63,951 bases of DNA from a virus (Duplodnaviria > Caudoviricetes). Positions within the stretch are counted from its first letter, which is position 1; each line of letters opens with the position of its first letter. Positions 1 through 63,951 of this stretch are shown one piece after another. The stretch spans positions 1 to 63,951 of the IMG/VR virus record IMGVR_UViG_3300020593_000115; one strand, written 5' to 3'. The position numbers and the translations under genes were made by a program. The notes beneath the pieces were generated by a model that saw nothing but the letters and a program-made list of their open reading frames with translations, did no database searches and had not been told where the DNA came from.

Positions 1-1092
1 CTATTTCTGTGAAGCCTCCAGCTTGGCCATGGCCTGATCAGCGAGTTGACCGCGTCCGCCGAGGTAATGGGCATCTAGAATGGAATCCACATCCCGCAGG
101 CTGTGACCCGTGATGGACGCGATTTCGGCATTGTTGCACCCCGCCAGGGCCAGACGCGTAACGGCGGTGCCGCGCAGATCGTGAAACGTCAGCCCTTCTA
201 CACCAGCCTCCTTGACGGCAGCGCGCCACGACGCCCTGAAACCGTCCTCAGTCCACGGGCGTCCTCGCGTGTTGGTCAGAATGGTGCTTGCGATGGGTGC
301 GGATGGATCCTTCTCGCGCCGATCCGCATCCTCCTTGACCTTACGCTTTTTCGACTCTTCGAGCATAAGCCTAAGGGGCTCCCCTACAGGTATGGTCACC
401 CTGGCGCCAGTCTTTCCCTGTCGCAGCCGTAAGCGTTTTCCATCGTAAGTGGACCACAGCGCCTTCAGTAAGTCGCCTTCGCGCTGGCCAGTCCATAGGG
501 CCATCATCAGTGCCATACGGATTGGCCAGCTTGATACGGCGGCGACTGCATCAATATCCTCGTCTCGCCATACCTTGTCGGCGCGATCTGCTTTGTAAAG
601 GCGGCCTCCGCGCTCGCAAACATTCACTGTAATTCGCCCATTGTCCTTAGCGACGGACAAAACACGTGCCAATGTTACCCACGCGTAATCTGCAGTTCGC
701 GGCTTGTCGGCCATGGTGTCGCGCCAACGTTTGAAGTGGCCTCTAGCAGAGGGGTGCTGTAATTCATCAAGGTTCATCAGGGCGATATCGTCTACTTCTA
801 TCAGCCTCAGATAGCGCTCATAACCGCGCCGGGATTTCTCTGACAAAGTTTTGAACTCAGAGGAATCGCGAAATTCGTCTACCAATGTGCGAAGGGTGCC
901 TTCTTTTTTTTTCGATGCGGCGGCACACGCCTCTGCGTATGCCTGCTGAATTCGCGGATCCCCTGGCTGCAACGGCAGCCCATCTGGCGCCTTAAGTAAA
1001 GGGCCGCCCCGCCACGCATAAAGATAGACGCGCTTCTCGCCATTAGCGAGCTTCTTCGTTGCCCTCGCGATACCCTTAAGCACTACGCGCAC
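1..1092 (-). CDS. int: Tyrosine recombinase (phage integrase)
   Basis: Catalytic motifs TGQREGDL, FHDLRGT, ITGH and a C-terminal HY. Confidence 0.95.
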   Translation of the reverse strand: MRVVLKGIARATKKLANGEKRVYLYAWRGGPLLKAPDGLPLQPGDPRIQQAYAEACAAASKKKEGTLRTLVDEFRDSSEFKTLSEKSRRGYERYLRLIEVDDIALMNLDELQHPSARGHFKRWRDTMADKPRTADYAWVTLARVLSVAKDNGRITVNVCERGGRLYKADRADKVWRDEDIDAVAAVSSWPIRMALMMALWTGQREGDLLKALWSTYDGKRLRLRQGKTGARVTIPVGEPLRLMLEESKKRKVKEDADRREKDPSAPIASTILTNTRGRPWTEDGFRASWRAAVKEAGVEGLTFHDLRGTAVTRLALAGCNNAEIASITGHSLRDVDSILDAHYLGGRGQLADQAMAKLEASQK

Positions 1093-1342
1093 GCTCCCTT
1101 AACCTCCTCTGGAATGGTGTGTCCTGCGCCAACTCTGACGCTGAAATACCTTGCTCCAGACCGGAAGCTTTATCAAGCCTAGCATCGATCGCCTTTTTGT
1201 CCCACCTTTTTGACCCGAACAACGGCGCAGGCATGTGACCGGCCTTCACCCATCCGTGGAACGTGGATAGGCTGACACCGCAATATGCGGCCGCCTCTTG
1301 TTTCGATAAGAGGCGCTGGCCATTATCATTATCCGCCTTCAT
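1076..1342 (-). CDS. Excisionase / AlpA-like HTH protein
   Basis: LLSKQEAAAYCGVSLSTFHGWV winged HTH; overlaps the integrase start. Confidence 0.85.
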   Translation of the reverse strand: MKADNDNGQRLLSKQEAAAYCGVSLSTFHGWVKAGHMPAPLFGSKRWDKKAIDARLDKASGLEQGISASELAQDTPFQRRLRERARSA

Positions 1343-1554
1343 TCAACTACCTCCCTGCGCAGGGCTTCGCGACCGGCTGGCGTGATGCGTCCCACCGCTC
1401 CACCACGCGGCAAATCGTAAACGCTGTGAACGAGAGGGGGCTCCATAAGCGCCATCTGGTACATCGCTTGCTTCCGGTCCCTATCTTTGATTGCCGCCAT
1501 CGGATACCGGTCCAGTGTTTCGAGGCAGGCTCGTTGTGCTTCCGTCAGCTTCAT
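1339..1554 (-). CDS. Hypothetical phage protein
   Basis: Coupled leftward operon with stop/start overlaps; start MKLTEAQ. Confidence 0.6.
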   Translation of the reverse strand: MKLTEAQRACLETLDRYPMAAIKDRDRKQAMYQMALMEPPLVHSVYDLPRGGAVGRITPAGREALRREVVE

Positions 1555-1907
1555 TCCTTCCCTCCATTCAGCGGAGAGGCGGTGAGCATGGCGTGGTAAC
1601 ACGCCAATTCGCGGGCGTACTCGTTAGCGAAGCATGCTTCTATGGTTTGGCCGCAAACACCGCTGGTTCTTGTCTTACGCATGGCCTCACGGGCCGCATA
1701 CACCATGTCTTCGCTCGGCTCCTGTAGCGCCTCGTAGATGGTGGAGATGGCGGCGCGGGCGGTATCCTTCGCAAGTTCCTGCGCCGCATATGCTCTGGTC
1801 AACTTGAACTGTTCGGGGCCCTCCAGGCGATAGTGTGCCGGCGTCAGATCGAAAGCCCACGGCGTAACTAGACGCGCCACCGCCTCTACCAGTTCGTCAT
1901 TTGTCAT
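1551..1907 (-). CDS. Hypothetical phage protein
   Basis: Start MTNDEL after an AGGA RBS; coupled with neighbours. Confidence 0.6.
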   Translation of the reverse strand: MTNDELVEAVARLVTPWAFDLTPAHYRLEGPEQFKLTRAYAAQELAKDTARAAISTIYEALQEPSEDMVYAAREAMRKTRTSGVCGQTIEACFANEYARELACYHAMLTASPLNGGKE

Positions 1908-2094
1908 GGGTGGATTCCTCAAACCAATCGCGTACATCTTTCGGCTTCTCGAAAGTGCGCCCCGTTATCCGGCGTTCGTTCGCATCGAATGCGCCCCATT
2001 TGTCATTCGACATGCGAAGGGCGAACGCGACGATTTCCCCGTCCTTGGTTATCCGGTAAGCGTCTTTGTTAAATCGTTCGGTCTTAAGCTTCAT
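1897..2094 (-). CDS. Hypothetical phage protein
   Basis: Overlap-coupled ORF with protein-like composition. Confidence 0.6.
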   Translation of the reverse strand: MKLKTERFNKDAYRITKDGEIVAFALRMSNDKWGAFDANERRITGRTFEKPKDVRDWFEESTHDK

Positions 2095-2581
2095 CGCTCG
2101 CCTCTTTTGCCTTGAGGATTGCTATGATCAGGGCGATGGCGAGATTTGCGGCGGCTCCCTCGAAGCGCGAATGCGGATTTAGTCTGTCTACAGCCGCATG
2201 GTACGGCGACCTTAAGTGGTACACCCACCCCGGCAACACCCTCTCCGCCAGCGCTACGGCGGCGTCTATGGAGGCGGTGAGTTCGGGCACACGAAGGCTG
2301 TTCATGAGCACATAAGCGCCGTCCCGCTGTATAATCAGCGTCTCGCCCTTGATCTGCTTACGGGTTGCTTGAAACCACTCTCGATCCTTGCCGGGGAAGC
2401 GAAGGCCCAGATTCCACGATGGTTGATCGTCAAGCCGAATATAGCCGATAGGGCCGTCATCCTCCTTGTGCTTTCCGACCGGCGTGGCGAATAGATCAAA
2501 CATGATCTCCGCATCCAGCTCCCTATCCGGGCCGCTTGCCGCCTCCAGGCGCGCTATGAGGTCAGCGTATTGGGTCACCAT
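2084..2581 (-). CDS. Hypothetical phage protein
   Basis: DRELDAEI...TASIDAAVAL motifs; coupled ORF with RBS. Confidence 0.65.
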   Translation of the reverse strand: MVTQYADLIARLEAASGPDRELDAEIMFDLFATPVGKHKEDDGPIGYIRLDDQPSWNLGLRFPGKDREWFQATRKQIKGETLIIQRDGAYVLMNSLRVPELTASIDAAVALAERVLPGWVYHLRSPYHAAVDRLNPHSRFEGAAANLAIALIIAILKAKEASDEA

Positions 2582-2841
2582 AAATCCTCCGAATATAGTT
2601 CGGGCCTTCCGGCAGTGTTGCGTAGGAGCTGGCCGGCCTTGTACGCGATGTAGTAGCCTTCAACGCGATTCACGAAGCGGCCTTCGGATGTCAGGAATCC
2701 TTGCTTCTCCGGGTGAACAAGAGCGTTCTCGAAGCCCATTACCGTTGTCATGGATTGCAAAATGGTGTGATGACGCGCTGGTGGCGGCAGACTGATGGTT
2801 GCGCCGTGGTAAACGGCGGCAGCAACGATACGTTCGCTCAC
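2575..2841 (-). CDS. Hypothetical phage protein
   Basis: IVAAA...RHH...QGFLTSEGRFVNR...LYSEDLW resembles a small phage protein family. Confidence 0.7.
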   Translation of the reverse strand: MSERIVAAAVYHGATISLPPPARHHTILQSMTTVMGFENALVHPEKQGFLTSEGRFVNRVEGYYIAYKAGQLLRNTAGRPELYSEDLW

Positions 2842-3221
2842 TTCCCCGCCTCCTCTTCGGATAGCCGGCGTATGGCGGCGGCAACATTCTCTGCCGCCAT
2901 GAAAACAGTGTCAGACCGTTCACCGAATTTCCGCGCAAACTCTTTCGCATGTTCTGGTTTTATCGATCTGCCACCATGTTTCCCGGTGGTGATTGCCTCG
3001 ATGTAACCATCACGAATATCTTGCAGATCGTACGCTTCGCTTTCAGCGCATGCTTGTCCCGTCCGCGCACACCGCTCTACCGTAACCGGGTCGATATCGT
3101 CGGGGCCGAGGATGCGGTAGCCGGCAGCGGTGAGACCTGATAATAGAAGACCGGCTCCGATATCGACGTGGTGAACGCCCATATCCTTCAGTTTTTTTGC
3201 GATGATCTCCCGCGCGCTCAT
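2838..3221 (-). CDS. Hypothetical phage protein
   Basis: Stop/start overlaps at both ends. Confidence 0.6.
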   Translation of the reverse strand: MSAREIIAKKLKDMGVHHVDIGAGLLLSGLTAAGYRILGPDDIDPVTVERCARTGQACAESEAYDLQDIRDGYIEAITTGKHGGRSIKPEHAKEFARKFGERSDTVFMAAENVAAAIRRLSEEEAGK

Positions 3222-3460
3222 GTATCCACTCCCTGTGCATCAAGGGCTTTGAGGGCGGCGCGGGCAGCATTGTGGCGTTCAACGCACCAATCGTAGAAAA
3301 TGACGGCTGGTGACGCACCTGCTGCGCAGAGAAGAGTGACTGCACCGGCCATCCATTCGAAAATGCGGTCGATTGCGTAAAATGGCCACGCGAACGCGAT
3401 TATTGCGGTCTTCCCTGCCACTCGATAAGCAATGCACTTAGCTTCCGTCAGCTTAGTCAT
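3218..3460 (-). CDS. Hypothetical membrane-associated protein
   Basis: Start MTKLTEA after AGGAGG; hydrophobic segments. Confidence 0.55.
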   Translation of the reverse strand: MTKLTEAKCIAYRVAGKTAIIAFAWPFYAIDRIFEWMAGAVTLLCAAGASPAVIFYDWCVERHNAARAALKALDAQGVDT

Positions 3461-4157
3461 CGCCACCTCCTGCCGTGGGGGCGACGGGGAGCACCGAGAG
3501 ATAGGAATGCTCCGAAGCGGGGCCGAGGTATGTAGAGCCGTCTTCTGGATATTCGGTGCACCAGCAGTAAAAGCCAGGGCCTGAATGACCATCGCGGATG
3601 AACTCGACCGTCATGTCAGTTTCATCGCCGCCGTACTGCTCAACAAGGTTCCGTGCATTCTCTAGAGAGAAACCGTGTAGTTTTGGGCCGCTCGGCACCT
3701 GTGCCGGCTCGCCTGCCGTGAGGGCGGAGAGGATGCGTTCGCATAGGACACGAGCCTCATCGGCGGTGATCTTCCCTTCGGGCTGGATCGTCCACCTTCC
3801 GTCCGCGCTTTCGATACGCCACCGCTTTCCGTTGGTGTGCTCGATGTGCGCCTGCACCGGCCCGCTCGGCTGCGGGGTGGGGTGGGCGTAGACTGGCTGT
3901 TCTGACCAAGGCTGCTTTTCGTCTGTGTAAATCCATCCGCCCTTTGGGCCTCGATGCCTCCACGCCACCGGCTCACCATGGGCGAGCGCGGCGGTGACGG
4001 CTGTGACCTCACGGGCGACGAAACGATACCTCTCCTGATCTTTATCACCGATCTCACACCACGGAACCCTGCGTAAGCCTCCGTTACCCGCTCGCTTCCA
4101 TTCGGCTTGCCATATGCATTCAGCAACTACCTCAACCATCTCATCCGTTATTTGCAT
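3453..4157 (-). CDS. Hypothetical mosaic phage protein
   Basis: Start MQITDEM after GGAGG; EPVAW motif. Confidence 0.6.
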   Translation of the reverse strand: MQITDEMVEVVAECIWQAEWKRAGNGGLRRVPWCEIGDKDQERYRFVAREVTAVTAALAHGEPVAWRHRGPKGGWIYTDEKQPWSEQPVYAHPTPQPSGPVQAHIEHTNGKRWRIESADGRWTIQPEGKITADEARVLCERILSALTAGEPAQVPSGPKLHGFSLENARNLVEQYGGDETDMTVEFIRDGHSGPGFYCWCTEYPEDGSTYLGPASEHSYLSVLPVAPTAGGGDD

Positions 4158-4626
4158 CGGTACCCTCCATCTTCTGCATAAGGGCGCGCGAAGCTGTTTC
4201 GGCGGCATGCAGCCAGCCAAAAAGCCCGCACAGGAACGAATAGCATTCGCTGCGCAAATCCTCGTCGCCTTCGCCAGCAATCCATGCGCTACCGGTCCAA
4301 CCTTCTAATTCCTTGCGCTTTTCAGCCCATTCGTCTGGCGAACCAAGGGCATCCATCGCCTCGGCAAGCTTGGCTTCGAGGACGCTGACTTTGTGCTGGC
4401 CGAGAACTGTACCCTCAAGGTATCTATCGCAGTCCGCCTCCAGCTCCTTGATGCGGTCTTGCTGGGCGCGGAGGGCGGCAAGCGCCGCTGCCTTGGCGGT
4501 AAGCCACTTGCCGTTAGTGGAGGGAAACGTGCATGGGGCAACCCGATGCGCGATGTCCTCTGCCGTTGCGATCAGCGCCTCTGTGTCCTTGTCGGTGGTC
4601 ATGGGCTTTTCGGGCTTATCCCTCAT
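4141..4626 (-). CDS. Hypothetical coiled-coil phage protein
   Basis: Coupled ORF; AALRAQQDRIKELEA coiled coil. Confidence 0.55.
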   Translation of the reverse strand: MRDKPEKPMTTDKDTEALIATAEDIAHRVAPCTFPSTNGKWLTAKAAALAALRAQQDRIKELEADCDRYLEGTVLGQHKVSVLEAKLAEAMDALGSPDEWAEKRKELEGWTGSAWIAGEGDEDLRSECYSFLCGLFGWLHAAETASRALMQKMEGTDANNG

Positions 4627-4828
4627 CGCCTAAATCCTCCATTTCCAATTTGATGCTGGCCCACGAATGTAGGAGAGAGGCCCATTTTTCATAATGATCG
4701 AGTGGAGCGCCGTCAGCCATGTCGGATAACTGCTGCCCGAGTTCCATTAGTTCGCCATACGTCATTTCGCAGATCGTTTTGGCGATGACGAGGAACGGAT
4801 TCTCTTCGTGTTCTGTGGTGGTGCTCAT
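4616..4828 (-). CDS. Hypothetical phage protein
   Basis: Coupled ORF with AGGAG RBS. Confidence 0.55.
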   Translation of the reverse strand: MSTTTEHEENPFLVIAKTICEMTYGELMELGQQLSDMADGAPLDHYEKWASLLHSWASIKLEMEDLGDEG

Positions 4829-5115
4829 GACTGCTCCTTGTCGTAGGTGAGGATGCGTTCAGCAACGGCATTGCACCCATCTCGAAACCGATCAAAATCG
4901 ACGGAATAGCCGCCGATGCGGTCATTCATGAATTTGATGGCATCATGTCCGCATTCTTTTGCTATCTCCGCCGCGCGCTGGTCGCGGGCAAGGAGGGCTC
5001 TCGCGACATCAACGATGTGCTGCGCATCATCTATGCGCGTGCCGCCACTGCAGGATGGCTGGCACAGCTCCCTCGCCTCACGCATGATCTCATCTGGGAT
5101 TTCAGGGGCGGTCAT
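4825..5115 (-). CDS. Hypothetical phage protein
   Basis: Start MTAPEIP overlapping the upstream stop. Confidence 0.55.
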   Translation of the reverse strand: MTAPEIPDEIMREARELCQPSCSGGTRIDDAQHIVDVARALLARDQRAAEIAKECGHDAIKFMNDRIGGYSVDFDRFRDGCNAVAERILTYDKEQS

Positions 5116-5573
5116 GCCGCAGCCCTCCACTCCGGCGCCTTCTCCAGGTCAATCGCGACACGTTCCAGCGCTATGGCTTGCGCGCTGTGGCGCGCTGAGC
5201 CCCTGCGGTTCCGGCGTGCGGCTTCATGGTTCCAGCGAGCGGCATTGCGAAGGACAACGATGTCGCCGGAGGTGGCGACATTGGCGCCGTCCCAAAGTTG
5301 CTCGGCCACGTTGCGTAGTTGCTGCGCGATCACGAACCGCTGCTTAGGCATGTTGCCGCGGCGTGCCAAGGATTCGTGATACTTGGCCACATCAATGATT
5401 TGCTGCCGGGTGATGCCCTGCGCCTCTGCCTGCTCCGCAGAAATAACGTCCTCGCAAAGCGCGGCGGGATGGTTGTCGTTTGCCGTGGGCCGCGGTTCAT
5501 GGCGGCGCGTTTCATTGGTGCGGTTATTACGAGTGCCGTCGTTAAAAGTGCCATCGTTAAATGTGCGTTTCAT
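5112..5573 (-). CDS. Hypothetical protein with an ANDN motif and RAAA C-terminus
   Basis: ATG at 5573 preceded by GAGGAG and a CAC-rich leader. Confidence 0.6.
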   Translation of the reverse strand: MKRTFNDGTFNDGTRNNRTNETRRHEPRPTANDNHPAALCEDVISAEQAEAQGITRQQIIDVAKYHESLARRGNMPKQRFVIAQQLRNVAEQLWDGANVATSGDIVVLRNAARWNHEAARRNRRGSARHSAQAIALERVAIDLEKAPEWRAAA

Positions 5574-5699
5574 AGGTATCTCCTCATGGTGGTGGTAGTG
5601 GTGAATGGTGGTGGTTATGCTACCCATCGCGCGCCATGCAAAGCCCGGTTGGCGTCGACTTGCGACTGTGTGTTGGTGTTGGCCGCTATGCGCTCGCGG

Positions 5700-5774
5700 C
5701 GGCTTGCCGCGCACGAAGTGGGTGCGGTGGTTGATATTGGCAATAGTGCCGTCAAGGTCAAAAATGACCCTCAT
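5700..5774 (-). pseudogene. N-terminal remnant of a HAD/PNK-phosphatase-like gene
   Basis: MRVIFDLDGTIA..HR is HAD motif I (DxDxT) with an RBS; downstream sequence is unrelated. Confidence 0.45.
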
Positions 5775-5829
5775 GACTCTCTCCTCTGGTGATGCTTTAA
5801 ACGATTAGGAATGCCTGCAGGGCGACCGG

Positions 5830-6108
5830 TTATTCAGCGTGCGCCGTCTGTTGCGTGTATTCACGCCAAATCCCGACGCGCAGACAAAAGTCGGCTTCGT
5901 CCTGGATCTCGTCCACGAGCCAGACGGCAAGCTCGAGCGCTGTGCCGTCCTTGTCGTTGACGACGTTGGTCGTACCGCAAGCGAGGTTCTGCGCCTCCAG
6001 AACGACAGCCGTCTTAATCTCCTGCGGCATGTCATCGGCAGCGATGGCCGAGCCGATAGCGATGGCGCTCGTCAGGGCAAGCACAGTGGTGCGAATGGTC
6101 TTGAGCAT
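5830..6108 (-). CDS. Putative exported small protein
   Basis: Signal peptide MLKTIRTTVLALTSAIAIGSAIA. Confidence 0.6.
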   Translation of the reverse strand: MLKTIRTTVLALTSAIAIGSAIAADDMPQEIKTAVVLEAQNLACGTTNVVNDKDGTALELAVWLVDEIQDEADFCLRVGIWREYTQQTAHAE

Positions 6109-6147
6109 TGTGGTGGTTCCTGTGGTGGTGTTGAACAGGTGTGACGC

Positions 6148-6194
6148 TAAAGGCATCGGGAAGGCGGCGCGGACGCCGGAAACCGGAGGTCTTT
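6148..6194. repeat. 47-nt structured intergenic repeat, copy 1
   Basis: taaaggcatcgggaa-hairpin-ggaaaccggaggtcttt; same length and arms as 6624-6670. Confidence 0.85.
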
Positions 6195-6619
6195 CAGGCG
6201 GCATCCATATTGATCTTCGGCGTCTTTGATTTTCGGATGTCGTATGACTGCATATCGAACAGACGCCTGTTCTGCAGGAGAGCCCATCCGTCTGGTGAAA
6301 GGGCATGACGACGGTTGATGTGCATGAACTCGTACAGGGCGATGATGTCGCTCGCGCCGTGGATCACGCGGGCGAAGAAATACGAATACCGATCCGGGAA
6401 GTTGATGGCGTGCTTGTATCCATCGGCGTCGTCACTAAAACGCTGCTGGCGCCTCTTGAGCCAGTCAGCAACGTCCTTAGCCAGTTCATCGGTGATGTAT
6501 TCGCAACCGAGATCGTTATAGCGATTTGAAACGTATTCTTCGAAGGCGCGACGTTCTGCCTCCTCAAAGTCCCGTTCCGTTGATCCAAATCCAATTGCAA
6601 AACCCATCTTCATCTCCAT
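6194..6619 (-). CDS. Hypothetical protein flanked by the 47-nt repeats
   Basis: ORF lies exactly between the two repeats; ends MDAA. Confidence 0.65.
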   Translation of the reverse strand: MEMKMGFAIGFGSTERDFEEAERRAFEEYVSNRYNDLGCEYITDELAKDVADWLKRRQQRFSDDADGYKHAINFPDRYSYFFARVIHGASDIIALYEFMHINRRHALSPDGWALLQNRRLFDMQSYDIRKSKTPKINMDAA

Positions 6620-6623
6620 CCGT

Positions 6624-6670
6624 TAAAGGCATCGGGAAACCGCCCTGTGAGGCGGAAACCGGAGGTCTTT
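6624..6670. repeat. 47-nt structured intergenic repeat, copy 2
   Basis: Identical outer arms with a different but still paired inner stem. Confidence 0.85.
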
Positions 6671-6851
6671 AGGCGTGGATTACTTCTGCGTCTTCGGGGA
6701 GATCTTCACAGGGCTCGACACGAAGCATTGAGGCTGGCACGACGCCAATGTTCTGAGAGAAAGCATTACGCGCCGACGCTTCGTCTGCTGCGGCGATGAA
6801 AATGGGATCTTCCTCTCCATCGACTGTGTTTGTGAACTTGAAAAACGTCAT
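6669..6851 (-). CDS. Hypothetical small protein
   Basis: AAGGAG RBS; 60 aa. Confidence 0.6.
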   Translation of the reverse strand: MTFFKFTNTVDGEEDPIFIAAADEASARNAFSQNIGVVPASMLRVEPCEDLPEDAEVIHA

Positions 6852-6869
6852 AGGTCTTCTCCTTTAGTT

Positions 6870-7193
6870 TTACGCCGCGCGCGTTAGATTTCGCGGCTTC
6901 TGCGGAATGACTTCGTATTCGTGAAATCCGGTCAGTTTGACGCTGTACGTTCGGTAATGTTCAGGGCTGCGCAGGTCGGCTAAGCCACAGTCAACAGCAG
7001 CCGCATGAACGGCGTGCTCCAATCGGTTGACGTGAAAAGCCTGCCAGTTCAGGTCAACAGTTGCTTTCTGGCGCGCCTTTTGCCCTTCTGCGACGAGCGC
7101 CTTGTCAGAGAGCTTCGCCATCTTCCGGCGCTCGTCTCGCAGGTTTTTCACCGCGTCAAACAGAGCTTCGACATCTTCGAGGCGCGCGACCAT
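6870..7193 (-). CDS. Hypothetical protein
   Basis: Coupled to the upstream ORF; ends TRAA. Confidence 0.6.
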   Translation of the reverse strand: MVARLEDVEALFDAVKNLRDERRKMAKLSDKALVAEGQKARQKATVDLNWQAFHVNRLEHAVHAAAVDCGLADLRSPEHYRTYSVKLTGFHEYEVIPQKPRNLTRAA

Positions 7194-7441
7194 CACGCGA
7201 ACTCCCAATCAGCAGCGAATGCCGTTCCGACGTTGCGCAATGGGATCGTGAAGATCGCGCCTTTGAACTTGCGGTGTTTCGATTGAGAGAACGGAAGGCC
7301 TGAATCCTCAAGCTTATGGCGAATTATCGGAACCATTTCTGGATGATCACCGGTGACGAGAACCTCTACAGCCCGGTCACCGTCCATGACCGTCAAGCCA
7401 GTGACTTGGTGAACTTTCGTTTTGATCTCGTGCAGTTTCAT
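7193..7441 (-). CDS. First gene of the leftward early operon (hypothetical)
   Basis: ATG at 7441 downstream of the PL-like promoter and a GGAG RBS. Confidence 0.6.
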   Translation of the reverse strand: MKLHEIKTKVHQVTGLTVMDGDRAVEVLVTGDHPEMVPIIRHKLEDSGLPFSQSKHRKFKGAIFTIPLRNVGTAFAADWEFA

Positions 7442-7480
7442 CTCTCGTTCTCCCGTTGGCATCAGCGGCCTATGGGAATC

Positions 7481-7550
7481 ACAATATGCGATTTCGCCTA
7501 TCAAGTCAAACAAAAAATGCGCTATCGCGTTAAGCGAAGGCGCATTTTTA
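7481..7550 (-). promoter_or_regulatory. Leftward promoter (TTGACT-17-TATTGT) with repressor operators
   Basis: -35 at 7504-7509, -10 at 7481-7486; palindrome ATATGCGATTTCGCCTAT over the spacer. Confidence 0.75.
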
Positions 7551-7570
7551 TTGGGGAAATAATAGAGACG

Positions 7571-8221
7571 TTACGGAGCAGACGCCGTAAAGAACCGAAC
7601 GATTCCCGTGATCGTCACTTCCTCCGCCACGCCATCATTATATGCCACTGGCGCCTGATGCTCAGGATGATGGGACCTGGGCCAGAGCCATCGCGTGCCA
7701 TCTTCGTTGACGACGTACTCTTTTAGAGTCGCCTCATAAAGTCCGTTCTTATTGCGGCGCTGAACCAGGACGTGCTGCCCACTCTTGGGACGCTTGCCCG
7801 TGGATATTGTAGGCTCCACAAACACTAATGTTCCATCGTGGTAATACTTATTCATGGAGTCCCCTTTGACCATGAAACCCTCAACATAACAATTCTCCAA
7901 TCCAGGCGGCGGCGTGACTGGAACTGATACTTCATCAGCCCATTCAACAGCTTCACGCCATACACCGGCCTGCAGTTCTCCGACTATACGCACCTGCTTT
8001 ACGGGGCCGCCAGCGCCCATCGGCACTAGGTTCGGGCTTGACGGGTTTAAAGCACCTGAGAGTTCAAGTATCCTAACCGCGTGCTTACCGGCTGGCGCGT
8101 TTTCCCCGCGCTCCCATTTAGAATAGCGTCCCTGTGATACCCCAATCTTGTCCGCGAACTGGGCTTGCGTGAGTCGCAACTCCTCGCGGATTCGCTTTAG
8201 CGTCTTTCCATCTAGTTCCAT
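7571..8221 (-). CDS. cI: CI-like repressor (HTH-XRE plus S24 peptidase)
   Basis: LKRIREELRLTQAQFADKIGVSQGRYSKWERG HTH; VKGDSM and ATLK S24 motifs; start MELDGK with RBS. Confidence 0.92.
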   Translation of the reverse strand: MELDGKTLKRIREELRLTQAQFADKIGVSQGRYSKWERGENAPAGKHAVRILELSGALNPSSPNLVPMGAGGPVKQVRIVGELQAGVWREAVEWADEVSVPVTPPPGLENCYVEGFMVKGDSMNKYYHDGTLVFVEPTISTGKRPKSGQHVLVQRRNKNGLYEATLKEYVVNEDGTRWLWPRSHHPEHQAPVAYNDGVAEEVTITGIVRFFTASAP

Positions 8222-8299
8222 ATATATTCTCCCTGCGGGCATTGTCGCCCAGAGTTCCGTGACATGACGCCCCCGTCTCACGAAAAGCCGTAATAGGAA

Positions 8300-8395
8300 T
8301 ATGCACTTACGCCTTTTTGTGCGCCGTGTCAAAGCACAGATGGGGATTAGATATGCGTTTTCGCTTGACAAAAAAGGCGAAAACGCATAATAATT
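8300..8395 (+). promoter_or_regulatory. Rightward promoter (TTGACA at 8365) with tandem operators
   Basis: ATATGCACTTACGCCT, ATATGCGTTTTCGCTT and AAAGGCGAAAACGCATAA palindromes. Confidence 0.75.
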
Positions 8396-8490
8396 CGGGT
8401 GTAGTTAACGAATCGAGCACGGCTTCCGAAGCGCGATCACTTCAAAAAAACACCACAGCGACAAAACCCACCAGCGAGGAGTACCTGGTT

Positions 8491-8739
8491 TTGAAAACGA
8501 AAGAACGTGCCTGCGCGTTGCGGGCCGACGGGAAGTCTTTTGCCGCAATATCCACCACACTTGGTATCAGCATGCAATGGGCTTACAAGTGCGCGTCGGG
8601 AATTTCCCCAAAGGCGCCAGAGGAAACGCATCGTAGCGTAGTTCGCTACGGGGCGCATAACGGCGGCTGCTCCACGATGAGCGGCATGATGCCGGTTTCG
8701 GTTCAAAGGATTCCAACACTAGACGGAGTAGCGGCATGA
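8491..8739 (+). CDS. Small HTH protein at the Cro position
   Basis: LRADGKSFAAISTTLGISMQWAY HTH; TTG after GAGGAG; first gene after PR. Confidence 0.6.
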   Translation: MKTKERACALRADGKSFAAISTTLGISMQWAYKCASGISPKAPEETHRSVVRYGAHNGGCSTMSGMMPVSVQRIPTLDGVAA

Positions 8740-8921
8740 GCGAGGGAGTTGATGTCTTTGAATTTGACATCGGGGAAAAGGTTCGCGTGAACCTTACAGG
8801 AAGGATCATTGGTCGGTCTGAGTTCGCCAAGGGCGACCCCTGCTATCTCATTGAGCACAAGCGCAAGGGGAAGATCGTTCAGGAATGGGTTGTTGCCGAC
8901 AAGTTGGAGCCTATCGAATGA
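8736..8921 (+). CDS. Small SH3/KOW-like hypothetical protein
   Basis: FDIGEKVRV motif; ATGA coupling. Confidence 0.6.
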   Translation: MSEGVDVFEFDIGEKVRVNLTGRIIGRSEFAKGDPCYLIEHKRKGKIVQEWVVADKLEPIE

Positions 8922-9208
8922 GTGACCATTGCGAAAATTGTGACTGCATCCGGGAAGGGGACGTGGTCGAGCACAGGATGAACACCAACGTGTTCGGCAT
9001 TGTGATCGGCTACTCCGGTTCCCTCGTCTCCATTCGCGTAAGCCCAAGTCTGACGACGTTGCATTTCCATGAATGGGAACTCCGCAAGGTCGAAGGCGAT
9101 GAATACGACGGCGGAGAAACGGCAGAAGCGCAGCCAATAAACGACAACGTTATTGATTTCACCAAGGCGGTGGATCTTCGGAAAGCCAAAGCGAAAGGGG
9201 CTGCGTGA
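8918..9208 (+). CDS. Hypothetical protein
   Basis: ATGA overlap; IREGDVVEH; ends INDN...KGAA. Confidence 0.6.
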   Translation: MSDHCENCDCIREGDVVEHRMNTNVFGIVIGYSGSLVSIRVSPSLTTLHFHEWELRKVEGDEYDGGETAEAQPINDNVIDFTKAVDLRKAKAKGAA

Positions 9209-10122
9209 TGGGTAGGTATAAGATTGGCGATCGTGTGCGTCTGGTAAAGGACGGCGTATCAACGACTGGCGCAGTCGGTAAGTTGGCGACCATCGACTCG
9301 TGGGATGGACGGGTGATGAGCGGGAAGGATTATCTTCTCAAGATTGACCCGCCTTACGATTACAAGACTCTGTCGGTATCGCCGGAATACACTCGCGCCA
9401 CCGAAGATTGCTTTGTTGCCGTTGCGGATAGCAACAGCAACGAGAGTGGCCTCCGCATCGAAGCCGGCAAGTACTACCGCACCCGCGACGGGCGCAAGGT
9501 GAGGCCTATGGTGCGAGATGGAAAGGCATGGACGCCAAATAACGGTCGCCATTGGTACAATGGTGACGGTACACGTTATTTTGGCGAAGACGACGGCACC
9601 GTCATTGTAGCCGAGTGGCCCACCGAACCAAAGCGCTACTCTTCCTGCGAAGCGGCGCAAGTCGACGTGCAGCGCGAGGAGTACGGGCCGTTTGGTGCGG
9701 CGCAGCCTACGACGCGCAAGTTCACATGGCTGGAGGAGCAGGTGCGATCCGGTCGCATGTCCATCAATGATGCTCGGCGTCATGTAGGCCTCGACAGCGC
9801 CCCCGCCATCGTCGCCCGCATTGACAACGGCCAGCCGAAGCCGGCGACGAGGCCTTACGTGCACCCCAACCGCGCCAGCGCAGAGAAAGAGGCTGCTCGA
9901 CTGGCTAAGGCAAATCCTGGCCGAGAGTTCGGCGTGTACGAGTTTGTTTCTTCTGCCAAGGAAGAGCGTGTGTACGACTACGAATGGCAGCGGTTGGCGG
10001 CGACCACAAAGCCTGCACCGTGGGCCGGAGATCCCGCGGTCTCGTCTCTTATCAGTTTGACCGGCATGAGTGAGAAGTCGGCAACCTTGGCTGTTGGGCA
10101 GTTTCGTAGGGAAGCCGCCTAA
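9208..10122 (+). CDS. Hypothetical mosaic phage protein
   Basis: YKIGDRVRL and IEAGKYYRTRDGRKV modules; ends REAA. Confidence 0.7.
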   Translation: MGRYKIGDRVRLVKDGVSTTGAVGKLATIDSWDGRVMSGKDYLLKIDPPYDYKTLSVSPEYTRATEDCFVAVADSNSNESGLRIEAGKYYRTRDGRKVRPMVRDGKAWTPNNGRHWYNGDGTRYFGEDDGTVIVAEWPTEPKRYSSCEAAQVDVQREEYGPFGAAQPTTRKFTWLEEQVRSGRMSINDARRHVGLDSAPAIVARIDNGQPKPATRPYVHPNRASAEKEAARLAKANPGREFGVYEFVSSAKEERVYDYEWQRLAATTKPAPWAGDPAVSSLISLTGMSEKSATLAVGQFRREAA

Positions 10123-10182
10123 CCCTAACCACAACCAACCACCAACCCGCCGCCTGTGCTTACGCGCAGGCGGGAAGGAGGG

Positions 10183-10386
10183 AATGTGCTTTCAGTTGAA
10201 TCGCAAATAGGAATTGGATGTTTCTTTGCCGCCATATTGTTGCTGGCAACAACCTTGGCGGCATGGATTACGCACGTCGTCATCTGCATCAAGACGTCAG
10301 CGTGGATACTGCTAGCGTTCGGCTGCTTTGTGGCACCCGTTGGCGTCATTCACGGCATCGGCGTTTGGTTCGGGGTGTGGCCATGA
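10183..10386 (+). CDS. Small membrane protein (start uncertain)
   Basis: Hydrophobic helices; AWITHVV..PVGVIHG. Confidence 0.5.
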   Translation, partial: NVLSVESQIGIGCFFAAILLLATTLAAWITHVVICIKTSAWILLAFGCFVAPVGVIHGIGVWFGVWP

Positions 10387-10580
10387 TCCCCCACGACAAA
10401 TACGATCCATACCTGCACGGCGAGCTTGCGCCGATTTCTACAGGCAATGGATCCGCAAATATAGCTCGATGCCTTCTGCTCACCGCTGGCGTTCTAGTCG
10501 CCATCGGCATCGCATTCAGCTTTGTATTCTGGAACCTTGTCCTTCCGTACTACGGATTGATGTACCTGTTGGGACAGTGA
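10383..10580 (+). CDS. Small membrane protein
   Basis: Start MIPHDKY overlapping the upstream TGA; C-terminal TM helix. Confidence 0.5.
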   Translation: MIPHDKYDPYLHGELAPISTGNGSANIARCLLLTAGVLVAIGIAFSFVFWNLVLPYYGLMYLLGQ

Positions 10581-10705
10581 GATGCGGACAAGCCGCCACA
10601 ACTGCGTAGACACAGCTTTCCCCATGCCCCCACACCTTATCGGCTGGCTCGCAATGCTGGCCGTAGTCGCAGCCATTCTTATCACTCATTAGCTTAGGAG
10701 ACATA

Positions 10706-11491
10706 ATGGCTCTTTCACTTTCATCACTGAAATCCAGCAAGACCACCAACCCGCCTATCGTACTGCTTTACGGCGTGGACGGCATTGGCAAAACCAGCCT
10801 TGCGGCGGAGTGGCCCGATCCGCTCTACCTGCCGACGGAAGGGGAGCGTCCGCCGTCTGATGTTGATATCGCCACGCCAGGCACAATTGAAACATTTGGC
10901 TCGCTACTCGACATCTTTGGCGAACTTCTCACCGAGGAACACAACTTCAAGACCGTCATCGTGGACAGCCTCGACGGACTGGAGCCGCTCGTCTGGAGCG
11001 CAACCTGTGCTCGGCTCGGGGTGAACTCTATTGAGGATCCTGGCTATGGGCGGGGGTACGTTGAGGCAGATGCGGAATGGTCGGAATATCTTTCTGCTCT
11101 TGGAGCCTTGGCGCGCGCAGGCATTAACGTGGTCCAGATCGCTCACCCTGAAATCGTGCGCTTCGACAGCCCGGTAACGGATCCATATTCGCGCTACCAA
11201 CCCAAGCTGCACAAACGCGCCAACGCCCTTGTACGGGAGCGCGCCGACGTTGTGGCCTTCCTGAACCGCCGCGTCTCCATCAAGGAGAAGGAGGTTGCGC
11301 GCCAAACGAAGGTCTCACACGCTGAAGGTGGTAAAGAGATTCTGGTTCATCTCAATGAAGCAGCAGGCTTCAACGCAAAGAACCGTTACTCCATGCCAGA
11401 CAGCATCAAGTATGTGAAGGGGCAAGGGTATGCGGACCTGTCGAAGTTCTGGACGGGCGCCAATGACAATCAGCAGAAGGAGGCGGCGTGA
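10706..11491 (+). CDS. AAA_24 / Sak4-like ssDNA-annealing ATPase
   Basis: Walker A GVDGIGKT, Walker B IVDS, AKNRY motif. Confidence 0.88.
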   Translation: MALSLSSLKSSKTTNPPIVLLYGVDGIGKTSLAAEWPDPLYLPTEGERPPSDVDIATPGTIETFGSLLDIFGELLTEEHNFKTVIVDSLDGLEPLVWSATCARLGVNSIEDPGYGRGYVEADAEWSEYLSALGALARAGINVVQIAHPEIVRFDSPVTDPYSRYQPKLHKRANALVRERADVVAFLNRRVSIKEKEVARQTKVSHAEGGKEILVHLNEAAGFNAKNRYSMPDSIKYVKGQGYADLSKFWTGANDNQQKEAA

Positions 11492-11652
11492 TGGGGTGGC
11501 CGCAGATTACGGTAATAATCCTCATGTCGCTTAGCCTCGGTACTACCGTGGCGCTGCACGGCAAGCCACGTACACCTACAAGCTTTCCGGTTGCCGCAAT
11601 GGCAGTGGCTTTGCACGCCTGGCTTCTCTGGGCCGGCGGCTTTTTCAACTAA
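11488..11652 (+). CDS. Small two-TM membrane protein
   Basis: MGWPQITVIILMSL...LLWAGGFFN, translated by eye; below the ORF-track cutoff. Confidence 0.5.
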   Translation: MMGWPQITVIILMSLSLGTTVALHGKPRTPTSFPVAAMAVALHAWLLWAGGFFN

Positions 11653-11694
11653 CCATCACCACAACCACCACAAGCCATAACAAGGAGTACCTAA

Positions 11695-12252
11695 ATGGCG
11701 CAACTTGGCCAGCGTTTCGATGCAACCGCACACGACACCACGCAGAGCGATTATTCAGAACTTCCGAACGGTATTTATCGGCTTGAAGTCGAAGCCAGCG
11801 ACGTGACGCCCACAAAGGACGGCAAGGGAACCATTCTCAAGACGACCATGGTGGTCGTCGCGCCGGACGAATACGCGAAACGTAAACTGTTCACCAACTA
11901 CAACCTCGAAAACCCGAGCGCCCAAGCGCAGGAAATTGGGCAGCGCCAGTTTGCCGCCCTCTGCCGCGCCATTGGCGTGCATGAGGTGGAGGATTCCGAA
12001 GATCTGCACTTCCGTAGCTTCACGGTTAAGGTAGGCCTCGGCAAACCTTCAAAGGATGGGCAGTATCCGGCTCGCGCTGAGATCAAAAAATACTTCTTCC
12101 CAGATGAGGGCGATCTTCCTGAGCCGGCGATCGATCTGGAGCAGCCTGCGGCCGCTCCACGTCACGCCAACGACAACCGCGCCCCGGCCGCAAATGACAA
12201 TCGTCAGGCTGCACCAGCCGCTGCGGCGACCGGGAAAAAGCGGCCTTGGTAA
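11695..12252 (+). CDS. DUF669 family putative ssDNA-binding protein
   Basis: LPNGIY..., RKLFTNYNL, AQEIGQRQFAALCRAIG; located after the Sak4-like gene. Confidence 0.8.
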   Translation: MAQLGQRFDATAHDTTQSDYSELPNGIYRLEVEASDVTPTKDGKGTILKTTMVVVAPDEYAKRKLFTNYNLENPSAQAQEIGQRQFAALCRAIGVHEVEDSEDLHFRSFTVKVGLGKPSKDGQYPARAEIKKYFFPDEGDLPEPAIDLEQPAAAPRHANDNRAPAANDNRQAAPAAAATGKKRPW

Positions 12253-12327
12253 TTCAGTGACGGAATAAGACCGTGCCTGTTGCTGGCGCAGCAGGCACGC
12301 TCAATCGATTATTAAGAGGAGATATGT

Positions 12328-13173
12328 ATGGCTTATGAAGCTGAGCGCAAGCAAGTCTTGGCGGCAAGCCCGCTGCGATTTGACGGCGCATTTGTCGCTG
12401 GCGGAGCGGTAACGAGTGTCTTTACCGGATCAAAGATCAACGACACCGATGTCTATTTCAAGTCGCGGCGCGCGTTCGAGACTGGCGTCTTTCAGGCTTA
12501 CGAGGAGGGGCTTTGGTGTGTCGCGGCAAGCAAGCGCGCGGTGACATTCGCCGACAGGAGCGGCAACATAGCGCAATTGATGCACTTCGACTATTTCCCG
12601 ACCGCCGAAGACATTTTTGCGGCGTTTGACTTCACGATCGTCATGGGTGCGCTTGATTTGGATGCCGGTGAGAAATCGCACTGGGATGGCGCTCGCCTCG
12701 TAAAGAGCGGCTCGCCGCACCCCGACTCCGGTTTCGTGTTTCATCCCGATTTCCTGAAGCACAACAGCCAACGATTCCTGAAATTCAACGCAGGAACGCG
12801 ATATCCGCTCGCTTCTGCCACTCGCGTCCTGAAGTATCAGCAGCGCGGCTACACCATCGGCAAAGGCGACATGATGAAAATCGCACTGGCGGTACGTGGC
12901 GTAAAAATCGACTCGTGGGAAGATCTGAAGGACCAGATCGGAGGAGCATATGGCGATAAGGTTGTCCTCGGAAATGAGGACACGCCATTCACGCTGGATG
13001 CGGCAATTGAAGCGCTGACCGTCGAGGACGCTGAAAGCGAGCCGTGGGTACAGGCTGCCAACGACACCATGCCAGGCAACGCGGAAGACCTGTTGCGCCA
13101 CATCGCAAACTTGAACGGCGTGGAGTACATCGCACCTGAACTTGACGAGGATGGCTGGCCTAAGGCTGCCTAA
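12328..13173 (+). CDS. Pol-beta-superfamily nucleotidyltransferase-like protein
   Basis: FVAGGAV...NDTDVYF (hGG-DxD), FDFT, RVLKYQQRGY. Confidence 0.7.
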   Translation: MAYEAERKQVLAASPLRFDGAFVAGGAVTSVFTGSKINDTDVYFKSRRAFETGVFQAYEEGLWCVAASKRAVTFADRSGNIAQLMHFDYFPTAEDIFAAFDFTIVMGALDLDAGEKSHWDGARLVKSGSPHPDSGFVFHPDFLKHNSQRFLKFNAGTRYPLASATRVLKYQQRGYTIGKGDMMKIALAVRGVKIDSWEDLKDQIGGAYGDKVVLGNEDTPFTLDAAIEALTVEDAESEPWVQAANDTMPGNAEDLLRHIANLNGVEYIAPELDEDGWPKAA

Positions 13174-13270
13174 CAATACCCACACAATAAAAAAGAGGCG
13201 ACGCCCAGTACAGACGTCGCCTCTCAAACACCACTACATCGCAGGCCACCACGCCCACGAGGAGTACTTA

Positions 13271-14308
13271 ATGCTGATAAATCGCACCAAGTTGGGGCAG
13301 CTTCTACAGCAAGCTTCAAAAGTTGTCAACACTCGCAACACAATCCCGGTGCTGGCCACGGTCAAGCTCGTCGCAGACGGAAACTCACTCACCGTTACTG
13401 CCACAGACCTTGATATCGAAATCACGGCCAAAATGGATTGCTCCGGGTCGCTGTCGGCCTGTATCGATGCCAGGCTGCTTTCTGGCATAATTGGGAAATT
13501 GAGTGCGAACGATGTCGAAATCGAAGTAGACGGCAACACCGCTGTCATCAAAGCCGGTCGCTCTCGGTTTAAATTGCCCGTCCTTCCCGTCGAAGACTTC
13601 CCGACCATGGATGTGGGGCAGTTCGATGCGGAGTTTGAGGCTGACCCATCATCGATTTTCGGGCCGGTTGCCTTCGCCATGTCGATAGAAGCGGCGCGCT
13701 ATTATCTCTGCGGCGTCTACCTACAGCCCACTGCGGTGACGGCCACCGATGGTCATCGTTTGTCGACTGTATCGATCGACCTAGGCGCAGAGTTCGAGCC
13801 GGTAATCGTACCTTCTGCCACCGTGGCGGTCGCGCCGAAGGGCAAGACTACGGTTCGCGTTTCCTCTGGCAAGATTCAATTCAGCACAGGCGAAACCACA
13901 ATCACAAGCCGCCTCGTGGACGGCAGCTATCCGGACTATGAGCGGGTTATCCCTCGCGGCCAAGAAAATACCGCTGTGTTCGATAACGCCGAACTCAAGG
14001 CGGCGGCAGAGCGTGTGTCTGTTGTCTCCATCGATAAGACGCCATCCATCAAGCTTGCCTTGGACGGCGAAGAAATCGCTGTAACGGCCCGTGCGATAGA
14101 GGCCGAGGCGGCCGACATGGTCAAATGCGCCTATGACGGCCCGGCGCAGGCCGTTGGGTTCAACGCCAACTATCTGAAGGATGTGCTCTCAGCGCTCCCC
14201 GCGGGGGAGGTGCGAATGGCGGTCGGCGATTGTAACGGCCCTGTCGTGTTCGTCAGCGATGCGGCGCCGGAACAACGCATTGTGCTCATGCCGGTGAGGG
14301 TAGGGTGA
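13271..14308 (+). CDS. dnaN: DNA polymerase III beta sliding clamp homolog
   Basis: RNTIPVL, ATDLD, ATDGHRL, GSYPDYERVIP, GFNANYL, VLMPVR. Confidence 0.93.
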   Translation: MLINRTKLGQLLQQASKVVNTRNTIPVLATVKLVADGNSLTVTATDLDIEITAKMDCSGSLSACIDARLLSGIIGKLSANDVEIEVDGNTAVIKAGRSRFKLPVLPVEDFPTMDVGQFDAEFEADPSSIFGPVAFAMSIEAARYYLCGVYLQPTAVTATDGHRLSTVSIDLGAEFEPVIVPSATVAVAPKGKTTVRVSSGKIQFSTGETTITSRLVDGSYPDYERVIPRGQENTAVFDNAELKAAAERVSVVSIDKTPSIKLALDGEEIAVTARAIEAEAADMVKCAYDGPAQAVGFNANYLKDVLSALPAGEVRMAVGDCNGPVVFVSDAAPEQRIVLMPVRVG

Positions 14309-14559
14309 TGGGTAAGCCCCGAAAGACCATCGAAGATGTAATCTGCGCCATCCAAGAGGCGCTTGATATCGCGGAAGAAATAGGCGACGCGGGCGAAGAT
14401 GGATATGACCAAGACGCTCGTCAGGCGGCAATAGACGCAATTAGCATGATTAGGCGCGGCGCATACGACGACGCGATTATCACGATTCAACGTGAGTTCC
14501 TACCGAAGTGGGCAGATCAAGCCGATTGCGAGGCGGCTTACAAGGAGGCGATGGGGTGA
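14308..14559 (+). CDS. Hypothetical protein
   Basis: TGATG coupling. Confidence 0.55.
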   Translation: MGKPRKTIEDVICAIQEALDIAEEIGDAGEDGYDQDARQAAIDAISMIRRGAYDDAIITIQREFLPKWADQADCEAAYKEAMG

Positions 14560-14738
14560 TGAGCAAAGAAGAAAAGAAGTACGTATGGATGGTTGATGTC
14601 AATCGCATGTCTGCGCTGAAGGTCGTCTTCTCTAAGCCGGTGACTAGGGACGAAGCCATAGGCGTATATCTGGACGGGGATTATGATGACATAATTGACG
14701 AGGAAGACCATGGCGTTGAAGTAGTAGGAGCTCACTAA
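14559..14738 (+). CDS. Hypothetical protein
   Basis: Start MSKEEKK with TGATG coupling. Confidence 0.55.
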   Translation: MSKEEKKYVWMVDVNRMSALKVVFSKPVTRDEAIGVYLDGDYDDIIDEEDHGVEVVGAH

Positions 14739-15712
14739 TGGCGCCTCTTCCAAAGCCCCAAGCCTCCACGGTAGGCGCGATTTACCGCGCCTACGAGGCC
14801 CGCAACGAACAGCGAGACGGAAAGACAATTCCTGTCTCGCAACTAGCGGAGGAATGCGCCCGCAAGCTGTTCTATGACTTCCGGTGGATATCGCCCCACG
14901 AAACCATACCTGGCCGCACGCTTCGCATTTTCGAGACAGGCGTCATGGAGGAAAATCGCTGGATTGAAAACCTGCGAATGATCGGATGCGAGGTCGTGGA
15001 CCGCGCACCGGATGGACGTCAAATCCGTGTTGACCTGTGTGGCGGCCATGTCGGCGGCTATCTGGACTGCGAGGTTCTTGGTATTCCAGAGGCGCCTAAG
15101 ACATGGCACGTCGGCGAAATCAAGTCGCACAATCTAAAAAGCTTCACGGATCTTAAGAAGAAGGGGTTGAAAGAAAGCAAACCGCTCCACTACGGGCAGA
15201 TACAGACCTACATGCACGCTCGCGGTCGCGATCGAGGCATCTATCTCGCCGTGTGCAAGGACAATGACGAACTGTATGCGGAGCGAGTCCATCTCGATAC
15301 TGAATACGTTATTCGGCTTCTGGCCAAGGCGGCACGCATTGTTCAATCGCACGAGCCGCCGCCAAAACTGCATGACGATCCCACGGCCAAGATGGCGTTT
15401 GCGTGCGGCTGGTGCAAGCACAAGCCGGTTTGTCACGAAGACGCGTGGCCACGATCGAATTGCCGGACGTGCCTATACAGCAGCCCAGAGGAGGGCGGAA
15501 CGTGGAGTTGCGCCAGGTTCAACAAACCGCTTTCGCTTGATGAGCAGAGGGCGGGATGCCCTGCCCATCTCTACCTCCCCAGCCTGATACCAGGCGAGCA
15601 AATTGATAGCGACGAGGGCGCGGAAACCGTCACCTACAAACTCCGCACCGGCCGGATTTGGATTGATGGCGCGGCGAACGACAACACCCCCACCGAAGAA
15701 GTAGCAGCATGA
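14738..15712 (+). CDS. Cas4-like PD-(D/E)XK exonuclease
   Basis: C..R, GYLD, EIKS, QIQTYM motifs and CGWC/CRTC cysteine clusters. Confidence 0.85.
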   Translation: MAPLPKPQASTVGAIYRAYEARNEQRDGKTIPVSQLAEECARKLFYDFRWISPHETIPGRTLRIFETGVMEENRWIENLRMIGCEVVDRAPDGRQIRVDLCGGHVGGYLDCEVLGIPEAPKTWHVGEIKSHNLKSFTDLKKKGLKESKPLHYGQIQTYMHARGRDRGIYLAVCKDNDELYAERVHLDTEYVIRLLAKAARIVQSHEPPPKLHDDPTAKMAFACGWCKHKPVCHEDAWPRSNCRTCLYSSPEEGGTWSCARFNKPLSLDEQRAGCPAHLYLPSLIPGEQIDSDEGAETVTYKLRTGRIWIDGAANDNTPTEEVAA

Positions 15713-16194
15713 CCACCACACGCATCATCCCACCCAAAGCCGCGAATGATAACACACACCCAGTCCTGCAATGGACGCGTCTGCTGCACAAGGTGGCGCG
15801 ACGTCTAGAGCCGCGAGCACAGGACCGGGAGGATCTGGTGCAGGAGACGATTGCCATGTGCCTTGAGCGTTGGGCGTCGTACAACCCGGCTGAAAGCCTG
15901 CCGGGATGGCTGATTTTCAACATGCGGGAGTGCAGAGCAAACCTGCGCCGACAGGGTAGGGTGCGCACGACCAGCCTTGAGGACTGCTTCAGTCACCCGT
16001 CCGAGCCACCGCGGCAGCATCATACAGCAGAGCTATCGCAGGCCATGGACCGGCTCGGTACCCGCAACGGTTCGTTTCTGCTGCGGTTCGCAATGGGGGA
16101 AAGCACGCCGGACATCGCCGCGGAGACAGGTCTTTCAAAACAGCGGGTGCACCAGATCATAAAGCAGGAACGAAACAAGCTGGAGGCGGCTTGA
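15709..16194 (+). CDS. ECF-like RNA polymerase sigma factor
   Basis: REDLVQET region 2 and IAAETGLSKQRVHQI region 4 HTH. Confidence 0.75.
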   Translation: MTTTRIIPPKAANDNTHPVLQWTRLLHKVARRLEPRAQDREDLVQETIAMCLERWASYNPAESLPGWLIFNMRECRANLRRQGRVRTTSLEDCFSHPSEPPRQHHTAELSQAMDRLGTRNGSFLLRFAMGESTPDIAAETGLSKQRVHQIIKQERNKLEAA

Positions 16195-18948
16195 ATGATA
16201 CAACTTCGCGACTATCAGCGCGCCGCCATTGACGCACTCTATTCGTACTGGGCTGAAAAGCCCGGTTCGCCGCTCATTGTTCTGCCGACCGGATGTCACG
16301 CACCCGGCACCCGAATCCTGATGTATGACGGAACTACGAAGCCTGTAGAGCGGATCGCTGCCAACGACAATGTTATGGGGCCAGACAGTAACCCGCGTCG
16401 CGTGATTAGAACAATATCGGGTCGCGAGATGATGTATCGGGTTACGCCTAAGAAGGGCGACCCGTTTATTGTGAATGAGAATCACATTCTCTCGCTCAAG
16501 ACAACGAGCGAAGGGAAAAAAGCCGACCGATATCCAAACTCCTACCGGCGCGGGGGCGAGATTGTCAATATTAGCGTTGCAGACTACCTGAAAAAATCCA
16601 GGAGTTGGAAGCATCTGCACAAGCTGTGGCGAACCGGCATTGAATTTCGGGAGCCAGCAAATGACAATTTTCCGGTGCCACCATACATCGTTGGCGTGAT
16701 GCTGGGTGACGGTAGCCTGAATTATACGCCAACGCTTACGAACATGGATCCAGAAGTGCTGGACGAGGTATGTGATTATGTTGAAGCGATAGGCGTTGAT
16801 ACCAGAATTGCGCAAAAGCCAAACAATCGCGCATGGCAAGTGTCTTTCCCGGATTCAAAATCGAGCCGTTCCAGCCGCAATCGCTTTGTTGCCAGGCTTG
16901 AAGAAGCCGGATTGTGGGGAATGATCTGCGACAAGAAGGCAATCCCGGTACCATACAAAACTGGCAGTCGCAAGACGCGCCTTGAGGTGCTTGCCGGCCT
17001 TCTGGATACGGACGGACACCTCTCTCGTGGCAATCATTTTGATTTCATATCAAAATCAAATGAGCTTTCGCGAGACGTCGCGTTTGTAGCAAGAAGCCTA
17101 GGCTTGGCCGCATATATCACCGAATGCGAAAAATACTGCCAAACTGGTGGCGGAGGTACATATTGGCGCGTGTCTATATCTGGCGATATAGACATAATAC
17201 CAAATCGTGTTGCTCGTCAGCGGGCGGTCCCACGGCGTCAAAAGAAGAATCCGCTTGTAACTGGGTTTTCTATTGAGCCCGTCGACATTGGAGACTTTTA
17301 CGGCTTTGAACTTGACGGCGACCACCTCTATTTGACCGAAGACTTTACGGTACACCACAACAGCGGGAAGAGCCTTGTTCTCGGCACCGTATGCAAGGAA
17401 CTAATCGAAAACTACCCCGACATGCGGATAGCGGTAGTCACGCACGTCCGGGAGCTAATCCTGTCTAATTATAAGGAACTTCTAAATATCTGGCCATTCG
17501 CTCCTGCAGGTATTTTTTCTGCCGGAGTAGGGCGAAGCGATGCGCATTCCCAGATCATCTTCGGTGGTGTACAAACCATAGCCACCAAGGCTGCACAAAT
17601 TGGGCACATTGACCTTGTCATGGTCGATGAAGCACACCTCATGCCGCGCAACTCTGAGACGCAGTACGGCAGGCTCTTAAGTGGGCTGCGCTCCATCAAT
17701 CCAGATTTAAAGCTGGTCGGATTAACCGCTACCCCTTATCGCCTGGGCGAGGGACTTTTACACGAAGGTGAAGGCGCTCTGTTTGACGATATATGCTTTG
17801 AACAGCCTGTATCAGACATGATTGACAGCGGCTACCTCGTTCGGCCCATCAGCAAGGGTATGGCCACGACATACGATGTGTCGGGGGTAGGGAAGCTTGG
17901 TGGAGACTATAAGCAAAAAGCGCTCCAGGCCGCGGTCGACAAGGAGGATCTTACACGGGCCGTTGTTGACGAAATCGTATCTTATGGGCGCGATCGCAAG
18001 GCGTGGCTTTGCTTCTGCTCCGGAGTTGAGCACGCCTACCACATGCGTGACGAAATTCGTAGCCGCGGCTTTTCGTGCGAAACCATTGATGGAACAACGC
18101 CAACTGCGGAGCGAGACAGAATTTTAGAAGACTTCAAGGCGGGACGATTGCGGGCCGTCACAAACAACAGCGTGATGACGACCGGAACCAATGTGCCCAT
18201 CATCGATCTGGTGGCGTTTTGCCGGCCAACGCAGTCCCCTGGATTGTACATCCAAATGGCCGGTCGCGGTCTGCGGCTTTATCCAGGTAAAGAGAATTGC
18301 CTTTTCCTTGACTTTGCCGGTGTCGTGCGGAAGCACGGTCCAATCGACGCCGTCATTCCGCCTAACGCGCGCAGCGGGACAGGAGACGCGCCCGTCAAGC
18401 AGTGCCCGCAGGAATCTGGTGGTTGCGGCTCGTTGGTGCACGCATCTGCACACCAGTGCCCGGACTGCGGATACGAATTTCCGATAGATGACGCGCCGAA
18501 AATCAAGGGGACGGCAGAAGACGTGCCAATGCTGTCAAAAGGCGACGCAAGTTGGCGCAGCGTCAGCAGCCGCCGCTTTGACTATCACGAGGGGAAGAAC
18601 GGCAAGCCGCCCAGCCTGAAGGTTAGCTATATGGTCGGGCTTACCGCAATGCGGGAATGGCTGTGCTTTGAGCACAGCGGTTACGCGCAGAGCAAGGCGC
18701 ATCGCTGGTGGGCGAAGCACGGCGGCGAGCGTCCATTCCCGCGCACGATACTTGAGGCGCTGGAGCGCCAACGTGAGCTTATCGAGACGGCCGAGATTAG
18801 CGTGCGGCCGAGCGGCAAATATTGGGAGATTGTCGACCACAAGGTCGGCACCGAGCGCGCGGCGAATGACAACGACATGCCGGCGGATAATGATAACTAC
18901 GATTCACCTGGATTGAGAGAGGTTCTTGACGATGACATCCCGTTCTAG
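16195..18948 (+). CDS. SF2 DEAH helicase (RadD/YejH-like) interrupted by an intein
   Basis: LRDYQ, PTG/SGKS, DEAH, GLTAT, QMAGRGLR and a C-terminal Zn finger. Confidence 0.93.
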   Translation: MIQLRDYQRAAIDALYSYWAEKPGSPLIVLPTGCHAPGTRILMYDGTTKPVERIAANDNVMGPDSNPRRVIRTISGREMMYRVTPKKGDPFIVNENHILSLKTTSEGKKADRYPNSYRRGGEIVNISVADYLKKSRSWKHLHKLWRTGIEFREPANDNFPVPPYIVGVMLGDGSLNYTPTLTNMDPEVLDEVCDYVEAIGVDTRIAQKPNNRAWQVSFPDSKSSRSSRNRFVARLEEAGLWGMICDKKAIPVPYKTGSRKTRLEVLAGLLDTDGHLSRGNHFDFISKSNELSRDVAFVARSLGLAAYITECEKYCQTGGGGTYWRVSISGDIDIIPNRVARQRAVPRRQKKNPLVTGFSIEPVDIGDFYGFELDGDHLYLTEDFTVHHNSGKSLVLGTVCKELIENYPDMRIAVVTHVRELILSNYKELLNIWPFAPAGIFSAGVGRSDAHSQIIFGGVQTIATKAAQIGHIDLVMVDEAHLMPRNSETQYGRLLSGLRSINPDLKLVGLTATPYRLGEGLLHEGEGALFDDICFEQPVSDMIDSGYLVRPISKGMATTYDVSGVGKLGGDYKQKALQAAVDKEDLTRAVVDEIVSYGRDRKAWLCFCSGVEHAYHMRDEIRSRGFSCETIDGTTPTAERDRILEDFKAGRLRAVTNNSVMTTGTNVPIIDLVAFCRPTQSPGLYIQMAGRGLRLYPGKENCLFLDFAGVVRKHGPIDAVIPPNARSGTGDAPVKQCPQESGGCGSLVHASAHQCPDCGYEFPIDDAPKIKGTAEDVPMLSKGDASWRSVSSRRFDYHEGKNGKPPSLKVSYMVGLTAMREWLCFEHSGYAQSKAHRWWAKHGGERPFPRTILEALERQRELIETAEISVRPSGKYWEIVDHKVGTERAANDNDMPADNDNYDSPGLREVLDDDIPF
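16294..17361 (+). mobile_element. Intein with LAGLIDADG homing endonuclease (356 aa)
   Basis: Starts C-HAPGT, ends HHN with +1 Ser; splits Walker A; LGDG and LAGLLDTDG motifs. Confidence 0.95.
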
Positions 18949-19144
18949 ATCCGCTTCCCGTTCTGACCCCCGCGATGTAATCGCAACGCATGTTGGCCGC
19001 ATCACGGCCAGCATGATTATCGATTCTCTCCACGACGCCGGCTACATCATTGTCGAGCGTGGCGCTATCGGCCGCGCTCAGCGGGAAGCCGTGCGGCAGT
19101 ATCAGGAAGACAACGACAACCGGCCGCTTCCGCACGCCTGTTGA
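18932..19144 (+). CDS. Hypothetical small protein
   Basis: Overlaps the helicase end; DSLHDAGYIIV. Confidence 0.45.
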   Translation: MTSRSRSASRSDPRDVIATHVGRITASMIIDSLHDAGYIIVERGAIGRAQREAVRQYQEDNDNRPLPHAC

Positions 19145-19195
19145 TATGCGCTTCCGCATATATGCCTTGACACGGTAGGCGAAAACGCCTATCGT
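19144..19195 (+). promoter_or_regulatory. Promoter TTGACA-17-TATCGT with two operators
   Basis: ATATGCGCTTCCGCATAT and TAGGCGAAAACGCCTA palindromes. Confidence 0.8.
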
Positions 19196-19408
19196 TCACG
19201 GGACTGAATCAAAAACCACCACCACACCACCACGGCTGCCGCGCGATGAAAGTGCGGGCAGGAGAGAGGAGTTTGTTATGACGCTATCGCAAATCGCAGG
19301 CGCACTCATTTTGCTTGCCGTCTTTGGCGGATTTTTTGGCGCTACCGCCCATGCAATTTCGATGACCGGACTCACCGTGTTGGGACTGTTTCTGCTTGGA
19401 GTCGCCGC

Positions 19409-19921
19409 ATGACCAACCACAACTTCCTCCAGGCCGACGTGGCCAACCTCGTCGCCGAAATCGACAGCCTTTTCGCCGCGTATCCTGAACTTGCGGAAGA
19501 CGAAGAACTGCGCGCCGATATGTTGGAAGGCAGCACCGCCGCTTACGATGTGCTCCGGCGTCTCGTGAACATAGAGCGTGACGCCGACAGCATGGCGAAG
19601 GCCATAGCCTCCCGCGTGGCAGAATTGCAGGCGCGCAAGGCCCGCATGGAGAAGCGCAAGGAGGCTATGCGCTTGTTGATGCTGAGGGTGATGAAAGCCG
19701 GCAACATTACAAAAGCGCCGCTTCCGGAAGCTACCGTTAGCGTGAGCAAGGGGCGCGACTCGGTGGAAATTACCGACGAGTCTAAGCTACCGCGGTGGGC
19801 CTATGAGACAGTCCGCAAGCCCCTGAAGAAGGAGATTATGGAGCGGCTGGCCGCAAACAAGAACGTGCCGGGGGCGGCGCTTAAGACGGGTGAGGATACA
19901 TTGTTGGTGAGGGCGGTGTGA
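19409..19921 (+). CDS. Siphovirus Gp157-family protein
   Basis: Coiled coil; EITDESKLP...KKEI...VPGA pattern. Confidence 0.75.
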   Translation: MTNHNFLQADVANLVAEIDSLFAAYPELAEDEELRADMLEGSTAAYDVLRRLVNIERDADSMAKAIASRVAELQARKARMEKRKEAMRLLMLRVMKAGNITKAPLPEATVSVSKGRDSVEITDESKLPRWAYETVRKPLKKEIMERLAANKNVPGAALKTGEDTLLVRAV

Positions 19922-20093
19922 TGGCCTTTGTCGCAATCTATCTATATCTAGCCGGGATGCCGATAGCCGTCCACCTTGCTGATAATGTGGCCCGCAATAT
20001 GAAGCCAAAGGATAGGCTGCGAGTCGCACTGTTGTGGCCTTCGCTTCTTCCGATCTACGCGCTTGGAATCCTGTCTTCAATCTGGGGACGATC

Positions 20094-20573
20094 ATGACCA
20101 AAGAATGTACACAAACTTCGGACAGTGGCTGGGCTTGGTGGTCCGGAAATAACGATGAATTCTTCACGTGCGGTCCATGCGCAACGCGTGAAGAGGCAAT
20201 TGAAGAGGCGCGTCTGGACGCGACCGGCGAATTCCAAGACACGGACGGGACTTGGAAGGTAGGAGTCCAGGTAGTAGAAGCTCGTCAGGATCCGTTACGA
20301 TTGGCCGACTGGATAGGTGCGGATCAAATGCTGGAGACGGCGGAAGACAATATCGCCGACAGTGATCGTGTTAATTACGAGTATGGCGACGAAGGACCGT
20401 TCTTCGGTTGCACGCCAGAGCAAGAGCGCGACCTGGAGGAGCGAATCAAGCGCGCCTGCGATGAGTGGCAGGAGGAGCATGGCCTCGTGTTCAAGTCAAA
20501 CACTTTTAGTGCAAGCCGCAATCGCGAGTATGTTGTGGTGGCGCATCCTAACCATGATCAGGAGGTCGGGTGA
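20094..20573 (+). CDS. Hypothetical protein
   Basis: WWSG..E.F..GPCATREEAIEEA motif. Confidence 0.6.
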   Translation: MTKECTQTSDSGWAWWSGNNDEFFTCGPCATREEAIEEARLDATGEFQDTDGTWKVGVQVVEARQDPLRLADWIGADQMLETAEDNIADSDRVNYEYGDEGPFFGCTPEQERDLEERIKRACDEWQEEHGLVFKSNTFSASRNREYVVVAHPNHDQEVG

Positions 20574-20836
20574 TGGCTAAGCACGTGTACGAATACAGCG
20601 CCGGAAACCACCCGTACTACCACGCGCCAGATTGCCGCTTTGACTTCCCGAAACACCAGTGCATCTACCGTGGCGAATGGCGTCTGGTCGCAAACGATCT
20701 GGCCGACGATTACCATTCTAATCATGACGGATGGGAGTCTAAGTGGCCAATTGAGTTCCGCATCTACAAGAACGACGAGTGCGTCTGGAGGGGCGAGGTC
20801 GATCGCGAGATGGAGCCTGCCTTCTATGTCGTATAA
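20573..20836 (+). CDS. Hypothetical protein
   Basis: DGWESKWPIEF motif; AGGAGG RBS. Confidence 0.6.
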   Translation: MAKHVYEYSAGNHPYYHAPDCRFDFPKHQCIYRGEWRLVANDLADDYHSNHDGWESKWPIEFRIYKNDECVWRGEVDREMEPAFYVV

Positions 20837-21017
20837 CCACGGCGACCAATACATGACGTGCCCCGAGTGCGGCGGGACGGCAGATGCCGAAGCGGTTGAC
20901 GTCGGTGTCGGTCTCTACATCGATGACGAATACGAGTGCCCATGCGGCTGGAATTCTGCCGCTGATGGCATGATGCGCGTTTCACGCTATGAGGACTGGT
21001 TTGTTGAATGGAAATGA
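20826..21017 (+). CDS. Small zinc-ribbon protein
   Basis: CPECG...VDVGVG...CPCGW. Confidence 0.6.
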   Translation: MSYNHGDQYMTCPECGGTADAEAVDVGVGLYIDDEYECPCGWNSAADGMMRVSRYEDWFVEWK

Positions 21018-21621
21018 TTGATTGCGAGTGTCCCGTATGCGGCACCGCGTTCAAGGTTTGGCCGTCGCGGCTAAAGCACGGTCGTGGAATTCATTGCTCA
21101 AAAGAGTGTCAGTCAATCGCCCAGCGCGGAAAGATGGAAAAGCCAAAGGTCAATCTGGTTTGCATCGGCTGTGGTGTTGAGTTTGAGAGAAGCCCAAGTC
21201 AGTTAAGGGCAGTGGGTGCGGGAAAATTCTGCACTCGTGAGTGTCGCGACGAACACTGGAATGGTGAACTTAACCCGAATTGGCAGGACGGAAGTGGCGT
21301 CTATAAGCGCGGCCCGCATTGGTATTCAATCCGGCGGGGCATCCTAAAGCGCGACAATCACGAGTGCCAGGAGTGTGGTGCTAAAGAAGATTTGCACGTG
21401 CATCATAAATCCCGTTTCGCATGTTTGACGATGCAGACGAGGCCAATCACGAAGACAACCTAATCACCCTTTGCCCGCCATGTCACCGCAAGGAGGACGC
21501 GCGGCACAAGTGGGTAAGGGTTTGCGGTTCAATCATCAGGATGAATGCCGGGAGCTATGCGTGGGGGTTGGCGCGCAGAATGATGGCTAACGATAACACG
21601 AAACAGAAGGTGGCGACATGA
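21008..21621 (+). pseudogene. HNH endonuclease with Zn-finger repeats, frameshifted near 21408
   Basis: CQECG..LHVHHK in one frame continues as IPFRMF..NLITLCPPCH in the next. Confidence 0.75.
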
Positions 21622-23102
21622 CCGACCAAATATTTCTTGACGGCAACGTGACACTCAAAGCCGGCGATTGCCTTGATGTTCTAAAGTCTTTGCCAGACTG
21701 CTCGATAGAGTCGTGCGTCACTGATCCACCATACCATCTGACCAGCATTGTAAAGCGGTTTGGGAGCACCGGTGCCGCGCCTGCGCAGTTCGGAACTGAT
21801 GGCGCTTTTGCGCGAGCCTCGCGCGGATTCATGGGGCGCGTTTGGGATGGCGGCGACATAGCATTCCGCGTTGAGTTGTGGGCAGAGGTTTGGCGCGTGC
21901 TTAAGCCGGGTGGCTGGCTGGCCGCGTTCTCGGCAACCCGCACATACCATCGAATGGCAGTAGCCATCGAGGATGCTGGCTTTGAAATCCGCGACGATAT
22001 CCTGAACATGGTTGCGACAGACAGCGCTGCAATGCGTTTCATTGAGTCGTTGTCACCAGCACAGGCCGAAGCATTCTTCAAGTTGATGGAGGAATCACAG
22101 TTCGGGGGCATGGCCGCGTGGACCTACGGTTCCGGCTTTCCGAAATCGCACGATGTGTCGAAAGCTATAGATAAGCATCTTGGGGCGGTGAGAGAAAAGG
22201 TGCGAGTCACCAATGTGCGCAACCCCAAAGCTGCTGGTGGTGGCAAGGATGGCGCGGAAGGCGCAACCCGACCTTGGCTGGATGCTGCCCTTGAGCGCGG
22301 CTACCATGAGAAGGATGGCGACACTGCTGCCACTCCGCAGGCTGCGGAGTGGCAGGGATTCGGCACAGCGCTGAAGCCTGCTTGGGAGCCGATCTGCTTA
22401 GCGCGCAAACCGCTCATTGGCACCGTTGCCGAAAACGTTTTGGAGCACGGCACAGGCGCGCTGAATATTGATGGGTGTCGGGTGGAGGCTCCGGAAGGAA
22501 AGACGCCAGGCGGGCGCGGTGCAAGTTGCGGCGCGGTCGGGTGGCAACCGTCCTCTGGTTTTGACATCAACGACGGCAAGGGCCGCTGGCCCGCCAACAT
22601 CGTGCACGACGGCAGCGACGAGGTGGTGGCGTGTTTTCCTGAGACCACCAGTGGAGGCGGGGATCGCAACGGCGCGCAAAAGGGGGACGTTTTTCATGGC
22701 GTAGGCGACACCGGCGTGCCCCGCATATTTGAGGCTAACTCCGGATCCGCCGCCCGCTTCTTCTACAGCGCCAAGGCCGACAAGAACGACCGGCTTGGCA
22801 GCAAGCACCCAACGGTCAAGCCTGTCGACCTGATGCAGTGGCTGGTGCGGCTCGTCACACCTCCCAAAGGCCTCGTGCTTGATCCATTCGCCGGCAGTGG
22901 CAGCACGGGCGAAGCGGCATGGCGGGAAGGGATGCGGTGCATCCTAATCGAGCGCGAGGAAGAATACCAGGCGGACATTGCGCGCCGCATGGAGCTTGCC
23001 AATGCCGGGCCGACGACGCGCAAAGCGGCAGCGGTGCGGAAGCCTGCGAATGACAACGACTTGCCGTTGTTCGGTTCACCCGCACAGGAAGGTGCCGCAT
23101 GA
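21618..23102 (+). CDS. N6-adenine/N4-cytosine DNA methyltransferase (beta class)
   Basis: DPPY, HPTVKP, LDPFAGSGST. Confidence 0.93.
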   Translation: MTDQIFLDGNVTLKAGDCLDVLKSLPDCSIESCVTDPPYHLTSIVKRFGSTGAAPAQFGTDGAFARASRGFMGRVWDGGDIAFRVELWAEVWRVLKPGGWLAAFSATRTYHRMAVAIEDAGFEIRDDILNMVATDSAAMRFIESLSPAQAEAFFKLMEESQFGGMAAWTYGSGFPKSHDVSKAIDKHLGAVREKVRVTNVRNPKAAGGGKDGAEGATRPWLDAALERGYHEKDGDTAATPQAAEWQGFGTALKPAWEPICLARKPLIGTVAENVLEHGTGALNIDGCRVEAPEGKTPGGRGASCGAVGWQPSSGFDINDGKGRWPANIVHDGSDEVVACFPETTSGGGDRNGAQKGDVFHGVGDTGVPRIFEANSGSAARFFYSAKADKNDRLGSKHPTVKPVDLMQWLVRLVTPPKGLVLDPFAGSGSTGEAAWREGMRCILIEREEEYQADIARRMELANAGPTTRKAAAVRKPANDNDLPLFGSPAQEGAA

Positions 23103-23458
23103 CCGCCATTGCACACGAGCCGACCGTCGCGCCAAACGGCGACCCTACCACCTGTTGGTGCTGTGGCCGGCATGCCGTTTCGCTTGGCGTCGGCAATCCT
23201 GGCAAAGGCGACCCGCGCTATCTGTGCGCCGAATGCATTCCGTTGCTGGAATACATCAAGGACGTTCGCCGATGGGACGCATACGAGCAGAAAGCGCTTG
23301 AGTTTGTCGACGAAGCAACCGGCGAATACGCGGCACAGCACGGCACCGACATTGCTGAGTACGACGAACCCACAAGGCGCGGGCTGTGGCGAACCGCTAT
23401 CCAAGCCCATCAGGACGGTATTCGGCGACTGGTTACGGATGGAGAGGCGCCTTGGTGA
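23099..23458 (+). CDS. Hypothetical Zn-finger protein
   Basis: CWCC...CAEC; coupled between two methyltransferase genes. Confidence 0.6.
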   Translation: MTAIAHEPTVAPNGDPTTCWCCGRHAVSLGVGNPGKGDPRYLCAECIPLLEYIKDVRRWDAYEQKALEFVDEATGEYAAQHGTDIAEYDEPTRRGLWRTAIQAHQDGIRRLVTDGEAPW

Positions 23459-25662
23459 TCGATTCTATGAACGACAACACCCGCCCGCTCCGCTTTCTTT
23501 CAGTGTGCAGCGGCATCGAGGCGGCGTCTGTCGCCTGGAAACCGCTTGGGTGGAAGGCGGTAGGCTTCGCGGAGATCGAGAAATTCCCGTCAGCCGTGCT
23601 GGCGCATCACTACCCCGACGTGCCGAACCTGGGGGACATGACCAAGTATAAGGAGTGGCCTGACTTTCATATTGACCTGCTGTGTGGCGGGACGCCATGC
23701 CAAGCGTTCTCTGTCGCTGGTCTGCGGGAAGGGCTCAACGACCCGCGAGGTAATCTGACACTGACTTTTCTTGGTATCGCAGAAAAGTATCAGCCAGAGT
23801 GGATCGTTTGGGAAAATGTACCTGGAATCTTGAGTGACAAAACAGGGGCGCTTGTCTCGTTCTTGGATGGACTAGAGGCGCTCGGTTATGTCGTTGACAT
23901 TGATATACTTGATGCGCAGTTCTTCGGGCTGGCACAGAGGCGCAGGCGAGTTATTGTATGTGGGCAAAACATAAAACATATTCTCAAGAAGAAGACGATT
24001 TCATCCGCGCTAACTATAGTGCAATTTCTACAGGAGATATCGCTCTCCACCTTGGAAGAACTTACGACTCCGTCGACAAGCGCGCAACCAGGCTCGGGCT
24101 CAAACGCAATAAGTGCCGCCCATTCACGCCAGAGGAAGATGAGGTTATTCGGGCTGCTTCCGGGCGGAGTAGTGTCGACGTCGGCAGGCAGCTTGGCCGA
24201 GCACCTGCAGTGGTTAGAACAAGAGCTAAACGGCTTGGCCTCGGCGGATGGTTCGCGTTTTCAGGGGGCTACAAGCCACTTAGGGGGTATAGAACCGCCT
24301 ACATCGCCGCCAACGATAATGGATCTCCGAGAAGGGTGTCAGAGCACCGAGCCATCATGGCTGAACATATTGGCCGCCCCCTTACAGATGATGAGCGAGT
24401 CCACCACATCAACTGCGTCAAAAGCGATAACAGAATCGAAAATCTATACCTGTGCGCAAATGACGCTGTGCATCGCAAGGCTCATGCATCAGTCAATGGA
24501 CTCATCGCCGGTCTTCTGGAGCGCGGCGCAATCTTCTTTGATCGCACTGAAGGGGTTTATAAATTATGCGAGACAGACAAGTAGCGACCTTTTTGCAGGG
24601 ATGGAATGGGTTCGTTCGTGGAACGATTTCATCGAACAAGCCGTACCAGTTGCAGAGGTTGTCGGAAGTCTTAGTGTCGAAAGCGCCGGAGAGGTTCTTT
24701 CTATCCGCGACTGCATGTCGTGGGATTATCCGGCGCGCCGAGAAGCGCGGAAAGACGTTGCCCCCACAATTAGCGCACGCACTAAAGGCGGTGGCGGACT
24801 CGGAACCGACTTCGACCTAGATGGTGGGTTGGTGCAACAGGCAGTAGACGTTGCACCGACAATGCGCGCCGGCGGTAACGCCACTGGTGGAGACAGGCCA
24901 TACGGTACGGATGTTGATACGGCGGACAGTTTGGTGGCGTATGCACCCGAAATAGCGCGTTGCGACGCAACGCGCGAAGGTTCGTCGCAGGACTATGAAA
25001 CAACGACGATGGTTGCCCATGCCATTCAGGCCGGCGCGCTGAGAGAAAATCCGAACAGCGGCCCGGACGGTGTAGGCGTGCAGGAAGGCATCGCCTATAC
25101 GCTTGAGGCGCGAGCAGAGGTGCAGGCGGTGGCATTCCAGTCAAGCCAAAGCGGCGTTCGTATAGGCGATGTGCACGCCACGCTGGACAGCAATAACGGA
25201 TCGCGTCGCCACAATGGCGTTCTGTGCTTCTCCGCCAAAGACTACGGTGCCGACGCACAGGAGGGCATCTCGCCGACGCTCCGCGCAGGCGGTCATGCCG
25301 ACAGCCACGCAAATGCAGGTGTGATGCCGGCGGTGGCGTTCAATGCGCGACAAGACCCAATACACGGTACTATCGCACAACCGCTGGGCGCAAAGGATAA
25401 CGGCAACGGCGTGCTAGTGCACTCCGCCGTCCGTCGCCTCACGCCGCGCGAATGCGAGCGCCTGCAGGGCTTTCCGGATGACTACACGAATATTCCGTGG
25501 CGCGGCAAGCCAACCGCGCCAGACGGGCCGCGTTACAAGGCGCTTGGCAATAGCTGGGCTGTGCCGAAATTCCGCTGGCTCGGTGAACGCATCAACCGAC
25601 TAATGCCGCAAGAGGCCGCCAACGACAACACCACCAACAAGGATACCAGCCTTGCAGCTTAA
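23455..25662 (+). CDS. C5-cytosine DNA methyltransferase with a large internal insertion
   Basis: SVCSGI, GTPCQAFS, WENVPG, QRRRRV, RRLTPRECERLQGFPD, YKALGNS. Confidence 0.92.
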   Translation: MIDSMNDNTRPLRFLSVCSGIEAASVAWKPLGWKAVGFAEIEKFPSAVLAHHYPDVPNLGDMTKYKEWPDFHIDLLCGGTPCQAFSVAGLREGLNDPRGNLTLTFLGIAEKYQPEWIVWENVPGILSDKTGALVSFLDGLEALGYVVDIDILDAQFFGLAQRRRRVIVCGQNIKHILKKKTISSALTIVQFLQEISLSTLEELTTPSTSAQPGSGSNAISAAHSRQRKMRLFGLLPGGVVSTSAGSLAEHLQWLEQELNGLASADGSRFQGATSHLGGIEPPTSPPTIMDLREGCQSTEPSWLNILAAPLQMMSESTTSTASKAITESKIYTCAQMTLCIARLMHQSMDSSPVFWSAAQSSLIALKGFINYARQTSSDLFAGMEWVRSWNDFIEQAVPVAEVVGSLSVESAGEVLSIRDCMSWDYPARREARKDVAPTISARTKGGGGLGTDFDLDGGLVQQAVDVAPTMRAGGNATGGDRPYGTDVDTADSLVAYAPEIARCDATREGSSQDYETTTMVAHAIQAGALRENPNSGPDGVGVQEGIAYTLEARAEVQAVAFQSSQSGVRIGDVHATLDSNNGSRRHNGVLCFSAKDYGADAQEGISPTLRAGGHADSHANAGVMPAVAFNARQDPIHGTIAQPLGAKDNGNGVLVHSAVRRLTPRECERLQGFPDDYTNIPWRGKPTAPDGPRYKALGNSWAVPKFRWLGERINRLMPQEAANDNTTNKDTSLAA
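23958..24584 (+). CDS. HNH homing endonuclease nested out of frame in the C5 MTase
   Basis: Two Myb-like repeats (YSQEEDDFIR, FTPEEDEVIR) and EHRAIM..VHHINCVKSDNRIENL..H. Confidence 0.85.
   Translation: MWAKHKTYSQEEDDFIRANYSAISTGDIALHLGRTYDSVDKRATRLGLKRNKCRPFTPEEDEVIRAASGRSSVDVGRQLGRAPAVVRTRAKRLGLGGWFAFSGGYKPLRGYRTAYIAANDNGSPRRVSEHRAIMAEHIGRPLTDDERVHHINCVKSDNRIENLYLCANDAVHRKAHASVNGLIAGLLERGAIFFDRTEGVYKLCETDK
24566..24820 (+). CDS. Alternative-frame MTase beta-subunit-like peptide
   Basis: LSEVL..PERFFLSATACRGIIRRAEKRGKTLP; ATG preceded by GAAGGGG. Confidence 0.55.
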   Translation: MRDRQVATFLQGWNGFVRGTISSNKPYQLQRLSEVLVSKAPERFFLSATACRGIIRRAEKRGKTLPPQLAHALKAVADSEPTST

Positions 25663-25834
25663 CCGCCAACGTGTTCCAGAAGATCGAGCATCACGCCAAG
25701 CCAATCCGGTATGGCGCGATCACCGGCCTTCCAGCGGCGCACGGTACGGGCGTCAACGCAAATACGGCGCGCAAGCGCCGTCTGCCATTCCGCGCCGTAC
25801 AAAGCGACGGCGCGGCATTCCAGGTCGGATGGAG

Positions 25835-26023
25835 TCATGTTGTTTTGGACGGCTTCGGAGGGAGCGGCGCAACGCCTTCGATGATGTTCTCTCCTGTTTC
25901 GTCACATATCCAAGATTGGTCGCGTCTGTGCCAAGCGGTCTTCCCGCTAGGGAAGCGTTGAATGTGGGCGATTTCCCACTTCCCCCGGACGTAGATCATG
26001 AGTTCTTTGGGGCGTGCAGTCAT
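25835..26023 (-). CDS. Hypothetical small protein
   Basis: Follows 26027-26248 in a small leftward operon; AGGA RBS. Confidence 0.5.
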   Translation of the reverse strand: MTARPKELMIYVRGKWEIAHIQRFPSGKTAWHRRDQSWICDETGENIIEGVAPLPPKPSKTT

Positions 26024-26026
26024 AAG

Positions 26027-26248
26027 CTAAATCCTTACGATCTCAACAGCCACAACACGAACCTTTTTGCCGGTCATTCGGTCAATCAAGTCGCGCCCGA
26101 TCATTGCGTTCTCGCCCGTGGCCCAGTTTTCGGCTTGCCCGAGGGTTTCAGTGTCATGGGTTTTAACGGTGCCGTCCGCATAGATGGTGCTTATGCGGAA
26201 GTTCTTCGGCGCTGCGAGGCGTTTAGCAATCAGGTCCATGGCGTTCAT
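26027..26248 (-). CDS. Hypothetical small protein
   Basis: ATG after AAGGAG and an operator-bearing promoter. Confidence 0.65.
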   Translation of the reverse strand: MNAMDLIAKRLAAPKNFRISTIYADGTVKTHDTETLGQAENWATGENAMIGRDLIDRMTGKKVRVVAVEIVRI

Positions 26249-26271
26249 GTCGGTATCTCCTTTTGTTGTCC

Positions 26272-26325
26272 AAAATAGGCGAATACGCATAATCATGTCA
26301 AGAGTAAAAAGCGGAAACGCATCAG
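26272..26325 (-). promoter_or_regulatory. Leftward promoter (TTGACA at 26296-26301) with operators
   Basis: ATAGGCGAATACGCATAA and AAAGCGGAAACGCAT. Confidence 0.7.
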
Positions 26326-26345
26326 ATAATGCATCCACCAACCCC

Positions 26346-28544
26346 ATGCTTGACCTCGCGCTGTCCTATGCGGCGCGGGGTTGGCCAGTTTTTCCGACGC
26401 GCGCCAAGGAAGAGTACGACGACATTACCGGCGAGATTTACGCCCCCAAGACGCCGCTCACGCCAAATGGCCTGCGCGGAGCTTCGCTTAATGAGCGCAT
26501 CATCCGCGAATGGTGGAAGCGCTATCCAGACGCGATGGTTGGTGTGCCGACGGGCAGCAAGATTGGCGCATGGGTTCTCGACCTCGATATAAAGCCAGGC
26601 GTAGGCGACGGCCACGAATGGCTTGCCGAAATGGAGGCTGAGCACGGCAAGCTGCACAACACCGCGCGCGCCAGGACGATGGGAGGCGGGACGCATTTCT
26701 TCTTCCGCCACATCGACGGCGTCCGCAATCGAGGTGGCCTTGGCGTAGCTGTCGACGTTCGCGGTGAGGGCGGCTACATCATCGCACCCGGCTCGGTGGC
26801 GGCAGACGGGCGTCGGTATGAATGGCTGAACGACGCTGAGATTGCGGAGGCGCCGAAGTGGCTGCTGGACTTGGTCTTGCCGCCTCCAGCGCCGGCCGCG
26901 TGCCACGATTACCACTACACGCCAGGCGCCAATGAGCCGTACATCGAACGCGCCATTGAAGACGAATTGCGCAAGCTCGCCGCTACCGGGCAAGGCAGTC
27001 GCGGCTATCAGCTAAATGCTTCCGCTTTCAGTCTCGGCACAATGGTTGGCGCCGGTGCACTGGCCCGTAGCGTAGCCGAGGCTGGCCTCTATGACGCTGC
27101 CCGTGCATGCGGGTTGATCGCCAAGGACGGCGAGCGCGAGGTGCTGGCCAAGATTCGCCGCGGCCTCGATGCCGGCGAACGCCAGCCAAGGCAGATACCG
27201 GAGCGCACATACGACAACGACAACACGCGGCTGGTTGACGTGACGCGCATGATTGAGAAGGGGTTGGCGAAGGCTCGATTGGCGGAGGAGCCAGAGAAGG
27301 AAGCGGCACCAGCGGAGGAAGAACAAGAAGAGACGCCAACCGACGAACCGGCCGCCAGCGCACAAGCCGCACCAAAACAGCCCGTCCCCGAACCCTTCCA
27401 CGCTACTCCGTTCCGCTGGATCGAGCCTGCAACCCTTCCTCGGCGCGAGTTCGCCTACGGCACACATTACATTCGCAAATACGTTTCCGTAACGGTAAGC
27501 CCTGGTGGCCTTGGCAAAACCAGCAACAGCATTGCCGAGGCGTTGGCCATGGCGAGCGGCAAGCCGCTTCTTGGCATAAAGCCGCCGCAACGCATGCGCG
27601 TGTGGCTGTTCAACGCCGAGGATCCGCGCGACGAGATGGAGCGGCGGATAATGGCGGCGTGCCTGCACTATCGTTTGTCCCCCCAAGACATAGAGGGCTA
27701 CCTGTTCCTAGATACCGGCCGCGAGCAGGAGCTTGTTATCGCCCGCGATGACAAGAAGTCAGGCGTGCGCATCGTTGAGCCGATCGTCGAAGCGGTCGTG
27801 GGGCAACTGCGCGCCAATGCCGTGGACGCCATGATTGTCGACCCGTTTGTTTCCACGCACCAGGTGAACGAAAATGACAACGGCGCGATCGACAAGGTTG
27901 CCAAGCTTTGGGCGCACATAGCCGACCGCACCAACACGGCAATCGATATCGTGCACCACCTGCGCAAGGTTTCAGACCGGGAAGCCACTGTGGAAGACGC
28001 CCGCGGCGCCGTGGCGCTTATTGGTGCTGCCCGTTCGGTTCGCGTGCTCAATCGCATGTCGGAGGAACAGGCCACGGCTGCAGGCGTGCCTGTAGAGGAA
28101 CGCTTTAGCTACTTCAATATCCATCAAGGAAAGTCCAACCTTACGAAAATGTCCGCGGCCTTGGATTGGCGCAAGCTGGAGAGTGTGGCTCTAGGCAATG
28201 GGCGAGGAATAATGAAGCCACAAGACCACGCAGGCGTTGTCACGGAATGGCGGTGGCCCGGTGCAGAGGAGATCAAAGACGGACTGACAGAAGACCAGCT
28301 TACACACATAAAAACGCTGTTGGACAACGGCGATTACAAGCCTGCCGCTAATGCAAAGAACTGGGCTGGCAATGCTGTGGCCTATGCCTGCGGGATTGAT
28401 GTGGATGACGCCGGCCAACGCAAGCGCGCCGCGACGATTCTAAAGGCACTAATGAAGGAGGGAGTTTTGAAAGAAGTGGCCGGAAAAGACCCGGTAAATA
28501 GAAAGCTAGCAATGTTTGTGCGATCTGACGCGTACAGCGAATAA
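26346..28544 (+). CDS. Bifunctional primase-polymerase fused to an AAA_25 (RepA-like) helicase
   Basis: YAARGWPVFP, VLDLD, GGGTHFFF, DVRGEGGYIIAPGS; GGLGKT, IVDP, IVHH.RK. Confidence 0.92.
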   Translation: MLDLALSYAARGWPVFPTRAKEEYDDITGEIYAPKTPLTPNGLRGASLNERIIREWWKRYPDAMVGVPTGSKIGAWVLDLDIKPGVGDGHEWLAEMEAEHGKLHNTARARTMGGGTHFFFRHIDGVRNRGGLGVAVDVRGEGGYIIAPGSVAADGRRYEWLNDAEIAEAPKWLLDLVLPPPAPAACHDYHYTPGANEPYIERAIEDELRKLAATGQGSRGYQLNASAFSLGTMVGAGALARSVAEAGLYDAARACGLIAKDGEREVLAKIRRGLDAGERQPRQIPERTYDNDNTRLVDVTRMIEKGLAKARLAEEPEKEAAPAEEEQEETPTDEPAASAQAAPKQPVPEPFHATPFRWIEPATLPRREFAYGTHYIRKYVSVTVSPGGLGKTSNSIAEALAMASGKPLLGIKPPQRMRVWLFNAEDPRDEMERRIMAACLHYRLSPQDIEGYLFLDTGREQELVIARDDKKSGVRIVEPIVEAVVGQLRANAVDAMIVDPFVSTHQVNENDNGAIDKVAKLWAHIADRTNTAIDIVHHLRKVSDREATVEDARGAVALIGAARSVRVLNRMSEEQATAAGVPVEERFSYFNIHQGKSNLTKMSAALDWRKLESVALGNGRGIMKPQDHAGVVTEWRWPGAEEIKDGLTEDQLTHIKTLLDNGDYKPAANAKNWAGNAVAYACGIDVDDAGQRKRAATILKALMKEGVLKEVAGKDPVNRKLAMFVRSDAYSE

Positions 28545-28584
28545 CAATCACAAATAACACCACCACAACCACCACGGAGTTACT

Positions 28585-29622
28585 ATGGAAAACGTTGCCT
28601 ACACGCAACAGTCAAGTGATATTGTTATAGCTAATGACAATGACGCAAACAGCTTGCCTGGACTTATTCGCAGGGCTGCGAGAACACTAGAGAGCGCCAC
28701 CAGTGCCGCTGAAGTGCTGGAGGCTAAAGAGCAGGCCGGGTTTGCTTACGACGCCGCGAAGAGGGCTGCCCGTATCGCCAAAGCAAAGGGGGCGCATGAC
28801 GAGCTAATCGCAAAAGTTCATAGGGCGCAGGCCGACGCGCTAGAGCTTGAGGCAATGGCCAAGAGGCGGCTGGCGGATGAATATGACGCCGCGCAGGAGC
28901 GGGGGGAGGTTGGCAAGCGCGGCGACTTCGGCGGTGTAACTTCCAGAGGGGAAGATACACCTACCGTTGCCGACATCGGCCTCACTCACAAGGAGATACA
29001 TGAGGCCAGACAGATCAGGGATGCCGAAACCGAAGATCCCGGCATCGTGCGTCGCACACTTGACGCACTACTGGAGGTTGGCGAGGAACCAACCAAAGCG
29101 GCGGTAAAAAGGGAAATCACAAACCACCGCGCGTTGGGCACAGGCGAAAACGAGTGGTACACGCCCTCTGAATACATCGACATGGCCCGCGCCGTGCTTG
29201 GAGAATTCGACTTGGATCCAGCCAGCAGCGAGATAGCCAATCGCACAGTTGGGGCGGCCGTATACTATACGGAAGAAGACAATGGACTCGATAAGGAGTG
29301 GCGCGGGCGAGTGTGGTGCAACCCGCCATATGCACAGCCGGCGATTTCTCACTTTGCGGAAAAGATGGCGTCGGAAGTCGAGGCCGGCAATGTGTCCGAG
29401 GCTGTCATGCTTACGCACAACTATACGGACACCAAGTGGTTTCACAGGCTGGTTTCTGCGGCAAGCGCTATCTGCTTTACAAGAGGGCGAATAAAATTTG
29501 AATCGCCGTCTGGCGCAAAGGCGGCACCAACCCAGGGACAGGCGTTTTTCTACTTCGGAGATAACCCCAATGTGTTTCGATCGGTGTTTGGCGAAGTCGG
29601 CTTCGTCGTGGAGGTGATGTGA
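28585..29622 (+). CDS. Phage DNA N6-adenine methyltransferase with an N-terminal helical extension
   Basis: EWYTP, DLDPAS, WCNPPY, GRIKF. Confidence 0.88.
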   Translation: MENVAYTQQSSDIVIANDNDANSLPGLIRRAARTLESATSAAEVLEAKEQAGFAYDAAKRAARIAKAKGAHDELIAKVHRAQADALELEAMAKRRLADEYDAAQERGEVGKRGDFGGVTSRGEDTPTVADIGLTHKEIHEARQIRDAETEDPGIVRRTLDALLEVGEEPTKAAVKREITNHRALGTGENEWYTPSEYIDMARAVLGEFDLDPASSEIANRTVGAAVYYTEEDNGLDKEWRGRVWCNPPYAQPAISHFAEKMASEVEAGNVSEAVMLTHNYTDTKWFHRLVSAASAICFTRGRIKFESPSGAKAAPTQGQAFFYFGDNPNVFRSVFGEVGFVVEVM

Positions 29623-30137
29623 TGGCGGCCATACGTCAGAAATGTTGCCATGAGTCGGGCTTCTGCTTCATGGAGGAGAACCACCCAAAGCTGGAGGATT
29701 TCGACGGCCCACACGGGACAAATCCACCTCGGAAAATACAGGGTACAGACATCGACTATTGCACCGAAGTCGATGGCTATGTGATTTTTCGTGAATTTAA
29801 ATCTCATTACGACATGTCGTGGGCGCAGGAAAAAACGCTTACGACCATCTGCGATAACGCGCCTGACAAGCATGTCGTCATGGTGATTGTTGGTGATTCC
29901 TCAAAGCGCCACGCCGAGGCGTATCGTCAGTACTTTGACGGCAAGTGGACCGAGTGGACACCGTGCACGTGGGAAGGTGCTATCGAGAAATCGCAATCCT
30001 TTGCAGATGAGGCCAAGGCCCGCTATCGAAACAAGGTTCTTTCTGCGCGCGCTAAAGCTGCATCAAACGACAACAATGCAACCGCTGATACTGCGCAAGT
30101 GACTGCGCAAGTGGCGCGCAAGTGGTGCGCAAGTTAA
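29622..30137 (+). CDS. Putative PD-(D/E)XK-fold protein
   Basis: TDID...IFREFK..MSWAQ pattern. Confidence 0.5.
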   Translation: MAAIRQKCCHESGFCFMEENHPKLEDFDGPHGTNPPRKIQGTDIDYCTEVDGYVIFREFKSHYDMSWAQEKTLTTICDNAPDKHVVMVIVGDSSKRHAEAYRQYFDGKWTEWTPCTWEGAIEKSQSFADEAKARYRNKVLSARAKAASNDNNATADTAQVTAQVARKWCAS

Positions 30138-30224
30138 CTCCGGACACAAGTGCGCAAGTGCGCAAGTGCCTATAGTACTTGCGCATACTTGTGCGCGCGC
30201 AAGTGAAGATAGAGCGACTTGCGC
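30093..30224. repeat. GCGCAAGT iteron array, probable replication origin
   Basis: 7 direct copies (30093, 30105, 30116, 30127, 30152, 30160, 30197) and 2 inverted (30177, 30217). Confidence 0.75.
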
Positions 30225-30265
30225 AATACGTCAGCGATATTGACATAATTTTGGAAGTCACCACC

Positions 30266-30802
30266 ATGTCTAAATCCACCACCGCCGCCACGACCACACA
30301 GACCGCCACCACCCGCAACAGCGGCAAGCCGACAACCCACACCCAAACCGTCCGCATCAATGGCAAGCGCGTTCGCCTGGTCACACGCAACGGCCGCGTT
30401 ACCGCTGCCCCTGCCGCTCCGTTGGAATGGGAGTTGCAGGCCGCACAGGTCCGCGCTCTCCGCGCCATGCCGGAATACGGCAAGCTGTTTCTTATGGCCG
30501 CTGATCAGAATTCGGCGAAACGCGGCCCGAAGGCTCAAGCCCAGGCCGTTGCGGCTGGCATGACGGCCGGCGAGCCAGACGTGCGGATCTATCTGCCCGG
30601 TGCTCAGCTGCGCATGTTTGAGAATAAGGTGGGCCGAGGGAAGCTTTCGCCGGCTCAGGTGGACCGCCACGCAGCACTCGCCAGACTTGGGCATCACGTT
30701 GAGGTGGTGCGCGCCACCACATGTGAAGAAGCTGCGGCTAAAGCCGTTGCGCTGGTGCGGGGATGGTTGGCGGCGAATGATAATCCGTTTGAGAAAAAAT
30801 AG
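30266..30802 (+). CDS. VRR-NUC domain nuclease
   Basis: EWELQ, GMTAGEPD, ENKVGRGKLSPAQ. Confidence 0.85.
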   Translation: MSKSTTAATTTQTATTRNSGKPTTHTQTVRINGKRVRLVTRNGRVTAAPAAPLEWELQAAQVRALRAMPEYGKLFLMAADQNSAKRGPKAQAQAVAAGMTAGEPDVRIYLPGAQLRMFENKVGRGKLSPAQVDRHAALARLGHHVEVVRATTCEEAAAKAVALVRGWLAANDNPFEKK

Positions 30803-30850
30803 GCGAATACGCATTTTGTTGTTGACGTTATATGCGCAATCGCATATAAA
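30798..30850 (+). promoter_or_regulatory. Promoter TTGACG-17-TATAAA with two operators
   Basis: ATAGGCGAATACGCAT and ATATGCGCAATCGCATAT. Confidence 0.78.
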
Positions 30851-30876
30851 TAACCCAACAACGAAGGAGACACGCG

Positions 30877-31077
30877 ATGCTTACCTACCTGCTATACACC
30901 GAAACTCGCAATGGCCGTATCGTGCAGGAGGACGTGGCTCGCTATCTCCCCGAAGAGATGGAAGCAATTTTCACAGAGGAGCAGCGTGCAGCCCTAAAGC
31001 GCGGTGAAACCATCCGGTACGGAGGCAACATTACCTACGTCGACATGATGGTCGCGGCCCGCGCTGCACGCGCCTAA
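30877..31077 (+). CDS. Small monocistronic hypothetical protein
   Basis: Has its own promoter, AAGGAG RBS and downstream terminator. Confidence 0.7.
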   Translation: MLTYLLYTETRNGRIVQEDVARYLPEEMEAIFTEEQRAALKRGETIRYGGNITYVDMMVAARAARA

Positions 31078-31102
31078 CACGACATTGAAATACCTCCAGC
31101 CT

Positions 31103-31131
31103 AACCCCGCTAGTGCGGGGTTCTTTTTTTT
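31103..31131 (+). terminator. Rho-independent terminator
   Basis: aaccccgc-tagt-gcggggtt followed by a T tract. Confidence 0.8.
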
Positions 31132-31226
31132 GTAAGCAGCCCTTTACGATCGCGCCCGATCCACCTTTTATGTTTGTAGCGCGGTGCGCTCACCACTACA
31201 CACCACCACAGATGCGGGGATTTTAC

Positions 31227-31958
31227 ATGAACCACAACAAGCATGCGCGGGCATTGAAGGGCGACGGGTCGGACTTACCGGCGCGGCAGAAATATACCAA
31301 GCACGACGGGGATGTTCATGCGCAAAAGGTAAGGCTGGCAAAACGGGCAGCTATCGGCGCGGACTGGGACGGCAAAGCCGCAAACGATAACATCTCGTGG
31401 CCGTTGGCAACTGCGCTAATCCGCGAGGGTAACACCGAACTGCTGAAGGCAGCTATGGCCTACCGGCGCATTCATGACCAAGCGTATAGCGGTGCCACGT
31501 TGGGAGGAACTGGGGTTGCAATGAGAGACGGCTTCGCTCTCGACCGGCACATTCACATTCGGCCAAACGGCACGATAGCATATAAGCACATTCGACAAAG
31601 AACGGCAGCAGAGGTCGACATCCCTGCGCGTCAGTATGTGCCCCCGTTTGACGATGATGAAACGCAGCAGCAACACAACAGCGTGAAGGTTCCGAAGGCG
31701 TGGAGCGGCGATGCGCCGGTAAACAACAAGCTAGATGCGCAGTCACGCCTTGTTGCCCTGCGAAGAAACCTTGGCGTACTGGCTGAACCGCTCGAGATGG
31801 CGGTTATTGATGGGGCGACGTATCGGGCCATTGGGAACGCGGCCGGCGTCGCAAACAAAGCGGGGGCAGAAGGAGCTGGGCGGGCGTTGGTGCACACGGC
31901 CCTTCTTGCAGTCCGCGACGCGCTGGGAAACATCAGGCGTAAAGATCTGGCGGCATGA
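31227..31958 (+). CDS. Putative late-gene regulator (Q position)
   Basis: Last gene before the late operon; C-terminal HTH-like VIDGATYRAIG. Confidence 0.5.
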   Translation: MNHNKHARALKGDGSDLPARQKYTKHDGDVHAQKVRLAKRAAIGADWDGKAANDNISWPLATALIREGNTELLKAAMAYRRIHDQAYSGATLGGTGVAMRDGFALDRHIHIRPNGTIAYKHIRQRTAAEVDIPARQYVPPFDDDETQQQHNSVKVPKAWSGDAPVNNKLDAQSRLVALRRNLGVLAEPLEMAVIDGATYRAIGNAAGVANKAGAEGAGRALVHTALLAVRDALGNIRRKDLAA

Positions 31959-32395
31959 GGTATACCTCAAACCGCCAGAATGTTGGGTAAGGGCACGGAG
32001 AATGTTCTTTAGAACAAAAACTCCAAACAGTTCCGTGCCTACAAGCTGCGGCTAAGGACGGACGCCCGGTCAGCGATGAACCGGGCGTAACTATCGGCGA
32101 GGCAGTATAGCTGAGAAGGTTGCGGTTCGTTCGTGGCCGTTCCTTGCCATCCGCCACAGGCGCGTTTCTCCTCCGCAGCCGTGGCGCATACGCTTAGTGG
32201 TTTAGCGGCGCGCGTGAATGCGCATGACCACCGGCGCAGTGCAAGGCTGCGACCAGATTCGCGCAAGACCGTGCAGGTGACTGTAACCGCGATAATCAGT
32301 CCCTGTTTGGGGTGCCTCGTCAAGCGGTTTGACGAGTGGGCTGGAGATGGTGCGGCCAGTCTTTTTATTTAGCGCATAACATTGGAGTATACGCA

Positions 32396-32710
32396 TTGGC
32401 GCATAAAGACCAGCGCAGCGCCGAAGCTGCGGAATACCGCAAGCTATACAAGACAGCGCGGTGGGCAAGGCTGCGCGATAGGGTGCTCAATGCGCGTCCT
32501 CTTTGCGTCATGTGCCACGAGCTTGATGAGGTTACCGAGGCCGACACGGTCGACCACATCAAGCCGCACAAGGGCGATGAAGCGCTGTTCTGGGACGTCG
32601 ACAACCTGCAGCCGCTATGTGCTTCGTGCCATAGCCGACACAAGCAGCGCGAGGAGCGGGGCACGGGACGTCCGGCCATAGGATTGGATGGGTACCCCGT
32701 CGAGGGGTAG
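32396..32710 (+). CDS. Terminase-associated HNH endonuclease
   Basis: CVMC..VDHIKPH..NLQPLCASCH; upstream of terS. Confidence 0.88.
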   Translation: MAHKDQRSAEAAEYRKLYKTARWARLRDRVLNARPLCVMCHELDEVTEADTVDHIKPHKGDEALFWDVDNLQPLCASCHSRHKQREERGTGRPAIGLDGYPVEG

Positions 32711-32803
32711 GGGGGGGGGCAAAAAGTCCAGGCCTCGACCTCCACGGACCGGCGGGGGAACTTTTCGCTAATGCTAATACAGTTTTTTCTATGAGGACGA
32801 CCC

Positions 32804-33268
32804 ATGGCGAAGCGCAAGGCGCGCATTGATAGCGCGACCGAAGCCGTCAAGGTTATGGCTAAGGCTGCGGATGAGATTGCGCCGCCTGAAACGGTCCCTC
32901 TTGACGATAGAGACCTTCCCTTCTTTCGGAATGTGATTTCCGAGTACGCCCGTTCGGAGTGGACGCCGCACCAGTTAGAGCTTGCCGCAATGCTGGCGCG
33001 CACAATGTCCGATTTTGTGCGCGAGCAGGATCACCTGCGGGAAGAGGGGGCGATTGCCAAGTCGGACAAAGGCACTCCTGTGGCTAACCCGCGCAAGAGC
33101 GTGGTGCAGATGTACGCGGGGAGCATTCTTTCAATTCGGCGATCGCTTGCACTACACGCCCGCGGTAAGGGCGGCGAAGCGCGCGACATTGCCAAGAGAC
33201 GGGACATTGCGAAGGATATAGAGGGCGCGAACCATCTAGAAGACGATTTGCTTGCGCGGCCAGAATAG
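32804..33268 (+). CDS. terS: Terminase small subunit
   Basis: Position; GTPVANP motif. Confidence 0.8.
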   Translation: MAKRKARIDSATEAVKVMAKAADEIAPPETVPLDDRDLPFFRNVISEYARSEWTPHQLELAAMLARTMSDFVREQDHLREEGAIAKSDKGTPVANPRKSVVQMYAGSILSIRRSLALHARGKGGEARDIAKRRDIAKDIEGANHLEDDLLARPE

Positions 33269-33309
33269 CGGTACGCGCGCGCAAGCGCGTGCGCGACCCT
33301 TGGTGATTT

Positions 33310-34866
33310 ATGGCAAAGAAGGAAATGACGCGCGGAGAACGCGTAATCGCGTTCATTGAGCGATATTGCATAGTACCGGAAGGAAACCTAATCCGCAAAA
33401 CTATGCGACTTCTGGATTTCCAGAAACAATTCATTCTTGACATTTATGACAATCCGAAGAGGACGTCGCGCGCATACCTTTCGATTGCTCGTAAAAACGG
33501 AAAAACTGGCCTCATAGCGGCGCTTGTTCTGGCGCATATTGTTGGCCCGGAGGCATACCCGAATAGTAGCATTGTTTCCGGCGCCCGCACGCGTGATCAG
33601 GCGGCGCAGGTTTTCAACTACGCGGCCAAAATGATTTGGATGTCGCCGGAGTTGTCAAAACTCGCGCGCGTCATCCCCTCTGGCAAGAAGATTATCGGTC
33701 TTGCCAAGAACGTTGAATACAAGGCTATTTCGGCCGAGGCGGCAAGTGCGCACGGCGGCTCGCCGATTTTGGCCATTCTGGATGAGGTGGGCCAGGTTAA
33801 AGGCCCGACGGACGCCTTTATCGAAGCCATCGAGACTTCGCAAGGCGCATATGAGGGAAAATCCCTCCTGATCGCCATTTCTACGCAGGCGGCTACGGAT
33901 AACGACCTGTTTTCGCGCTGGATTGACGACGCGGAAAGGTCGAAAGATCCGACCATTGTTAGTCACGTCTACGCTGCGCCAGAAGATTGCGACTTGCAGG
34001 ACCGGGAGGCGTGGAAGGCGGCAAATCCAGCGCTCGGCGTGTTTCGTGCCGAGAAGGACATTGAAACTTTTGCGGCGCGTGCGGCGCGTGAGCCTACGGT
34101 TGAGCCAAGTTTTCGCTGGCTGTTCCTGAATCAGCGTATTGACGCCTCGGCGCCGTTTGTTTCGCCGGCCGTTTGGCGAGCCTGCGATGGTCCAGTTGAT
34201 GACTTTGACGGCCTGCCGGTGTTTGGTGGCCTGGACTTGTCGGAAGTGTCTGACTTGACGGCGCTTGTACTCATGGCACCGAAGGATGGCCTTTGGCATG
34301 TCAAGCCGACGTTCTGGTTGCCGGGGGATGGCTTGCGGGAGAAGGCTCACGCCGACCGCGTTCCCTACGATGTTTGGCATAACGAAGGCTTGCTTGAGAC
34401 CACACCGGGGCCGACCGTCGATTATGAGTTTGTCGCGGCGCACCTTTACGAGCTTTCGCAGAAGCTGGACATACGCAAGATTGCGTTCGACCGATGGAAC
34501 TGGCGGCATTTGAAGCCGTGGCTCCTGCAGGCTGGCTTTGATGACGCGCAGGTTGATGGCGACAATGCGATATTTGAGCCATTCGGGCAGGGATACGCGT
34601 CAATGTCCCCGGCATTGCGTGACCTTGAGAGCCTGATCCTCAACAAGAAGATCGCTCACGGCGGCCATCCGGTCCTAACCATGTGCATGATGAATGCAAC
34701 GGTGCGGCCGGACCCTTCGGGAAACCGCAGATTGGACAAATCTAAGTCGCGCGGCCGCATAGACGGTGCCGTTGCGCTTGCGATGGCTGCTTCGATGGCC
34801 GGCACGTACGAGCCAGAAGCCGATGTCGGCGACTTCGTCAACAACATGATTACAATTACGTGGTGA
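33310..34866 (+). CDS. terL: Terminase large subunit
   Basis: IARKNGKT, ILDE, GLDLS, RIDGAVA. Confidence 0.95.
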   Translation: MAKKEMTRGERVIAFIERYCIVPEGNLIRKTMRLLDFQKQFILDIYDNPKRTSRAYLSIARKNGKTGLIAALVLAHIVGPEAYPNSSIVSGARTRDQAAQVFNYAAKMIWMSPELSKLARVIPSGKKIIGLAKNVEYKAISAEAASAHGGSPILAILDEVGQVKGPTDAFIEAIETSQGAYEGKSLLIAISTQAATDNDLFSRWIDDAERSKDPTIVSHVYAAPEDCDLQDREAWKAANPALGVFRAEKDIETFAARAAREPTVEPSFRWLFLNQRIDASAPFVSPAVWRACDGPVDDFDGLPVFGGLDLSEVSDLTALVLMAPKDGLWHVKPTFWLPGDGLREKAHADRVPYDVWHNEGLLETTPGPTVDYEFVAAHLYELSQKLDIRKIAFDRWNWRHLKPWLLQAGFDDAQVDGDNAIFEPFGQGYASMSPALRDLESLILNKKIAHGGHPVLTMCMMNATVRPDPSGNRRLDKSKSRGRIDGAVALAMAASMAGTYEPEADVGDFVNNMITITW

Positions 34867-34875
34867 GGGCGGCAT

Positions 34876-36135
34876 ATGGCCTGGTGGGATAAATGGCTGG
34901 GCAGGTCGATAGACCTGAATTCTCAGTCGGCGCCGTTCTGGCGAGGCTTTTTTGGCGGCGAGACGACTAGCGGTGAGGTGGTTAATTACGATCGCGCCAT
35001 GCAGTTGGATGCGGTTTGGGCGTGTACCAGGACTATTCGGGATGCAATAAGCCTCCTGCCGTGCGATGTATTCGAGAATGACGAAAAGGTTTCGAAAGAC
35101 GACGACCTTTACGTGCTCTTGGATAAGCGGCCCAACATGGACGACACCGCCCCGGAGTTTTGGGGCATGGTTGCCGACTGCCTGTGTTTTGACGGAAATT
35201 TCTTTGCCGAAAAGAAGTACGTCGGGCGCCGACTGGTTGCGCTTGAGCCTCTTTCTCCGAACTGCGTTGACGTCAAGCGGGACAAGAGTAACAGCCGTTA
35301 CTACGAAGTCTCCGAGCCGATGACCGCCGACGGCAAAAAGGGTGGAGTTCGCAAGATTACCGAAGATAGAATGTTCCACGTTCGCGGCATGGTATTGCCG
35401 GGCTGCGATCGTGGCGTCTCCCCCATAGGGGCGCTTCGGAATGTCATCGGCAACGCCCTGGCCGGCGAGAAATCGTCGGGTCGGGTCTATAAGAAGGGCC
35501 TGATTTCGACGGTGTTCCTGGCGTCGGATCAGGTTCTCAAGCCGGAGCAGCGCAAGCAGATAGGCGAGACACTTGGCGCCTTTACTGGCGCCGATAATGC
35601 CGGTGGCATAGCTGTGCTGGAGGCGGGCCTGACGCCACACTCAATCAGTATCAACCCGAAGGACGCGCAGCTTCTTGAGGCGCGTCAGTACAGCGTCGAG
35701 CAGATTTGCCGCATCTTCGGGGTGCCTCCGGTCATGATCGGACACGCAGCGAACGGTACGACGACGTGGGGCAGTGGTATTGAGCAATTGATACTGCAGT
35801 TTTACAAGTCGTGCCTGCTTCCAATGACGGAGCGCATTGAGGCGGCGATCTACCGGGACATTCTGGACGAGAAAACGCGCAAGACTCGCAAGGTGAAGTT
35901 CAATTTCGACGCGTACCTCGAGGGCGATAGCGTTGCGCAGGCCGAATACCTTACGAAGGCGTCCGGCGGCCCGTTCATGACCCAAAACGAGGCCCGCGCG
36001 AAGAAGGGACTTAAGCCGCAGCCCGGCGGCGATCAGCTGCTTGCGCAAGGCGCCATGGTTCCGGTCGACAGGCTCGGCCAGGAACCCACGCAAGACCAGC
36101 CGCAACCGGCTACGCAACAGCCACGCGCTGCATAA
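34876..36135 (+). CDS. HK97-family portal protein
   Basis: AVWAC, GVSPI, ICRIFGVPP, TQNEAR. Confidence 0.95.
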   Translation: MAWWDKWLGRSIDLNSQSAPFWRGFFGGETTSGEVVNYDRAMQLDAVWACTRTIRDAISLLPCDVFENDEKVSKDDDLYVLLDKRPNMDDTAPEFWGMVADCLCFDGNFFAEKKYVGRRLVALEPLSPNCVDVKRDKSNSRYYEVSEPMTADGKKGGVRKITEDRMFHVRGMVLPGCDRGVSPIGALRNVIGNALAGEKSSGRVYKKGLISTVFLASDQVLKPEQRKQIGETLGAFTGADNAGGIAVLEAGLTPHSISINPKDAQLLEARQYSVEQICRIFGVPPVMIGHAANGTTTWGSGIEQLILQFYKSCLLPMTERIEAAIYRDILDEKTRKTRKVKFNFDAYLEGDSVAQAEYLTKASGGPFMTQNEARAKKGLKPQPGGDQLLAQGAMVPVDRLGQEPTQDQPQPATQQPRAA

Positions 36136-36147
36136 GGGAAAGCAACA

Positions 36148-37272
36148 GTGAAATTTGAGCATCTAGTCTCGGCATTTCTGGCCGAGCCCTGGGCGATTCA
36201 GCGCGAAAAGCTCGGCATGCTGGCCGATGTCATCGTTGCGAGGGCTGAGGGCGAAAAACTCGTTACGTCGGAAATGGCCGCTGCCATTACCGACGCGCGC
36301 GCTAAGGAAATCGCTGAAACAGACGGCAAAGTGGCGGTTATTCCGGTTTACGGCGTACTTTCGCACAAAATGGACCTTATGTCCGCCATGTCGGGCGGCA
36401 CGAGCTACGCCGGCATCAAGAAGTCGCTGCATGCGGCGCTGGCAAACGAGGACGTCAAGGCCGTTGTGCTGGATATCGACAGTCCCGGCGGTTCTGTGCC
36501 CGGCACAGACGAGCTTGCGACGGAGATTCGGCGCATCCGCGGCGGCGAAAAGCCGATCGTGGCGCAGGTTAACAGCCTTGCGGCGTCTGCCGCGTACTGG
36601 ATTGCGTCTAGCGCCGATGAAATTGTTGTGACTCCCTCGGGCCGCGCTGGTTCGATTGGCGTTTATACGGCGCATGACGACATTTCCGCGGCGCTGGAAA
36701 AGCGCGGCATCAAGCGCACGTACATTTCGGCCGGCAAATACAAGGTCGAAGGGAACGAAACCGAGCCTCTTGGCAAGGATGCGCTGGCGCACATTCAGGA
36801 CAGCGTAAATCATTCCTATAAGAAGTTCGTTGCGGCTGTAGCCGAAGGGCGCGGCACAACTGTTGGCAAGGTTGAGGACGGCTACGGGCAGGGCCGCGTG
36901 TTTTACGCGCAGGCGCTCATGGACCGCGGCATGGTCGACGGTGTTGCAACGCTGGACGAGACACTGGAGCGCTTCGGCGCCGATACGCAGCCGGCATATG
37001 TGCGGCGCGTGAAGGCTTCCAACGAGGCGCGGGCACAGGACGCGCAAACGCTGGTGGCTAAACTACGCGCCGGCGAACCGATTACGAAACGCGAGTTTGA
37101 AAACGGCCTCAAGGGTCTTGCTGGTCTTTCAAACTCGGAGGCAGAGCGAGCCGCATCGCTTTACCTCAAGGAACGTCAGGGGGATCCTGATGCTGATGCG
37201 GATGCTGCTGTTTCGGCGGCCCTAGATCGGCTGATAGCCGAAACGAAATCATTCACAATCAACGCCAGTTAA
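36148..37272 (+). CDS. S49 family prohead protease
   Basis: IDSPGG, AASAAYWIAS, GSIGV, AGKYK. Confidence 0.92.
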   Translation: MKFEHLVSAFLAEPWAIQREKLGMLADVIVARAEGEKLVTSEMAAAITDARAKEIAETDGKVAVIPVYGVLSHKMDLMSAMSGGTSYAGIKKSLHAALANEDVKAVVLDIDSPGGSVPGTDELATEIRRIRGGEKPIVAQVNSLAASAAYWIASSADEIVVTPSGRAGSIGVYTAHDDISAALEKRGIKRTYISAGKYKVEGNETEPLGKDALAHIQDSVNHSYKKFVAAVAEGRGTTVGKVEDGYGQGRVFYAQALMDRGMVDGVATLDETLERFGADTQPAYVRRVKASNEARAQDAQTLVAKLRAGEPITKREFENGLKGLAGLSNSEAERAASLYLKERQGDPDADADAAVSAALDRLIAETKSFTINAS

Positions 37273-37291
37273 TCCCCGAAAGGATACATTC

Positions 37292-38509
37292 ATGGCTGAT
37301 AGTACCGCTCTCGCCGAGAAGATCGGCGAGCTTGGCCAGTCTTTGGCCTCCATCAAGGAGCAGGTCGGCAACCTCGCTTCCGATTTCACCGCAAAGCTTG
37401 AGTCCGCTGGTTCGGTTTCGGCCGAGGCGAAGGACAAGGTTGACCAGGCGCTTACCGAGCTTGGCGAGACCATCACCCGCGTTGGAGAGCTAGAGAAGCG
37501 CGCTGCCCGCGAGAAGGATGTCGTTGAGGCAGGCTTCAAGGATCTTGGCGACTACCTGGTTGAGTCCGAGCAGTTCAAGGCTATGGATAAGCATGGCCGT
37601 GGCTCCATCCGCGTTGCCGTTGAACATGCCGACATCACCTCGGCTAATGGCACGGTAGGCGCCGGCCGTTCGGCTGGTACGTCGCTGGTTCCCGGCCACC
37701 GCGTTCCCGGCATTATCACGCCGGCTCTGCGCACGCTGACGATTCGCGACTTGCTCGCTGCTGGTCAGACGTCCAGCAACAGCGTTGAGTACGTCAAGGA
37801 AACGGGCTTCACCAACAACGCCCGCCCGGTGACGGAAACCACGACCAAGCCGAAGTCGGACCTGACGTTCAACCTGTACACCTCGCCGGTTCGCACCATC
37901 GCACATATCTTCAAGGCTTCCCGCCAGATCATGGACGATGCTCCCGGCCTGGCCTCGTACATCAACGCTCGTGGCACCTACGGCCTGAAGTACGTCGAGG
38001 AGCAGCAGCTTCTTAACGGCAACGGCAGCGGCCAGAACCTGAATGGCCTTGTCCCGCAGGCTACCGCGTTTGCTCCGGCATTCAATGCTGCGGACGAAAC
38101 CGCCATTGACCGCCTACGCCTTGCCATCCTGCAGGTTGTGCTCGCCGAGTACCCGGCCACCGGCTTCGTGCTCAACCCGATTGACTGGGCGCGTGTTGAA
38201 CTGACGAAGGACGGCGAAGGCCGTTACATCGTCGGTAATGCGATTTCGCCGATCGGCCCGTCTCTTTGGGGTCTGCCGGTTGTTGCTACGCAGGCTATGG
38301 CTGCCGGCGAGTTCCTTACGGGCGCCTTCAACCTTGGTGCGCAGATTTTCGACCGCATGGGCGTCGAGGTTCTTCTTTCGACCGAGAACTCGGACGACTT
38401 CGAGAAGAACATGGTGACCATCCGCGTCGAGGAGCGGCTTGCGTTTGTCGTGACGCGTCCTGAGTCCTTTGTGACCGGCGACGTCGACACCCTGACGACC
38501 GCAGAGTAA
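37292..38509 (+). CDS. HK97-fold major capsid protein
   Basis: N-terminal coiled-coil delta domain; LWGLPVV, FEKNMVTIRVEERL. Confidence 0.95.
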   Translation: MADSTALAEKIGELGQSLASIKEQVGNLASDFTAKLESAGSVSAEAKDKVDQALTELGETITRVGELEKRAAREKDVVEAGFKDLGDYLVESEQFKAMDKHGRGSIRVAVEHADITSANGTVGAGRSAGTSLVPGHRVPGIITPALRTLTIRDLLAAGQTSSNSVEYVKETGFTNNARPVTETTTKPKSDLTFNLYTSPVRTIAHIFKASRQIMDDAPGLASYINARGTYGLKYVEEQQLLNGNGSGQNLNGLVPQATAFAPAFNAADETAIDRLRLAILQVVLAEYPATGFVLNPIDWARVELTKDGEGRYIVGNAISPIGPSLWGLPVVATQAMAAGEFLTGAFNLGAQIFDRMGVEVLLSTENSDDFEKNMVTIRVEERLAFVVTRPESFVTGDVDTLTTAE

Positions 38510-38517
38510 TCCATTAT

Positions 38518-38548
38518 GTGGGCGGGCTAGCCCCGCCCACCTTCTTAT
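38518..38548 (+). terminator. Hairpin after the capsid gene
   Basis: gtgggcggg-ctagc-cccgcccac with a weak U tail. Confidence 0.55.
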
Positions 38549-38560
38549 CTGGAAAACAGC

Positions 38561-38887
38561 ATGAAAATTCGCGCCTTGAAGACTACCGCGGGTAGTTATG
38601 GCCTTTTGCCACGCGGCAAGACGGCTGACGTGCCGGACTGGGAGGCAAAGGATATGATTGCCGCCGGTTACGCCACGGCAGTCATACCCGACGACAAGCT
38701 TCCGGCTGTGCCGAGAGTTAGTGCCGCGTCGCAAAATGCCAATCCAAGGGAGGCGAGTGACGCCGACCCTTTCACGGCGCCCCGGACTGGTGGCCAAAAT
38801 GGCGAGGTGAAACAGTCACCATCGTCGCAAGTGGGCCGTCAGCGGCAGAAACGCCGATCGACCTCGCGAAAGGGCGATGCCGGGTAA
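38561..38887 (+). CDS. Small head-region protein (frameshift donor candidate)
   Basis: MKIRALK...MIAAGYA motif seen in small post-capsid proteins. Confidence 0.7.
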   Translation: MKIRALKTTAGSYGLLPRGKTADVPDWEAKDMIAAGYATAVIPDDKLPAVPRVSAASQNANPREASDADPFTAPRTGGQNGEVKQSPSSQVGRQRQKRRSTSRKGDAG

Positions 38888-39399
38888 TAGCGATAAACAA
38901 CTCGTACCGATTGGCGCCGTGGGCGGATATATTCTACGCCTGCGATAGCGAGTGGTGGGAAAAACACCACGCGGACGTTAATTGTTACCCCGCGCTAAAG
39001 ATCGCCATTCAAGAGGACGGCCGAAAACTGAAATGGCCGGACGTCAAGCCGATTAGCGTCGTTCGCAACGACGACTCGCTGCGGTTTGAGAGATTTGGCG
39101 AAGTGGGGTGGGGCGGAAATTCTGGATTTCACGCCATAAACCTCGCCGTGCAGTTCGGCGCCAAGAGGATTGTCCTTGTCGGCTACGACATGCGGCTTGA
39201 TGGCGGCATTCATTGGCACGGCAGGCACGGCAACGGATTGCACAACCCGTCCAATAGCAATGTGGCTCGCTGGCGAAGAGTTATAGACGAGGCCGCGCCG
39301 CTGCTTACGAGGTTGGGCGTCGAGGTGGTTAACACCTCTCCCGTTAGCGCGCTTACCGCATACCCGAAAATGACACTTGAGGCGGCCTTGGCTGCTTAG
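38767..39399 (+). CDS. Glycosyltransferase-like domain (GxGPS/MAF-flag10-like), probably expressed by -1 frameshift
   Basis: Frame is open from 38761: TIVASGPS..VIAINNSY..ACD..GGNSG..AINLA..GAKRIVLVGYD; first standard start only at 38911. Confidence 0.7.
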   Translation, partial: PFHGAPDWWPKWRGETVTIVASGPSAAETPIDLAKGRCRVIAINNSYRLAPWADIFYACDSEWWEKHHADVNCYPALKIAIQEDGRKLKWPDVKPISVVRNDDSLRFERFGEVGWGGNSGFHAINLAVQFGAKRIVLVGYDMRLDGGIHWHGRHGNGLHNPSNSNVARWRRVIDEAAPLLTRLGVEVVNTSPVSALTAYPKMTLEAALAA

Positions 39400-39408
39400 G
39401 GAGGCCGC

Positions 39409-39750
39409 ATGGCGCTCGTTGATATTGCGCTGGTCAAAAAGCACCTGCGCGTGTTCCATACGGATGACGATACGGAAATTGCGGCTTACCAGGCGGCGGC
39501 CGAGACGATCGTTAAAGAATACGTCGATCGCGTAGTCTATGAGGCAGGTGGCAGCGCTCCGTCGGGGGATGACGGGACGGCAATAGAGGTTACGCCGGCC
39601 ATTACGGCGGCAATCTTGCTGCTTATTGGCGATCTATATGAGCGCCGAGAATCCAACACATGGGAACCAGAACAGGCGACGCTGCCGAAATCAGTGCGCG
39701 CGCTACTGGCGCCGTACCGCGTGTGGCGAACTATTGATGAGGAAGAATAA
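39409..39750 (+). CDS. Head-tail connector (gp6-like)
   Basis: VKKHLRV, AAILLLIGDLYERRE, LLAPYR. Confidence 0.9.
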   Translation: MALVDIALVKKHLRVFHTDDDTEIAAYQAAAETIVKEYVDRVVYEAGGSAPSGDDGTAIEVTPAITAAILLLIGDLYERRESNTWEPEQATLPKSVRALLAPYRVWRTIDEEE

Positions 39751-40157
39751 TGCAAGGCATGCAGCCCAAAAATTACCACACAGAAGGCGGCAACAAGTGG
39801 GTTGTCGGCGGTGAGATTGAATTCACGCCAGACGCCAAGGTTACCGGCCTTGGTGCCGACGATGTAAACGTTGCGTGGAACGCCATTACAGGCAAGCCTG
39901 CGGTTATAGCAGCAGGCGCGACGCAGCAGGCCGCGCGTGAAGCAATTGGCGCCGCTGCCGCAGGTGGCGAGGTTTCGGTTGCGTGGGATGACGTGACGGA
40001 CAAGCCTACGTTTGCCCCCGTTGCCACGACTGGAGCCTATGGCGACCTGACTGGAGCTCCGCAGGGCGCGGCCGTGGAGGACGCAACCGATGATGCGGTA
40101 GCGACCGTTAACGCCATCCCTGCCAGCCTGCGCGGCGCAGGGCTTATCGCCACGTAA
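39750..40157 (+). CDS. Head fiber / decoration protein
   Basis: WNAITGKP and WDDVTDKP repeats; VNAI..SLRGAGLIA C-terminus. Confidence 0.65.
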   Translation: MQGMQPKNYHTEGGNKWVVGGEIEFTPDAKVTGLGADDVNVAWNAITGKPAVIAAGATQQAAREAIGAAAAGGEVSVAWDDVTDKPTFAPVATTGAYGDLTGAPQGAAVEDATDDAVATVNAIPASLRGAGLIAT

Positions 40158-40759
40158 TGCGCATAGTCACCGTCCTGCGCACAGGCGGCGAGTACCGGCA
40201 GAAGCACGTCGAGCGCCTGCGCAGGCAGTGCGCCAAGTGGGCGCCGGGCGTTGAGTTTACGTGCCTGACGGACACCAACGGCACACTGCGCCATGATTGG
40301 CCGGGGTGGTGGTCGAAGATGGAGCTATTCCGCCCAGATATTAAGGGCGATTTACTCTATTTCGACCTCGATACGTCGATTGTCGGCCCTCTCGATGATA
40401 TCTTTGCCGTGCGGAAGTTGGCGCTCCTGCGTGACTTCTATCGCCCCGATGGACTTGGATCCGGCATGATGTTTTTGCCGGAAGAATGTCGCGGCGAAAT
40501 CTGGCGTGCGTGGGCTGAAGATCCGATGCGCCACATGCGAGTGCATAGACGCGGTGGAGACCAGGCATTCCTTGAGCGATTCTGGCTCGACAAGGCTGCA
40601 CGGTGGCAGGATGCCGCACCGGAGCAAGTTATTTCATACAAGGTGCATGTTCGCCAGGCCGTCATAAAGGGCCGAGAGTACGGCAACGGAACGATGCCAG
40701 AAAGTGCACGCGTGGTTTGCTTCCACGGCAAGCCGCGCCCTTGGGATATCGGATGGTGA
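40157..40759 (+). CDS. GT8-like glycosyltransferase
   Basis: WWSKMELF, YFDLD (DxD), GDQAFL, CFHGKPRPW. Confidence 0.82.
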   Translation: MRIVTVLRTGGEYRQKHVERLRRQCAKWAPGVEFTCLTDTNGTLRHDWPGWWSKMELFRPDIKGDLLYFDLDTSIVGPLDDIFAVRKLALLRDFYRPDGLGSGMMFLPEECRGEIWRAWAEDPMRHMRVHRRGGDQAFLERFWLDKAARWQDAAPEQVISYKVHVRQAVIKGREYGNGTMPESARVVCFHGKPRPWDIGW

Positions 40760-41310
40760 AAGAGTTCGAGCAGCGCGGCGATGCCATATTGCGCCGCCTT
40801 CCACCGAGCGCTTGCGCGGTAGAGGTTGGCGTTTTCCTAGGTACTCTCTCTGAATATCTTCTCCAGCGTAGATCAGATTTGCGCCTTTCGCTGGTGGATA
40901 GCTGGCTGCCAGCAGAGCAACACCCGCAAGCATACCGCAACACGCGGGACGAACACGCGCACGTTAGCGCCGAGAAGGTTGCCATTCAGCGCGCAACGGC
41001 ACTCGATAAAGTGAAGCCATTCGGTGCGCGAGCATTGGTTATCGAGATGGCGTCGTTTGACGCTGCGGCGACGGTGGACGACTGCAGTCTTGACTTGGTT
41101 TTTCTCGACGCCGACCACTCTTATGAGGGGGTGCGCGCAGACATCAGAGCTTGGCTGCCTAAGGTGAAGCCCGGCGGATGGATCGGCGGACACGACTACC
41201 AAAATCCGACGGCGCTATACGACTTTTCCGGTGTGAAACGCGCCGTCGATGAAGCGTTCCCTGAGGGTGTGGAGTTGGACGAGAATTTTACTTGGTTTCG
41301 GAGGTGCTGA
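40753..41310 (+). CDS. Class I SAM methyltransferase (Methyltransf_24-like)
   Basis: VEVGVFLG, VDSW, FLDADHSYEGV, KPGGWIGGHDY. Confidence 0.88.
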   Translation: MVKEFEQRGDAILRRLPPSACAVEVGVFLGTLSEYLLQRRSDLRLSLVDSWLPAEQHPQAYRNTRDEHAHVSAEKVAIQRATALDKVKPFGARALVIEMASFDAAATVDDCSLDLVFLDADHSYEGVRADIRAWLPKVKPGGWIGGHDYQNPTALYDFSGVKRAVDEAFPEGVELDENFTWFRRC

Positions 41311-41489
41311 TGCCCTGGGTAAAGTTTGTCGAGGAATTCTCCTACAAGCCAAAGCCACAGGTCACGCAGGTATACAAGGCACCGGGTGTATATCTGGTGA
41401 CGAGCGCTTGCGCTCGGGCGGCAATCGACAGCGGAAAAGCATTCGCCGCTGAAAGGCCAAGTAAGGGCAGCGCAAATGGTGGATCGTAA
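41310..41489 (+). CDS. Small hypothetical virion-region protein
   Basis: MPWVKF... with TGATG coupling. Confidence 0.6.
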   Translation: MPWVKFVEEFSYKPKPQVTQVYKAPGVYLVTSACARAAIDSGKAFAAERPSKGSANGGS

Positions 41490-41847
41490 GGGCGCCGGCT
41501 CATTAAACCAAATGGTTACGTTCCAGCGTCGAGTTGAGTTTGACGACGGTTTCGGCGGCACGCGTGGTGAGTGGCAGGACCAGTTTACGGTACCGGCGAG
41601 GCTGAAGGCGCGGCTTGGCACGGAGTCAGTTATCGCCGCCAGGCTCCAAGGGACACAGCCATACACAATGGTCATCCGCAGTAGCCAGCAGTCACGAGCG
41701 ATAACGCCTGCTTGGCGTGTTTATGACGCTCGCGCGGGTATCGGGAGTGAGGGCGTACCGAGCCGCTTGTTTGACATAAAAGCTGTCTCCAATGTTGATG
41801 AGCGAAACAAATACCTTGATCTTCTGGTCGTTGAAAACGGTGTTTAG
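41476..41847 (+). CDS. Head closure / head-tail joining protein
   Basis: AGSLNQMVTFQ, DGFGG, FDIKAV. Confidence 0.85.
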   Translation: MVDRKGAGSLNQMVTFQRRVEFDDGFGGTRGEWQDQFTVPARLKARLGTESVIAARLQGTQPYTMVIRSSQQSRAITPAWRVYDARAGIGSEGVPSRLFDIKAVSNVDERNKYLDLLVVENGV

Positions 41848-41852
41848 TCAGC

Positions 41853-42326
41853 ATGGCTAGACGATCTACCATAATAGGCTTGGCTGCGCTGGACAAGAAG
41901 CTCAAACGACTGCCAGATGTTATGAAAATCCGTGTCAAGGCAGCAATGGAGCAGGGCGCCAACGAAATCGTCGATATGATGAAATCGTTGGTACCTGTAG
42001 ACAGTGGCGAGCTTCGTGACAGCATTGGTTGGACGTGGGGAAAACGGCCAAAGTATTCCCAAGCTATCGCCGTTGTGAAATCGAAACTTGCAGGCGATCT
42101 AACGATCACCATCTACGCCGGGAACTCAAAAGTGCGCTATGCCCATCTGGTTGAGTTCGGCTCTGCTCCACACATCAACGGCGGGATGTTCAAGGGTACA
42201 CAGCATCCAGGCACCGCGAAGCAGCCGTTCTTTTTTGTGTCATGGAGAACCAACAAGAAGCGCGTCAAATCGCGGATCAGTCGCGCGATAAATAAAGCCG
42301 CAAAAGAGGTCGCGGCAGGAGGTTAG
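41853..42326 (+). CDS. HK97 gp10-like tail completion protein
   Basis: PVDSGELRDSI, YAHLVEFG, QPFFF. Confidence 0.88.
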   Translation: MARRSTIIGLAALDKKLKRLPDVMKIRVKAAMEQGANEIVDMMKSLVPVDSGELRDSIGWTWGKRPKYSQAIAVVKSKLAGDLTITIYAGNSKVRYAHLVEFGSAPHINGGMFKGTQHPGTAKQPFFFVSWRTNKKRVKSRISRAINKAAKEVAAGG

Positions 42327-42328
42327 CT

Positions 42329-42745
42329 ATCGATCCGGTCCTTGAGCTTCAGGGCGCAATCGTAGCGCGCCTGAAGGCATTTCCGCTCGTTACAGATTTG
42401 GTGGCACAGCGGACATATGACATGCCGCCAGCGAACGATAATGGCGAAGTAGCACCAGCGACATTTCCGTACATCAGTATTGGTACAGCATCTGACAGCG
42501 CTGAAAACTATGACTGCATCTATGGCCACGACATCATTTTTCAGATCGATGCATGGTCGTTGTATCCGGGCTACGCCGAGGTGCGACGCATAGCAAATGC
42601 GATCGTCCTGGCGTTCCGTGAACATGACTTCTCGCTGATGGAAAACGCGCTCGTGACGTTTGAGCACTGGCGCACTGATTACATGCGGGACGGCGACGTC
42701 AGCCACGCCTCGGTGCGGTTCACCGCCTGGATTGAGCAGCCGTAG
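42329..42745 (+). CDS. DUF3168 tail terminator (non-canonical or mutated start)
   Basis: DPVLELQGAIVARLK..RTYD..FPYISIG..QIDAWS. Confidence 0.8.
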   Translation: MDPVLELQGAIVARLKAFPLVTDLVAQRTYDMPPANDNGEVAPATFPYISIGTASDSAENYDCIYGHDIIFQIDAWSLYPGYAEVRRIANAIVLAFREHDFSLMENALVTFEHWRTDYMRDGDVSHASVRFTAWIEQP

Positions 42746-42816
42746 CCCGTATCGACAAAGAGCAAGCATCACAACAGACAGCCCCGCCTACGAGCGGGTT
42801 TTTATTGGAGATTTGA

Positions 42817-43269
42817 ATGGCACAAGCCGCTACAATCAAAGGCGGAAAGATTCGTGTTCAGATCGGCGACGGAGGTAGCCCGATTACCTATACCGCGCCG
42901 TGTGGTCTGACACAGCGGAGTATCACTCTTAGTAAGTCGCTCAACGAAGTTTCAATTCCAAACTGCGAAGACCCTGACAAGGTTGACTGGGTAGGGCGCG
43001 ACGCTGCCTCTCTCTCGATGGCCATCAGCGGAGAAGGTGTATTGGCGTCGCAGTCCATTGAGACGTGGCTAGACGCGGCCGAGAGCATTGATTCCGTTGA
43101 TGTCAAAGTCGAGATCGAATTCCCGGCAACGACGTACACCTATACCGGCAAGATGCAGGTGGAGTCGCTTGAGATAGGCGCCAACAACGGTGAACGAGCT
43201 ACGATTAACATCTCGATGCAGTCGGACGGCGAGATGGTGCGTGCGTCCAATCCTACGCAAGGTAGTTGA
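42817..43269 (+). CDS. Tail tube protein
   Basis: APCGLT, SMAISGEGV, ISMQSDG; position in the tail operon. Confidence 0.85.
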   Translation: MAQAATIKGGKIRVQIGDGGSPITYTAPCGLTQRSITLSKSLNEVSIPNCEDPDKVDWVGRDAASLSMAISGEGVLASQSIETWLDAAESIDSVDVKVEIEFPATTYTYTGKMQVESLEIGANNGERATINISMQSDGEMVRASNPTQGS

Positions 43270-43685
43270 TGTCACGAGATGCATCCATAGAAGTAGACTG
43301 GGGCGATGGCGAACATCGCTTCAGGCTCGCTTGGGGTGAATTGGTGAAGGTGCAGGAGGCGTGCGACGCCGGTCCATATGTCATATTGAATCGCCTTGGT
43401 GACGGATCGTGGCTCCTGAATGATATCCGCGAGGTTATTCGATACGGTTTGATTGGCGGCGGGGCTGAGCCATCCGCGGCGTTAAAGCTGGTTCGTGAGT
43501 ATGTCGAGGGGCGCCCACCGCTCGAGAACATTCTGTTGGCAAGGGCGATCTTGTCCGCCGCGCTGATGGGGGCGCCGGATGAAAAGGTGGGGGAGCCGGG
43601 GGCGGCAAATCAGGAGGAGAAAGACTTGACAGTCTCCCAAGAGGGAAACTCAGATTTGCCGCTATCTATGGAAATGGAGCCGTAA
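43269..43685 (+). CDS. Tail assembly chaperone (GTA-gp10-like)
   Basis: WGDGEHRFRL, VIRYGLIGGG; position after the tube gene. Confidence 0.8.
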   Translation: MSRDASIEVDWGDGEHRFRLAWGELVKVQEACDAGPYVILNRLGDGSWLLNDIREVIRYGLIGGGAEPSAALKLVREYVEGRPPLENILLARAILSAALMGAPDEKVGEPGAANQEEKDLTVSQEGNSDLPLSMEMEP

Positions 43686-43825
43686 TGGGGTTTACGCCCC
43701 AACAGGTCAATCAGATGAGCATGTGGCAGTGGATGGCAGCCGCTGAAGGATTTATTGCCGCAAATTCCCCTGAAGAGACGGGTCTTTCTCCGTCAGAGGT
43801 CGATGAGCTTTGGGAATGGCTCTGA
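43685..43825 (+). CDS. Tail chaperone T-like segment (probable -1 frameshift extension)
   Basis: RFAAIYGNGAVMGFTPQQVNQMSMWQW in the -1 frame. Confidence 0.65.
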   Translation: MGFTPQQVNQMSMWQWMAAAEGFIAANSPEETGLSPSEVDELWEWL

Positions 43826-43835
43826 AGCAGCGCAA

Positions 43836-44129
43836 TTACCAATAGATTACATCTTTGTTGCGCTCCGCCCAATCACTCCCCGCCAAGGCTGAAAAACAAT
43901 TTTCCACATCCATACGGGCATTAGCAAATGTGGTACTCCCCGGAAGCGGGGTGCCGTTTTTCCACGCTTTGAGAGATCGTAACTTCTTATCACACCCGGA
44001 CTGAATTGCATTTTCATGCAGCGCGATGGCTAGCAGGTGGCGCTCTCTAGATTCAGCATAGCTGGTCCAGAAGTAATGGCTTATGGCGGCAAGTATAGCG
44101 ACACATGTCGAGCCCACAAGAATTCTCAT
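43836..44129 (-). CDS. Reverse-strand moron; membrane-anchored or exported protein
   Basis: N-terminal hydrophobic helix; AT-richer than neighbours; inserted before the tape measure gene. Confidence 0.6.
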   Translation of the reverse strand: MRILVGSTCVAILAAISHYFWTSYAESRERHLLAIALHENAIQSGCDKKLRSLKAWKNGTPLPGSTTFANARMDVENCFSALAGSDWAERNKDVIYW

Positions 44130-44173
44130 CTCACCCTCTACACCCTCCAGTCTGGATAAATATTGGATAGCAT

Positions 44174-46930
44174 ATGGCGACTGACCTGGAAAGGCTTGTA
44201 GTTCAGCTATCGGCCGACATAAAGTCTTATGAGCGTGCCGTGGGGCGTGCTGTTGGCCTTACCAACAAACAAATGGGCGCCATAGAGCGCCGCGCCAGCC
44301 AGATGAACAAAAGGCTGGACTCTATCTTTTCCAAGTCGTTCAACGGGTTAACCGCACCGCTGGCCGGTGTTGGCGCAGCGTTCGGCGCAAAGCAGATCAG
44401 CGACTATGCCGATGCGTGGACGGTGGCAGGCAACAAGATCGCGGCGGCTTCGCAGATCGCAGGTCGTCAAGGTCGGTCCCTTGAGGGCGTCAACGAAATC
44501 GCCAATCGAACCCGGTCGAGCCTTGAATCGACCACTGATCTGTATGCGAAGCTGCTCAGATCAACCGGCGCGGTGGCGAGTTCGGAAGAAGAGGTCGCCC
44601 GCGCAACAGAAATCGTTAACAAGGCTTTTAAGGCCGGTGGCGCCGCAACCAGTGAGCAAACGGCTGGCATTCTTCAGTTAAGCCAGGCGCTGGGATCCGG
44701 CTTGCTGCAGGGCGACGAGTTGCGATCGCTGCGTGAGAACGCGCCGCTTATCGCGCAGGCCATTGCCGACGAATTCAAGACGACTATCGCGGGCCTTAAG
44801 CAACTTGGGGCAGACGGCGAACTAACAACGGATCGCGTTTTTAAGGCTATCCTGAGTGCGCAGCCGAAGATTGAGGCGGCCTTTTCAAAGACCAACTCAA
44901 CCATTGCTGACGGCATCACCAGGGTCAACAATGCGTTCACCCAGTATATTGGGCAGACAGATTCCGGTCTGGGCGCATCGCAGAGGCTTGTGGCCGGGCT
45001 TACCGCGCTAGCCGACAATTTTGACAACACCGCCGATATCGTTCTGAAACTGGCGTCGGTGATTGCCGGCGCGCTCGTGGGACGCTCAATTGTTGGCATG
45101 ATCCGCAGCCTTGGTTTGGCAACGAATGCGGTCGTGTCGCTTGTTGGCGCACTTCGAACAGCATCAAGCATGTCCGGGCTCCTTGCTGCTTTTGGTGGTC
45201 TAGGGGCTGCTGCTGGACCACTTGGGATGGTCATCGGGAGTACGGTGGTTGGTGCGCTCGCGCTGTTTGCAAGCTCCTCTTCCGAGGCGAGTGCAGCGGC
45301 AAAGACTTATGCGGACGCGTTGGCCGAAGTGGAGGCGGCCGCGAACCGGGTTCCCTCGGCTGTAGAAGGTGCCGCCACAAAAATCAGCGAGAAAACTAGA
45401 AACGTCCTAATGGCGGGTGTGGCGGAAGGGGTTAATGCGATTGACGAGGCCAGGGCGGCTGTTGAAGAGCTTTTCGATTTTCTGACGCAAAGCGTGGAAA
45501 TTTCGATGGTATCGGAAGACCAGCTGCGCCAGCTTCGTGAGCTCAAGGAGCGTTTTGACGACGGGTCTGCATCGGCGGAAGAAACGCAGCAGGCGCTCTA
45601 CGGACTAGCGAATTCGAACCCAGACTTCCAAGAAATCGCCGATCGCTTCGAACCTCTTTTGACAACGTTGCGAAACGCTATCGCGGCGACCGACTTGCTG
45701 AAAACCAAGCTTGCCGATGTGCCGTCAGGTCCGTCGTTCCGTACCTCCGAAATTCAGTCGATGAGCGACTATGAGGAGCTGAAAAGGGCCGGCAACGCAT
45801 TCGTCAAAGAAGCGGAGCGTCGTAACGCCCTGTCGAAGGAGCAGTTGGCACTTGAGGAAGAAATAGCCAAGGTAAAAAAGGCGGCCGATAAAGAAGGCGC
45901 CGCCCTTACCGAAAAACAGATCAAGGCTATCGCTGAAGCAAACATCGCCGCAGACGAGAGACGTTCTCAAGAAAGCAAAAAGCCCAAGAAAACCCCGTCC
46001 GCTCCGCGCACCGCGGAAAGTCGATTCAATGATGACATTCAGACGGTGCGAGACAGAACCGCTGCACTGATTCAGGAAGCACAGGCGGTAGGTCTCTCGT
46101 ACCGCGAGCAAGAAAAGCGCAGAATGGCGCTCGACCTTGAACAGGCTGCACTTGCGGACCTCCGCGAGGAGGCGCGCAAGAAGGGCCAGACTGACTTTTC
46201 GAATATCAAGCTTACCGAAGAGCAGATTGCCAAGATCGATGCTGTTTCGGCCGCATACGCCAAGCAGGCGGATGAGCTGCGCAAGGTGCAGGAAGCGCAA
46301 GACCGGGCCGAGCAGGCCGCTTCCGATTTTTACGAAAGCTTCAAAGACGGCGTCCTGGACGCGATCACGGGGGCGGAAAGCCTCAGCGATGCGTTGTCCG
46401 GGGTTCTGAAGAAGCTTTCCGAGATGCTCCTTAACTCGGCCTTCGACGCCCTGTTTAAGCCCTCTAGTGGCGGCTCTACAGGTGGCACGTACGGGGGCAT
46501 TTTGGGCAGCTTGGGGAAACTTCTCGGCTTCAACAAAGGTGGCGTTGTCCACGCGGCTACGGGGGGGCAAATCCGCGGCCCCGGCGGCCCGCGCAGCGAC
46601 AGCATACCGGCGCGCCTCAGCGATGGGGAGTTTGTCGTAAACGCTGCGGCTACCAAGCGAAATCTAAAACTGCTGAATGCGATTAACAGCGGGAAGATTG
46701 CTTCGTTCGCGGATGGTGGCCCAGTCATCCGTGCTCCAATGATCCCACGGTTGCTGACGCCGGCCAACAACAATTCGCCAAACATCACCTTTGCCCCAGT
46801 CATTGACGCGCGCGGCGCGGATAGCGCAGCGGTGGCAAGACTCGAGCAAGTCGTTGCGAAACAGCAGCAAGAGTTTCAGGCCCGCGTTGTGCACACGGTG
46901 CGACAGGCGCAAAAGACGCGAAACTTGTAG
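44174..46930 (+). CDS. Tail tape measure protein
   Basis: 918 aa Ala-rich helical protein; QLSQALGSG.LQGDELRS, SDSIPARLSDGEFV. Confidence 0.95.
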   Translation: MATDLERLVVQLSADIKSYERAVGRAVGLTNKQMGAIERRASQMNKRLDSIFSKSFNGLTAPLAGVGAAFGAKQISDYADAWTVAGNKIAAASQIAGRQGRSLEGVNEIANRTRSSLESTTDLYAKLLRSTGAVASSEEEVARATEIVNKAFKAGGAATSEQTAGILQLSQALGSGLLQGDELRSLRENAPLIAQAIADEFKTTIAGLKQLGADGELTTDRVFKAILSAQPKIEAAFSKTNSTIADGITRVNNAFTQYIGQTDSGLGASQRLVAGLTALADNFDNTADIVLKLASVIAGALVGRSIVGMIRSLGLATNAVVSLVGALRTASSMSGLLAAFGGLGAAAGPLGMVIGSTVVGALALFASSSSEASAAAKTYADALAEVEAAANRVPSAVEGAATKISEKTRNVLMAGVAEGVNAIDEARAAVEELFDFLTQSVEISMVSEDQLRQLRELKERFDDGSASAEETQQALYGLANSNPDFQEIADRFEPLLTTLRNAIAATDLLKTKLADVPSGPSFRTSEIQSMSDYEELKRAGNAFVKEAERRNALSKEQLALEEEIAKVKKAADKEGAALTEKQIKAIAEANIAADERRSQESKKPKKTPSAPRTAESRFNDDIQTVRDRTAALIQEAQAVGLSYREQEKRRMALDLEQAALADLREEARKKGQTDFSNIKLTEEQIAKIDAVSAAYAKQADELRKVQEAQDRAEQAASDFYESFKDGVLDAITGAESLSDALSGVLKKLSEMLLNSAFDALFKPSSGGSTGGTYGGILGSLGKLLGFNKGGVVHAATGGQIRGPGGPRSDSIPARLSDGEFVVNAAATKRNLKLLNAINSGKIASFADGGPVIRAPMIPRLLTPANNNSPNITFAPVIDARGADSAAVARLEQVVAKQQQEFQARVVHTVRQAQKTRNL

Positions 46931-46942
46931 GGGGATGATCCC

Positions 46943-47572
46943 TTGTCAATCACATTCCCCTATAACTTCCTAGATGAGTTTCCGGGGTGGTCGACGGAGT
47001 TCGACCTTCTTTGGCGGCAGGAACAAAGCCGCACCGCTTCCGGGCAGACTTTTGTTAAGGATTTCGGTTCGCCACTATGGAGAGCAACATATCAGTCGCG
47101 CGTCATGAAGCCCAACGAACTGGACATGTGGCGCGCTCGCCTTAAGGCGCTTGAAAACGGGCTGAACCAATTCATCGCGTGGCCGAAAAGCAGATGCTAT
47201 CCGATTGCCTATCCAAACGGCACCGGTATGGGTAATGTTTCTGCGGTGCAGGTCGGCAGCATCAATGTGAACCGGAAGGCTATTACGTTGAAAGGGCTGC
47301 CTGTCGGCTACTCGCTCCGGATTGGCGATTACATTCAAATCGGCAATTACAACCTGCACCAGGTGAGTGAGGCGCGTACTGCCGGGGCGTCCGGGACCAC
47401 TACGGAATTCGAAGTAAGGCCGCACTTATGGCCCATGACTGCCGTCAATGACCCTGTGGTGCTGGTGCGCCCGTCGTGTCTCATGACACTGGTCCCCGAC
47501 AGTTTGAGCACAACAGCCGACTTGTCGACTGGGCGCGGTTCCCTGACGTTTCAGGCGGTGGAAAGCCGCTAG
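46943..47572 (+). CDS. Distal tail protein
   Basis: Position after the tape measure gene; SRTASGQ, PLWRA motifs. Confidence 0.7.
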   Translation: MSITFPYNFLDEFPGWSTEFDLLWRQEQSRTASGQTFVKDFGSPLWRATYQSRVMKPNELDMWRARLKALENGLNQFIAWPKSRCYPIAYPNGTGMGNVSAVQVGSINVNRKAITLKGLPVGYSLRIGDYIQIGNYNLHQVSEARTAGASGTTTEFEVRPHLWPMTAVNDPVVLVRPSCLMTLVPDSLSTTADLSTGRGSLTFQAVESR

Positions 47573-47584
47573 GGAGTATCACAA

Positions 47585-48268
47585 TTGCGCAATATCTCCG
47601 CACAGAACCTGGCGGCGCTTCAAGCGCGCCAGCTGGTGGCCCGCGACTTTTTGTGGCTTACGGCGCGCTCTCTGCAAACGGGCGCACCGTTTTCATATGG
47701 ATTTTGGTCAGACATCGGCGACGTATCAGCGCCGGTTCTGAATCCCAATACTGGTCTCTCGGAGACTCGGAACTTCGAGGGATCAGGTACCCTTATTCAA
47801 ATCAGCGACGTTCCATTGGTGTCGAATGTTTCGGTCCAGAACGTCACAATCCAGATGTCGCAACTCGACCCTGCAGTCGAGAATATCGTCCGTGGTTACG
47901 ACCTAAAGCAGGCCCCGGTAGAGATATATCGCGGCCTTTTCGATCCGAACAGCCGACAGATTGTGGCGCCGGCGCTGTGTCGCTTTGTTGGGTTTGTTGA
48001 CACGCTGGAAATCACCACTCCCAAGGAAAACGAAGCGGGGGGCATTTCACTAACGTGCGCGTCTCACACCCAAGAAATGACACGGGGAAACCCGGATACA
48101 CGCTCCAATGAGAGCCAAAAGAAGAGACTTTCAACGGACAATTTCTTCGAGGATACGACTGTTGTAGCCGAGTGGGAGCATTTCTGGGGGCGCAAGAAGG
48201 GAAAGGTCAGCGTCACGGCACCAACAAGGCAGATGACCGGTGTTATACTTTCCGGGACGCCCAGATGA
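47585..48268 (+). CDS. Minor tail / hub protein
   Basis: GFWS, GSGTLI, VEIYRGLF, RSNESQ; position. Confidence 0.65.
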   Translation: MRNISAQNLAALQARQLVARDFLWLTARSLQTGAPFSYGFWSDIGDVSAPVLNPNTGLSETRNFEGSGTLIQISDVPLVSNVSVQNVTIQMSQLDPAVENIVRGYDLKQAPVEIYRGLFDPNSRQIVAPALCRFVGFVDTLEITTPKENEAGGISLTCASHTQEMTRGNPDTRSNESQKKRLSTDNFFEDTTVVAEWEHFWGRKKGKVSVTAPTRQMTGVILSGTPR

Positions 48269-48699
48269 TCAGGGAAGCCGCAGAGCGGGACCGGATGCGC
48301 GTTCTAATGATGGCGCGTGACTTCCATGCCGCGTCTGGCATTCCCGTGCCATTCAGCGCAGCCTACGCAAATTCGCTGTTCACCACCACGCTCTCAGACG
48401 AAAACCGTCTGTGTTTGGTTTATGCGCCGGGCGACGTAGCGCAAGGCGTTCTTGCGGCGCAGGTGACGCAACTGGCTATAGCCTCGGTGAAGGCTGCCAC
48501 GGAAATCATGTGGTGGATTGAGCCAGCGCATCGCGGACGCGCCGCAATCCAAATGCTTGAAGCATACGAGGCTTGGGCGCGAGAGCGCGGGTGTCAATTC
48601 GCGAACATGGTTGGCTTGGGCAACGATCCCGAGCCCGCGAGACTCTATGAGCGCCGCGGCTACACGCCAGCCGAGCGCCACTTCGTGAAGCAGCTTTAG
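48265..48699 (+). CDS. GNAT-fold acetyltransferase in the tail operon
   Basis: WWIEPAHRG, YEAWARERG, RLYERRGY. Confidence 0.8.
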   Translation: MIREAAERDRMRVLMMARDFHAASGIPVPFSAAYANSLFTTTLSDENRLCLVYAPGDVAQGVLAAQVTQLAIASVKAATEIMWWIEPAHRGRAAIQMLEAYEAWARERGCQFANMVGLGNDPEPARLYERRGYTPAERHFVKQL

Positions 48700-48745
48700 C
48701 CGCAACGCACCATAGAGGCGGCACTACTAGTTTCAGGATACATCG

Positions 48746-51379
48746 ATGGCTGTTTTTACAGGTATCGTGTCCGCCATTGGCGGCGCGATAGCCTCTGTTT
48801 CGTCGTTCATCGGCGGTCTTGGTGCCGTCGGCACTTTTCTCCTTAAGACTGCAGTCGGGGTTGGCCTTAACCTCTTGGCCAAGGCCATTGCCGGCAAGCC
48901 AGAGAAACCGCAGTTCAGCGTTCAGGGACAATTGCAGGCCGGTGGCGATGTTCCTCGTTCTTTTATCTTCGGCCGAACCGTTACGGCGGGCTCCTTGGTC
49001 TATGCCAACACGTGGGGCAAAGAAGGCAAGACGCCAAATGCGTATTTCACCCAGGTCATCGCGCTCTCTGATATCCCGATCGCGGGCATCAGTCAGCTTT
49101 GGGTGAACGGTGAGCCGGTCACCATTGATACTAATGACACCTCATATGGAGACTGGGGCTATCCGGTCACTGAATACAAGACCGACGGCAATAACAACCA
49201 TATGTGGGTCAAATTTTACGACGGCACACAAACCGCCGCCGACCCGTTTTTGGTTAACACGGTGTCAAACGGCACCCGTCCATGGCAAGCAACTCGCGTC
49301 GGACGTGGTGTGGCTTATGCCATCATTACATCGGAAGTAGACGAGGAACTGTTCACCGGCTTCCCGCAATTCAAGTTCGAGGTTCAAGGCTCCAAGCTCT
49401 ACGACATCTCTAAGGACTCGACCGCTGGTGGCAACGGCCCGCAGCGTCGTTCTGATCCTTCAACGTGGGGCGGCGATGGCGACGACCTGCCCGCGGTGCA
49501 GATCTTCAATCTGCTTTCCGGAATCACGTACGAAAATTCGTGGCTTTACGGCCTGCAGAATCTTCCTTCGGCACGGCTCCCCGCCGCTGACTGGATTGCG
49601 CAAATCAATAAGTGCCGCGCGCAGGTACAGGGTCCAAACGGACTTGAGCCACAATACCTGACGGGTGGGGAGATCCACGTCGGTGCGCAGATTGCCGACG
49701 CGATCGAGGCAATTCTTACTGGTTGTCAGGGGCGGCTCTCCGAAAGCGGTGGCGTCTATAAGGTTCATGTTGGTGAGCCGGACGCGCCAGTGTTTGCCTT
49801 TTCAGACGGCGATATCCTGTCCACGGAAGAGCAGTCCTTCACGCCCTTCTTCGGTCTCGCTGATACGATCAATGGCATCAACGCCACATATCCAGAGCCG
49901 GCTGAGGGGTGGAATACCAAGACAGCCCCAGCGCTATACAATACTACGTATGAGGCGCAGGACGGTAATCGGCGTCTGATGGCTGATGTCCAGTTGGACA
50001 TGGTTTATCGCTCCAGCCAAGTGCAGCGGCTAATGAAGTCGGCTCTGGCGGAAGGGCGCAGGGCTCGGCGACATACGTTCGTGTTGCCGCCAAGCGCATG
50101 GATTCTTGAGCCTGGCGACGTTGTGTCGTTCACGTCTGAGCGCAATGGCTATCAGAGCAAGTTGATGCGCGTCGACGGTGTGGTCGACCGCGGCAATCTT
50201 GATGTCATGGTTGACCTTACGGAGGTCGACCCCACTGATTACGACTGGAACCAGCAGACGGATTATACGCCGCCTGTGTTCGGCCCGGTCGGCCCGGTAC
50301 GACCTTCGCCGCAACCGATCATCGATTGGTTTGCCGAACCAGCCGTTGTGCCGGATAACGCCGGTAAGCCGCGGCGCCCCGCAATCAAACTGTCATGGGA
50401 CGGCGATCAGCCGGATGTAGCGGCGGTCGAGTTTGAGGTGCGGCTTACCTCGTCGTTGGTTGTTGTTTATACCGGACGCACGGATCAGCCAGAAGCCGGA
50501 TCTCTGCTTATCAGTCAAGGCTTGCTCCCAAACACTCAATATGGGGTGAGGGGGCGGTACAAGCCCATATCAGATAGGCCGACGCTTTGGTCTGATTGGC
50601 TCCCCGTCACGACGCCCGATGTCCTCCTCGGCAAGGATGATGTCTATTTCGATATCGACATTGGCGATCTGAATAACACTGTTCAAGAAGCCCTGGGCTG
50701 GCTGGGCGACAGCCTGCGCTACGTGCAGGAAGAGCTCGACCGTATCGGCGCGATGGCGACCGAGCAGGACGGCGGCAACTATTTCGACAAGAAGCAGCTT
50801 CGCACCGAACTGTCGGTCACGGCCGAAGGGCTTCGGGCGGATTACACGCTCCAGATCGCGGCGGCCGTGGGGCCTGGCTCGGCCATCGTGTCGCGCATCG
50901 AGGCGCTTGAGGTCCAGGTCAACAATGATATCGCCCAGGCCGTCGATCTGCTCTCCACCGAAATCTCGACGGTCAATGATCAGGTCGTGGCCAACGCCAA
51001 TGCCATTACGGCGCTGAGCGCGACCGTCGATGGCATTTCCGCCAGTGTGACGGTGCGCGGGCAGGCGCAGGCATCGCCTGGCGGTGGATGGGCGCGCTAT
51101 GGCATCGAGGTCAAGACCGGCAGCGGCAATGACTGGTCGAGCGCGGCGTTCTTCCTCGATACCAATGGATCGACGAGCAGAGCGGTGTTTCTCGTCGATC
51201 AGTTCGTGATCTCGGATCCCTCGGGAAACATCGCCAGCCCGTTCATATTCCAGAATGGCATTGCCCGCATGCAGAATGCATGGATCGGCGATGTGCAGTT
51301 CAATTCACTGTCCTCGTCGAACGGAAAATGGATCGCGCGGGGATACGGCAACTTCGCGGATTTGAGGATCTTCGCATGA
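48746..51379 (+). CDS. Tail tip / host-specificity J-like protein
   Basis: 877 aa; LEPGDVV, FN3-like segment, C-terminal coiled coil, DQFVI. Confidence 0.85.
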   Translation: MAVFTGIVSAIGGAIASVSSFIGGLGAVGTFLLKTAVGVGLNLLAKAIAGKPEKPQFSVQGQLQAGGDVPRSFIFGRTVTAGSLVYANTWGKEGKTPNAYFTQVIALSDIPIAGISQLWVNGEPVTIDTNDTSYGDWGYPVTEYKTDGNNNHMWVKFYDGTQTAADPFLVNTVSNGTRPWQATRVGRGVAYAIITSEVDEELFTGFPQFKFEVQGSKLYDISKDSTAGGNGPQRRSDPSTWGGDGDDLPAVQIFNLLSGITYENSWLYGLQNLPSARLPAADWIAQINKCRAQVQGPNGLEPQYLTGGEIHVGAQIADAIEAILTGCQGRLSESGGVYKVHVGEPDAPVFAFSDGDILSTEEQSFTPFFGLADTINGINATYPEPAEGWNTKTAPALYNTTYEAQDGNRRLMADVQLDMVYRSSQVQRLMKSALAEGRRARRHTFVLPPSAWILEPGDVVSFTSERNGYQSKLMRVDGVVDRGNLDVMVDLTEVDPTDYDWNQQTDYTPPVFGPVGPVRPSPQPIIDWFAEPAVVPDNAGKPRRPAIKLSWDGDQPDVAAVEFEVRLTSSLVVVYTGRTDQPEAGSLLISQGLLPNTQYGVRGRYKPISDRPTLWSDWLPVTTPDVLLGKDDVYFDIDIGDLNNTVQEALGWLGDSLRYVQEELDRIGAMATEQDGGNYFDKKQLRTELSVTAEGLRADYTLQIAAAVGPGSAIVSRIEALEVQVNNDIAQAVDLLSTEISTVNDQVVANANAITALSATVDGISASVTVRGQAQASPGGGWARYGIEVKTGSGNDWSSAAFFLDTNGSTSRAVFLVDQFVISDPSGNIASPFIFQNGIARMQNAWIGDVQFNSLSSSNGKWIARGYGNFADLRIFA

Positions 51380-52992
51380 CCTATCTCGCCATCGGTTACA
51401 AATATGGCTATGGGCCGGGCGTCTGGGTCGTGAAGGACGATTCCACCGACTACCTCACGACCAGCCCATATGATTTCGGGAAGTTCTTCTTCAACTCCGA
51501 GATCCAGGCAATCTCGTACACCAAGGCACCGTGGAAGCAGTCGTTCTTCTCGACGGACGGTGCGGGGTGGAACTATATCGGCGGGAGCGCCGCGACCTGC
51601 TCGCGCGCCATATCGACGACGAGCGTGTCGGGCCTCCTGCAGAGCAACGTCTACTCCTTCCCTCAGAAGCTATTTCCGGGGGACGCCTTCCGACCAATCA
51701 CCGAGGCCCGTATCCGCGACCGCAGCACCGGCAAGGTATATGCCGCCAAACGCGACAAGACCTATGTCGTCAATACTTCTTCCCAGCAGCACGGAATTGT
51801 GACGGCCTATCAATTTCCGGCCGTCACGATGACGCTGTCCAACACCGGCACGGGCGATTGGCATGGCCAGATCATCAATTCGGATTTTTCGGGCCGTATC
51901 GGCGAATGGTTCGTGCGATATGGGGATACGCTTGACGGCCGTGCCGGTGGAAGCCCTACCACCATCAACCGCGGCACATTCAGCGGCAACACATACCCCG
52001 ACAAGGATATCATCACGATCACATGGGATTTACCGGCGGATGACAATGGCATCCCAATTCCCACCGCGCCAGTGCAAGCCGGTCAGGAGAATGTACGTCT
52101 CGACTCCAATGGATTTATCGTCACCAGGCCGGGCTTCACCGTTGATGGCTCCGCTGGTCGCCAGAGAGTAATCGACAGCACGCGCAATCCGCCTCTTTGC
52201 ATCATGGCGGGGGAAACCGGGGCTATCGGCTCGGGCGGTTCATTCTTTGTCGCCGGACCGCCGGGCATCGATCTGTCCTATGACACCGTCGTCGATATCA
52301 TGGCGCGGACGACGAGCACATCCTATTATGTGCCGGCGTGGATCATCACCGGCTACACGCCTAACTACAACAACGCGCTTTCTTATATCGTCTCATCGAA
52401 CGGTATCACGTTTTACAATGACGGAGAGGAGACGCTGATCGTCCGCTATGCCGTCTTTGGGGTGGATTTCCGGGCGCCTTCCACGGGCGGCAGCGAGATA
52501 ATGCGCCGTGCCAATGACGGAACACGCGACTATATTCAGATCAAGAAGCCCGGCAGTTCCGACGCCGCGCCGCTGCCGAATGACATCCTGCTGGACACCC
52601 GGTTTCCTACGCTCCAGATCGTATCCGAAGGCTATCTGCCGATCGGCTCTTTCAACGAGGCGGCGGATGACCAGAGAGCTGGCAACGTCGGCAAGACGGT
52701 GAGCTTCACCAACAGCGGCTTCTGGCCGTTCCTGAAATATTCGATCTATTTCGGCAGCTACATCCTGCCGCCAATGTGGGCCGAAATCCTGCACTATCCA
52801 TCGGGAGCCTATAACCACCGCCCCACCAACCAAAGCTGCGTGGCACGGGTTGAGGACACCTATGTGAAATTCAACCTCTCGCCTGGCAACCCGAGCAACA
52901 TGACAAGCCCGTCGAGCGGGCAGTGGGAACTGCGCAACGATTATCCAGATCCGCTCGGCATCCGCTACTATATCTTCGCCATTCCGCGCTGA
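51376..52992 (+). CDS. Minor tail / receptor-binding protein
   Basis: Beta-rich, G/S/T/Y-rich; coupled to the J-like gene. Confidence 0.6.
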   Translation: MTYLAIGYKYGYGPGVWVVKDDSTDYLTTSPYDFGKFFFNSEIQAISYTKAPWKQSFFSTDGAGWNYIGGSAATCSRAISTTSVSGLLQSNVYSFPQKLFPGDAFRPITEARIRDRSTGKVYAAKRDKTYVVNTSSQQHGIVTAYQFPAVTMTLSNTGTGDWHGQIINSDFSGRIGEWFVRYGDTLDGRAGGSPTTINRGTFSGNTYPDKDIITITWDLPADDNGIPIPTAPVQAGQENVRLDSNGFIVTRPGFTVDGSAGRQRVIDSTRNPPLCIMAGETGAIGSGGSFFVAGPPGIDLSYDTVVDIMARTTSTSYYVPAWIITGYTPNYNNALSYIVSSNGITFYNDGEETLIVRYAVFGVDFRAPSTGGSEIMRRANDGTRDYIQIKKPGSSDAAPLPNDILLDTRFPTLQIVSEGYLPIGSFNEAADDQRAGNVGKTVSFTNSGFWPFLKYSIYFGSYILPPMWAEILHYPSGAYNHRPTNQSCVARVEDTYVKFNLSPGNPSNMTSPSSGQWELRNDYPDPLGIRYYIFAIPR

Positions 52993-53043
52993 CGACCCGA
53001 AAAATCAGCATTGCACCACCCGCCATCGCGGGAAGGAGACCCT

Positions 53044-53259
53044 ATGCCCGAACCCCAGACAAACCGCGCCCAGATCGGTGTTGACGCCATCGCCAATGAG
53101 GCATTGGCACTCGTCGATTTCTATAAAAGCCGCGTCCTCACCCTCGCCAATGAAATGCTCCAGATGAAGCGCACAATCATGGATCTGCAAGCGCAACTCC
53201 ATGCGCAGCCCCCGAAGGCCGATCCCGATCCGTCCGTTCATTCGGCGCAGGAGGAATAG
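53044..53259 (+). CDS. Small coiled-coil tail-region protein
   Basis: AAGGAG RBS. Confidence 0.55.
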   Translation: MPEPQTNRAQIGVDAIANEALALVDFYKSRVLTLANEMLQMKRTIMDLQAQLHAQPPKADPDPSVHSAQEE

Positions 53260-53261
53260 CC

Positions 53262-54332
53262 ATGGCCATTCGCCCGGACTGGACCGTTGGCACCCTCAAT
53301 CTCACGTCAGGATCGGTGAATTTCACCACCACGGGATCGGCGCTGCAAACAGCCGGGGTTGAGGCCGGCGATGAGATCATCACCAGCAGCGGTCATGTCC
53401 TGATCATCGCCAGCGTCACGGGGCAAAACGCGGGAACCCTCTATCAGCCGTGCCCCGCTGGTGCCGCTGGCACCGGTCAGCCGCTCCGCATCCGGTTCCA
53501 GCCTGACGGCAGCCGCTATCAGGGCGCGGCGCGCGATCTTATCAATCTCGACCAGAACGGCAATATCAGTGCGCTCTCTGGCCTCACCGGTGCCCCCGAC
53601 AAGATGCCGTATTTCACAGGTGCCGGAACGATGGCGCTGGCGGGGTTCCCTGCGGCCGCTCGCGCTCTCCTCAACCTGACCGGCACCGCTGCTGCTGATC
53701 AGATCCCGTATCTGACAGGCACAGGCGCCGCAGCGCTGACGGGGTTGTCTGCCTTTATGCGGACGGTTCTGGATGATGCGGATGCCGCGACGGCGCTAAA
53801 TACAATCACGAATAACACGCGGCTGGGTGCGATCGCCTCTGGCTCACTAGATTTTGATGCCATCACGGAGACGGGTGTATATGGCGGCGATAGCGCTACC
53901 GCGAACCGACCAGGGAATGCGGGAAATTGGCTCGTGCTCCACATGGCGCGGACATCGACCATCCATGCTCAACTTGCCTTGAGCCGGGCCAGTTATGATG
54001 TGCAATATCGCTACAACAACGGGTCGGCGTGGCAACCCTGGCGCGGAATGCTCGTTGAGCGCGGCAGCAATGCCAATGGCGAATATACACGATTCCCCGA
54101 TGGGACGCAGATTTGCTGGCGCAATTACATCGCAAACGCCGCTGCGCCATGGGCTGCTACGTTCAGTGCAGCACCCATGGCCGTGGCGACCGTAGCCGGT
54201 GGCGGCAACACGCGGATAGCCACCTTTTCGAGCACTCCCACCACGACAAACGTTACCGTTCAGGTGAATACTGAGGCGGGCGGGGCGTCCTCTTCACCCG
54301 GCTATGTTGTCGGCTTCGGGAGGTGGTTCTGA
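53262..54332 (+). CDS. Tail fiber protein
   Basis: DKMPYFTG repeats, ERGSNANGEYTRFPDGTQICW, C-terminal GRWF. Confidence 0.85.
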   Translation: MAIRPDWTVGTLNLTSGSVNFTTTGSALQTAGVEAGDEIITSSGHVLIIASVTGQNAGTLYQPCPAGAAGTGQPLRIRFQPDGSRYQGAARDLINLDQNGNISALSGLTGAPDKMPYFTGAGTMALAGFPAAARALLNLTGTAAADQIPYLTGTGAAALTGLSAFMRTVLDDADAATALNTITNNTRLGAIASGSLDFDAITETGVYGGDSATANRPGNAGNWLVLHMARTSTIHAQLALSRASYDVQYRYNNGSAWQPWRGMLVERGSNANGEYTRFPDGTQICWRNYIANAAAPWAATFSAAPMAVATVAGGGNTRIATFSSTPTTTNVTVQVNTEAGGASSSPGYVVGFGRWF

Positions 54333-54661
54333 TGCAGATATCATTGTCTCCAATTCGCTCGGACGAGGAACTTAGTGTCAGCAAGGCCGGCGACGTTTTA
54401 ACGATCAACGGCGACGTGTTCGACTTTTCCGAAGTTCCGGATGGCGCGACTGTCCTCGCCGAAGGGGTTCCATGTGATTGGATTATCGGCCCCGTTGAGC
54501 GCGTGGACGGTGAATTGCGCCTCACGCTACTCCTGCCGCATGGTTCCAATCCGTCGCCGGAAGTGGCATTTCCAGAGCCAATGATTAATCCGCCGGACGG
54601 CCAGCTTGATCTGCCGCGCGATCCCGAACCCGTGGAGGAAAACGCCGATGTGGAAGCCTGA
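54332..54661 (+). CDS. Tail fiber assembly protein
   Basis: ISLSPIRSD, GDVLTING..FDF, LLLPHG. Confidence 0.7.
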   Translation: MQISLSPIRSDEELSVSKAGDVLTINGDVFDFSEVPDGATVLAEGVPCDWIIGPVERVDGELRLTLLLPHGSNPSPEVAFPEPMINPPDGQLDLPRDPEPVEENADVEA

Positions 54662-55004
54662 TCCGTCTGTCATCATCACGGCCGAAGCGAAAGCGGCCGC
54701 TGCACGTGATGCGCTCCTGGCACAATTCTCCAGCGCGATACAGTCCCACCTCGACACCAAGGCCCGCGAGCGGGACTACGACGACATGTGGAGCGCCATC
54801 ACTTATCGGGATGATCCGAACCCGCAGTTTGCGGCTGAGGGGCAGGCGCTGTTCGAATGGCGATCCGATGTCTGGACCTATGCCACGACGGAACTCGCCA
54901 GAGTGACGGCCGGCGAGCGGGAAATTCCGACTGTCGAGGAGTTCCTGGTCGAGCTGCCCGTCTTCACGTGGCCTGACGTTCAGCCGGCATCACAGCCGGA
55001 ATAA
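54648..55004 (+). CDS. Tail fiber assembly-associated protein
   Basis: HLD..ARER.Y..SAITY...WRSDVW...ELP.F.WP. Confidence 0.65.
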   Translation: MWKPDPSVIITAEAKAAAARDALLAQFSSAIQSHLDTKARERDYDDMWSAITYRDDPNPQFAAEGQALFEWRSDVWTYATTELARVTAGEREIPTVEEFLVELPVFTWPDVQPASQPE

Positions 55005-55084
55005 TCCCGGCCCACACAACGACGGCTGCCATGACGGCCAAACAGATCAACAGGGCTGCGGCTCGATAGAACTGTATGCCCTTC

Positions 55085-55276
55085 TCAATTCGGTATAGTG
55101 ATGACCAGCGCCTTGCGACCCAGCCATTCATCCGTCATCCGGAAGGAAATACCGTCAAGCCATAATGTGTCCCTGTCGAACGACGTGATCATGCGGCCAT
55201 CTTTTAGGAGAGCCGAGAATTCGCCCAACACATTGATGCGTGCGATTAACTCACGAATAGTCATGGTGTGAATCAT
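55085..55276 (-). CDS. Hypothetical small protein
   Basis: Downstream of the GT2 moron with an RBS. Confidence 0.45.
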   Translation of the reverse strand: MIHTMTIRELIARINVLGEFSALLKDGRMITSFDRDTLWLDGISFRMTDEWLGRKALVITIPN

Positions 55277-55315
55277 GGGGTTACCTTCTCCGTCGCGACG
55301 CGCCTGCGGCCCCGG

Positions 55316-57157
55316 CTAAGCCGCATCTGCTACACGTTTAAGGTGAGCGTCGTATTTTCTTCTGATTACGTCTTCGATGTCCTTTGCGAATTCCGGGCGC
55401 GCTACCTGCTTTACGATTTTCCTGACCTTCATAGCGTCCATAATCTTTTGCGTTGAGGTCAGCCCAGACCAGGTGCCCCCGCCGTGGTGACGGTAGACGG
55501 ACAGTGGTTCGTTTATGTATCCGATGGGGCCAAATTGTTCGAGAAAGAAGGCCACGGTAATCTCAGACAGGCGGTGATAATAGGCGTAGTGAGGCAGCTT
55601 CCTTATTAGGTCGGCGCGGAACATACACGACGAGAAATTGACGATCAGGTTCATGTCGGGATCGTTGACAAAGTCCTCGCCGGTAAGCTTGTTGTGGACA
55701 AGGTTTTCTTGCCGCTCAAGCGTGCGGAATTCTACCTTTCCGTTCTTCTCAACAAGCATTTTGATCTTTGAAAAGACCATTGAGCAGTCTTGGTGCTCTC
55801 GCATGAACGACAACTTTTTCGCCAGGTTGCGCGTGTCATCCCAATAGTCGTCGCCTTCAAGAACGGCAATATACTCACCAGCAGCTGCCTCGAAGCAGCG
55901 CCTGAAATTCTCCGATATTCCCATGTTGTGAGGCACAGAGATGTTGCGTGCATGAGCTTTGTGCTTGTTGCAAAAATCTTGAATGATTTCGGCTGTTTTA
56001 TCCGTTGATCCGTCATCGGATATGAGGATTTCGAATGTGAAGTCACCCTTCTGCTCAGCGATGCTTTCGAGCGCCTTAGCAATGAATTTCTCTTGGTTGT
56101 AGGAGAGCACAATTATCGAAACTGTGTCTTTAATGCGGTGCTTTCTATGTATTTGAACCCGTGCTAACGCGTAAGACTCTGCCTTCGTGATACGGTCGCT
56201 GGCCTGTTCGTCATTGTAATCCATGACAATGCGCTGGATATAAGCCGGAGGATACTCCTTCGTGTATCGCAGTATGAGTTCCCAATCGACAAGGCGCTTT
56301 AATCCTGGGTCGAAGCCGCCGAGTGATATGTAACAGGATCGGTGGTGGCAGAACGCCCCAATATCGATGAAGTTCTCCACGACAAGTTTCTCATAGTCGA
56401 ACGGCCTGCCGCCGACCTTTGTGCTTCCCTTAACGGCGAAGTTAGCGTAGTGCGTTAAGGATGATGGGTGCTCAATGATTGACCCCGCGAACGTAGCCAG
56501 GAAGTCTGGCCTAAGTGTGTTGTCAGAGTCTAGGTAAACTATCCAATCATTGGAGGCTTTAGAGAGTCCGACGTTACGAGCGAAGCAGACGCCAGAAGGA
56601 GTCTCGCATCTCACATAAACAAACCTTCCGCTCTTGAACTCGCGCTGGTATTTGGCTTTGACCAGATGCTCTGTTCCGTCGGAAGAGCCATCGTCAACTA
56701 AAATGAATTGATAATTCTGATGCGTTTGGTCGATTAGTGAATCTATGGCATCCACAATACAGTGCGCCCGGTTTCGTGTGGGCATAATCACAGAGAACGA
56801 TATAGCCGACAGGTCTCCGTTCCAGATCCTTGACGAAGCACTCAACCGTACAGGGCCGTCGTGCGGCACGACCCTTCTTCCCTCAGCCCTGCCGTTGCGA
56901 ATATAGTGCAACAGTGGATTGGCGCCGGCTTTCCTAACATCTGGGTACATTCTCAGATATACCGCGCCACTAAAGGACGGCCCTGGGCTGCGGTTCAGTC
57001 TTGCCCCGAACCGCAAATAGTGTTCGATGGGATCCATTGCGAGCATTCCTACATCGCGATAGTTTTCAAGGTACCAATCCTCATCAAATATCTCCGATGC
57101 TTTGATGTCTCTGTAGTCCTGGATTGAATATTCGCGCGACCAATTGTTGAAGAACAT
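55316..57157 (-). CDS. Double GT2-domain glycosyltransferase (lysogenic conversion moron)
   Basis: Two GT2 domains (SVIMPTRN..VDDGSSD..LDSD; SIIVLSYN..SDDGSTD..LEGDD); N-terminal YL..YPDV..NPLLHY repeats; lower GC. Confidence 0.9.
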   Translation of the reverse strand: MFFNNWSREYSIQDYRDIKASEIFDEDWYLENYRDVGMLAMDPIEHYLRFGARLNRSPGPSFSGAVYLRMYPDVRKAGANPLLHYIRNGRAEGRRVVPHDGPVRLSASSRIWNGDLSAISFSVIMPTRNRAHCIVDAIDSLIDQTHQNYQFILVDDGSSDGTEHLVKAKYQREFKSGRFVYVRCETPSGVCFARNVGLSKASNDWIVYLDSDNTLRPDFLATFAGSIIEHPSSLTHYANFAVKGSTKVGGRPFDYEKLVVENFIDIGAFCHHRSCYISLGGFDPGLKRLVDWELILRYTKEYPPAYIQRIVMDYNDEQASDRITKAESYALARVQIHRKHRIKDTVSIIVLSYNQEKFIAKALESIAEQKGDFTFEILISDDGSTDKTAEIIQDFCNKHKAHARNISVPHNMGISENFRRCFEAAAGEYIAVLEGDDYWDDTRNLAKKLSFMREHQDCSMVFSKIKMLVEKNGKVEFRTLERQENLVHNKLTGEDFVNDPDMNLIVNFSSCMFRADLIRKLPHYAYYHRLSEITVAFFLEQFGPIGYINEPLSVYRHHGGGTWSGLTSTQKIMDAMKVRKIVKQVARPEFAKDIEDVIRRKYDAHLKRVADAA

Positions 57158-57390
57158 TTTACCCACCTGGTGGATTTCTTCGATCCACACCCCGTTTTCG
57201 AATGATGCTCTTGCGCGTGCGACTAGCGCAGAACTTGTTCTTTTTGCTGATTTTGCCGATCTACAGATGGAGGCGCATTGGCGCTGAGGTGCGCGCGCAG
57301 TCAAAACGAAAGGCGACCTTACGCACCGCGTCAGGACGTCGAAAAATAAAACCATTACTGATGTAAGACATGCTAACCCCCGGCGTCTGC

Positions 57391-57540
57391 TGATCGGGGA
57401 GTTAGGAACTCACGCACAGCGGAGCGCCGCCGCCTTCGCCCTTGCGGGCTATTGTATACGCGGCGGCCTCCCCGACCATAATTACCGGAGAGTGCAATCA
57501 CGGCTGCACCAGCCGCTGTGCGAGGGGTTCCTACGCCCCA
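57391..57540 (-). ncRNA. Structured RNA, possibly C4-antisense-like, with a complementary site
   Basis: Closing stem 57391-57401/57468-57478, inner stems, and alternative pairing 57403-57422/57513-57533. Confidence 0.5.
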
Positions 57541-57625
57541 GAGCATTGAGGATGCTCCGCGTCTTTTCTAGCAGCAAGCGTGCGGTTACGCAACTTTCAA
57601 TCTTCAACTACAACTGAAGGTACTC

Positions 57626-58489
57626 ATGAATCATACAACGTTCTTCGCGTATGCGAGGCGCGCGCCTTTTGGCGGTCGCTTGTCGCAGGCGCAGGTAGAC
57701 GGCACAAGCGCCATCCTGGCTGAAGCCGAACGCCGCGGCGTGGCTGACGAGGCGCTGGCCTATGTCCTCGCAACGACGTTCCACGAGACGGGCGGCAAGA
57801 TGCAGCCCATCGAGGAAAATCTTAACTACACCTCCGCGGCGCGCATTAAGCAGGTTTGGCCGTCGCGCTTCCCGACCATCGCTAGCGCGCAGCCCTACGT
57901 TCGAAACCCGCAGAAGCTGGCAAACAAGGTGTATGGCGGCCGGATGGGCAACACGGGACCGGACGACGGGTGGCGCTATCGCGGTCGAGGACTGCCGCAG
58001 ATCACGGGAAAGGACAATTATAAGAAGTTCGGACTTGGCGACGCGCCGGAGAAGGCGCTGGAAATTACAACCGCTGTCCGTGTTCTGTTTGACGGCATGC
58101 TGCAGGGCAAGTTCACGGGCCGCAAGCTGTCGGACTATTTCGGCGATGGCAAAGAGGATCCGGTCGGCGCCAGGGCCATCGTTAACGGCAAGGACAAGGC
58201 GACGCTGATTGCGGGCTACTACCGCAACTTCCTCGACAGCATCCGAGCCGCGCGGGAGGGAAAGCTTGCCGCAGTGGACGATGCAAGACCTGATGACGTG
58301 CCGCTGGCCGAAAGCCCCGCTGTAAAGCTGATGCTTGCCGGCGGCGGCGGAACGCTGGTGACGAGTTTTATCGGCGCCGTGTCCAATCCTTGGGCATTCG
58401 CGACCGTAGCGTTCATCGTTGTAGTGGCCGCTGCGGGCTTCTGGCTCTGGAAAAGTGGTCGCCTGGAACTGAAAAGGGGCGGCGCGTGA
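57626..58489 (+). CDS. Endolysin, GH19 family, with a C-terminal TM region
   Basis: LATTFHET, EENLNY, DGWRYRGRG..QITGKDNY. Confidence 0.9.
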   Translation: MNHTTFFAYARRAPFGGRLSQAQVDGTSAILAEAERRGVADEALAYVLATTFHETGGKMQPIEENLNYTSAARIKQVWPSRFPTIASAQPYVRNPQKLANKVYGGRMGNTGPDDGWRYRGRGLPQITGKDNYKKFGLGDAPEKALEITTAVRVLFDGMLQGKFTGRKLSDYFGDGKEDPVGARAIVNGKDKATLIAGYYRNFLDSIRAAREGKLAAVDDARPDDVPLAESPAVKLMLAGGGGTLVTSFIGAVSNPWAFATVAFIVVVAAAGFWLWKSGRLELKRGGA

Positions 58490-58713
58490 TAGCTGCCCTT
58501 TGGTCTAAAGCCTGTGGCTATTTGATTGCTGCCGGGGCCGGGATCGCCTTTCTCGTCGCTGTTTACGCGAAAGGAAAGGCAGACGCAGTAGCAGCGCAAA
58601 AGGCCGAACACTACGAAACTGTTAAGCAGGCGCGAGAGATCGAGCATGAAGTTCAAAACCTTGATGGCGACGACGTTGATCGTCGCCTCTCTCAGTGGAT
58701 GCGCGACAAGTAG
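58486..58713 (+). CDS. i-spanin (Rz-like)
   Basis: N-terminal TM followed by a helical domain; overlaps a lipoprotein gene. Confidence 0.65.
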   Translation: MIAALWSKACGYLIAAGAGIAFLVAVYAKGKADAVAAQKAEHYETVKQAREIEHEVQNLDGDDVDRRLSQWMRDK

Positions 58714-58834
58714 CTACTGCGACTTGGCTCGCCCAGTCAGGCCGAGCATTGAAGACACGCTGACTGAAGGTACAAAGCGCCAGATACTGGCGGAAAATGA
58801 AAAACTGGCAAAACTGTGCGGGGTTCGGCCATGA
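58646..58834 (+). CDS. o-spanin (Rz1-like lipoprotein)
   Basis: Lipobox LSGC; overlaps the Rz-like gene in another frame. Confidence 0.75.
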   Translation: MKFKTLMATTLIVASLSGCATSSYCDLARPVRPSIEDTLTEGTKRQILAENEKLAKLCGVRP

Positions 58835-58892
58835 CTGCAAAATGGTGGCTCGCGGCGCTTTGGATGAGCGTCGCGGTCAGGGGGGTTATTGG

Positions 58893-59195
58893 ATGACGGG
58901 CGGCGAACTCATGGCTGTTGTGGGCTTCATCCTGATGCTGTTCGGTGCAGTATCGGCCGCCTTTTGGCGCATGTGGGGATTGATAAAGGACGCTGGGGAG
59001 AAGGGCGAGCGGGCGCAACGCGACCTTGCCGACCATAAGCTGCACGTCGCCACGACATACGTTACAAAGCAGGGGCAGGCCGAGCAAACGGCGCAATTGC
59101 TGCGCGCCATTGAGAATATCGGCAATCGCATCGATTCTATCAGTGAGCGCTTGGACAGAGCATTTGAGCGACCCGCGCGGACCCCTCCGCCATAA
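58893..59195 (+). CDS. Putative holin-like membrane protein
   Basis: Single N-terminal TM plus coiled coil within the lysis cassette. Confidence 0.5.
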   Translation: MTGGELMAVVGFILMLFGAVSAAFWRMWGLIKDAGEKGERAQRDLADHKLHVATTYVTKQGQAEQTAQLLRAIENIGNRIDSISERLDRAFERPARTPPP

Positions 59196-59213
59196 TAATA
59201 GTACGACACATCG

Positions 59214-59246
59214 GCCCCGCTTCCGAAAGGAGCGGGGCTTTTTTTT
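59214..59246 (+). terminator. Late operon Rho-independent terminator
   Basis: gccccgct-tccgaaagg-agcggggc followed by a T tract. Confidence 0.85.
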
Positions 59247-59267
59247 GTTGCGCTCGCCGTAAATGTA

Positions 59268-59318
59268 ATATGCGAAAAAGCATTTACACTTGACACAAAA
59301 GGCGAAATCGCATATTGT
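59268..59318 (+). promoter_or_regulatory. Promoter TTGACA-17-TATTGT with two operators
   Basis: ATATGCGAAAAAGCATTT and AAAGGCGAAATCGCATAT. Confidence 0.8.
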
Positions 59319-59373
59319 GGATACATACAAGAATCGCTCCATCGGGGCGCACACCACTGCAGGAGACCACCAC

Positions 59374-59466
59374 ATGTCACTTACCGTCGTTGTGGCGCTA
59401 GCTGCGCTGCTGGCAATTCTGACGCCATTAGCGTCTTTGGCAATTGATGCTCTGAGGAGAGGTTGA
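59374..59466 (+). CDS. 30-aa hydrophobic peptide
   Basis: MSLTVVVALAALLAILTPLASLAIDALRRG with AGGAG RBS; TGATG-coupled to the next ORF. Confidence 0.55.
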   Translation: MSLTVVVALAALLAILTPLASLAIDALRRG

Positions 59467-59693
59467 TGGGAAAGTTTAAGATTGGGGGTAGGGTTCGCTG
59501 CCTTTTGGATGATGACATTCCTTCTGAGCGTCAGTGGGGAATCGACGCGGGGCTAGCGTGGCGCAGGGTGGCTGGGGATAGCGTAGTTTATACGGACTTA
59601 GGCATTTCGCGTGGCATGGAATATGGAATTGCGGCAGCAAGGGGCGCTGGCATTCCAGTGGAATATCGCAGCCTTGAGGAGAATGGCAACTAA
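59466..59693 (+). CDS. Hypothetical protein (possible deletion fusion)
   Basis: FKIGGRVRC start joined to a VYTDLGISRGMEYGI domain half. Confidence 0.5.
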   Translation: MGKFKIGGRVRCLLDDDIPSERQWGIDAGLAWRRVAGDSVVYTDLGISRGMEYGIAAARGAGIPVEYRSLEENGN

Positions 59694-60955
59694 TGCCAAC
59701 ACCTACGATTACAGATGAACAAATCGCGCGCACCGTAGAGGTTCGCGCGCGCCATAGATTCAACACGCAGGCCGCAGCAGAACTTGGCGTAGACGAAAAG
59801 ACGGTGCGCCGTCATCTGGCGCTTGCGGCAGAGCGCGGCTTGCTCGGCACGGATCCTGTGCTGCCGGGATACGCGATCAAGAGCGTCGCCAGCAAGACGC
59901 CTGATGGCGCGTGGGTGAAGCAGACGAAGGAGCACGGCGCCCCATTTGAGGTTCCGGCTGGCCATGCCGTGAAAGGCGTCTCTGCTCTTGTCGACGCGGA
60001 AGGAAGAACGATACAGCAATGGGTGAAGACTCGAGAGCAGCCGTCTGCAATCGATGTTGCCGAGACGCTGAAGGCCGCCTTTGAAAACTGGGAGCCCGCA
60101 GCGCCAGCGGTCGTCGCGCCCTCCGCCACCGATACGGATTTGCTGAGCCTCATTCCGTGCAACGACTGGCACGTCGGCATGTTTGCATGGTCTCGAGAAA
60201 CAGACCAGAACTGGGACCTGAAAATTGCGGAAAGGGTGATTGGCGCAGCTGTCGAGGGCGCCATAGCGCGCTCCCCTTCTTGCCACACTGCGATTGTTCT
60301 TGGTGGCGGCGATCTGACTCACGCCGACAACAACGACAACCGCACCAAACGCTCTGGCAACGTTCTCGATGTAGACGGGAGGCACCAGAAGGTTGTCGAG
60401 AAAGCGGGCGAACTTATGGCCCGTACAGTGGACGCCGCACTACGTAGACACAGCCGAGTAATAGTGCGCAATCTGAAGGGGAACCACGACGACGAGACGG
60501 CGCCGGCGATTGCTTGGTTTCTCAAGGCTTGGTACCGGCACGAGCCGCGGGTGTACGTGGATTTGGATCAGTCGCTGTTTTTCTATCATCAGCACGGCTT
60601 GGTGATGAATGCGGCGACGCACGGTCACGCTGCGAAGCTCAAGGACATGCCACAGATCATGGCGCACCGGCGTCCCGAGATGTGGGGCTCCACGCGCTTT
60701 CGTTACGCCCATGGATTCCACGTTCATCACAAATCAGGGTTCGTAACAGAGGGAGGCGGCGTGGTGTGCGAGTCTCACCAAGCGCCCATACCGCAAGACG
60801 CGTGGCATTACGGAGCGGGATTCCTATCAGGTCGCTCAATCCAAACCATCAGCTACCACAAGAGTTATGGAGAGATTGGTCGCGTGCGTGAGGCCGTACT
60901 TGATGGCGGCCACGTTGCAGCGAACGACAATGAGTCTATGAGGGCGGCGGCATGA
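59693..60955 (+). CDS. HTH plus calcineurin-like metallophosphoesterase
   Basis: AAELGVDEKTVRRHL HTH; DWH, GD, GNHD, HGH and HVH metal motifs. Confidence 0.8.
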   Translation: MPTPTITDEQIARTVEVRARHRFNTQAAAELGVDEKTVRRHLALAAERGLLGTDPVLPGYAIKSVASKTPDGAWVKQTKEHGAPFEVPAGHAVKGVSALVDAEGRTIQQWVKTREQPSAIDVAETLKAAFENWEPAAPAVVAPSATDTDLLSLIPCNDWHVGMFAWSRETDQNWDLKIAERVIGAAVEGAIARSPSCHTAIVLGGGDLTHADNNDNRTKRSGNVLDVDGRHQKVVEKAGELMARTVDAALRRHSRVIVRNLKGNHDDETAPAIAWFLKAWYRHEPRVYVDLDQSLFFYHQHGLVMNAATHGHAAKLKDMPQIMAHRRPEMWGSTRFRYAHGFHVHHKSGFVTEGGGVVCESHQAPIPQDAWHYGAGFLSGRSIQTISYHKSYGEIGRVREAVLDGGHVAANDNESMRAAA

Positions 60956-61485
60956 AGGTAACGGCTGGTAGACTTAAGCAATGGCTTCACTATGACCCAG
61001 AGACGGGAGTGTTCACCTGGATAAAGAAGGCGGGACGCAATCTGCCGGGATCGATTGCGGGAACTCTTCGGGATGACGGATACATCCGCATCCAAGTTGA
61101 GGGTGAACGGCGCTACGCGTCACACTGGGCATGGCTTTATATGACCGGATTCCTTCCAGAGAATGAAGTGGACCATGAGGACAGGAACAGGGCTAACAAC
61201 GCTTGGAGCAATCTTAGAGCGGCGACGAAGTCGCAGAATTGCGCCAACCGTCCGCAGAGTGGCAGAAGGGCGAGCGGACTCCCGAGAGGTGTTGCTGTAA
61301 GGGGCAAAAAGTTTGTGTCTCAAATCCGGGTTCGCGGCGTTCCAAGGTATTTAGGAATTTACGACACGCCAGAAGAGGCACACGAGGCATACGCGCAAGT
61401 AGCGTCGTTAGAGTTTGGTGAATTCGCAACCGCAAAGCGGCAGGCCGCGAACGACAACAACAGGAAAGAGGAGAGGACGGCGTGA
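60952..61485 (+). CDS. HNH-AP2 homing endonuclease
   Basis: YDPETGVFTW, VDHEDRNRANNAWSNLR, YLGIYDTPEEAHEAY. Confidence 0.9.
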   Translation: MKVTAGRLKQWLHYDPETGVFTWIKKAGRNLPGSIAGTLRDDGYIRIQVEGERRYASHWAWLYMTGFLPENEVDHEDRNRANNAWSNLRAATKSQNCANRPQSGRRASGLPRGVAVRGKKFVSQIRVRGVPRYLGIYDTPEEAHEAYAQVASLEFGEFATAKRQAANDNNRKEERTA

Positions 61486-61676
61486 AAATTGAGATACAGC
61501 GCAACGAAACTAGCCAGCCCATCGTGTATGAGGGCGCTCTCAACGCATATACCAAGGGGCCAATGTACTGCGTTCTATTCGAGAAGGATGGCGCGCGAGT
61601 CACGCATAAGTTCCCGCTTTGCTCTCTGTTCCGGGTGGTGGAGGACTACATGCCAAGCAAGATGGCTTCGTCATGA
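61482..61676 (+). CDS. Hypothetical small protein
   Basis: GTGA/ATGA coupling at both ends. Confidence 0.6.
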   Translation: MKIEIQRNETSQPIVYEGALNAYTKGPMYCVLFEKDGARVTHKFPLCSLFRVVEDYMPSKMASS

Positions 61677-62416
61677 CCACCCAAACCAAACATTGGGACA
61701 CGGTAGCGCGCTGCTACGTTGAAGGCACGGACACGACGCCGGCGGAGACGTTCGGCCCGCCGCATATGTATGGTTTGCACGGAGACGTGGACATTGCGCA
61801 GCCAATTATAAGCAAGCCGCGCTTTGCTTATAACGATAACGAGCCTGCTGCCGCGCAACCGGAGCGCAAAGGCGATTGGATGCAAACCTACACCGGCCGC
61901 CAGTTCTGGCCGCTAGATCCGCGCGCCGACGAAGTGCACATCGAGGACATCGCGCACGCGCTTTCGATGCAGTGCCGCTACGCCGGCCATTGTAAGCGCT
62001 TCTACAGCGTCGCCGAGCACAGCGTGCATTTGGCGCGGCACGTCTCGCCAGCAAACGCCTTATGGGCGCTGCTGCATGACGCCAGCGAGGCATACCTCGT
62101 AGATGTACCGCGCCCAGTAAAGCCTTACCTGGCCGGCTATAAGGACGCAGAGGCGAAGGTGATGGCTGCGGTGTGCGAACGCTTTGGGTTGCCGCACAAG
62201 ATGCCAGCAGAGGTCCACTGGGCCGACACAGCCATCATCGGTGATGAGCGCGCCAATATGGCCCCGTGCGTGGCGGAATGGTATGCCACCGGACCGGGGC
62301 TAGGGGTTGAATTGCAATACTGGTCACCGGAAGAAGCGGAGCGCGAATTCCTGGCAGAATTCGAGCGACTTCAGAACATGAGGGCCGCGGCGCGAGCAAG
62401 ATACCAGCAGATATAG
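61673..62416 (+). CDS. HD-domain 5'-deoxynucleotidase (YfbR-like)
   Basis: DIAHALS..CRYAGH..YSVAEHS..LLHDASEAY. Confidence 0.88.
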   Translation: MTTQTKHWDTVARCYVEGTDTTPAETFGPPHMYGLHGDVDIAQPIISKPRFAYNDNEPAAAQPERKGDWMQTYTGRQFWPLDPRADEVHIEDIAHALSMQCRYAGHCKRFYSVAEHSVHLARHVSPANALWALLHDASEAYLVDVPRPVKPYLAGYKDAEAKVMAAVCERFGLPHKMPAEVHWADTAIIGDERANMAPCVAEWYATGPGLGVELQYWSPEEAEREFLAEFERLQNMRAAARARYQQI

Positions 62417-62594
62417 AGGATGCAGCTTGTCGTTTATGCGAGCAGCATCTTGGGTGGGCCACGACAGAAATAGTCATGAAGGCAATTCTTGCAGAACGCA
62501 AGCGATGTGCGGAAGTTGCGCGCGATATTTACGTACACGAAGAAGGTGAATACTGGATAGCTAACCGCATCGCCAACACTATCGAGGCAGGCAA

Positions 62595-62942
62595 ATGAAC
62601 CAGTTCCACGTAGGTCAGCAAGTCGTCTGTATTGACGACAAGGTGCCACTCGAAAACGGCTCGGTCGTCAAAGACGCCAATATCACGGAAGGCCAAATCT
62701 ATACGGTTCGCTGGGTAGGAATGGCGTCTCACTATGTTTTTGGCGACTACCTCGGCGTAAAGCTTGAAGGCGTCGATAGCAAGTTCGGCGAGGCGTGGGG
62801 GTTGCCCGACGCACCATACGCAGCGCGTCGCTTCCGTCCGTTGGTAAAGGATCCAATTGCTATGTTCCGCAAGATGTTGGTCGATCCTGACAATGACGAC
62901 GACGGTGGCGCCGTGAAGGAAAAAGAATTGGAGGAGGTTTGA
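62595..62942 (+). CDS. Hypothetical SH3-like protein
   Basis: FHVGQQVVCID..EGQIYTVR..RFRPL. Confidence 0.65.
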   Translation: MNQFHVGQQVVCIDDKVPLENGSVVKDANITEGQIYTVRWVGMASHYVFGDYLGVKLEGVDSKFGEAWGLPDAPYAARRFRPLVKDPIAMFRKMLVDPDNDDDGGAVKEKELEEV

Positions 62943-63562
62943 TGCAAGTCGGCAAAATCGAATATGCTCCAGACTATGGGATGGCTTCCTCACCTGCTGC
63001 GGTCGGCAAGCTTGCCCTTGCGACCAATAACGACTTACCGCGTATTGTGGCCTTCACAGGTGTAGCCGGTAGCGGAAAGTCAACTGCCAGTAGGCATCTG
63101 GTCGAGAAGCATGGCTATCAGCTTGTAAAGTTTGCCGGGCCACTGAAAGACATGCTGCGGGCGATTGGTTTGGGGGATGTGCATATCGAGGGGCCGCACA
63201 AAGAGACTGGCATTGCCATTCTGTCAGGGCGCACGCCGCGACACGCAATGCAGACCCTTGGAACTGAATGGGGCCGCAAATGCATGGGAGACGACTTCTG
63301 GATTAATCTGTGGCGCACGCGCGTGGATGGTATTTTGGCGTTCAATGGTCGCGTCGTGGTGGACGACTGTCGCTTTCCCAATGAGGCAACGGCCGTTCGC
63401 AAGATGGGTGGCGACATATACCGCATCGTTGGGCGCGGCGGGATATCAGGAGGTCATGAAAGTGAGCGCCAGGAATTTGAATTTGATTGCCTGATTGAAA
63501 ATGACGGGCCTCTGCAGAATCTTCATGGCGCGATTGACGCCGCACTTGGGCGCTATCTTTAG
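62942..63562 (+). CDS. Deoxynucleoside monophosphate kinase
   Basis: GVAGSGKST, FAGPLK, TPRHAMQTLGTEWGR, DCRFPNE, HESE. Confidence 0.9.
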   Translation: MQVGKIEYAPDYGMASSPAAVGKLALATNNDLPRIVAFTGVAGSGKSTASRHLVEKHGYQLVKFAGPLKDMLRAIGLGDVHIEGPHKETGIAILSGRTPRHAMQTLGTEWGRKCMGDDFWINLWRTRVDGILAFNGRVVVDDCRFPNEATAVRKMGGDIYRIVGRGGISGGHESERQEFEFDCLIENDGPLQNLHGAIDAALGRYL

Positions 63563-63569
63563 ACAACAC

Positions 63570-63608
63570 CACCGCCCCGTTCGAAAGTTCGGGGCGGTTT
63601 TCTTTATT
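63570..63608. terminator. Terminator between convergent genes
   Basis: accgcccc...ggggcggt followed by a T tract. Confidence 0.75.
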
Positions 63609-63633
63609 GACGGGTTCGCTTGTTTAAGCCGGC

Positions 63634-63951
63634 CTACTTAATTCCAGCTATGGCCGCCTTACCGCGTTCGCGTGCTTCATGAATTTCAGTCTCACTGAGA
63701 TCCGCGGCGCGCTGAAACTTCTTGTCCCGGGGCCATGCCTGTGAAACGGCCAACGCAGCAAACTTCTCGTCAGCGAATGTCTCCGGGAAAATGCTCTCCA
63801 GCTCAGCGTAGGCCGCCTTCATCGCTGCAAGAAGCGAGGCAGCGCGCTTCGCATTTCCAGCCAATGCGGCCTTCCTCTCTGCTTCTTCTAATTCGGCTCG
63901 CTGCTTTTGCAATTCGGCAATCTTTGCGTCTATTTCTGCTACGGTAGGCAT
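63634..63951 (-). CDS. Hypothetical coiled-coil protein (phage end or flank)
   Basis: 105-aa ORF converging on the terminator. Confidence 0.6.
   Translation of the reverse strand: MPTVAEIDAKIAELQKQRAELEEAERKAALAGNAKRAASLLAAMKAAYAELESIFPETFADEKFAALAVSQAWPRDKKFQRAADLSETEIHEARERGKAAIAGIK

What the first reader, a model, noticed from the sequence alone, without database searches (positions are those of the whole stretch)
1076..61485. Encoded ssrA-tag mimics (ANDN ... AA) across the early proteome
Seen: I count 19 exact ANDN tetrapeptides in 16 proteins: ORFs starting at 5573(-), 10706, 11695 (x2), 14738, 15709, 16195 (x3), 21421, 21618, 23455, 23958, 28585, 30266, 31227, 42329, 59693 and 60952. 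Variants also occur (ADNDN, INDN, AANDT, SNDN, DNDN). Only one exact copy lies in about 22 kb of virion genes. Codons vary (gccaatgacaat, gcgaacgacaac, gctaacgataac, gcgaatgataat), which points to selection on the peptide rather than a DNA repeat. Several proteins end in a complete tag-like tail: GANDNQQKEAA, AANDNTPTEEVAA, AANDNTTNKDTSLAA, PANDNDLPLFGSPAQEGAA, AANDNESMRAAA. Known: the Caulobacter tmRNA tag is AANDNFAEEFAVAA; its N-terminal part binds the SspB adaptor and the terminal AA is read by ClpX. Inference: the phage hard-codes SspB/ClpXP degrons to time or clear its replication, recombination and methylation proteins, or to sequester SspB/ClpXP. A rough composition estimate gives well under 1 expected ANDN.
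Basis: partly seen in the sequence, partly recalled or inferred. Interest (0 to 1): 0.9.

Follow-up and report, generated by a model that had tools for sequence, protein, structure and literature searches.

The report
Phage proteins copy host tmRNA tag
A temperate phage of Rhizobium-type bacteria has written the head (Ala-Asn-Asp-Asn) and often the Ala-Ala end of its host's tmRNA "destroy-me" tag into 16 mostly DNA-handling proteins, which probably ties their lifetime to the host SspB-ClpXP protease, although no binding or decay has been measured.

Summary
ANDN occurs 19 times in six-frame translation, always in a coding frame. My 102 gene calls hold 17, against 0.18 expected. Eighteen of the 102 proteins end in Ala-Ala, against 1.4 expected. 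The sites share no flanking DNA and use 15 different 12-mers, so selection acts on the peptide.

The window is a provirus related to Rhizobium phage 16-3. Of 117 related loci, 112 carry the motif, almost only on the gene strand. Phage 16-3 itself has 18 copies. In four host genomes the coding pattern piles up in the prophage, and 400 kb of host DNA had none.

All five hosts tested have tmRNA tags of the form ANDN...AA, and the four searched for it have SspB. In relatives, ANDN most often lies 7-10 residues before the stop, as in the native tags (8-9), and it goes with an AA end.

A fold of SspB with one tail gave weak support only. Degradation, timing and sequestration remain untested. The scan has noted this phenomenon before on other DNA, and I found no paper describing it. 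I rate it a new variant of a known kind.

The parts
5112..5774 (-). 220-aa protein of unknown function. ANDN at 5472-5483 (residue 98, internal). The protein ends in ...WRAAA.
   Evidence: no family found
10706..11491 (+). AAA_24 (Sak4-like) recombination ATPase with the complete tag-like tail GANDNQQKEAA. ANDN at 11459-11470.
11695..12252 (+). DUF669 protein with two heads in the C-terminal tail (12166-12177 and 12190-12201). It ends in ...GKKRPW, not AA.
14738..15712 (+). Cas4-domain exonuclease with the complete tail AANDNTPTEEVAA. ANDN at 15674-15685.
15709..16194 (+). Sigma-70-like factor with the head near the N-terminus (15742-15753, residues 12-15). The protein ends in ...KLEAA.
16195..18948 (+). 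DEAD/SNF2-type helicase interrupted by a Hint + LAGLIDADG intein. Two heads lie inside the intein (16360-16371, 16657-16668) and one lies in the C-terminal tail (18862-18873). The tail also holds ADNDN and ends in DDDIPF.
   Evidence: The tail head or an NDN core is present in 71 of 74 orthologous ORFs.
21421..21621 (+). 66-aa HNH endonuclease with the tail MANDNTKQKVAT. ANDN at 21586-21597; no AA end.
21618..23102 (+). N6/N4 DNA methyltransferase with the tail PANDNDLPLFGSPAQEGAA. ANDN at 23046-23057. A clamp-binding-like DLPLF lies between the head and the AA end.
   Evidence: The head is kept in 18 of 19 orthologous ORFs.
23455..25662 (+). C-5 cytosine DNA methyltransferase with the complete tail AANDNTTNKDTSLAA. 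ANDN at 25618-25629.
   Evidence: The head is kept in 13 of 15 orthologous ORFs. This tail was used in the SspB fold.
23958..24584 (+). HNH_3 homing-endonuclease ORF nested in another frame inside an insertion in the C5 methylase gene. Internal ANDN at 24309-24320.
   Evidence: The head is not kept in the single orthologue found.
28585..29622 (+). Dam-family adenine methyltransferase with the head near the N-terminus (28630-28641, residues 16-19).
30179..30802 (+). 207-aa protein (phrog_824) with the tail AANDNPFEKK. ANDN at 30773-30784; no AA end.
   Evidence: ANDN (8) or xNDN (28) is present in 36 of 42 orthologous ORFs.
31227..31958 (+). 243-aa protein, orthologue of 16-3 p107. The head at 31380-31391 (residues 52-55) sits in a conserved stretch predicted to be unstructured. 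The protein ends in ...KDLAA.
42329..42745 (+). Tail completion protein gp17 with an internal ANDN at 42431-42442. This is the only copy in the virion module and may be a chance or recent copy.
   Evidence: The NDN is absent at this place in 3 of 3 homologues.
59693..60955 (+). DNA repair exonuclease (phrog_704) with the complete tail AANDNESMRAAA. ANDN at 60920-60931.
60952..61485 (+). HNH_3 endonuclease with the tail AANDNNRKEERTA. ANDN at 61447-61458; no AA end.

Best explanation
The phage family has evolved, protein by protein, short unstructured copies of the two invariant parts of the alphaproteobacterial tmRNA (ssrA) tag.

Shown here: the head is [A/P]-A-N-D-N with a strict N-D-N core, and the end is a free C-terminal Ala-Ala.

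Inferred mechanism:
- The head docks on the substrate-binding domain of the host adaptor SspB. SspB's own tail tethers it to ClpX.
- Where an Ala-Ala end follows about 6-10 (or 13) residues later, as in the native tag, ClpX engages it and ClpP destroys the protein.
- The carriers would therefore be kept short-lived or at a low level. They are nucleases, homing endonucleases, three DNA methylases, a helicase, recombination proteins and a sigma factor.
- This could clear leaky products in the lysogen and turn early functions over during lytic growth.
- Heads without an AA end (N-terminal, internal, or tails ending otherwise) would act as adaptor tethers only. They would either help weaker degrons or simply occupy SspB.
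For: Shown by sequence:
1. Enrichment. ANDN occurs 17 times against 0.18 expected, and it is the top k-mer at k = 3, 4 and 5.
2. Peptide-level selection. All 19 copies are in a coding frame. There are 15 codon versions here and all 32 possible versions across the family. The flanks are about 28% identical, which is random.
3. Family trait. 112 of 117 related loci carry the motif: 675 copies on the gene strand against 3 on the other strand. Phage 16-3 has 18 copies.
4. Conservation in orthologues while the rest of the tail varies: helicase 71 of 74, N6 methylase 18 of 19, C5 methylase 13 of 15 (alignment).
5. Host contrast. The coding pattern clusters in the prophage: 20 of 49 hits in about 57 kb of a 5.5-Mb genome, at least 19 of 34, 10 of 37 and 10 of 32. 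In 400 kb of host DNA there was no ANDN in 219191 aa, and 2.7% of ORFs ended in AA against 16-18% in the phage.
6. Host system. Tags read ANDN...AA in 5 of 5 hosts. SspB is present in the 4 of these hosts searched and lies beside the tmRNA gene in 3. It is present in 38 of 41 sampled alphaproteobacteria. The phage itself has none.
7. Tag-like geometry. In 152 of 504 unique contexts ANDN lies 7-10 residues before the stop; the native tags have 8-9.
8. Coupling of the two halves. In relatives, 135 of 241 ANDN tails end in AA against 272 of 1806 other ORFs, odds ratio 7.2 (the rows are not phylogenetically independent). In the window, 8 of 16 ANDN proteins end in AA against 10 of 87 others, p = 0.001.
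9. Natural mutational scan. Position 1 tolerates D, S, V and E (14-59x enriched). Positions 2-4 do not (6x or less).
10. Accessibility. The flanks are Pro-rich. In the 243-aa protein the invariant head lies in a coil with pLDDT under 50 between two helices.

Modelled: an ESMFold2 fold of the SspB domain with the C5-methylase tail scored 0.42, with the best of 3 controls at 0.00, verdict 'weak support'.
- The mark was reached by 58 of 80 solved complexes and 2 of 110 mismatched pairs.
- At 0.60 or under it was reached by only 7 of those 80 solved complexes, and by both mismatches that passed.
- The runs agree in at least 60% of their contacts, and the partner's pLDDT is at least 45.
- A like complex may be solved: entries 2qaz, 2qas and 2nys hold SspB relatives, and that one of them holds the tag peptide is recalled, not seen. 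The pass may therefore come from memory.

Established elsewhere:
- In E. coli SspB binds the first seven tag residues and ClpX the last four, lowering KM and raising Vmax (PMC9963277, passages).
- In Caulobacter an ssrA-tagged protein was degraded too fast to support viability until sspB was deleted (PMC9393093, passage).
Against: - No binding or degradation has been measured, and the fold gave weak support only.
- Only 5 of the 19 window sites have a head followed closely by an AA end. Three further carriers have a distant head and an AA end. Eight carriers have no AA end.
- Beyond ANDN the tails do not resemble the native tags. The second residue after the head is Pro in 38% of cases but Ala in all 8 host tags read.
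- The residue before the terminal AA is mostly R, E, K or D, where the native tags have L or M. ClpX engagement may therefore be weak.
- Many tails carry a second motif: a clamp-binding-like QxDLF, or DDEIPF. They are modular tails, not copied tags.
- Hosts of ANDN-free distant relatives also have SspB and the tag, so the host system alone does not impose the trait.
- The window's own host was not identified.
- The gp17 copy is not conserved.
Confidence: 0.6

Rival explanations
1. Decoy or queue. The heads and tails are there mainly to occupy SspB and ClpXP, not to remove the carriers. A burst of phage proteins would saturate the adaptor and the protease. That would stabilise other ClpXP substrates, such as phage regulators, host cell-cycle factors or labile antitoxins of abortive-infection systems.
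For: - 11 of the 19 sites lie in proteins without an AA end, or far from the C-terminus. They could bind SspB without being degraded.
- Some proteins carry several heads: 2 in DUF669, and 3 plus an ADNDN in the helicase.
- Proteolytic queueing at ClpXP is an established effect in engineered circuits (PMC12013620, abstract only).
Against: - The tight coupling of the head to an AA end at a spacing close to that of the native tags is what a real substrate needs. A pure decoy does not need it.
- The carriers are enzymes present in many different amounts. No single abundant sponge protein is evident.
- No measurement exists.
Confidence: 0.17
2. A different reader. ANDN is a short linear motif for some other hub, and the likeness to the tmRNA tag is convergent. 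The hub could be the phage's own sliding clamp, an SSB-type protein, or an unknown phage or host factor that gathers replication, recombination and methylation enzymes.
For: - The phage encodes its own beta clamp at 13271-14308.
- The carriers are typical clamp or SSB clients.
- The tails also hold clamp-binding-like and SSB-tip-like motifs.
- The head also occurs at N-termini and in linkers, where a C-terminal degron logic does not apply.
Against: - The motif equals the invariant head of the host tag.
- It is coupled to a free AA end at a spacing close to that of the native tags. A hub motif does not predict this.
- Known clamp motifs are already present separately in the same tails.
- Notes from this scan report the same motif in other phages (I did not check whether they are unrelated to this family), which favours a host reader.
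- I did not test the clamp as a partner.
Confidence: 0.13
3. No function. The motif is a by-product of composition, of a DNA repeat or mobile cassette, or of pieces of the ssrA gene captured by recombination.
For: The single gp17 copy is not conserved, so an occasional chance copy does occur.
Against: - Enrichment is about 90-fold here and 138-fold in the family over composition.
- Every copy is in a coding frame.
- All synonymous codon versions are used.
- The flanking DNA shows no similarity.
- The motif is kept in orthologues while the surrounding tail diverges.
Confidence: 0.02

Closest known systems
Native alphaproteobacterial tmRNA (ssrA) tag read by SspB and ClpXP
   Same: - The same invariant head (A)ANDN and the same free Ala-Ala end.
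- A similar head-to-end spacing.
- The hosts carry tmRNA and SspB.
- In E. coli SspB binds the tag's first seven residues and ClpX its last four (PMC9963277, passages).
   Different: - The phage copies are encoded in the genes ahead of ordinary stop codons. They are not added by trans-translation.
- The middle of the tail is unrelated to the native tag: Pro where the native tags have Ala two residues after the head, and a charged residue before the terminal AA.
- Many heads are N-terminal or internal.
- Many tails hold a second docking motif.
ssrA-like C-terminal tags on the repressor and integrase of mycobacteriophage BPs (integration-dependent immunity)
   Same: A temperate phage encodes a C-terminal ssrA-like degradation tag in its own gene to make a protein unstable (PMC4557955, abstract and introduction passages).
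   Different: - In BPs one or two regulatory proteins carry only a C-terminal tag, and integration removes it.
- Here 16 mostly enzymatic proteins carry the adaptor-binding head, with or without the AA end.
- Here the repressor (7571-8221) and the integrase (1-1092) are untagged.
Rhizobium phage 16-3 (NC_011103), cultured relative
   Same: - A syntenic early operon: Sak4-like protein, clamp, HNH, Cas4 exonuclease, sigma factors, helicase, methylases and Prim-Pol.
- 18 ANDN in six-frame translation, including tails on the Cas4 exonuclease, helicase, two methylases and DNA repair exonuclease.
   Different: - Only 52% identity, over 40% of Prim-Pol.
- By their coordinates, 16-3 also has copies in the portal tail and the tape measure (frames not checked against the annotation).
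- I found no paper linking 16-3 with ssrA.
Natural non-ssrA clients of SspB and ClpX C-motif-1 substrates in E. coli (recalled: the RseA fragment; the five ClpX signal classes of Flynn et al. 2003, the latter mentioned in PMC8138137)
   Same: Cell-encoded proteins can carry an SspB-binding stretch or an ssrA-like C-terminus and be delivered to ClpXP.
   Different: Those are single host proteins. The SspB site of RseA does not copy the tag head (recalled, not checked here). Here the tag head itself is copied many times across one viral proteome.

Membership tests
True tmRNA-added (trans-translation) tag | The tag is encoded by tmRNA and added after ribosome stalling; it is not present in the gene. 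| tested here: not met
   All 19 heads, and the tails, are encoded in the phage ORFs ahead of ordinary stop codons. The window has no tmRNA gene.
SspB-binding tag head (alphaproteobacterial type) | Sequence identical to the head of the host's own tag. | tested here: met
   Tags of 5 of 5 hosts of related prophages start with ANDN. With the Ala carried by tmRNA (recalled) this gives AANDN. AANDN occurs 9 times here against 0.02 expected. The window's own host is unknown.
   PF04386 matches in 4 of 4 hosts searched, each with a conserved C-terminal ...SLDSFRK-type end. 38 of 41 sampled alphaproteobacteria have a match. None in the phage.
SspB-binding tag head (alphaproteobacterial type) | The motif is exposed in an unstructured stretch. 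| tested here: inconclusive
   11 of the 19 sites lie within about 30 residues of a terminus. The flanks are Pro-rich. In the one protein folded, the head lies in a coil with pLDDT under 50. Other internal sites were not modelled.
SspB-binding tag head (alphaproteobacterial type) | Physical binding to SspB. | tested here: inconclusive
   Fold of the SspB domain with the C5-methylase tail: score 0.42, best of 3 controls 0.00, verdict 'weak support'. The mark was reached by 58 of 80 solved complexes and 2 of 110 mismatched pairs. At 0.60 or under it was reached by only 7 of those 80 and by both mismatches that passed. The runs agree in at least 60% of their contacts, and the partner's pLDDT is at least 45. 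SspB relatives have solved structures, so the pass may come from memory. No measurement.
ssrA-like ClpX degron (C-motif 1) | Free C-terminal Ala-Ala. | tested here: met
   18 of 102 proteins end in AA against 1.4 expected. 8 of the 16 ANDN proteins do. 135 of 241 ANDN tails in relatives do.
ssrA-like ClpX degron (C-motif 1) | Hydrophobic residue before the terminal AA, as in the native LAA or MAA. | tested here: not met
   Before the terminal AA the phage family has mostly R (76), E (52), K (51), V (39), A (37) and D (35). L occurs 18 times out of 407. The native tags read here have L (7) or M (1).
ssrA-like ClpX degron (C-motif 1) | ClpXP-dependent degradation. | not testable with these tools
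   Needs half-life measurements in wild type, an sspB mutant and ClpX-depleted cells.
DNA repeat or mobile cassette | Shared nucleotide sequence beyond the motif, found in any frame or strand. | tested here: not met
   Flank identity has a mean of 0.28 and a maximum of 0.48, the maximum coming from the overlapping pair. Information is confined to codon positions 1-2. All copies are in a coding frame.

The most novel reading that the evidence does not exclude
The tag copies form a proteome-wide protease-queue switch. In the lysogen, trace amounts of nucleases, methylases and the sigma factor are erased by SspB-ClpXP. On induction the flood of ANDN/AA proteins saturates the adaptor and the protease. 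All carriers then become stable at once, which makes commitment sharp and threshold-like. Host ClpXP substrates, such as cell-cycle regulators or labile antitoxins of abortive-infection systems, are stabilised as a side effect that benefits the phage. Tails that also hold a clamp or SSB-type motif would be protected while docked and destroyed when free.
Probability: 0.15. Interest if true: 0.88.

Novelty: new variant of a known kind. Interest (0 to 1): 0.72.

Why it matters
Single phage proteins with ssrA-like ends are known. A whole family of temperate phages is different. This family is common as prophages in Brucella/Ochrobactrum, Agrobacterium and Rhizobium genomes. It has wired a large share of its non-structural proteome to the host's tag-reading machinery, and that would be a new layer of phage gene control at the level of protein lifetime.

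The family-wide data also amount to a natural mutational scan of what the alphaproteobacterial adaptor may read: an N-D-N core, a tolerant first position, and 6-10 residues to an AA end.

The idea is directly testable because a cultured relative, phage 16-3 of Sinorhizobium meliloti, carries the same feature.

Tried and rejected
DNA-level explanations were rejected. There is no flank similarity, and no ANDN lies in a non-coding frame. Rfam found nothing in the window at gathering scores. ARAGORN and the alpha_tmRNA model found no tmRNA or tRNA gene in the window.

A phage-encoded SspB was rejected: no PF04386 match in the window.

Host determinism was rejected as a simple rule. Five distant Prim-Pol relatives (L032, L034-L037) have no ANDN. 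Yet 4 of their 5 hosts have SspB and alpha tmRNA. The three tags read were ANDN..., ANDN... and ANNN....

gp17: the first search for relatives found none. Three homologues reached through the records of relatives lack the NDN, so I treat that copy as possibly chance.

Group I intron around the HNH_3 insertion in the C5 methylase: no Rfam match, even at E up to 1.

Literature:
- Searches found no paper describing ANDN heads or proteome-wide tag copies in phages, judged from titles and abstracts of the listed rows only. One search found no paper at all.
- One search found three papers holding the Caulobacter tag string.
- The Caulobacter SspB papers (Lessner 2007, Chien 2007, Chowdhury 2010) are not held. 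What I say of them is recalled, or taken from the text and reference list of PMC8138137.
- Supplements were closed and not consulted.

Rows dropped:
- Alignment A1 leaves out L138 (a TGA inside the match) and L140 (unpublished genome G045).
- Alignment A2 holds 13 tails from the 19 BLAST hits. It leaves out the 4 hits without exact ANDN (L074 none, L069 ANDD, L087 ANDS, L107|9311 ANDV) and 2 near-duplicates (L077, L088). The invariance of ANDN in A2 is therefore by selection. The unbiased count is 13 of 15.
- ORF sets are mechanical and include spurious ORFs. The same rule was applied to host and phage.
- The tally of 38 of 41 includes G045. No other claim rests on that genome.

Full report
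WHAT THE WINDOW IS. The window is a complete IMG/VR provirus record of 63951 bases with 57% G+C. Its layout is as follows.
- An integrase (1-1092, -) and a CI-like repressor (7571-8221, -) sit on the left arm.
- A long rightward operon follows. It holds a Sak4-like AAA_24 ATPase, a DUF669 protein, a phage beta clamp, a Cas4-domain exonuclease, a sigma factor and a helicase with an intein. It continues with Gam, HNH endonucleases, three DNA methylases and Prim-Pol.
- Then come the virion genes, a GtrB-like moron, an endolysin, a DNA repair exonuclease and another HNH.
- The early operon is syntenic with Rhizobium phage 16-3. Its Prim-Pol is 52% identical to the window's over 40% of the protein.
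- The closest relatives, at 71% Prim-Pol identity, sit in Ahrensia and Roseobacter MAGs. Many more sit in Brucella/Ochrobactrum, Agrobacterium and Rhizobium genomes.

- Six-frame translation gives exactly 19 ANDN.
- In my 102 mechanical gene calls (19986 aa) there are 17 copies against 0.18 expected.
- NDN occurs 27 times against 1.56 expected, and AANDN 9 times against 0.02.
- These are the most over-represented 3-, 4- and 5-mers. 300 shuffles never gave more than 2.
- The five quoted tails are there.
- One copy lies in the virion module and 18 lie elsewhere.
- A second anomaly goes with the first: 18 of 102 proteins end in Ala-Ala against 1.4 expected.

SELECTION ACTS ON THE PEPTIDE, NOT ON THE DNA.
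- The 19 sites use 15 different 12-mers.
- Across the family all 32 synonymous versions occur.
- The 30 bases on either side are no more alike than random. Information sits only at codon positions 1 and 2 of the four codons, plus the Ala/Pro codon before them.

THE TRAIT BELONGS TO THE PHAGE FAMILY AND NOT TO THE HOSTS.
- Of 117 loci around Prim-Pol relatives, 112 carry ANDN. There are 675 copies on the gene strand and 3 on the other strand. The five most distant loci have none.
- Phage 16-3 has 18 copies.
- In four host genomes the coding pattern GCN AAY GAY AAY piles up in the prophage: 20 of 49 hits in about 57 kb of a 5.5-Mb Agrobacterium genome, at least 19 of 34 in Rhizobium, 10 of 37 in Brucella and 10 of 32 in Ahrensia. 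The fifth genome's hits were not listed.
- In 400 kb of Ahrensia chromosome away from the prophage, ORFs of 150 aa or more held no ANDN in 219191 residues, and 2.7% ended in AA. By the same rule the figure is 16.2% in the window and 17.8% in the relatives.
- The heads are kept in orthologues while the rest of the tail changes freely: helicase tail 71 of 74, N6 methylase 18 of 19, C5 methylase 13 of 15, the 207-aa protein 36 of 42, the 243-aa protein 18 of 24.
- The gp17 copy is not kept in 3 of 3 homologues.

THE HOST SIDE.
- All five hosts of related prophages have an alpha-type tmRNA whose tag starts with ANDN and ends with AA: ANDNYAEARLAA twice, ANDNNAKEYALAA, ANDNKAQGYALAA and ANDNRAPMAMAA.
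- The four of these hosts searched have SspB. In three it lies beside the tmRNA gene.
- 38 of 41 sampled alphaproteobacteria have SspB (one of these is an unpublished genome).
- The phage has no SspB of its own.

THE COPIES HAVE THE GEOMETRY OF A TAG.
- Among 504 unique contexts, 152 place ANDN 7-10 residues before the stop. Native tags have 8-9 residues after ANDN.
- Tails with a head end in AA in 135 of 241 cases, against 272 of 1806 for other ORFs. The odds ratio is 7.2, and the rows are not phylogenetically independent.
- At spacings of 6-9 residues, 65-80% end in AA. At 14-17 residues few do; most of those appear to be helicase-type tails ending in IPF.
- In the window, 8 of 16 carriers end in AA against 10 of 87 other proteins, p = 0.001.
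- The family-wide counts act as a mutational scan. ANDN is 138-fold enriched. Position 1 may be D, S, V or E and the motif stays 14-59-fold enriched. Changes at N, D or N drop it to 6-fold or less.
- The residue before the head is A (47%) or P (32%). Pro is common two residues after the head (38%).
- In a model of the 243-aa protein, the invariant stretch DWDG-x-AANDN lies in a coil with pLDDT under 50 between two helices. A conserved yet unstructured stretch is what a docking motif looks like.

BINDING, AS FAR AS A MODEL CAN GO. I folded the SspB substrate-binding domain (31-row alignment) with the last 40 residues of the C5 methylase (14-row alignment).
- The score was 0.42 with the best of 3 controls at 0.00, and the verdict was 'weak support'.
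- The mark was reached by 58 of 80 solved complexes and 2 of 110 mismatched pairs.
- At 0.60 or under it was reached by only 7 of those 80, and by both mismatches that passed.
- The runs agree in at least 60% of their contacts, and the partner's pLDDT is at least 45.
- SspB relatives have solved structures (2qaz, 2qas, 2nys), so the pass may reflect memory of a like complex.
- This moves my odds only a little.

MECHANISM.
- Shown: a selected, exposed copy of the tag head, often with the tag's end at a spacing close to the native one, in a phage whose hosts read exactly such tags.
- Inferred: the head docks on SspB, the AA end is engaged by ClpX, and the carrier is degraded.
- In E. coli SspB binds the first seven tag residues and ClpX the last four. 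This lowers KM and raises Vmax (PMC9963277, passages).
- In Caulobacter an ssrA-tagged protein was removed too fast to support viability until sspB was deleted (PMC9393093, passage).
- The carriers are the proteins a lysogen can least afford to leak: three HNH endonucleases, an intein endonuclease, two exonucleases, three methylases, a helicase and a sigma factor.
- The repressor, the integrase, Prim-Pol and the clamp carry no exact ANDN and do not end in AA.
- I therefore favour clearance and timing (0.6), then a decoy or queue role (0.17), then another reader (0.13).

WHAT SPEAKS AGAINST.
- Only 5 of the 19 sites have the full architecture.
- The middle of the tails does not copy the native tags.
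- The residue before the terminal AA is usually charged rather than L or M.
- Many tails carry a second motif (QxDLF or DDEIPF).
- ANDN-free relatives live in hosts with the same system.
- The window's host is unknown.
- Nothing has been measured.

KNOWN OR NEW.
- Encoded ssrA-like C-terminal tags are known for the repressor and integrase of mycobacteriophage BPs (PMC4557955, passages).
- I found no paper on ANDN heads or proteome-wide tag copies in phages. Searches were judged on listings only, and supplements were closed.
- This scan has already noted the same phenomenon on other DNA: 34 notes in at least 31 genomes, including 16-3-like phages. My tests here are independent of those notes and agree with them.
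- I class it as a new variant of a known kind.

Noticed in passing
window 21618-23102 (tail, 23046-23099) and 13271-14308: The N6/N4 methylase tail holds a clamp-binding-like DLPLF between the ANDN head and the AA end. Orthologues have Q-x-[DS]-L-F-G-x-A-A. The phage encodes its own beta clamp. Docking on the clamp could mask the nearby AA end, but that is speculation.
   Followed up: partly
window 16195-18948: The helicase is interrupted by a Hint + LAGLIDADG intein that itself carries two ANDN heads. The helicase ends in DDDIPF, the sequence type of the SSB C-terminal tip (recalled). Orthologues end in DDEIPF or DDDVPF.
   Followed up: partly
window 23455-25662 and 23958-24584: The C5 methylase has a 245-codon insertion (residues 169-413) relative to orthologues. 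The insertion holds an HNH_3 ORF in another frame. The methylase frame stays open across it, but its translation there looks like no known domain. No group I intron was found by Rfam. How the methylase is expressed is unexplained.
   Followed up: partly
window-wide: e.g. 6194-6607(-), 6870-7193(-), 8353-8739, 8963-9208, 9208-10122, 12328-13173, 19278-19412, 34876-36135, 38911-39399, 55316-57190(-): Ten proteins without ANDN also end in Ala-Ala. They include two in the virion module and the GtrB-like glycosyltransferase moron. An AA end alone may be a weaker, adaptor-independent degron.
   Followed up: partly
window 11695-12252; L185 41062-41685 (16-3 p078): The DUF669 protein has two ANDN heads and ends in ...GKKRPW. 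Relatives and 16-3 end in similar basic ...RPW or ...NPW tips. This is a further conserved tail tip of unknown partner.
   Followed up: no
L124, L126, L127 with L119, L118, L122 (host genomes G001, G004, G002): In 3 of 4 hosts sspB lies within a few hundred bases of the tmRNA gene.
   Followed up: no
L179 (host G047, Rubellimicrobium roseum record): This host's tmRNA tag starts with ANNN instead of ANDN. Its phages would be a natural test of covariation between phage motif and host tag.
   Followed up: no
G003, G004, G005, G001 outside the prophages: Some 13-29 further pattern hits per host genome lie outside the prophage studied. One is the tmRNA gene itself. A few form small clusters (e.g. 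G003:C10:185250 and 185397; G003:C27:13147 and 16977). These could be other mobile elements or host SspB clients.
   Followed up: no

Follow-up and report, generated by a model that had tools for sequence, protein, structure and literature searches.

A predicted -1 frameshift would fuse a small post-capsid domain to a glycosyltransferase-like domain in HK97-type phages

Reading frames at the putative slip site

Downstream of the capsid gene of the Caudoviricetes record IMGVR_UViG_3300020593_000115 lies a coding region that raises a question: how is a glycosyltransferase-like domain translated when its reading frame holds no start codon ahead of its conserved N-terminus? The window analyzed here is the whole 63,951-nucleotide stretch of that record, and the features of the slip-site locus, from the capsid gene to the enzyme frame, lie on its + strand. 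A sequence-only reading of this DNA had proposed that a -1 ribosomal frameshift fuses a small head protein to the enzyme. We conclude that the post-capsid gene very probably makes two proteins, one of 108 residues and a fusion of 279 residues, an inference drawn from sequences and without protein or reporter data. To the reading as a whole, that is a -1 slip at C CCU UUC, the resulting fusion, docking at the head and modification in place, we assign a probability of roughly 0.85.

In the proposed mechanism, ribosomes initiating at the ATG at 38561 would mostly stay in frame and produce the 108-aa protein, in which a 46-aa small domain is followed by a linker and a 37-residue tail. Some ribosomes would slip back by one base, with tRNA-Pro moving from CCU to CCC and tRNA-Phe from UUC to UUU, and would read on in the -1 frame to 39399. 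The 279-aa product would join the small domain and linker to a CstII/Maf-like glycosyltransferase domain that, on this model, has no other route of translation. We further infer that a GGGAGG element 13 nt upstream aids the slippage, that the small domain binds the lattice of the HK97-type capsid as proposed for lambda gpFI, that the enzyme at the head may work with a neighboring glycosyltransferase and methyltransferase on virion proteins, and that the ratio of enzyme to small protein would be set by the slip frequency.

The zero-frame ORF (38561 to 38887, 108 aa, ATG at 38561) spans the small domain, the linker and a 37-residue out-of-frame tail past the slip site, and its residues 1-68 match PHROG 2616 (E 9e-9). 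Within it, the heptamer C CCT TTC (38767 to 38773), read in the zero frame as GAC CCT TTC (38765 to 38773), fits the X XXY YYZ pattern and sits where the -1 frame opens, as had been noticed from the letters alone. The enzyme frame (frame 1) is closed by a TGA at 38758 to 38760, two codons 5' of the slip site, and is open from 38761 to a stop at 39397 to 39399; its first ATG, GTG or TTG is the TTG at 38911, and we verified both the extent of this opening and the lack of an earlier start. The -1 segment (38773 to 39399, 208 codons and a stop) encodes the MptE/Maf/CstII-like domain and has no start codon of its own. The predicted product consists of 71 zero-frame and 208 enzyme-frame residues, 279 aa in all, in which Phe 71 is followed by a His from CAC at 38773 to 38775, the same junction that the sequence-only reading had given. 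The -1 ORF overlaps the site and encodes a conserved protein; the family-type N-terminus that had been recognized in this frame was recovered by profile comparison, position 1 of PHROG 4603 aligning to residue 22 of the frame as translated from stop to stop (E 5e-53). The heptamer by itself occurs no more often than chance (CCCTTTC is found six times on both strands of the window, against 7.84 expected, and at least six times in 82 of 100 shuffles); what carries weight is where it lies and that relatives conserve it.

Could the enzyme be translated independently, without any fusion, from the TTG at 38911 or from a non-canonical codon in the -1 frame? The TTG is present and heads the ORF that a gene caller would report (38911 to 39399, 162 aa), and gene callers do annotate such shortened forms, one of which, for the enzyme of Tetraselmis viridis virus S20, stands in the public record. 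A protein begun at 38911 would, however, lose the first Rossmann-type strand and the following loop (W..G..GPS..N), given that some invariant columns of the enzyme alignment A4 (W, G, GPS and N) fall upstream of that position. Farther upstream, the frame contains no NTG or ATN codon from 38761 until the ATC at 38821. Relatives whose enzyme has its own start initiate just before a PDW(W/F)P motif, and in the loci without such a start the enzyme frame is conserved as protein from the slip site onward (see below). We consider independent translation in the window very unlikely.

Frame relation and slip motifs across relatives

We screened 101 stretches carrying the GPS anchor of the enzyme with an HMM of the small domain, and 45 of them matched. 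Five stretches (L026, L045, L073, L087 and L096) were dropped for want of a recognizable GPS anchor and L022 for being cut by a contig end, and L002 (PAJU2) was absent from the local database. The small domain adjoins the enzyme, with the enzyme at -1, in 37 of the 45 HMM-matched loci (27 once identical copies are removed), and the enzymes of these 27 non-identical loci are 35-65% identical. An adjacent small domain in the other shifted frame was never found (0 of 45) and one in the same frame only once (L061); in the remaining seven loci (L069-72, L077/79 and L095) the small domain is a separate gene about 800 nt upstream and the enzyme has its own start. Tetraselmis viridis virus S20, with a 41% identical enzyme, carries C CCT TTG and a -1 frame that opens right there.

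Among 72 distinct enzymes, 33 have the frameshift layout, one is fused in frame and 38 begin at a start codon of their own; six loci (L016, L057, L067, L094, L100 and L101) were called frameshift-type by eye and not by the HMM. In the midpoint-rooted tree built from these 72 enzymes, the frameshift type occurs on either side of the root, and at least eight changes of layout are needed, at least three of them forced by well-supported branches. The loci are related, and the counts given here are not counts of independent events. A minority of relatives (L033/35, L037-39, L046, L067 and L098) have a far-upstream ATG, TTG or GTG in the enzyme frame that overlaps the small ORF, and for these an overprinted independent start cannot be excluded.

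In-frame counterparts of the predicted fusion also exist. The L061 fusion directly follows a capsid gene, and residues 1-42 of a second protein, P0004, match the small-domain HMM (E 5e-7), which no other of the 13 long proteins tested did; when the 108-aa protein was compared with P0004 by BLASTP, no match was obtained. Judged from their sequences, L061 and P0004 show that the fused architecture is functional. P0009 was also considered as an in-frame fusion to the small domain. The small-domain HMM did not match it, and its N-terminal likeness was seen by eye only and is not claimed here.

These homologs bear on the possibility that the window holds a broken gene or an assembly error, in which a former single in-frame gene, or two genes, acquired a one-base indel in the record. 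The sequence-only reading had held that homologs with an independent start or an in-frame fusion would imply such an indel. Homologs of both kinds do exist (38 of 72 with their own start, and the fusions L061 and P0004), but no indel in the window follows from them, given that the -1 layout is shared by 33 of the 72 distinct homologs. Such a lesion is also at odds with a -1 relation that recurs in 27 non-identical loci whose enzymes are as little as about 35% identical, without a single case of the other shifted frame, and with the purifying selection on the enzyme frame described below. Contigs from sequencing runs of two other studies (X5 and X6) span 38602 to 39395 without a gap and carry the same frame, so that the indel that was to be looked for was not found in them; their only gaps, at 38523 and 38531, lie 5' of the ORF. 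Runs X7 and X11 cover the slip region in part and give no evidence either way. A broken gene is hardly credible on this evidence.

The slip motif is conserved along with the frame relation. Among the 33 frameshift-type enzymes, C CCT TTN occurs at the homologous codon in 16, and C CCA AAG and A AAA AAG occur in one and three, respectively, so that a canonical X XXY YYZ heptamer is present in 20 of the 33 loci. It is absent in the other 13, which have C CCT NNN (seven), N NNT TTT (three), C CCG (one), G CCA AAG (one) or an unresolved motif (one); either single-tRNA slippage suffices in these 13 or their mechanism differs. This leaves room for a fusion made by another kind of recoding, namely RNA polymerase slippage that adds a base in CCCTTT, or slippage of a single tRNA in the P site. 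In 13 of 33 relatives only C CCT or T TTT is retained, which suggests that slippage in the P site can be enough, and the A-run sites in L100-L102 could allow transcriptional slippage. The majority motif, in contrast, is the canonical heptamer for tandem slippage, and the runs of three C and three T are, to our knowledge, too short for known transcriptional slippage. Another form of recoding is an alternative that we retain, at low odds.

Selection on the enzyme frame was assessed upstream of any start codon in 23 loci (the codon-position count omits L085, L086, L098 and L102). Nucleotide diversity at enzyme-frame codon positions 1, 2 and 3 is 0.21, 0.21 and 0.48, and mean pairwise amino-acid identity is 0.72 in the enzyme frame versus 0.44 in the zero frame. 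As read from these alignments, the pattern shows that purifying selection acts on the enzyme (-1) frame from the slip site on, ahead of any start codon. Comparison of the loci thus shows conservation of both the frame relation and the slip motif, and selection on the -1 frame beginning at the slip site; that the slippage is ribosomal, and how often it occurs, are inferred. Together with the independent contigs, this gives strong comparative support to the earlier proposal that a -1 slip yields, beside the 108-aa protein, a fusion of about 279 aa.

Elements that might stimulate the slip are less clear. The Shine-Dalgarno-like GGGAGG (38748 to 38753), 13 nt before the heptamer, is a possible upstream stimulator. 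An SD-like 5-mer lies within -22 to -6 in 7 of 15 CCCTTTN loci versus 3.7% of background windows, with varying spacing, and the p-value of this enrichment is overstated owing to the relatedness of the loci. RNAalifold found no conserved downstream RNA structure that could serve as a stimulatory hairpin or pseudoknot 5-9 nt past the heptamer (-1.97 kcal/mol, no covariation and no consensus; L001 was excluded from the alignments that were folded). Over the 15 loci, z-scores of the 60 nt downstream range from +0.99 to -3.84, just one of them below -2, and the 87-nt downstream fold of the window has a z-score of -2.14.

The zero frame continues for 37 codons past the site here and for up to about 80 in relatives. 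This run-on is longer than at many classical slip sites, a point that counts against a frameshift.

The two domains and the capsid protein

The enzyme domain was modeled by AlphaFold2 with a pLDDT of 94.7 as a single Rossmann-type fold of the GT-A-variant kind. Its fold matches include CstII chains (E 6e-5 to 8e-4; 1ro7 and 1ro8 at E 6e-5, TMq 0.55-0.60), the Maf protein 5mu5 (TMq 0.65) and the MptE-type HPPK 8sd5. PF01973 is matched by 24 of 26 relatives at E<=0.01; the enzyme of the window does not reach the curated threshold of this family (22.2 bits against a cut-off of 34.6). Invariant columns in alignment A4 comprise H..W.G.H and GPS. The model indicates a domain that folds like the CstII/Maf sialyltransferases, and by analogy with these it may be of the CMP-sugar type. 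Other modification genes lie nearby, a glycosyltransferase at 40157-40759 and a methyltransferase ending at 41310.

The small domain (38561 to 38698, 46 aa) is predicted to form four short strands, a helix and a strand, in a fold like that of L9-N and the C-domain of lambda gpFI (AlphaFold2 pLDDT 86.5). Matches to this fold came from Foldseek and VIA, and the gpFI C-domain 2lsm superimposes over 41 residues at 0.9 A rmsd (Z 5.8). L9-N and GINS domains score as high as 2lsm or higher (VIA Z 6-7.3), all Z values are below 8, and the modeled fold is a common, generic one. In BFVD the small domain resembles many small uncharacterized phage proteins (TMq 0.77-0.95), and weak family matches were found to DUF7302 (9 of 22 members) and DUF7210 (5 of 22). 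A sequence search against solved structures returned nothing under E 0.05, and hhalign detected no significant homology to lambda FI (probability 3%, the aligned stretch being FI residues 106-130). Between the small domain and the slip site lies a linker (38699 to 38766; alignment A2) that differs among relatives in composition and in length, from a few residues up to some 90 in the S20 virus. Basic residues abound in the zero-frame tails.

Directly upstream of the small ORF is the gene for the HK97-type major capsid protein (37292 to 38509), the predicted docking partner (PHROG 10, E 3e-88; HK97 gp5 chains, E ~1e-82; 9osb, E 9e-122). In all 24 loci whose upstream DNA is complete, a capsid gene precedes the small ORF by 39-176 nt. 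A complex model of the small domain with the capsid protein reached ipSAE values of 0.61, 0.61 and 0.57, versus 0.00 for the best control. Of 80 solved complexes, 58 attained the ipSAE mark that we applied, as did 2 of 110 mismatched pairs; these counts are only roughly valid in this setting, our own alignments having been used. The runs share at least 95% of contacts, the partner has a pLDDT of 81 or more, and three controls were passed; the modeled interface involves capsid residues 238-255, 337, 340 and 395. If the small domain docks on the capsid lattice, the fusion would therefore place the enzyme at the head. Such binding is inferred from the model alone. The earlier suggestion of a fusion that could tether the enzyme at the head has computational support only, namely the adjacency to the capsid gene, the gpFI-C-like fold and the complex model.

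The frameshift could also be real and the small domain not docked on the capsid: it might have another partner in the head module (fibre, portal or terminase), the short form might be a gpFI-like packaging helper, or the arrangement might merely dose the enzyme. The generic fold, the stand-alone small-domain genes in the seven loci where the enzyme has its own start, and the basic zero-frame tails would all suit such a role, and lambda gpFI has been proposed to act through non-specific DNA binding (PMC4856287). Against this stand the complex model, which passed all three controls, and the invariable adjacency to the capsid gene (24 of 24). A role away from the capsid thus remains a real possibility, if a somewhat unlikely one.

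Related systems and implications

The nearest parallel is the -1 frameshift of the lambda-like tail assembly chaperone G/GT, reportedly described by Levin et al. in 1993 and by Xu, Hendrix and Duda in 2004. Both cases share a conserved -1 slip on an X XXY YYZ motif in a phage structural operon, short and long proteins with a common N-terminal part, a ratio set by slippage and a second frame without a start codon. The gene pair differs, however, the module is head rather than tail, and the extension predicted here is an enzyme domain. The site had been proposed to be distinct from the usual tail-chaperone one, and rightly so: the window has that one too, G GGA AAC at 43643-43649, in the ORF 43266-43685 with a -1 frame at 43583-43825.

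Frameshifting is also said to add C-terminal extensions to capsid proteins, as in gene 10A/10B of T7 and T3 and in the Ig-like domains attributed to Fraser et al. (2006). As there, a domain would be added to a fraction of head-associated copies. Unlike in T7/T3 10A/10B, the carrier would be a small post-capsid protein, and the added domain a glycosyltransferase-like enzyme of about 200 residues. At the E. coli dnaX frameshift site, A AAA AAG is preceded by a Shine-Dalgarno-like element and followed by a hairpin. The GGGAGG that lies 13 nt before the heptamer here recalls it, and three distant relatives use A AAA AAG, whereas the heptamer of the window is C CCU UUC and we found no conserved hairpin downstream.

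In mycobacteriophages, virions are known to be glycosylated by glycosyltransferases encoded in structural operons, and the window, too, has glycosyltransferase and methyltransferase genes in the midst of those for head and neck. Capsid glycosylation has been suggested for phage Maravista (PMC11256854). The enzyme domain shares its fold with CstII (GT42), the Maf flagellin glycosyltransferases and MptE-like PF01973 proteins, with only 12-15% identity to the solved CstII and Maf enzymes and, in the window, a Pfam score under the curated cut-off. Like the small ORF, the gene of lambda gpFI, a DNA packaging chaperone (2lsm), directly follows the major capsid gene, and the small fold is similar; in contrast, there is no significant sequence relation, the domain stands at the C-terminus of gpFI but at the N-terminus here, where its partner is an enzyme. 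gpFI is described as bound to the capsid-protein lattice of the prohead (PMC4856287; a further source on gpFI is PMC13595911).

In openly licensed PubMed Central papers and bioRxiv (subscription journals and supplements being outside the scope) we found no description of such a frameshift, nor of a frameshift-made fusion of an enzyme to a head-module domain. Tentatively, a fixed minority of a lattice-binding protein may carry a sialyltransferase-like enzyme on a flexible leash, delivering it to the assembling head, where it perhaps stays and glycosylates capsid or fibre proteins. The unslipped, basic-tailed product may then be a gpFI-like helper in assembly or packaging, and phage lineages may have kept or re-made the tethering of the enzyme by frameshift many times, sometimes hard-wiring it in frame. 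We offer this wider picture as a possibility and rate it below even odds.

The results matter for annotation: gene callers and the public record examined (S20) shorten the enzyme or miss its N-terminus, and therefore a whole family of phage enzymes is mis-annotated. The natural series of slip sites at one homologous position, from canonical to degenerate, is useful for defining the minimal needs of a bacterial -1 site. Many HK97-type phages would have in this frameshift a second conserved programmed one within their structural operon, beside that of the tail chaperone, and it would attach an enzyme and not a structural extension. The reading offers a concrete and testable model of how virion glycosylation enzymes reach their substrate.

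Gene order and the overlapping frames in the head module

The 108-aa ORF (38561-38887) and the transferase-like frame that ends at 39399 are surrounded by an HK97-type head module in this virus record. An S49-type head maturation protease (36148-37272) and the major capsid protein (37292-38509, matching HK97 gp5 chains with E about 1e-82) precede them, and a head-tail adaptor (39409-39750), a fibre-like protein (39750-40157), a second glycosyltransferase (40157-40759), a methyltransferase (to 41310) and a head-closure protein (41476-41847) follow.

The sequence-only reading had proposed that a -1 slip within the ORF yields a fusion to the glycosyltransferase-like enzyme in addition to the 108-aa protein. 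The features on which it relied are confirmed. The enzyme frame is closed by a TGA at 38758-38760 and then open from 38761 to 39399, and its first ATG, GTG or TTG codon is the TTG at 38911; direct reading of the sequence also finds no NTG or ATN codon upstream of an ATC at 38821. The enzyme-frame translation matches PHROG 4603 ('alpha-2,3-sialyltransferase') with E 5e-53. Position 1 of this profile falls on residue 22 when the frame is translated from stop to stop, so the family-type N-terminus precedes every possible start. The codons of the 38561 ORF at 38765-38773 are GAC CCT TTC, thus C CCT TTC (38767-38773) is an in-frame X XXY YYZ heptamer, and a slip there gives a fusion of 71 + 208 = 279 residues. 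The occurrence of the heptamer alone is not surprising (six copies of CCCTTTC in the window versus 7.8 expected). We estimate a probability of roughly 85% that the fusion is produced by -1 recoding at 38767-38773.

The frame relation could instead reflect a sequence error. This is contradicted by contigs of runs from two other studies (X5 and X6), which span 38602-39395 without a gap; their only gaps, at 38523 and 38531, are both ahead of the 38561 ORF, and the substitution closest to the slip site is 38747 A>T. A contig of run X5 has 214 other letters in place of 13 bases at 39395-39409, where the enzyme stop region meets the adaptor start; in this variant the two genes are separated by an insertion.

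The recoding mechanism itself is of a known kind. The usual tail-assembly-chaperone frameshift is also found in the window (43266-43825), with the slip site G GGA AAC (43643-43649) inside the ORF at 43266-43685 and a -1 frame open at 43583-43825; the 918-aa tape measure gene (44174-46930) follows shortly afterwards. The head module would thus hold the second frameshift site of the phage. We found no description of the gene pair, its head-module position or its enzyme cargo in PMC CC papers and bioRxiv, supplements excluded.

Frame relation, slip motifs and selection in relatives

Relative loci were gathered from viral and genome collections (9 + 15 + 80, some contigs being present twice). The enzyme was matched in all 106 stretches searched (the window and 105 loci), and 101 have a recognisable GPS anchor, a conserved motif of the enzyme N-terminus. 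A hidden Markov model of the small domain (46 aa, 38561-38698) matched 45 of these 101. In 37 of the 45 (27 without identical copies) the small domain is directly upstream with the enzyme at -1, and no locus shows an adjacent small domain in the other shifted frame; one (L061) carries an in-frame fusion, and in seven the small domain has a gene to itself, some 800 nt ahead of an enzyme with its own ATG. Six further loci, in which the small ORF has diverged and the layout matches, were assigned by eye to the frameshift type. In total, 72 distinct enzymes comprise 33 of the frameshift type, one in-frame and 38 with their own start. A quick maximum-likelihood tree of these 72 has the frameshift type on either side of its midpoint root; at least eight state changes are needed, at least three of them forced by well-supported branches. 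In three own-start loci (L058, L059 and L060) the protein about 300 nt upstream is not the small domain and has collagen-like G-x-y repeats; it could serve as a substrate for glycosylation.

Among cultured-phage records, Tetraselmis viridis virus S20 matches best, with 41% identity in the enzyme. Its gene order is as in the window, C CCT TTG stands at the corresponding place and the enzyme frame opens exactly there. In the record (NC_020840.1) the annotated enzyme begins at an internal ATG, about 100 codons late (L001:2795-3265, the S20 locus), the ORF before it is listed as a hypothetical protein of its own, and no frameshift is given. An alga is given as host, yet the genes are of tailed-phage type.

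At the homologous codon, four to eight codons ahead of PDW(W/F)P, the 33 frameshift-type enzymes have C CCT TTN (16), C CCA AAG (1), A AAA AAG (3), C CCT with a different codon after it (7), N NNT TTT (3), C CCG (1), G CCA AAG (1) or an unresolved motif (1). Canonical motifs thus number 20; the other 13 mostly retain one slippery codon, which fits single-tRNA slippage at a lower rate. This pattern is at the same time the chief argument within the data against simple tandem slippage.

Six relatives (L003:2965-2986, L007, L011, L012, L056 and L029) encode A-N-D-N in the zero frame shortly ahead of the slip site, at a distance of a few codons, and its nucleotides (AATGAC) provide the TGA that closes their -1 frame; the window has S-D-A-D there. 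The motif looks like the beginning of the ssrA tag of alphaproteobacteria.

Codon positions were compared in 23 loci over a 57-nt ungapped block that begins at the WWP motif and is upstream of any start codon. Nucleotide diversity at enzyme-frame positions 1, 2 and 3 is 0.21, 0.21 and 0.48, and amino-acid identity between pairs of loci averages 0.72 in the enzyme frame versus 0.44 in the zero frame. Therefore, the enzyme frame is conserved as protein and the zero-frame tail is not. Zero-frame stops are 37 to 193 nt past the GPS anchor in these loci, with 13 of the 23 tails ending at 64-70 nt. The tails (38774-38887 in the window and the matching stretch in relatives) have a high content of Ser, Arg and Lys, and may be a by-product of the enzyme codons or a functional basic tail; no own-start loci served as a control.

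Regarding possible stimulators, GGGAGG is situated 13 nt upstream of the window's heptamer. An SD-like 5-mer at -22..-6 is present in 7 of 15 CCCTTTN loci versus 3.7% of background windows; these loci are akin to one another and the spacing is variable. No conserved RNA structure was found downstream of the slip site in the window and related loci (the window's 87-nt fold has -36.1 kcal/mol, z -2.14).

The two domains and the capsid

The enzyme-domain model (pLDDT 94.7) resembles the CstII sialyltransferase (E 6e-5, TMq 0.55-0.60) and a Maf flagellin glycosyltransferase (TMq 0.65), and MptE-type HPPK is also similar. PF01973 matches 24 of 26 relatives, with the window's own score below the curated cut-off.

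The 46-aa small-domain model (pLDDT 86.5) has the small alpha/beta fold of the ribosomal protein L9 N-domain, the GINS B-domain and the lambda gpFI C-domain. It superposes on the last of these (2lsm) with Z 5.8 and an rmsd of 0.9 A over 41 residues; a Z under 8 possibly reflects a common arrangement only. Profile comparison of lambda FI with the small domain was not significant, the fold is common to many small uncharacterised phage proteins, and matches to DUF7302 and DUF7210 are weak. Like the 38561 ORF, the lambda FI gene comes right after the capsid gene, and gpFI is described, in a paper and a review, as bound to the capsid-protein lattice of the prohead (PMC4856287; PMC13595911). The capsid gene is directly upstream in all 24 loci with complete DNA, and a contig end cuts two more.

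When the capsid protein and the small domain were modelled as a complex, ipSAE reached 0.61, 0.61 and 0.57 versus 0.00 for the best control. Solved complexes attain the mark in 58 of 80 cases and mismatched pairs in 2 of 110 (a rough calibration, as own alignments were used). The runs share no fewer than 95% of their contacts, the partner has a pLDDT of 81 or more, and the predicted interface on the capsid comprises residues 238-255, 337, 340 and 395. The modelling supports, but does not show, binding of the small domain to the capsid protein. Docking of the small domain on the capsid, by which the enzyme would be placed at the phage head, is in our judgement about as likely as not.
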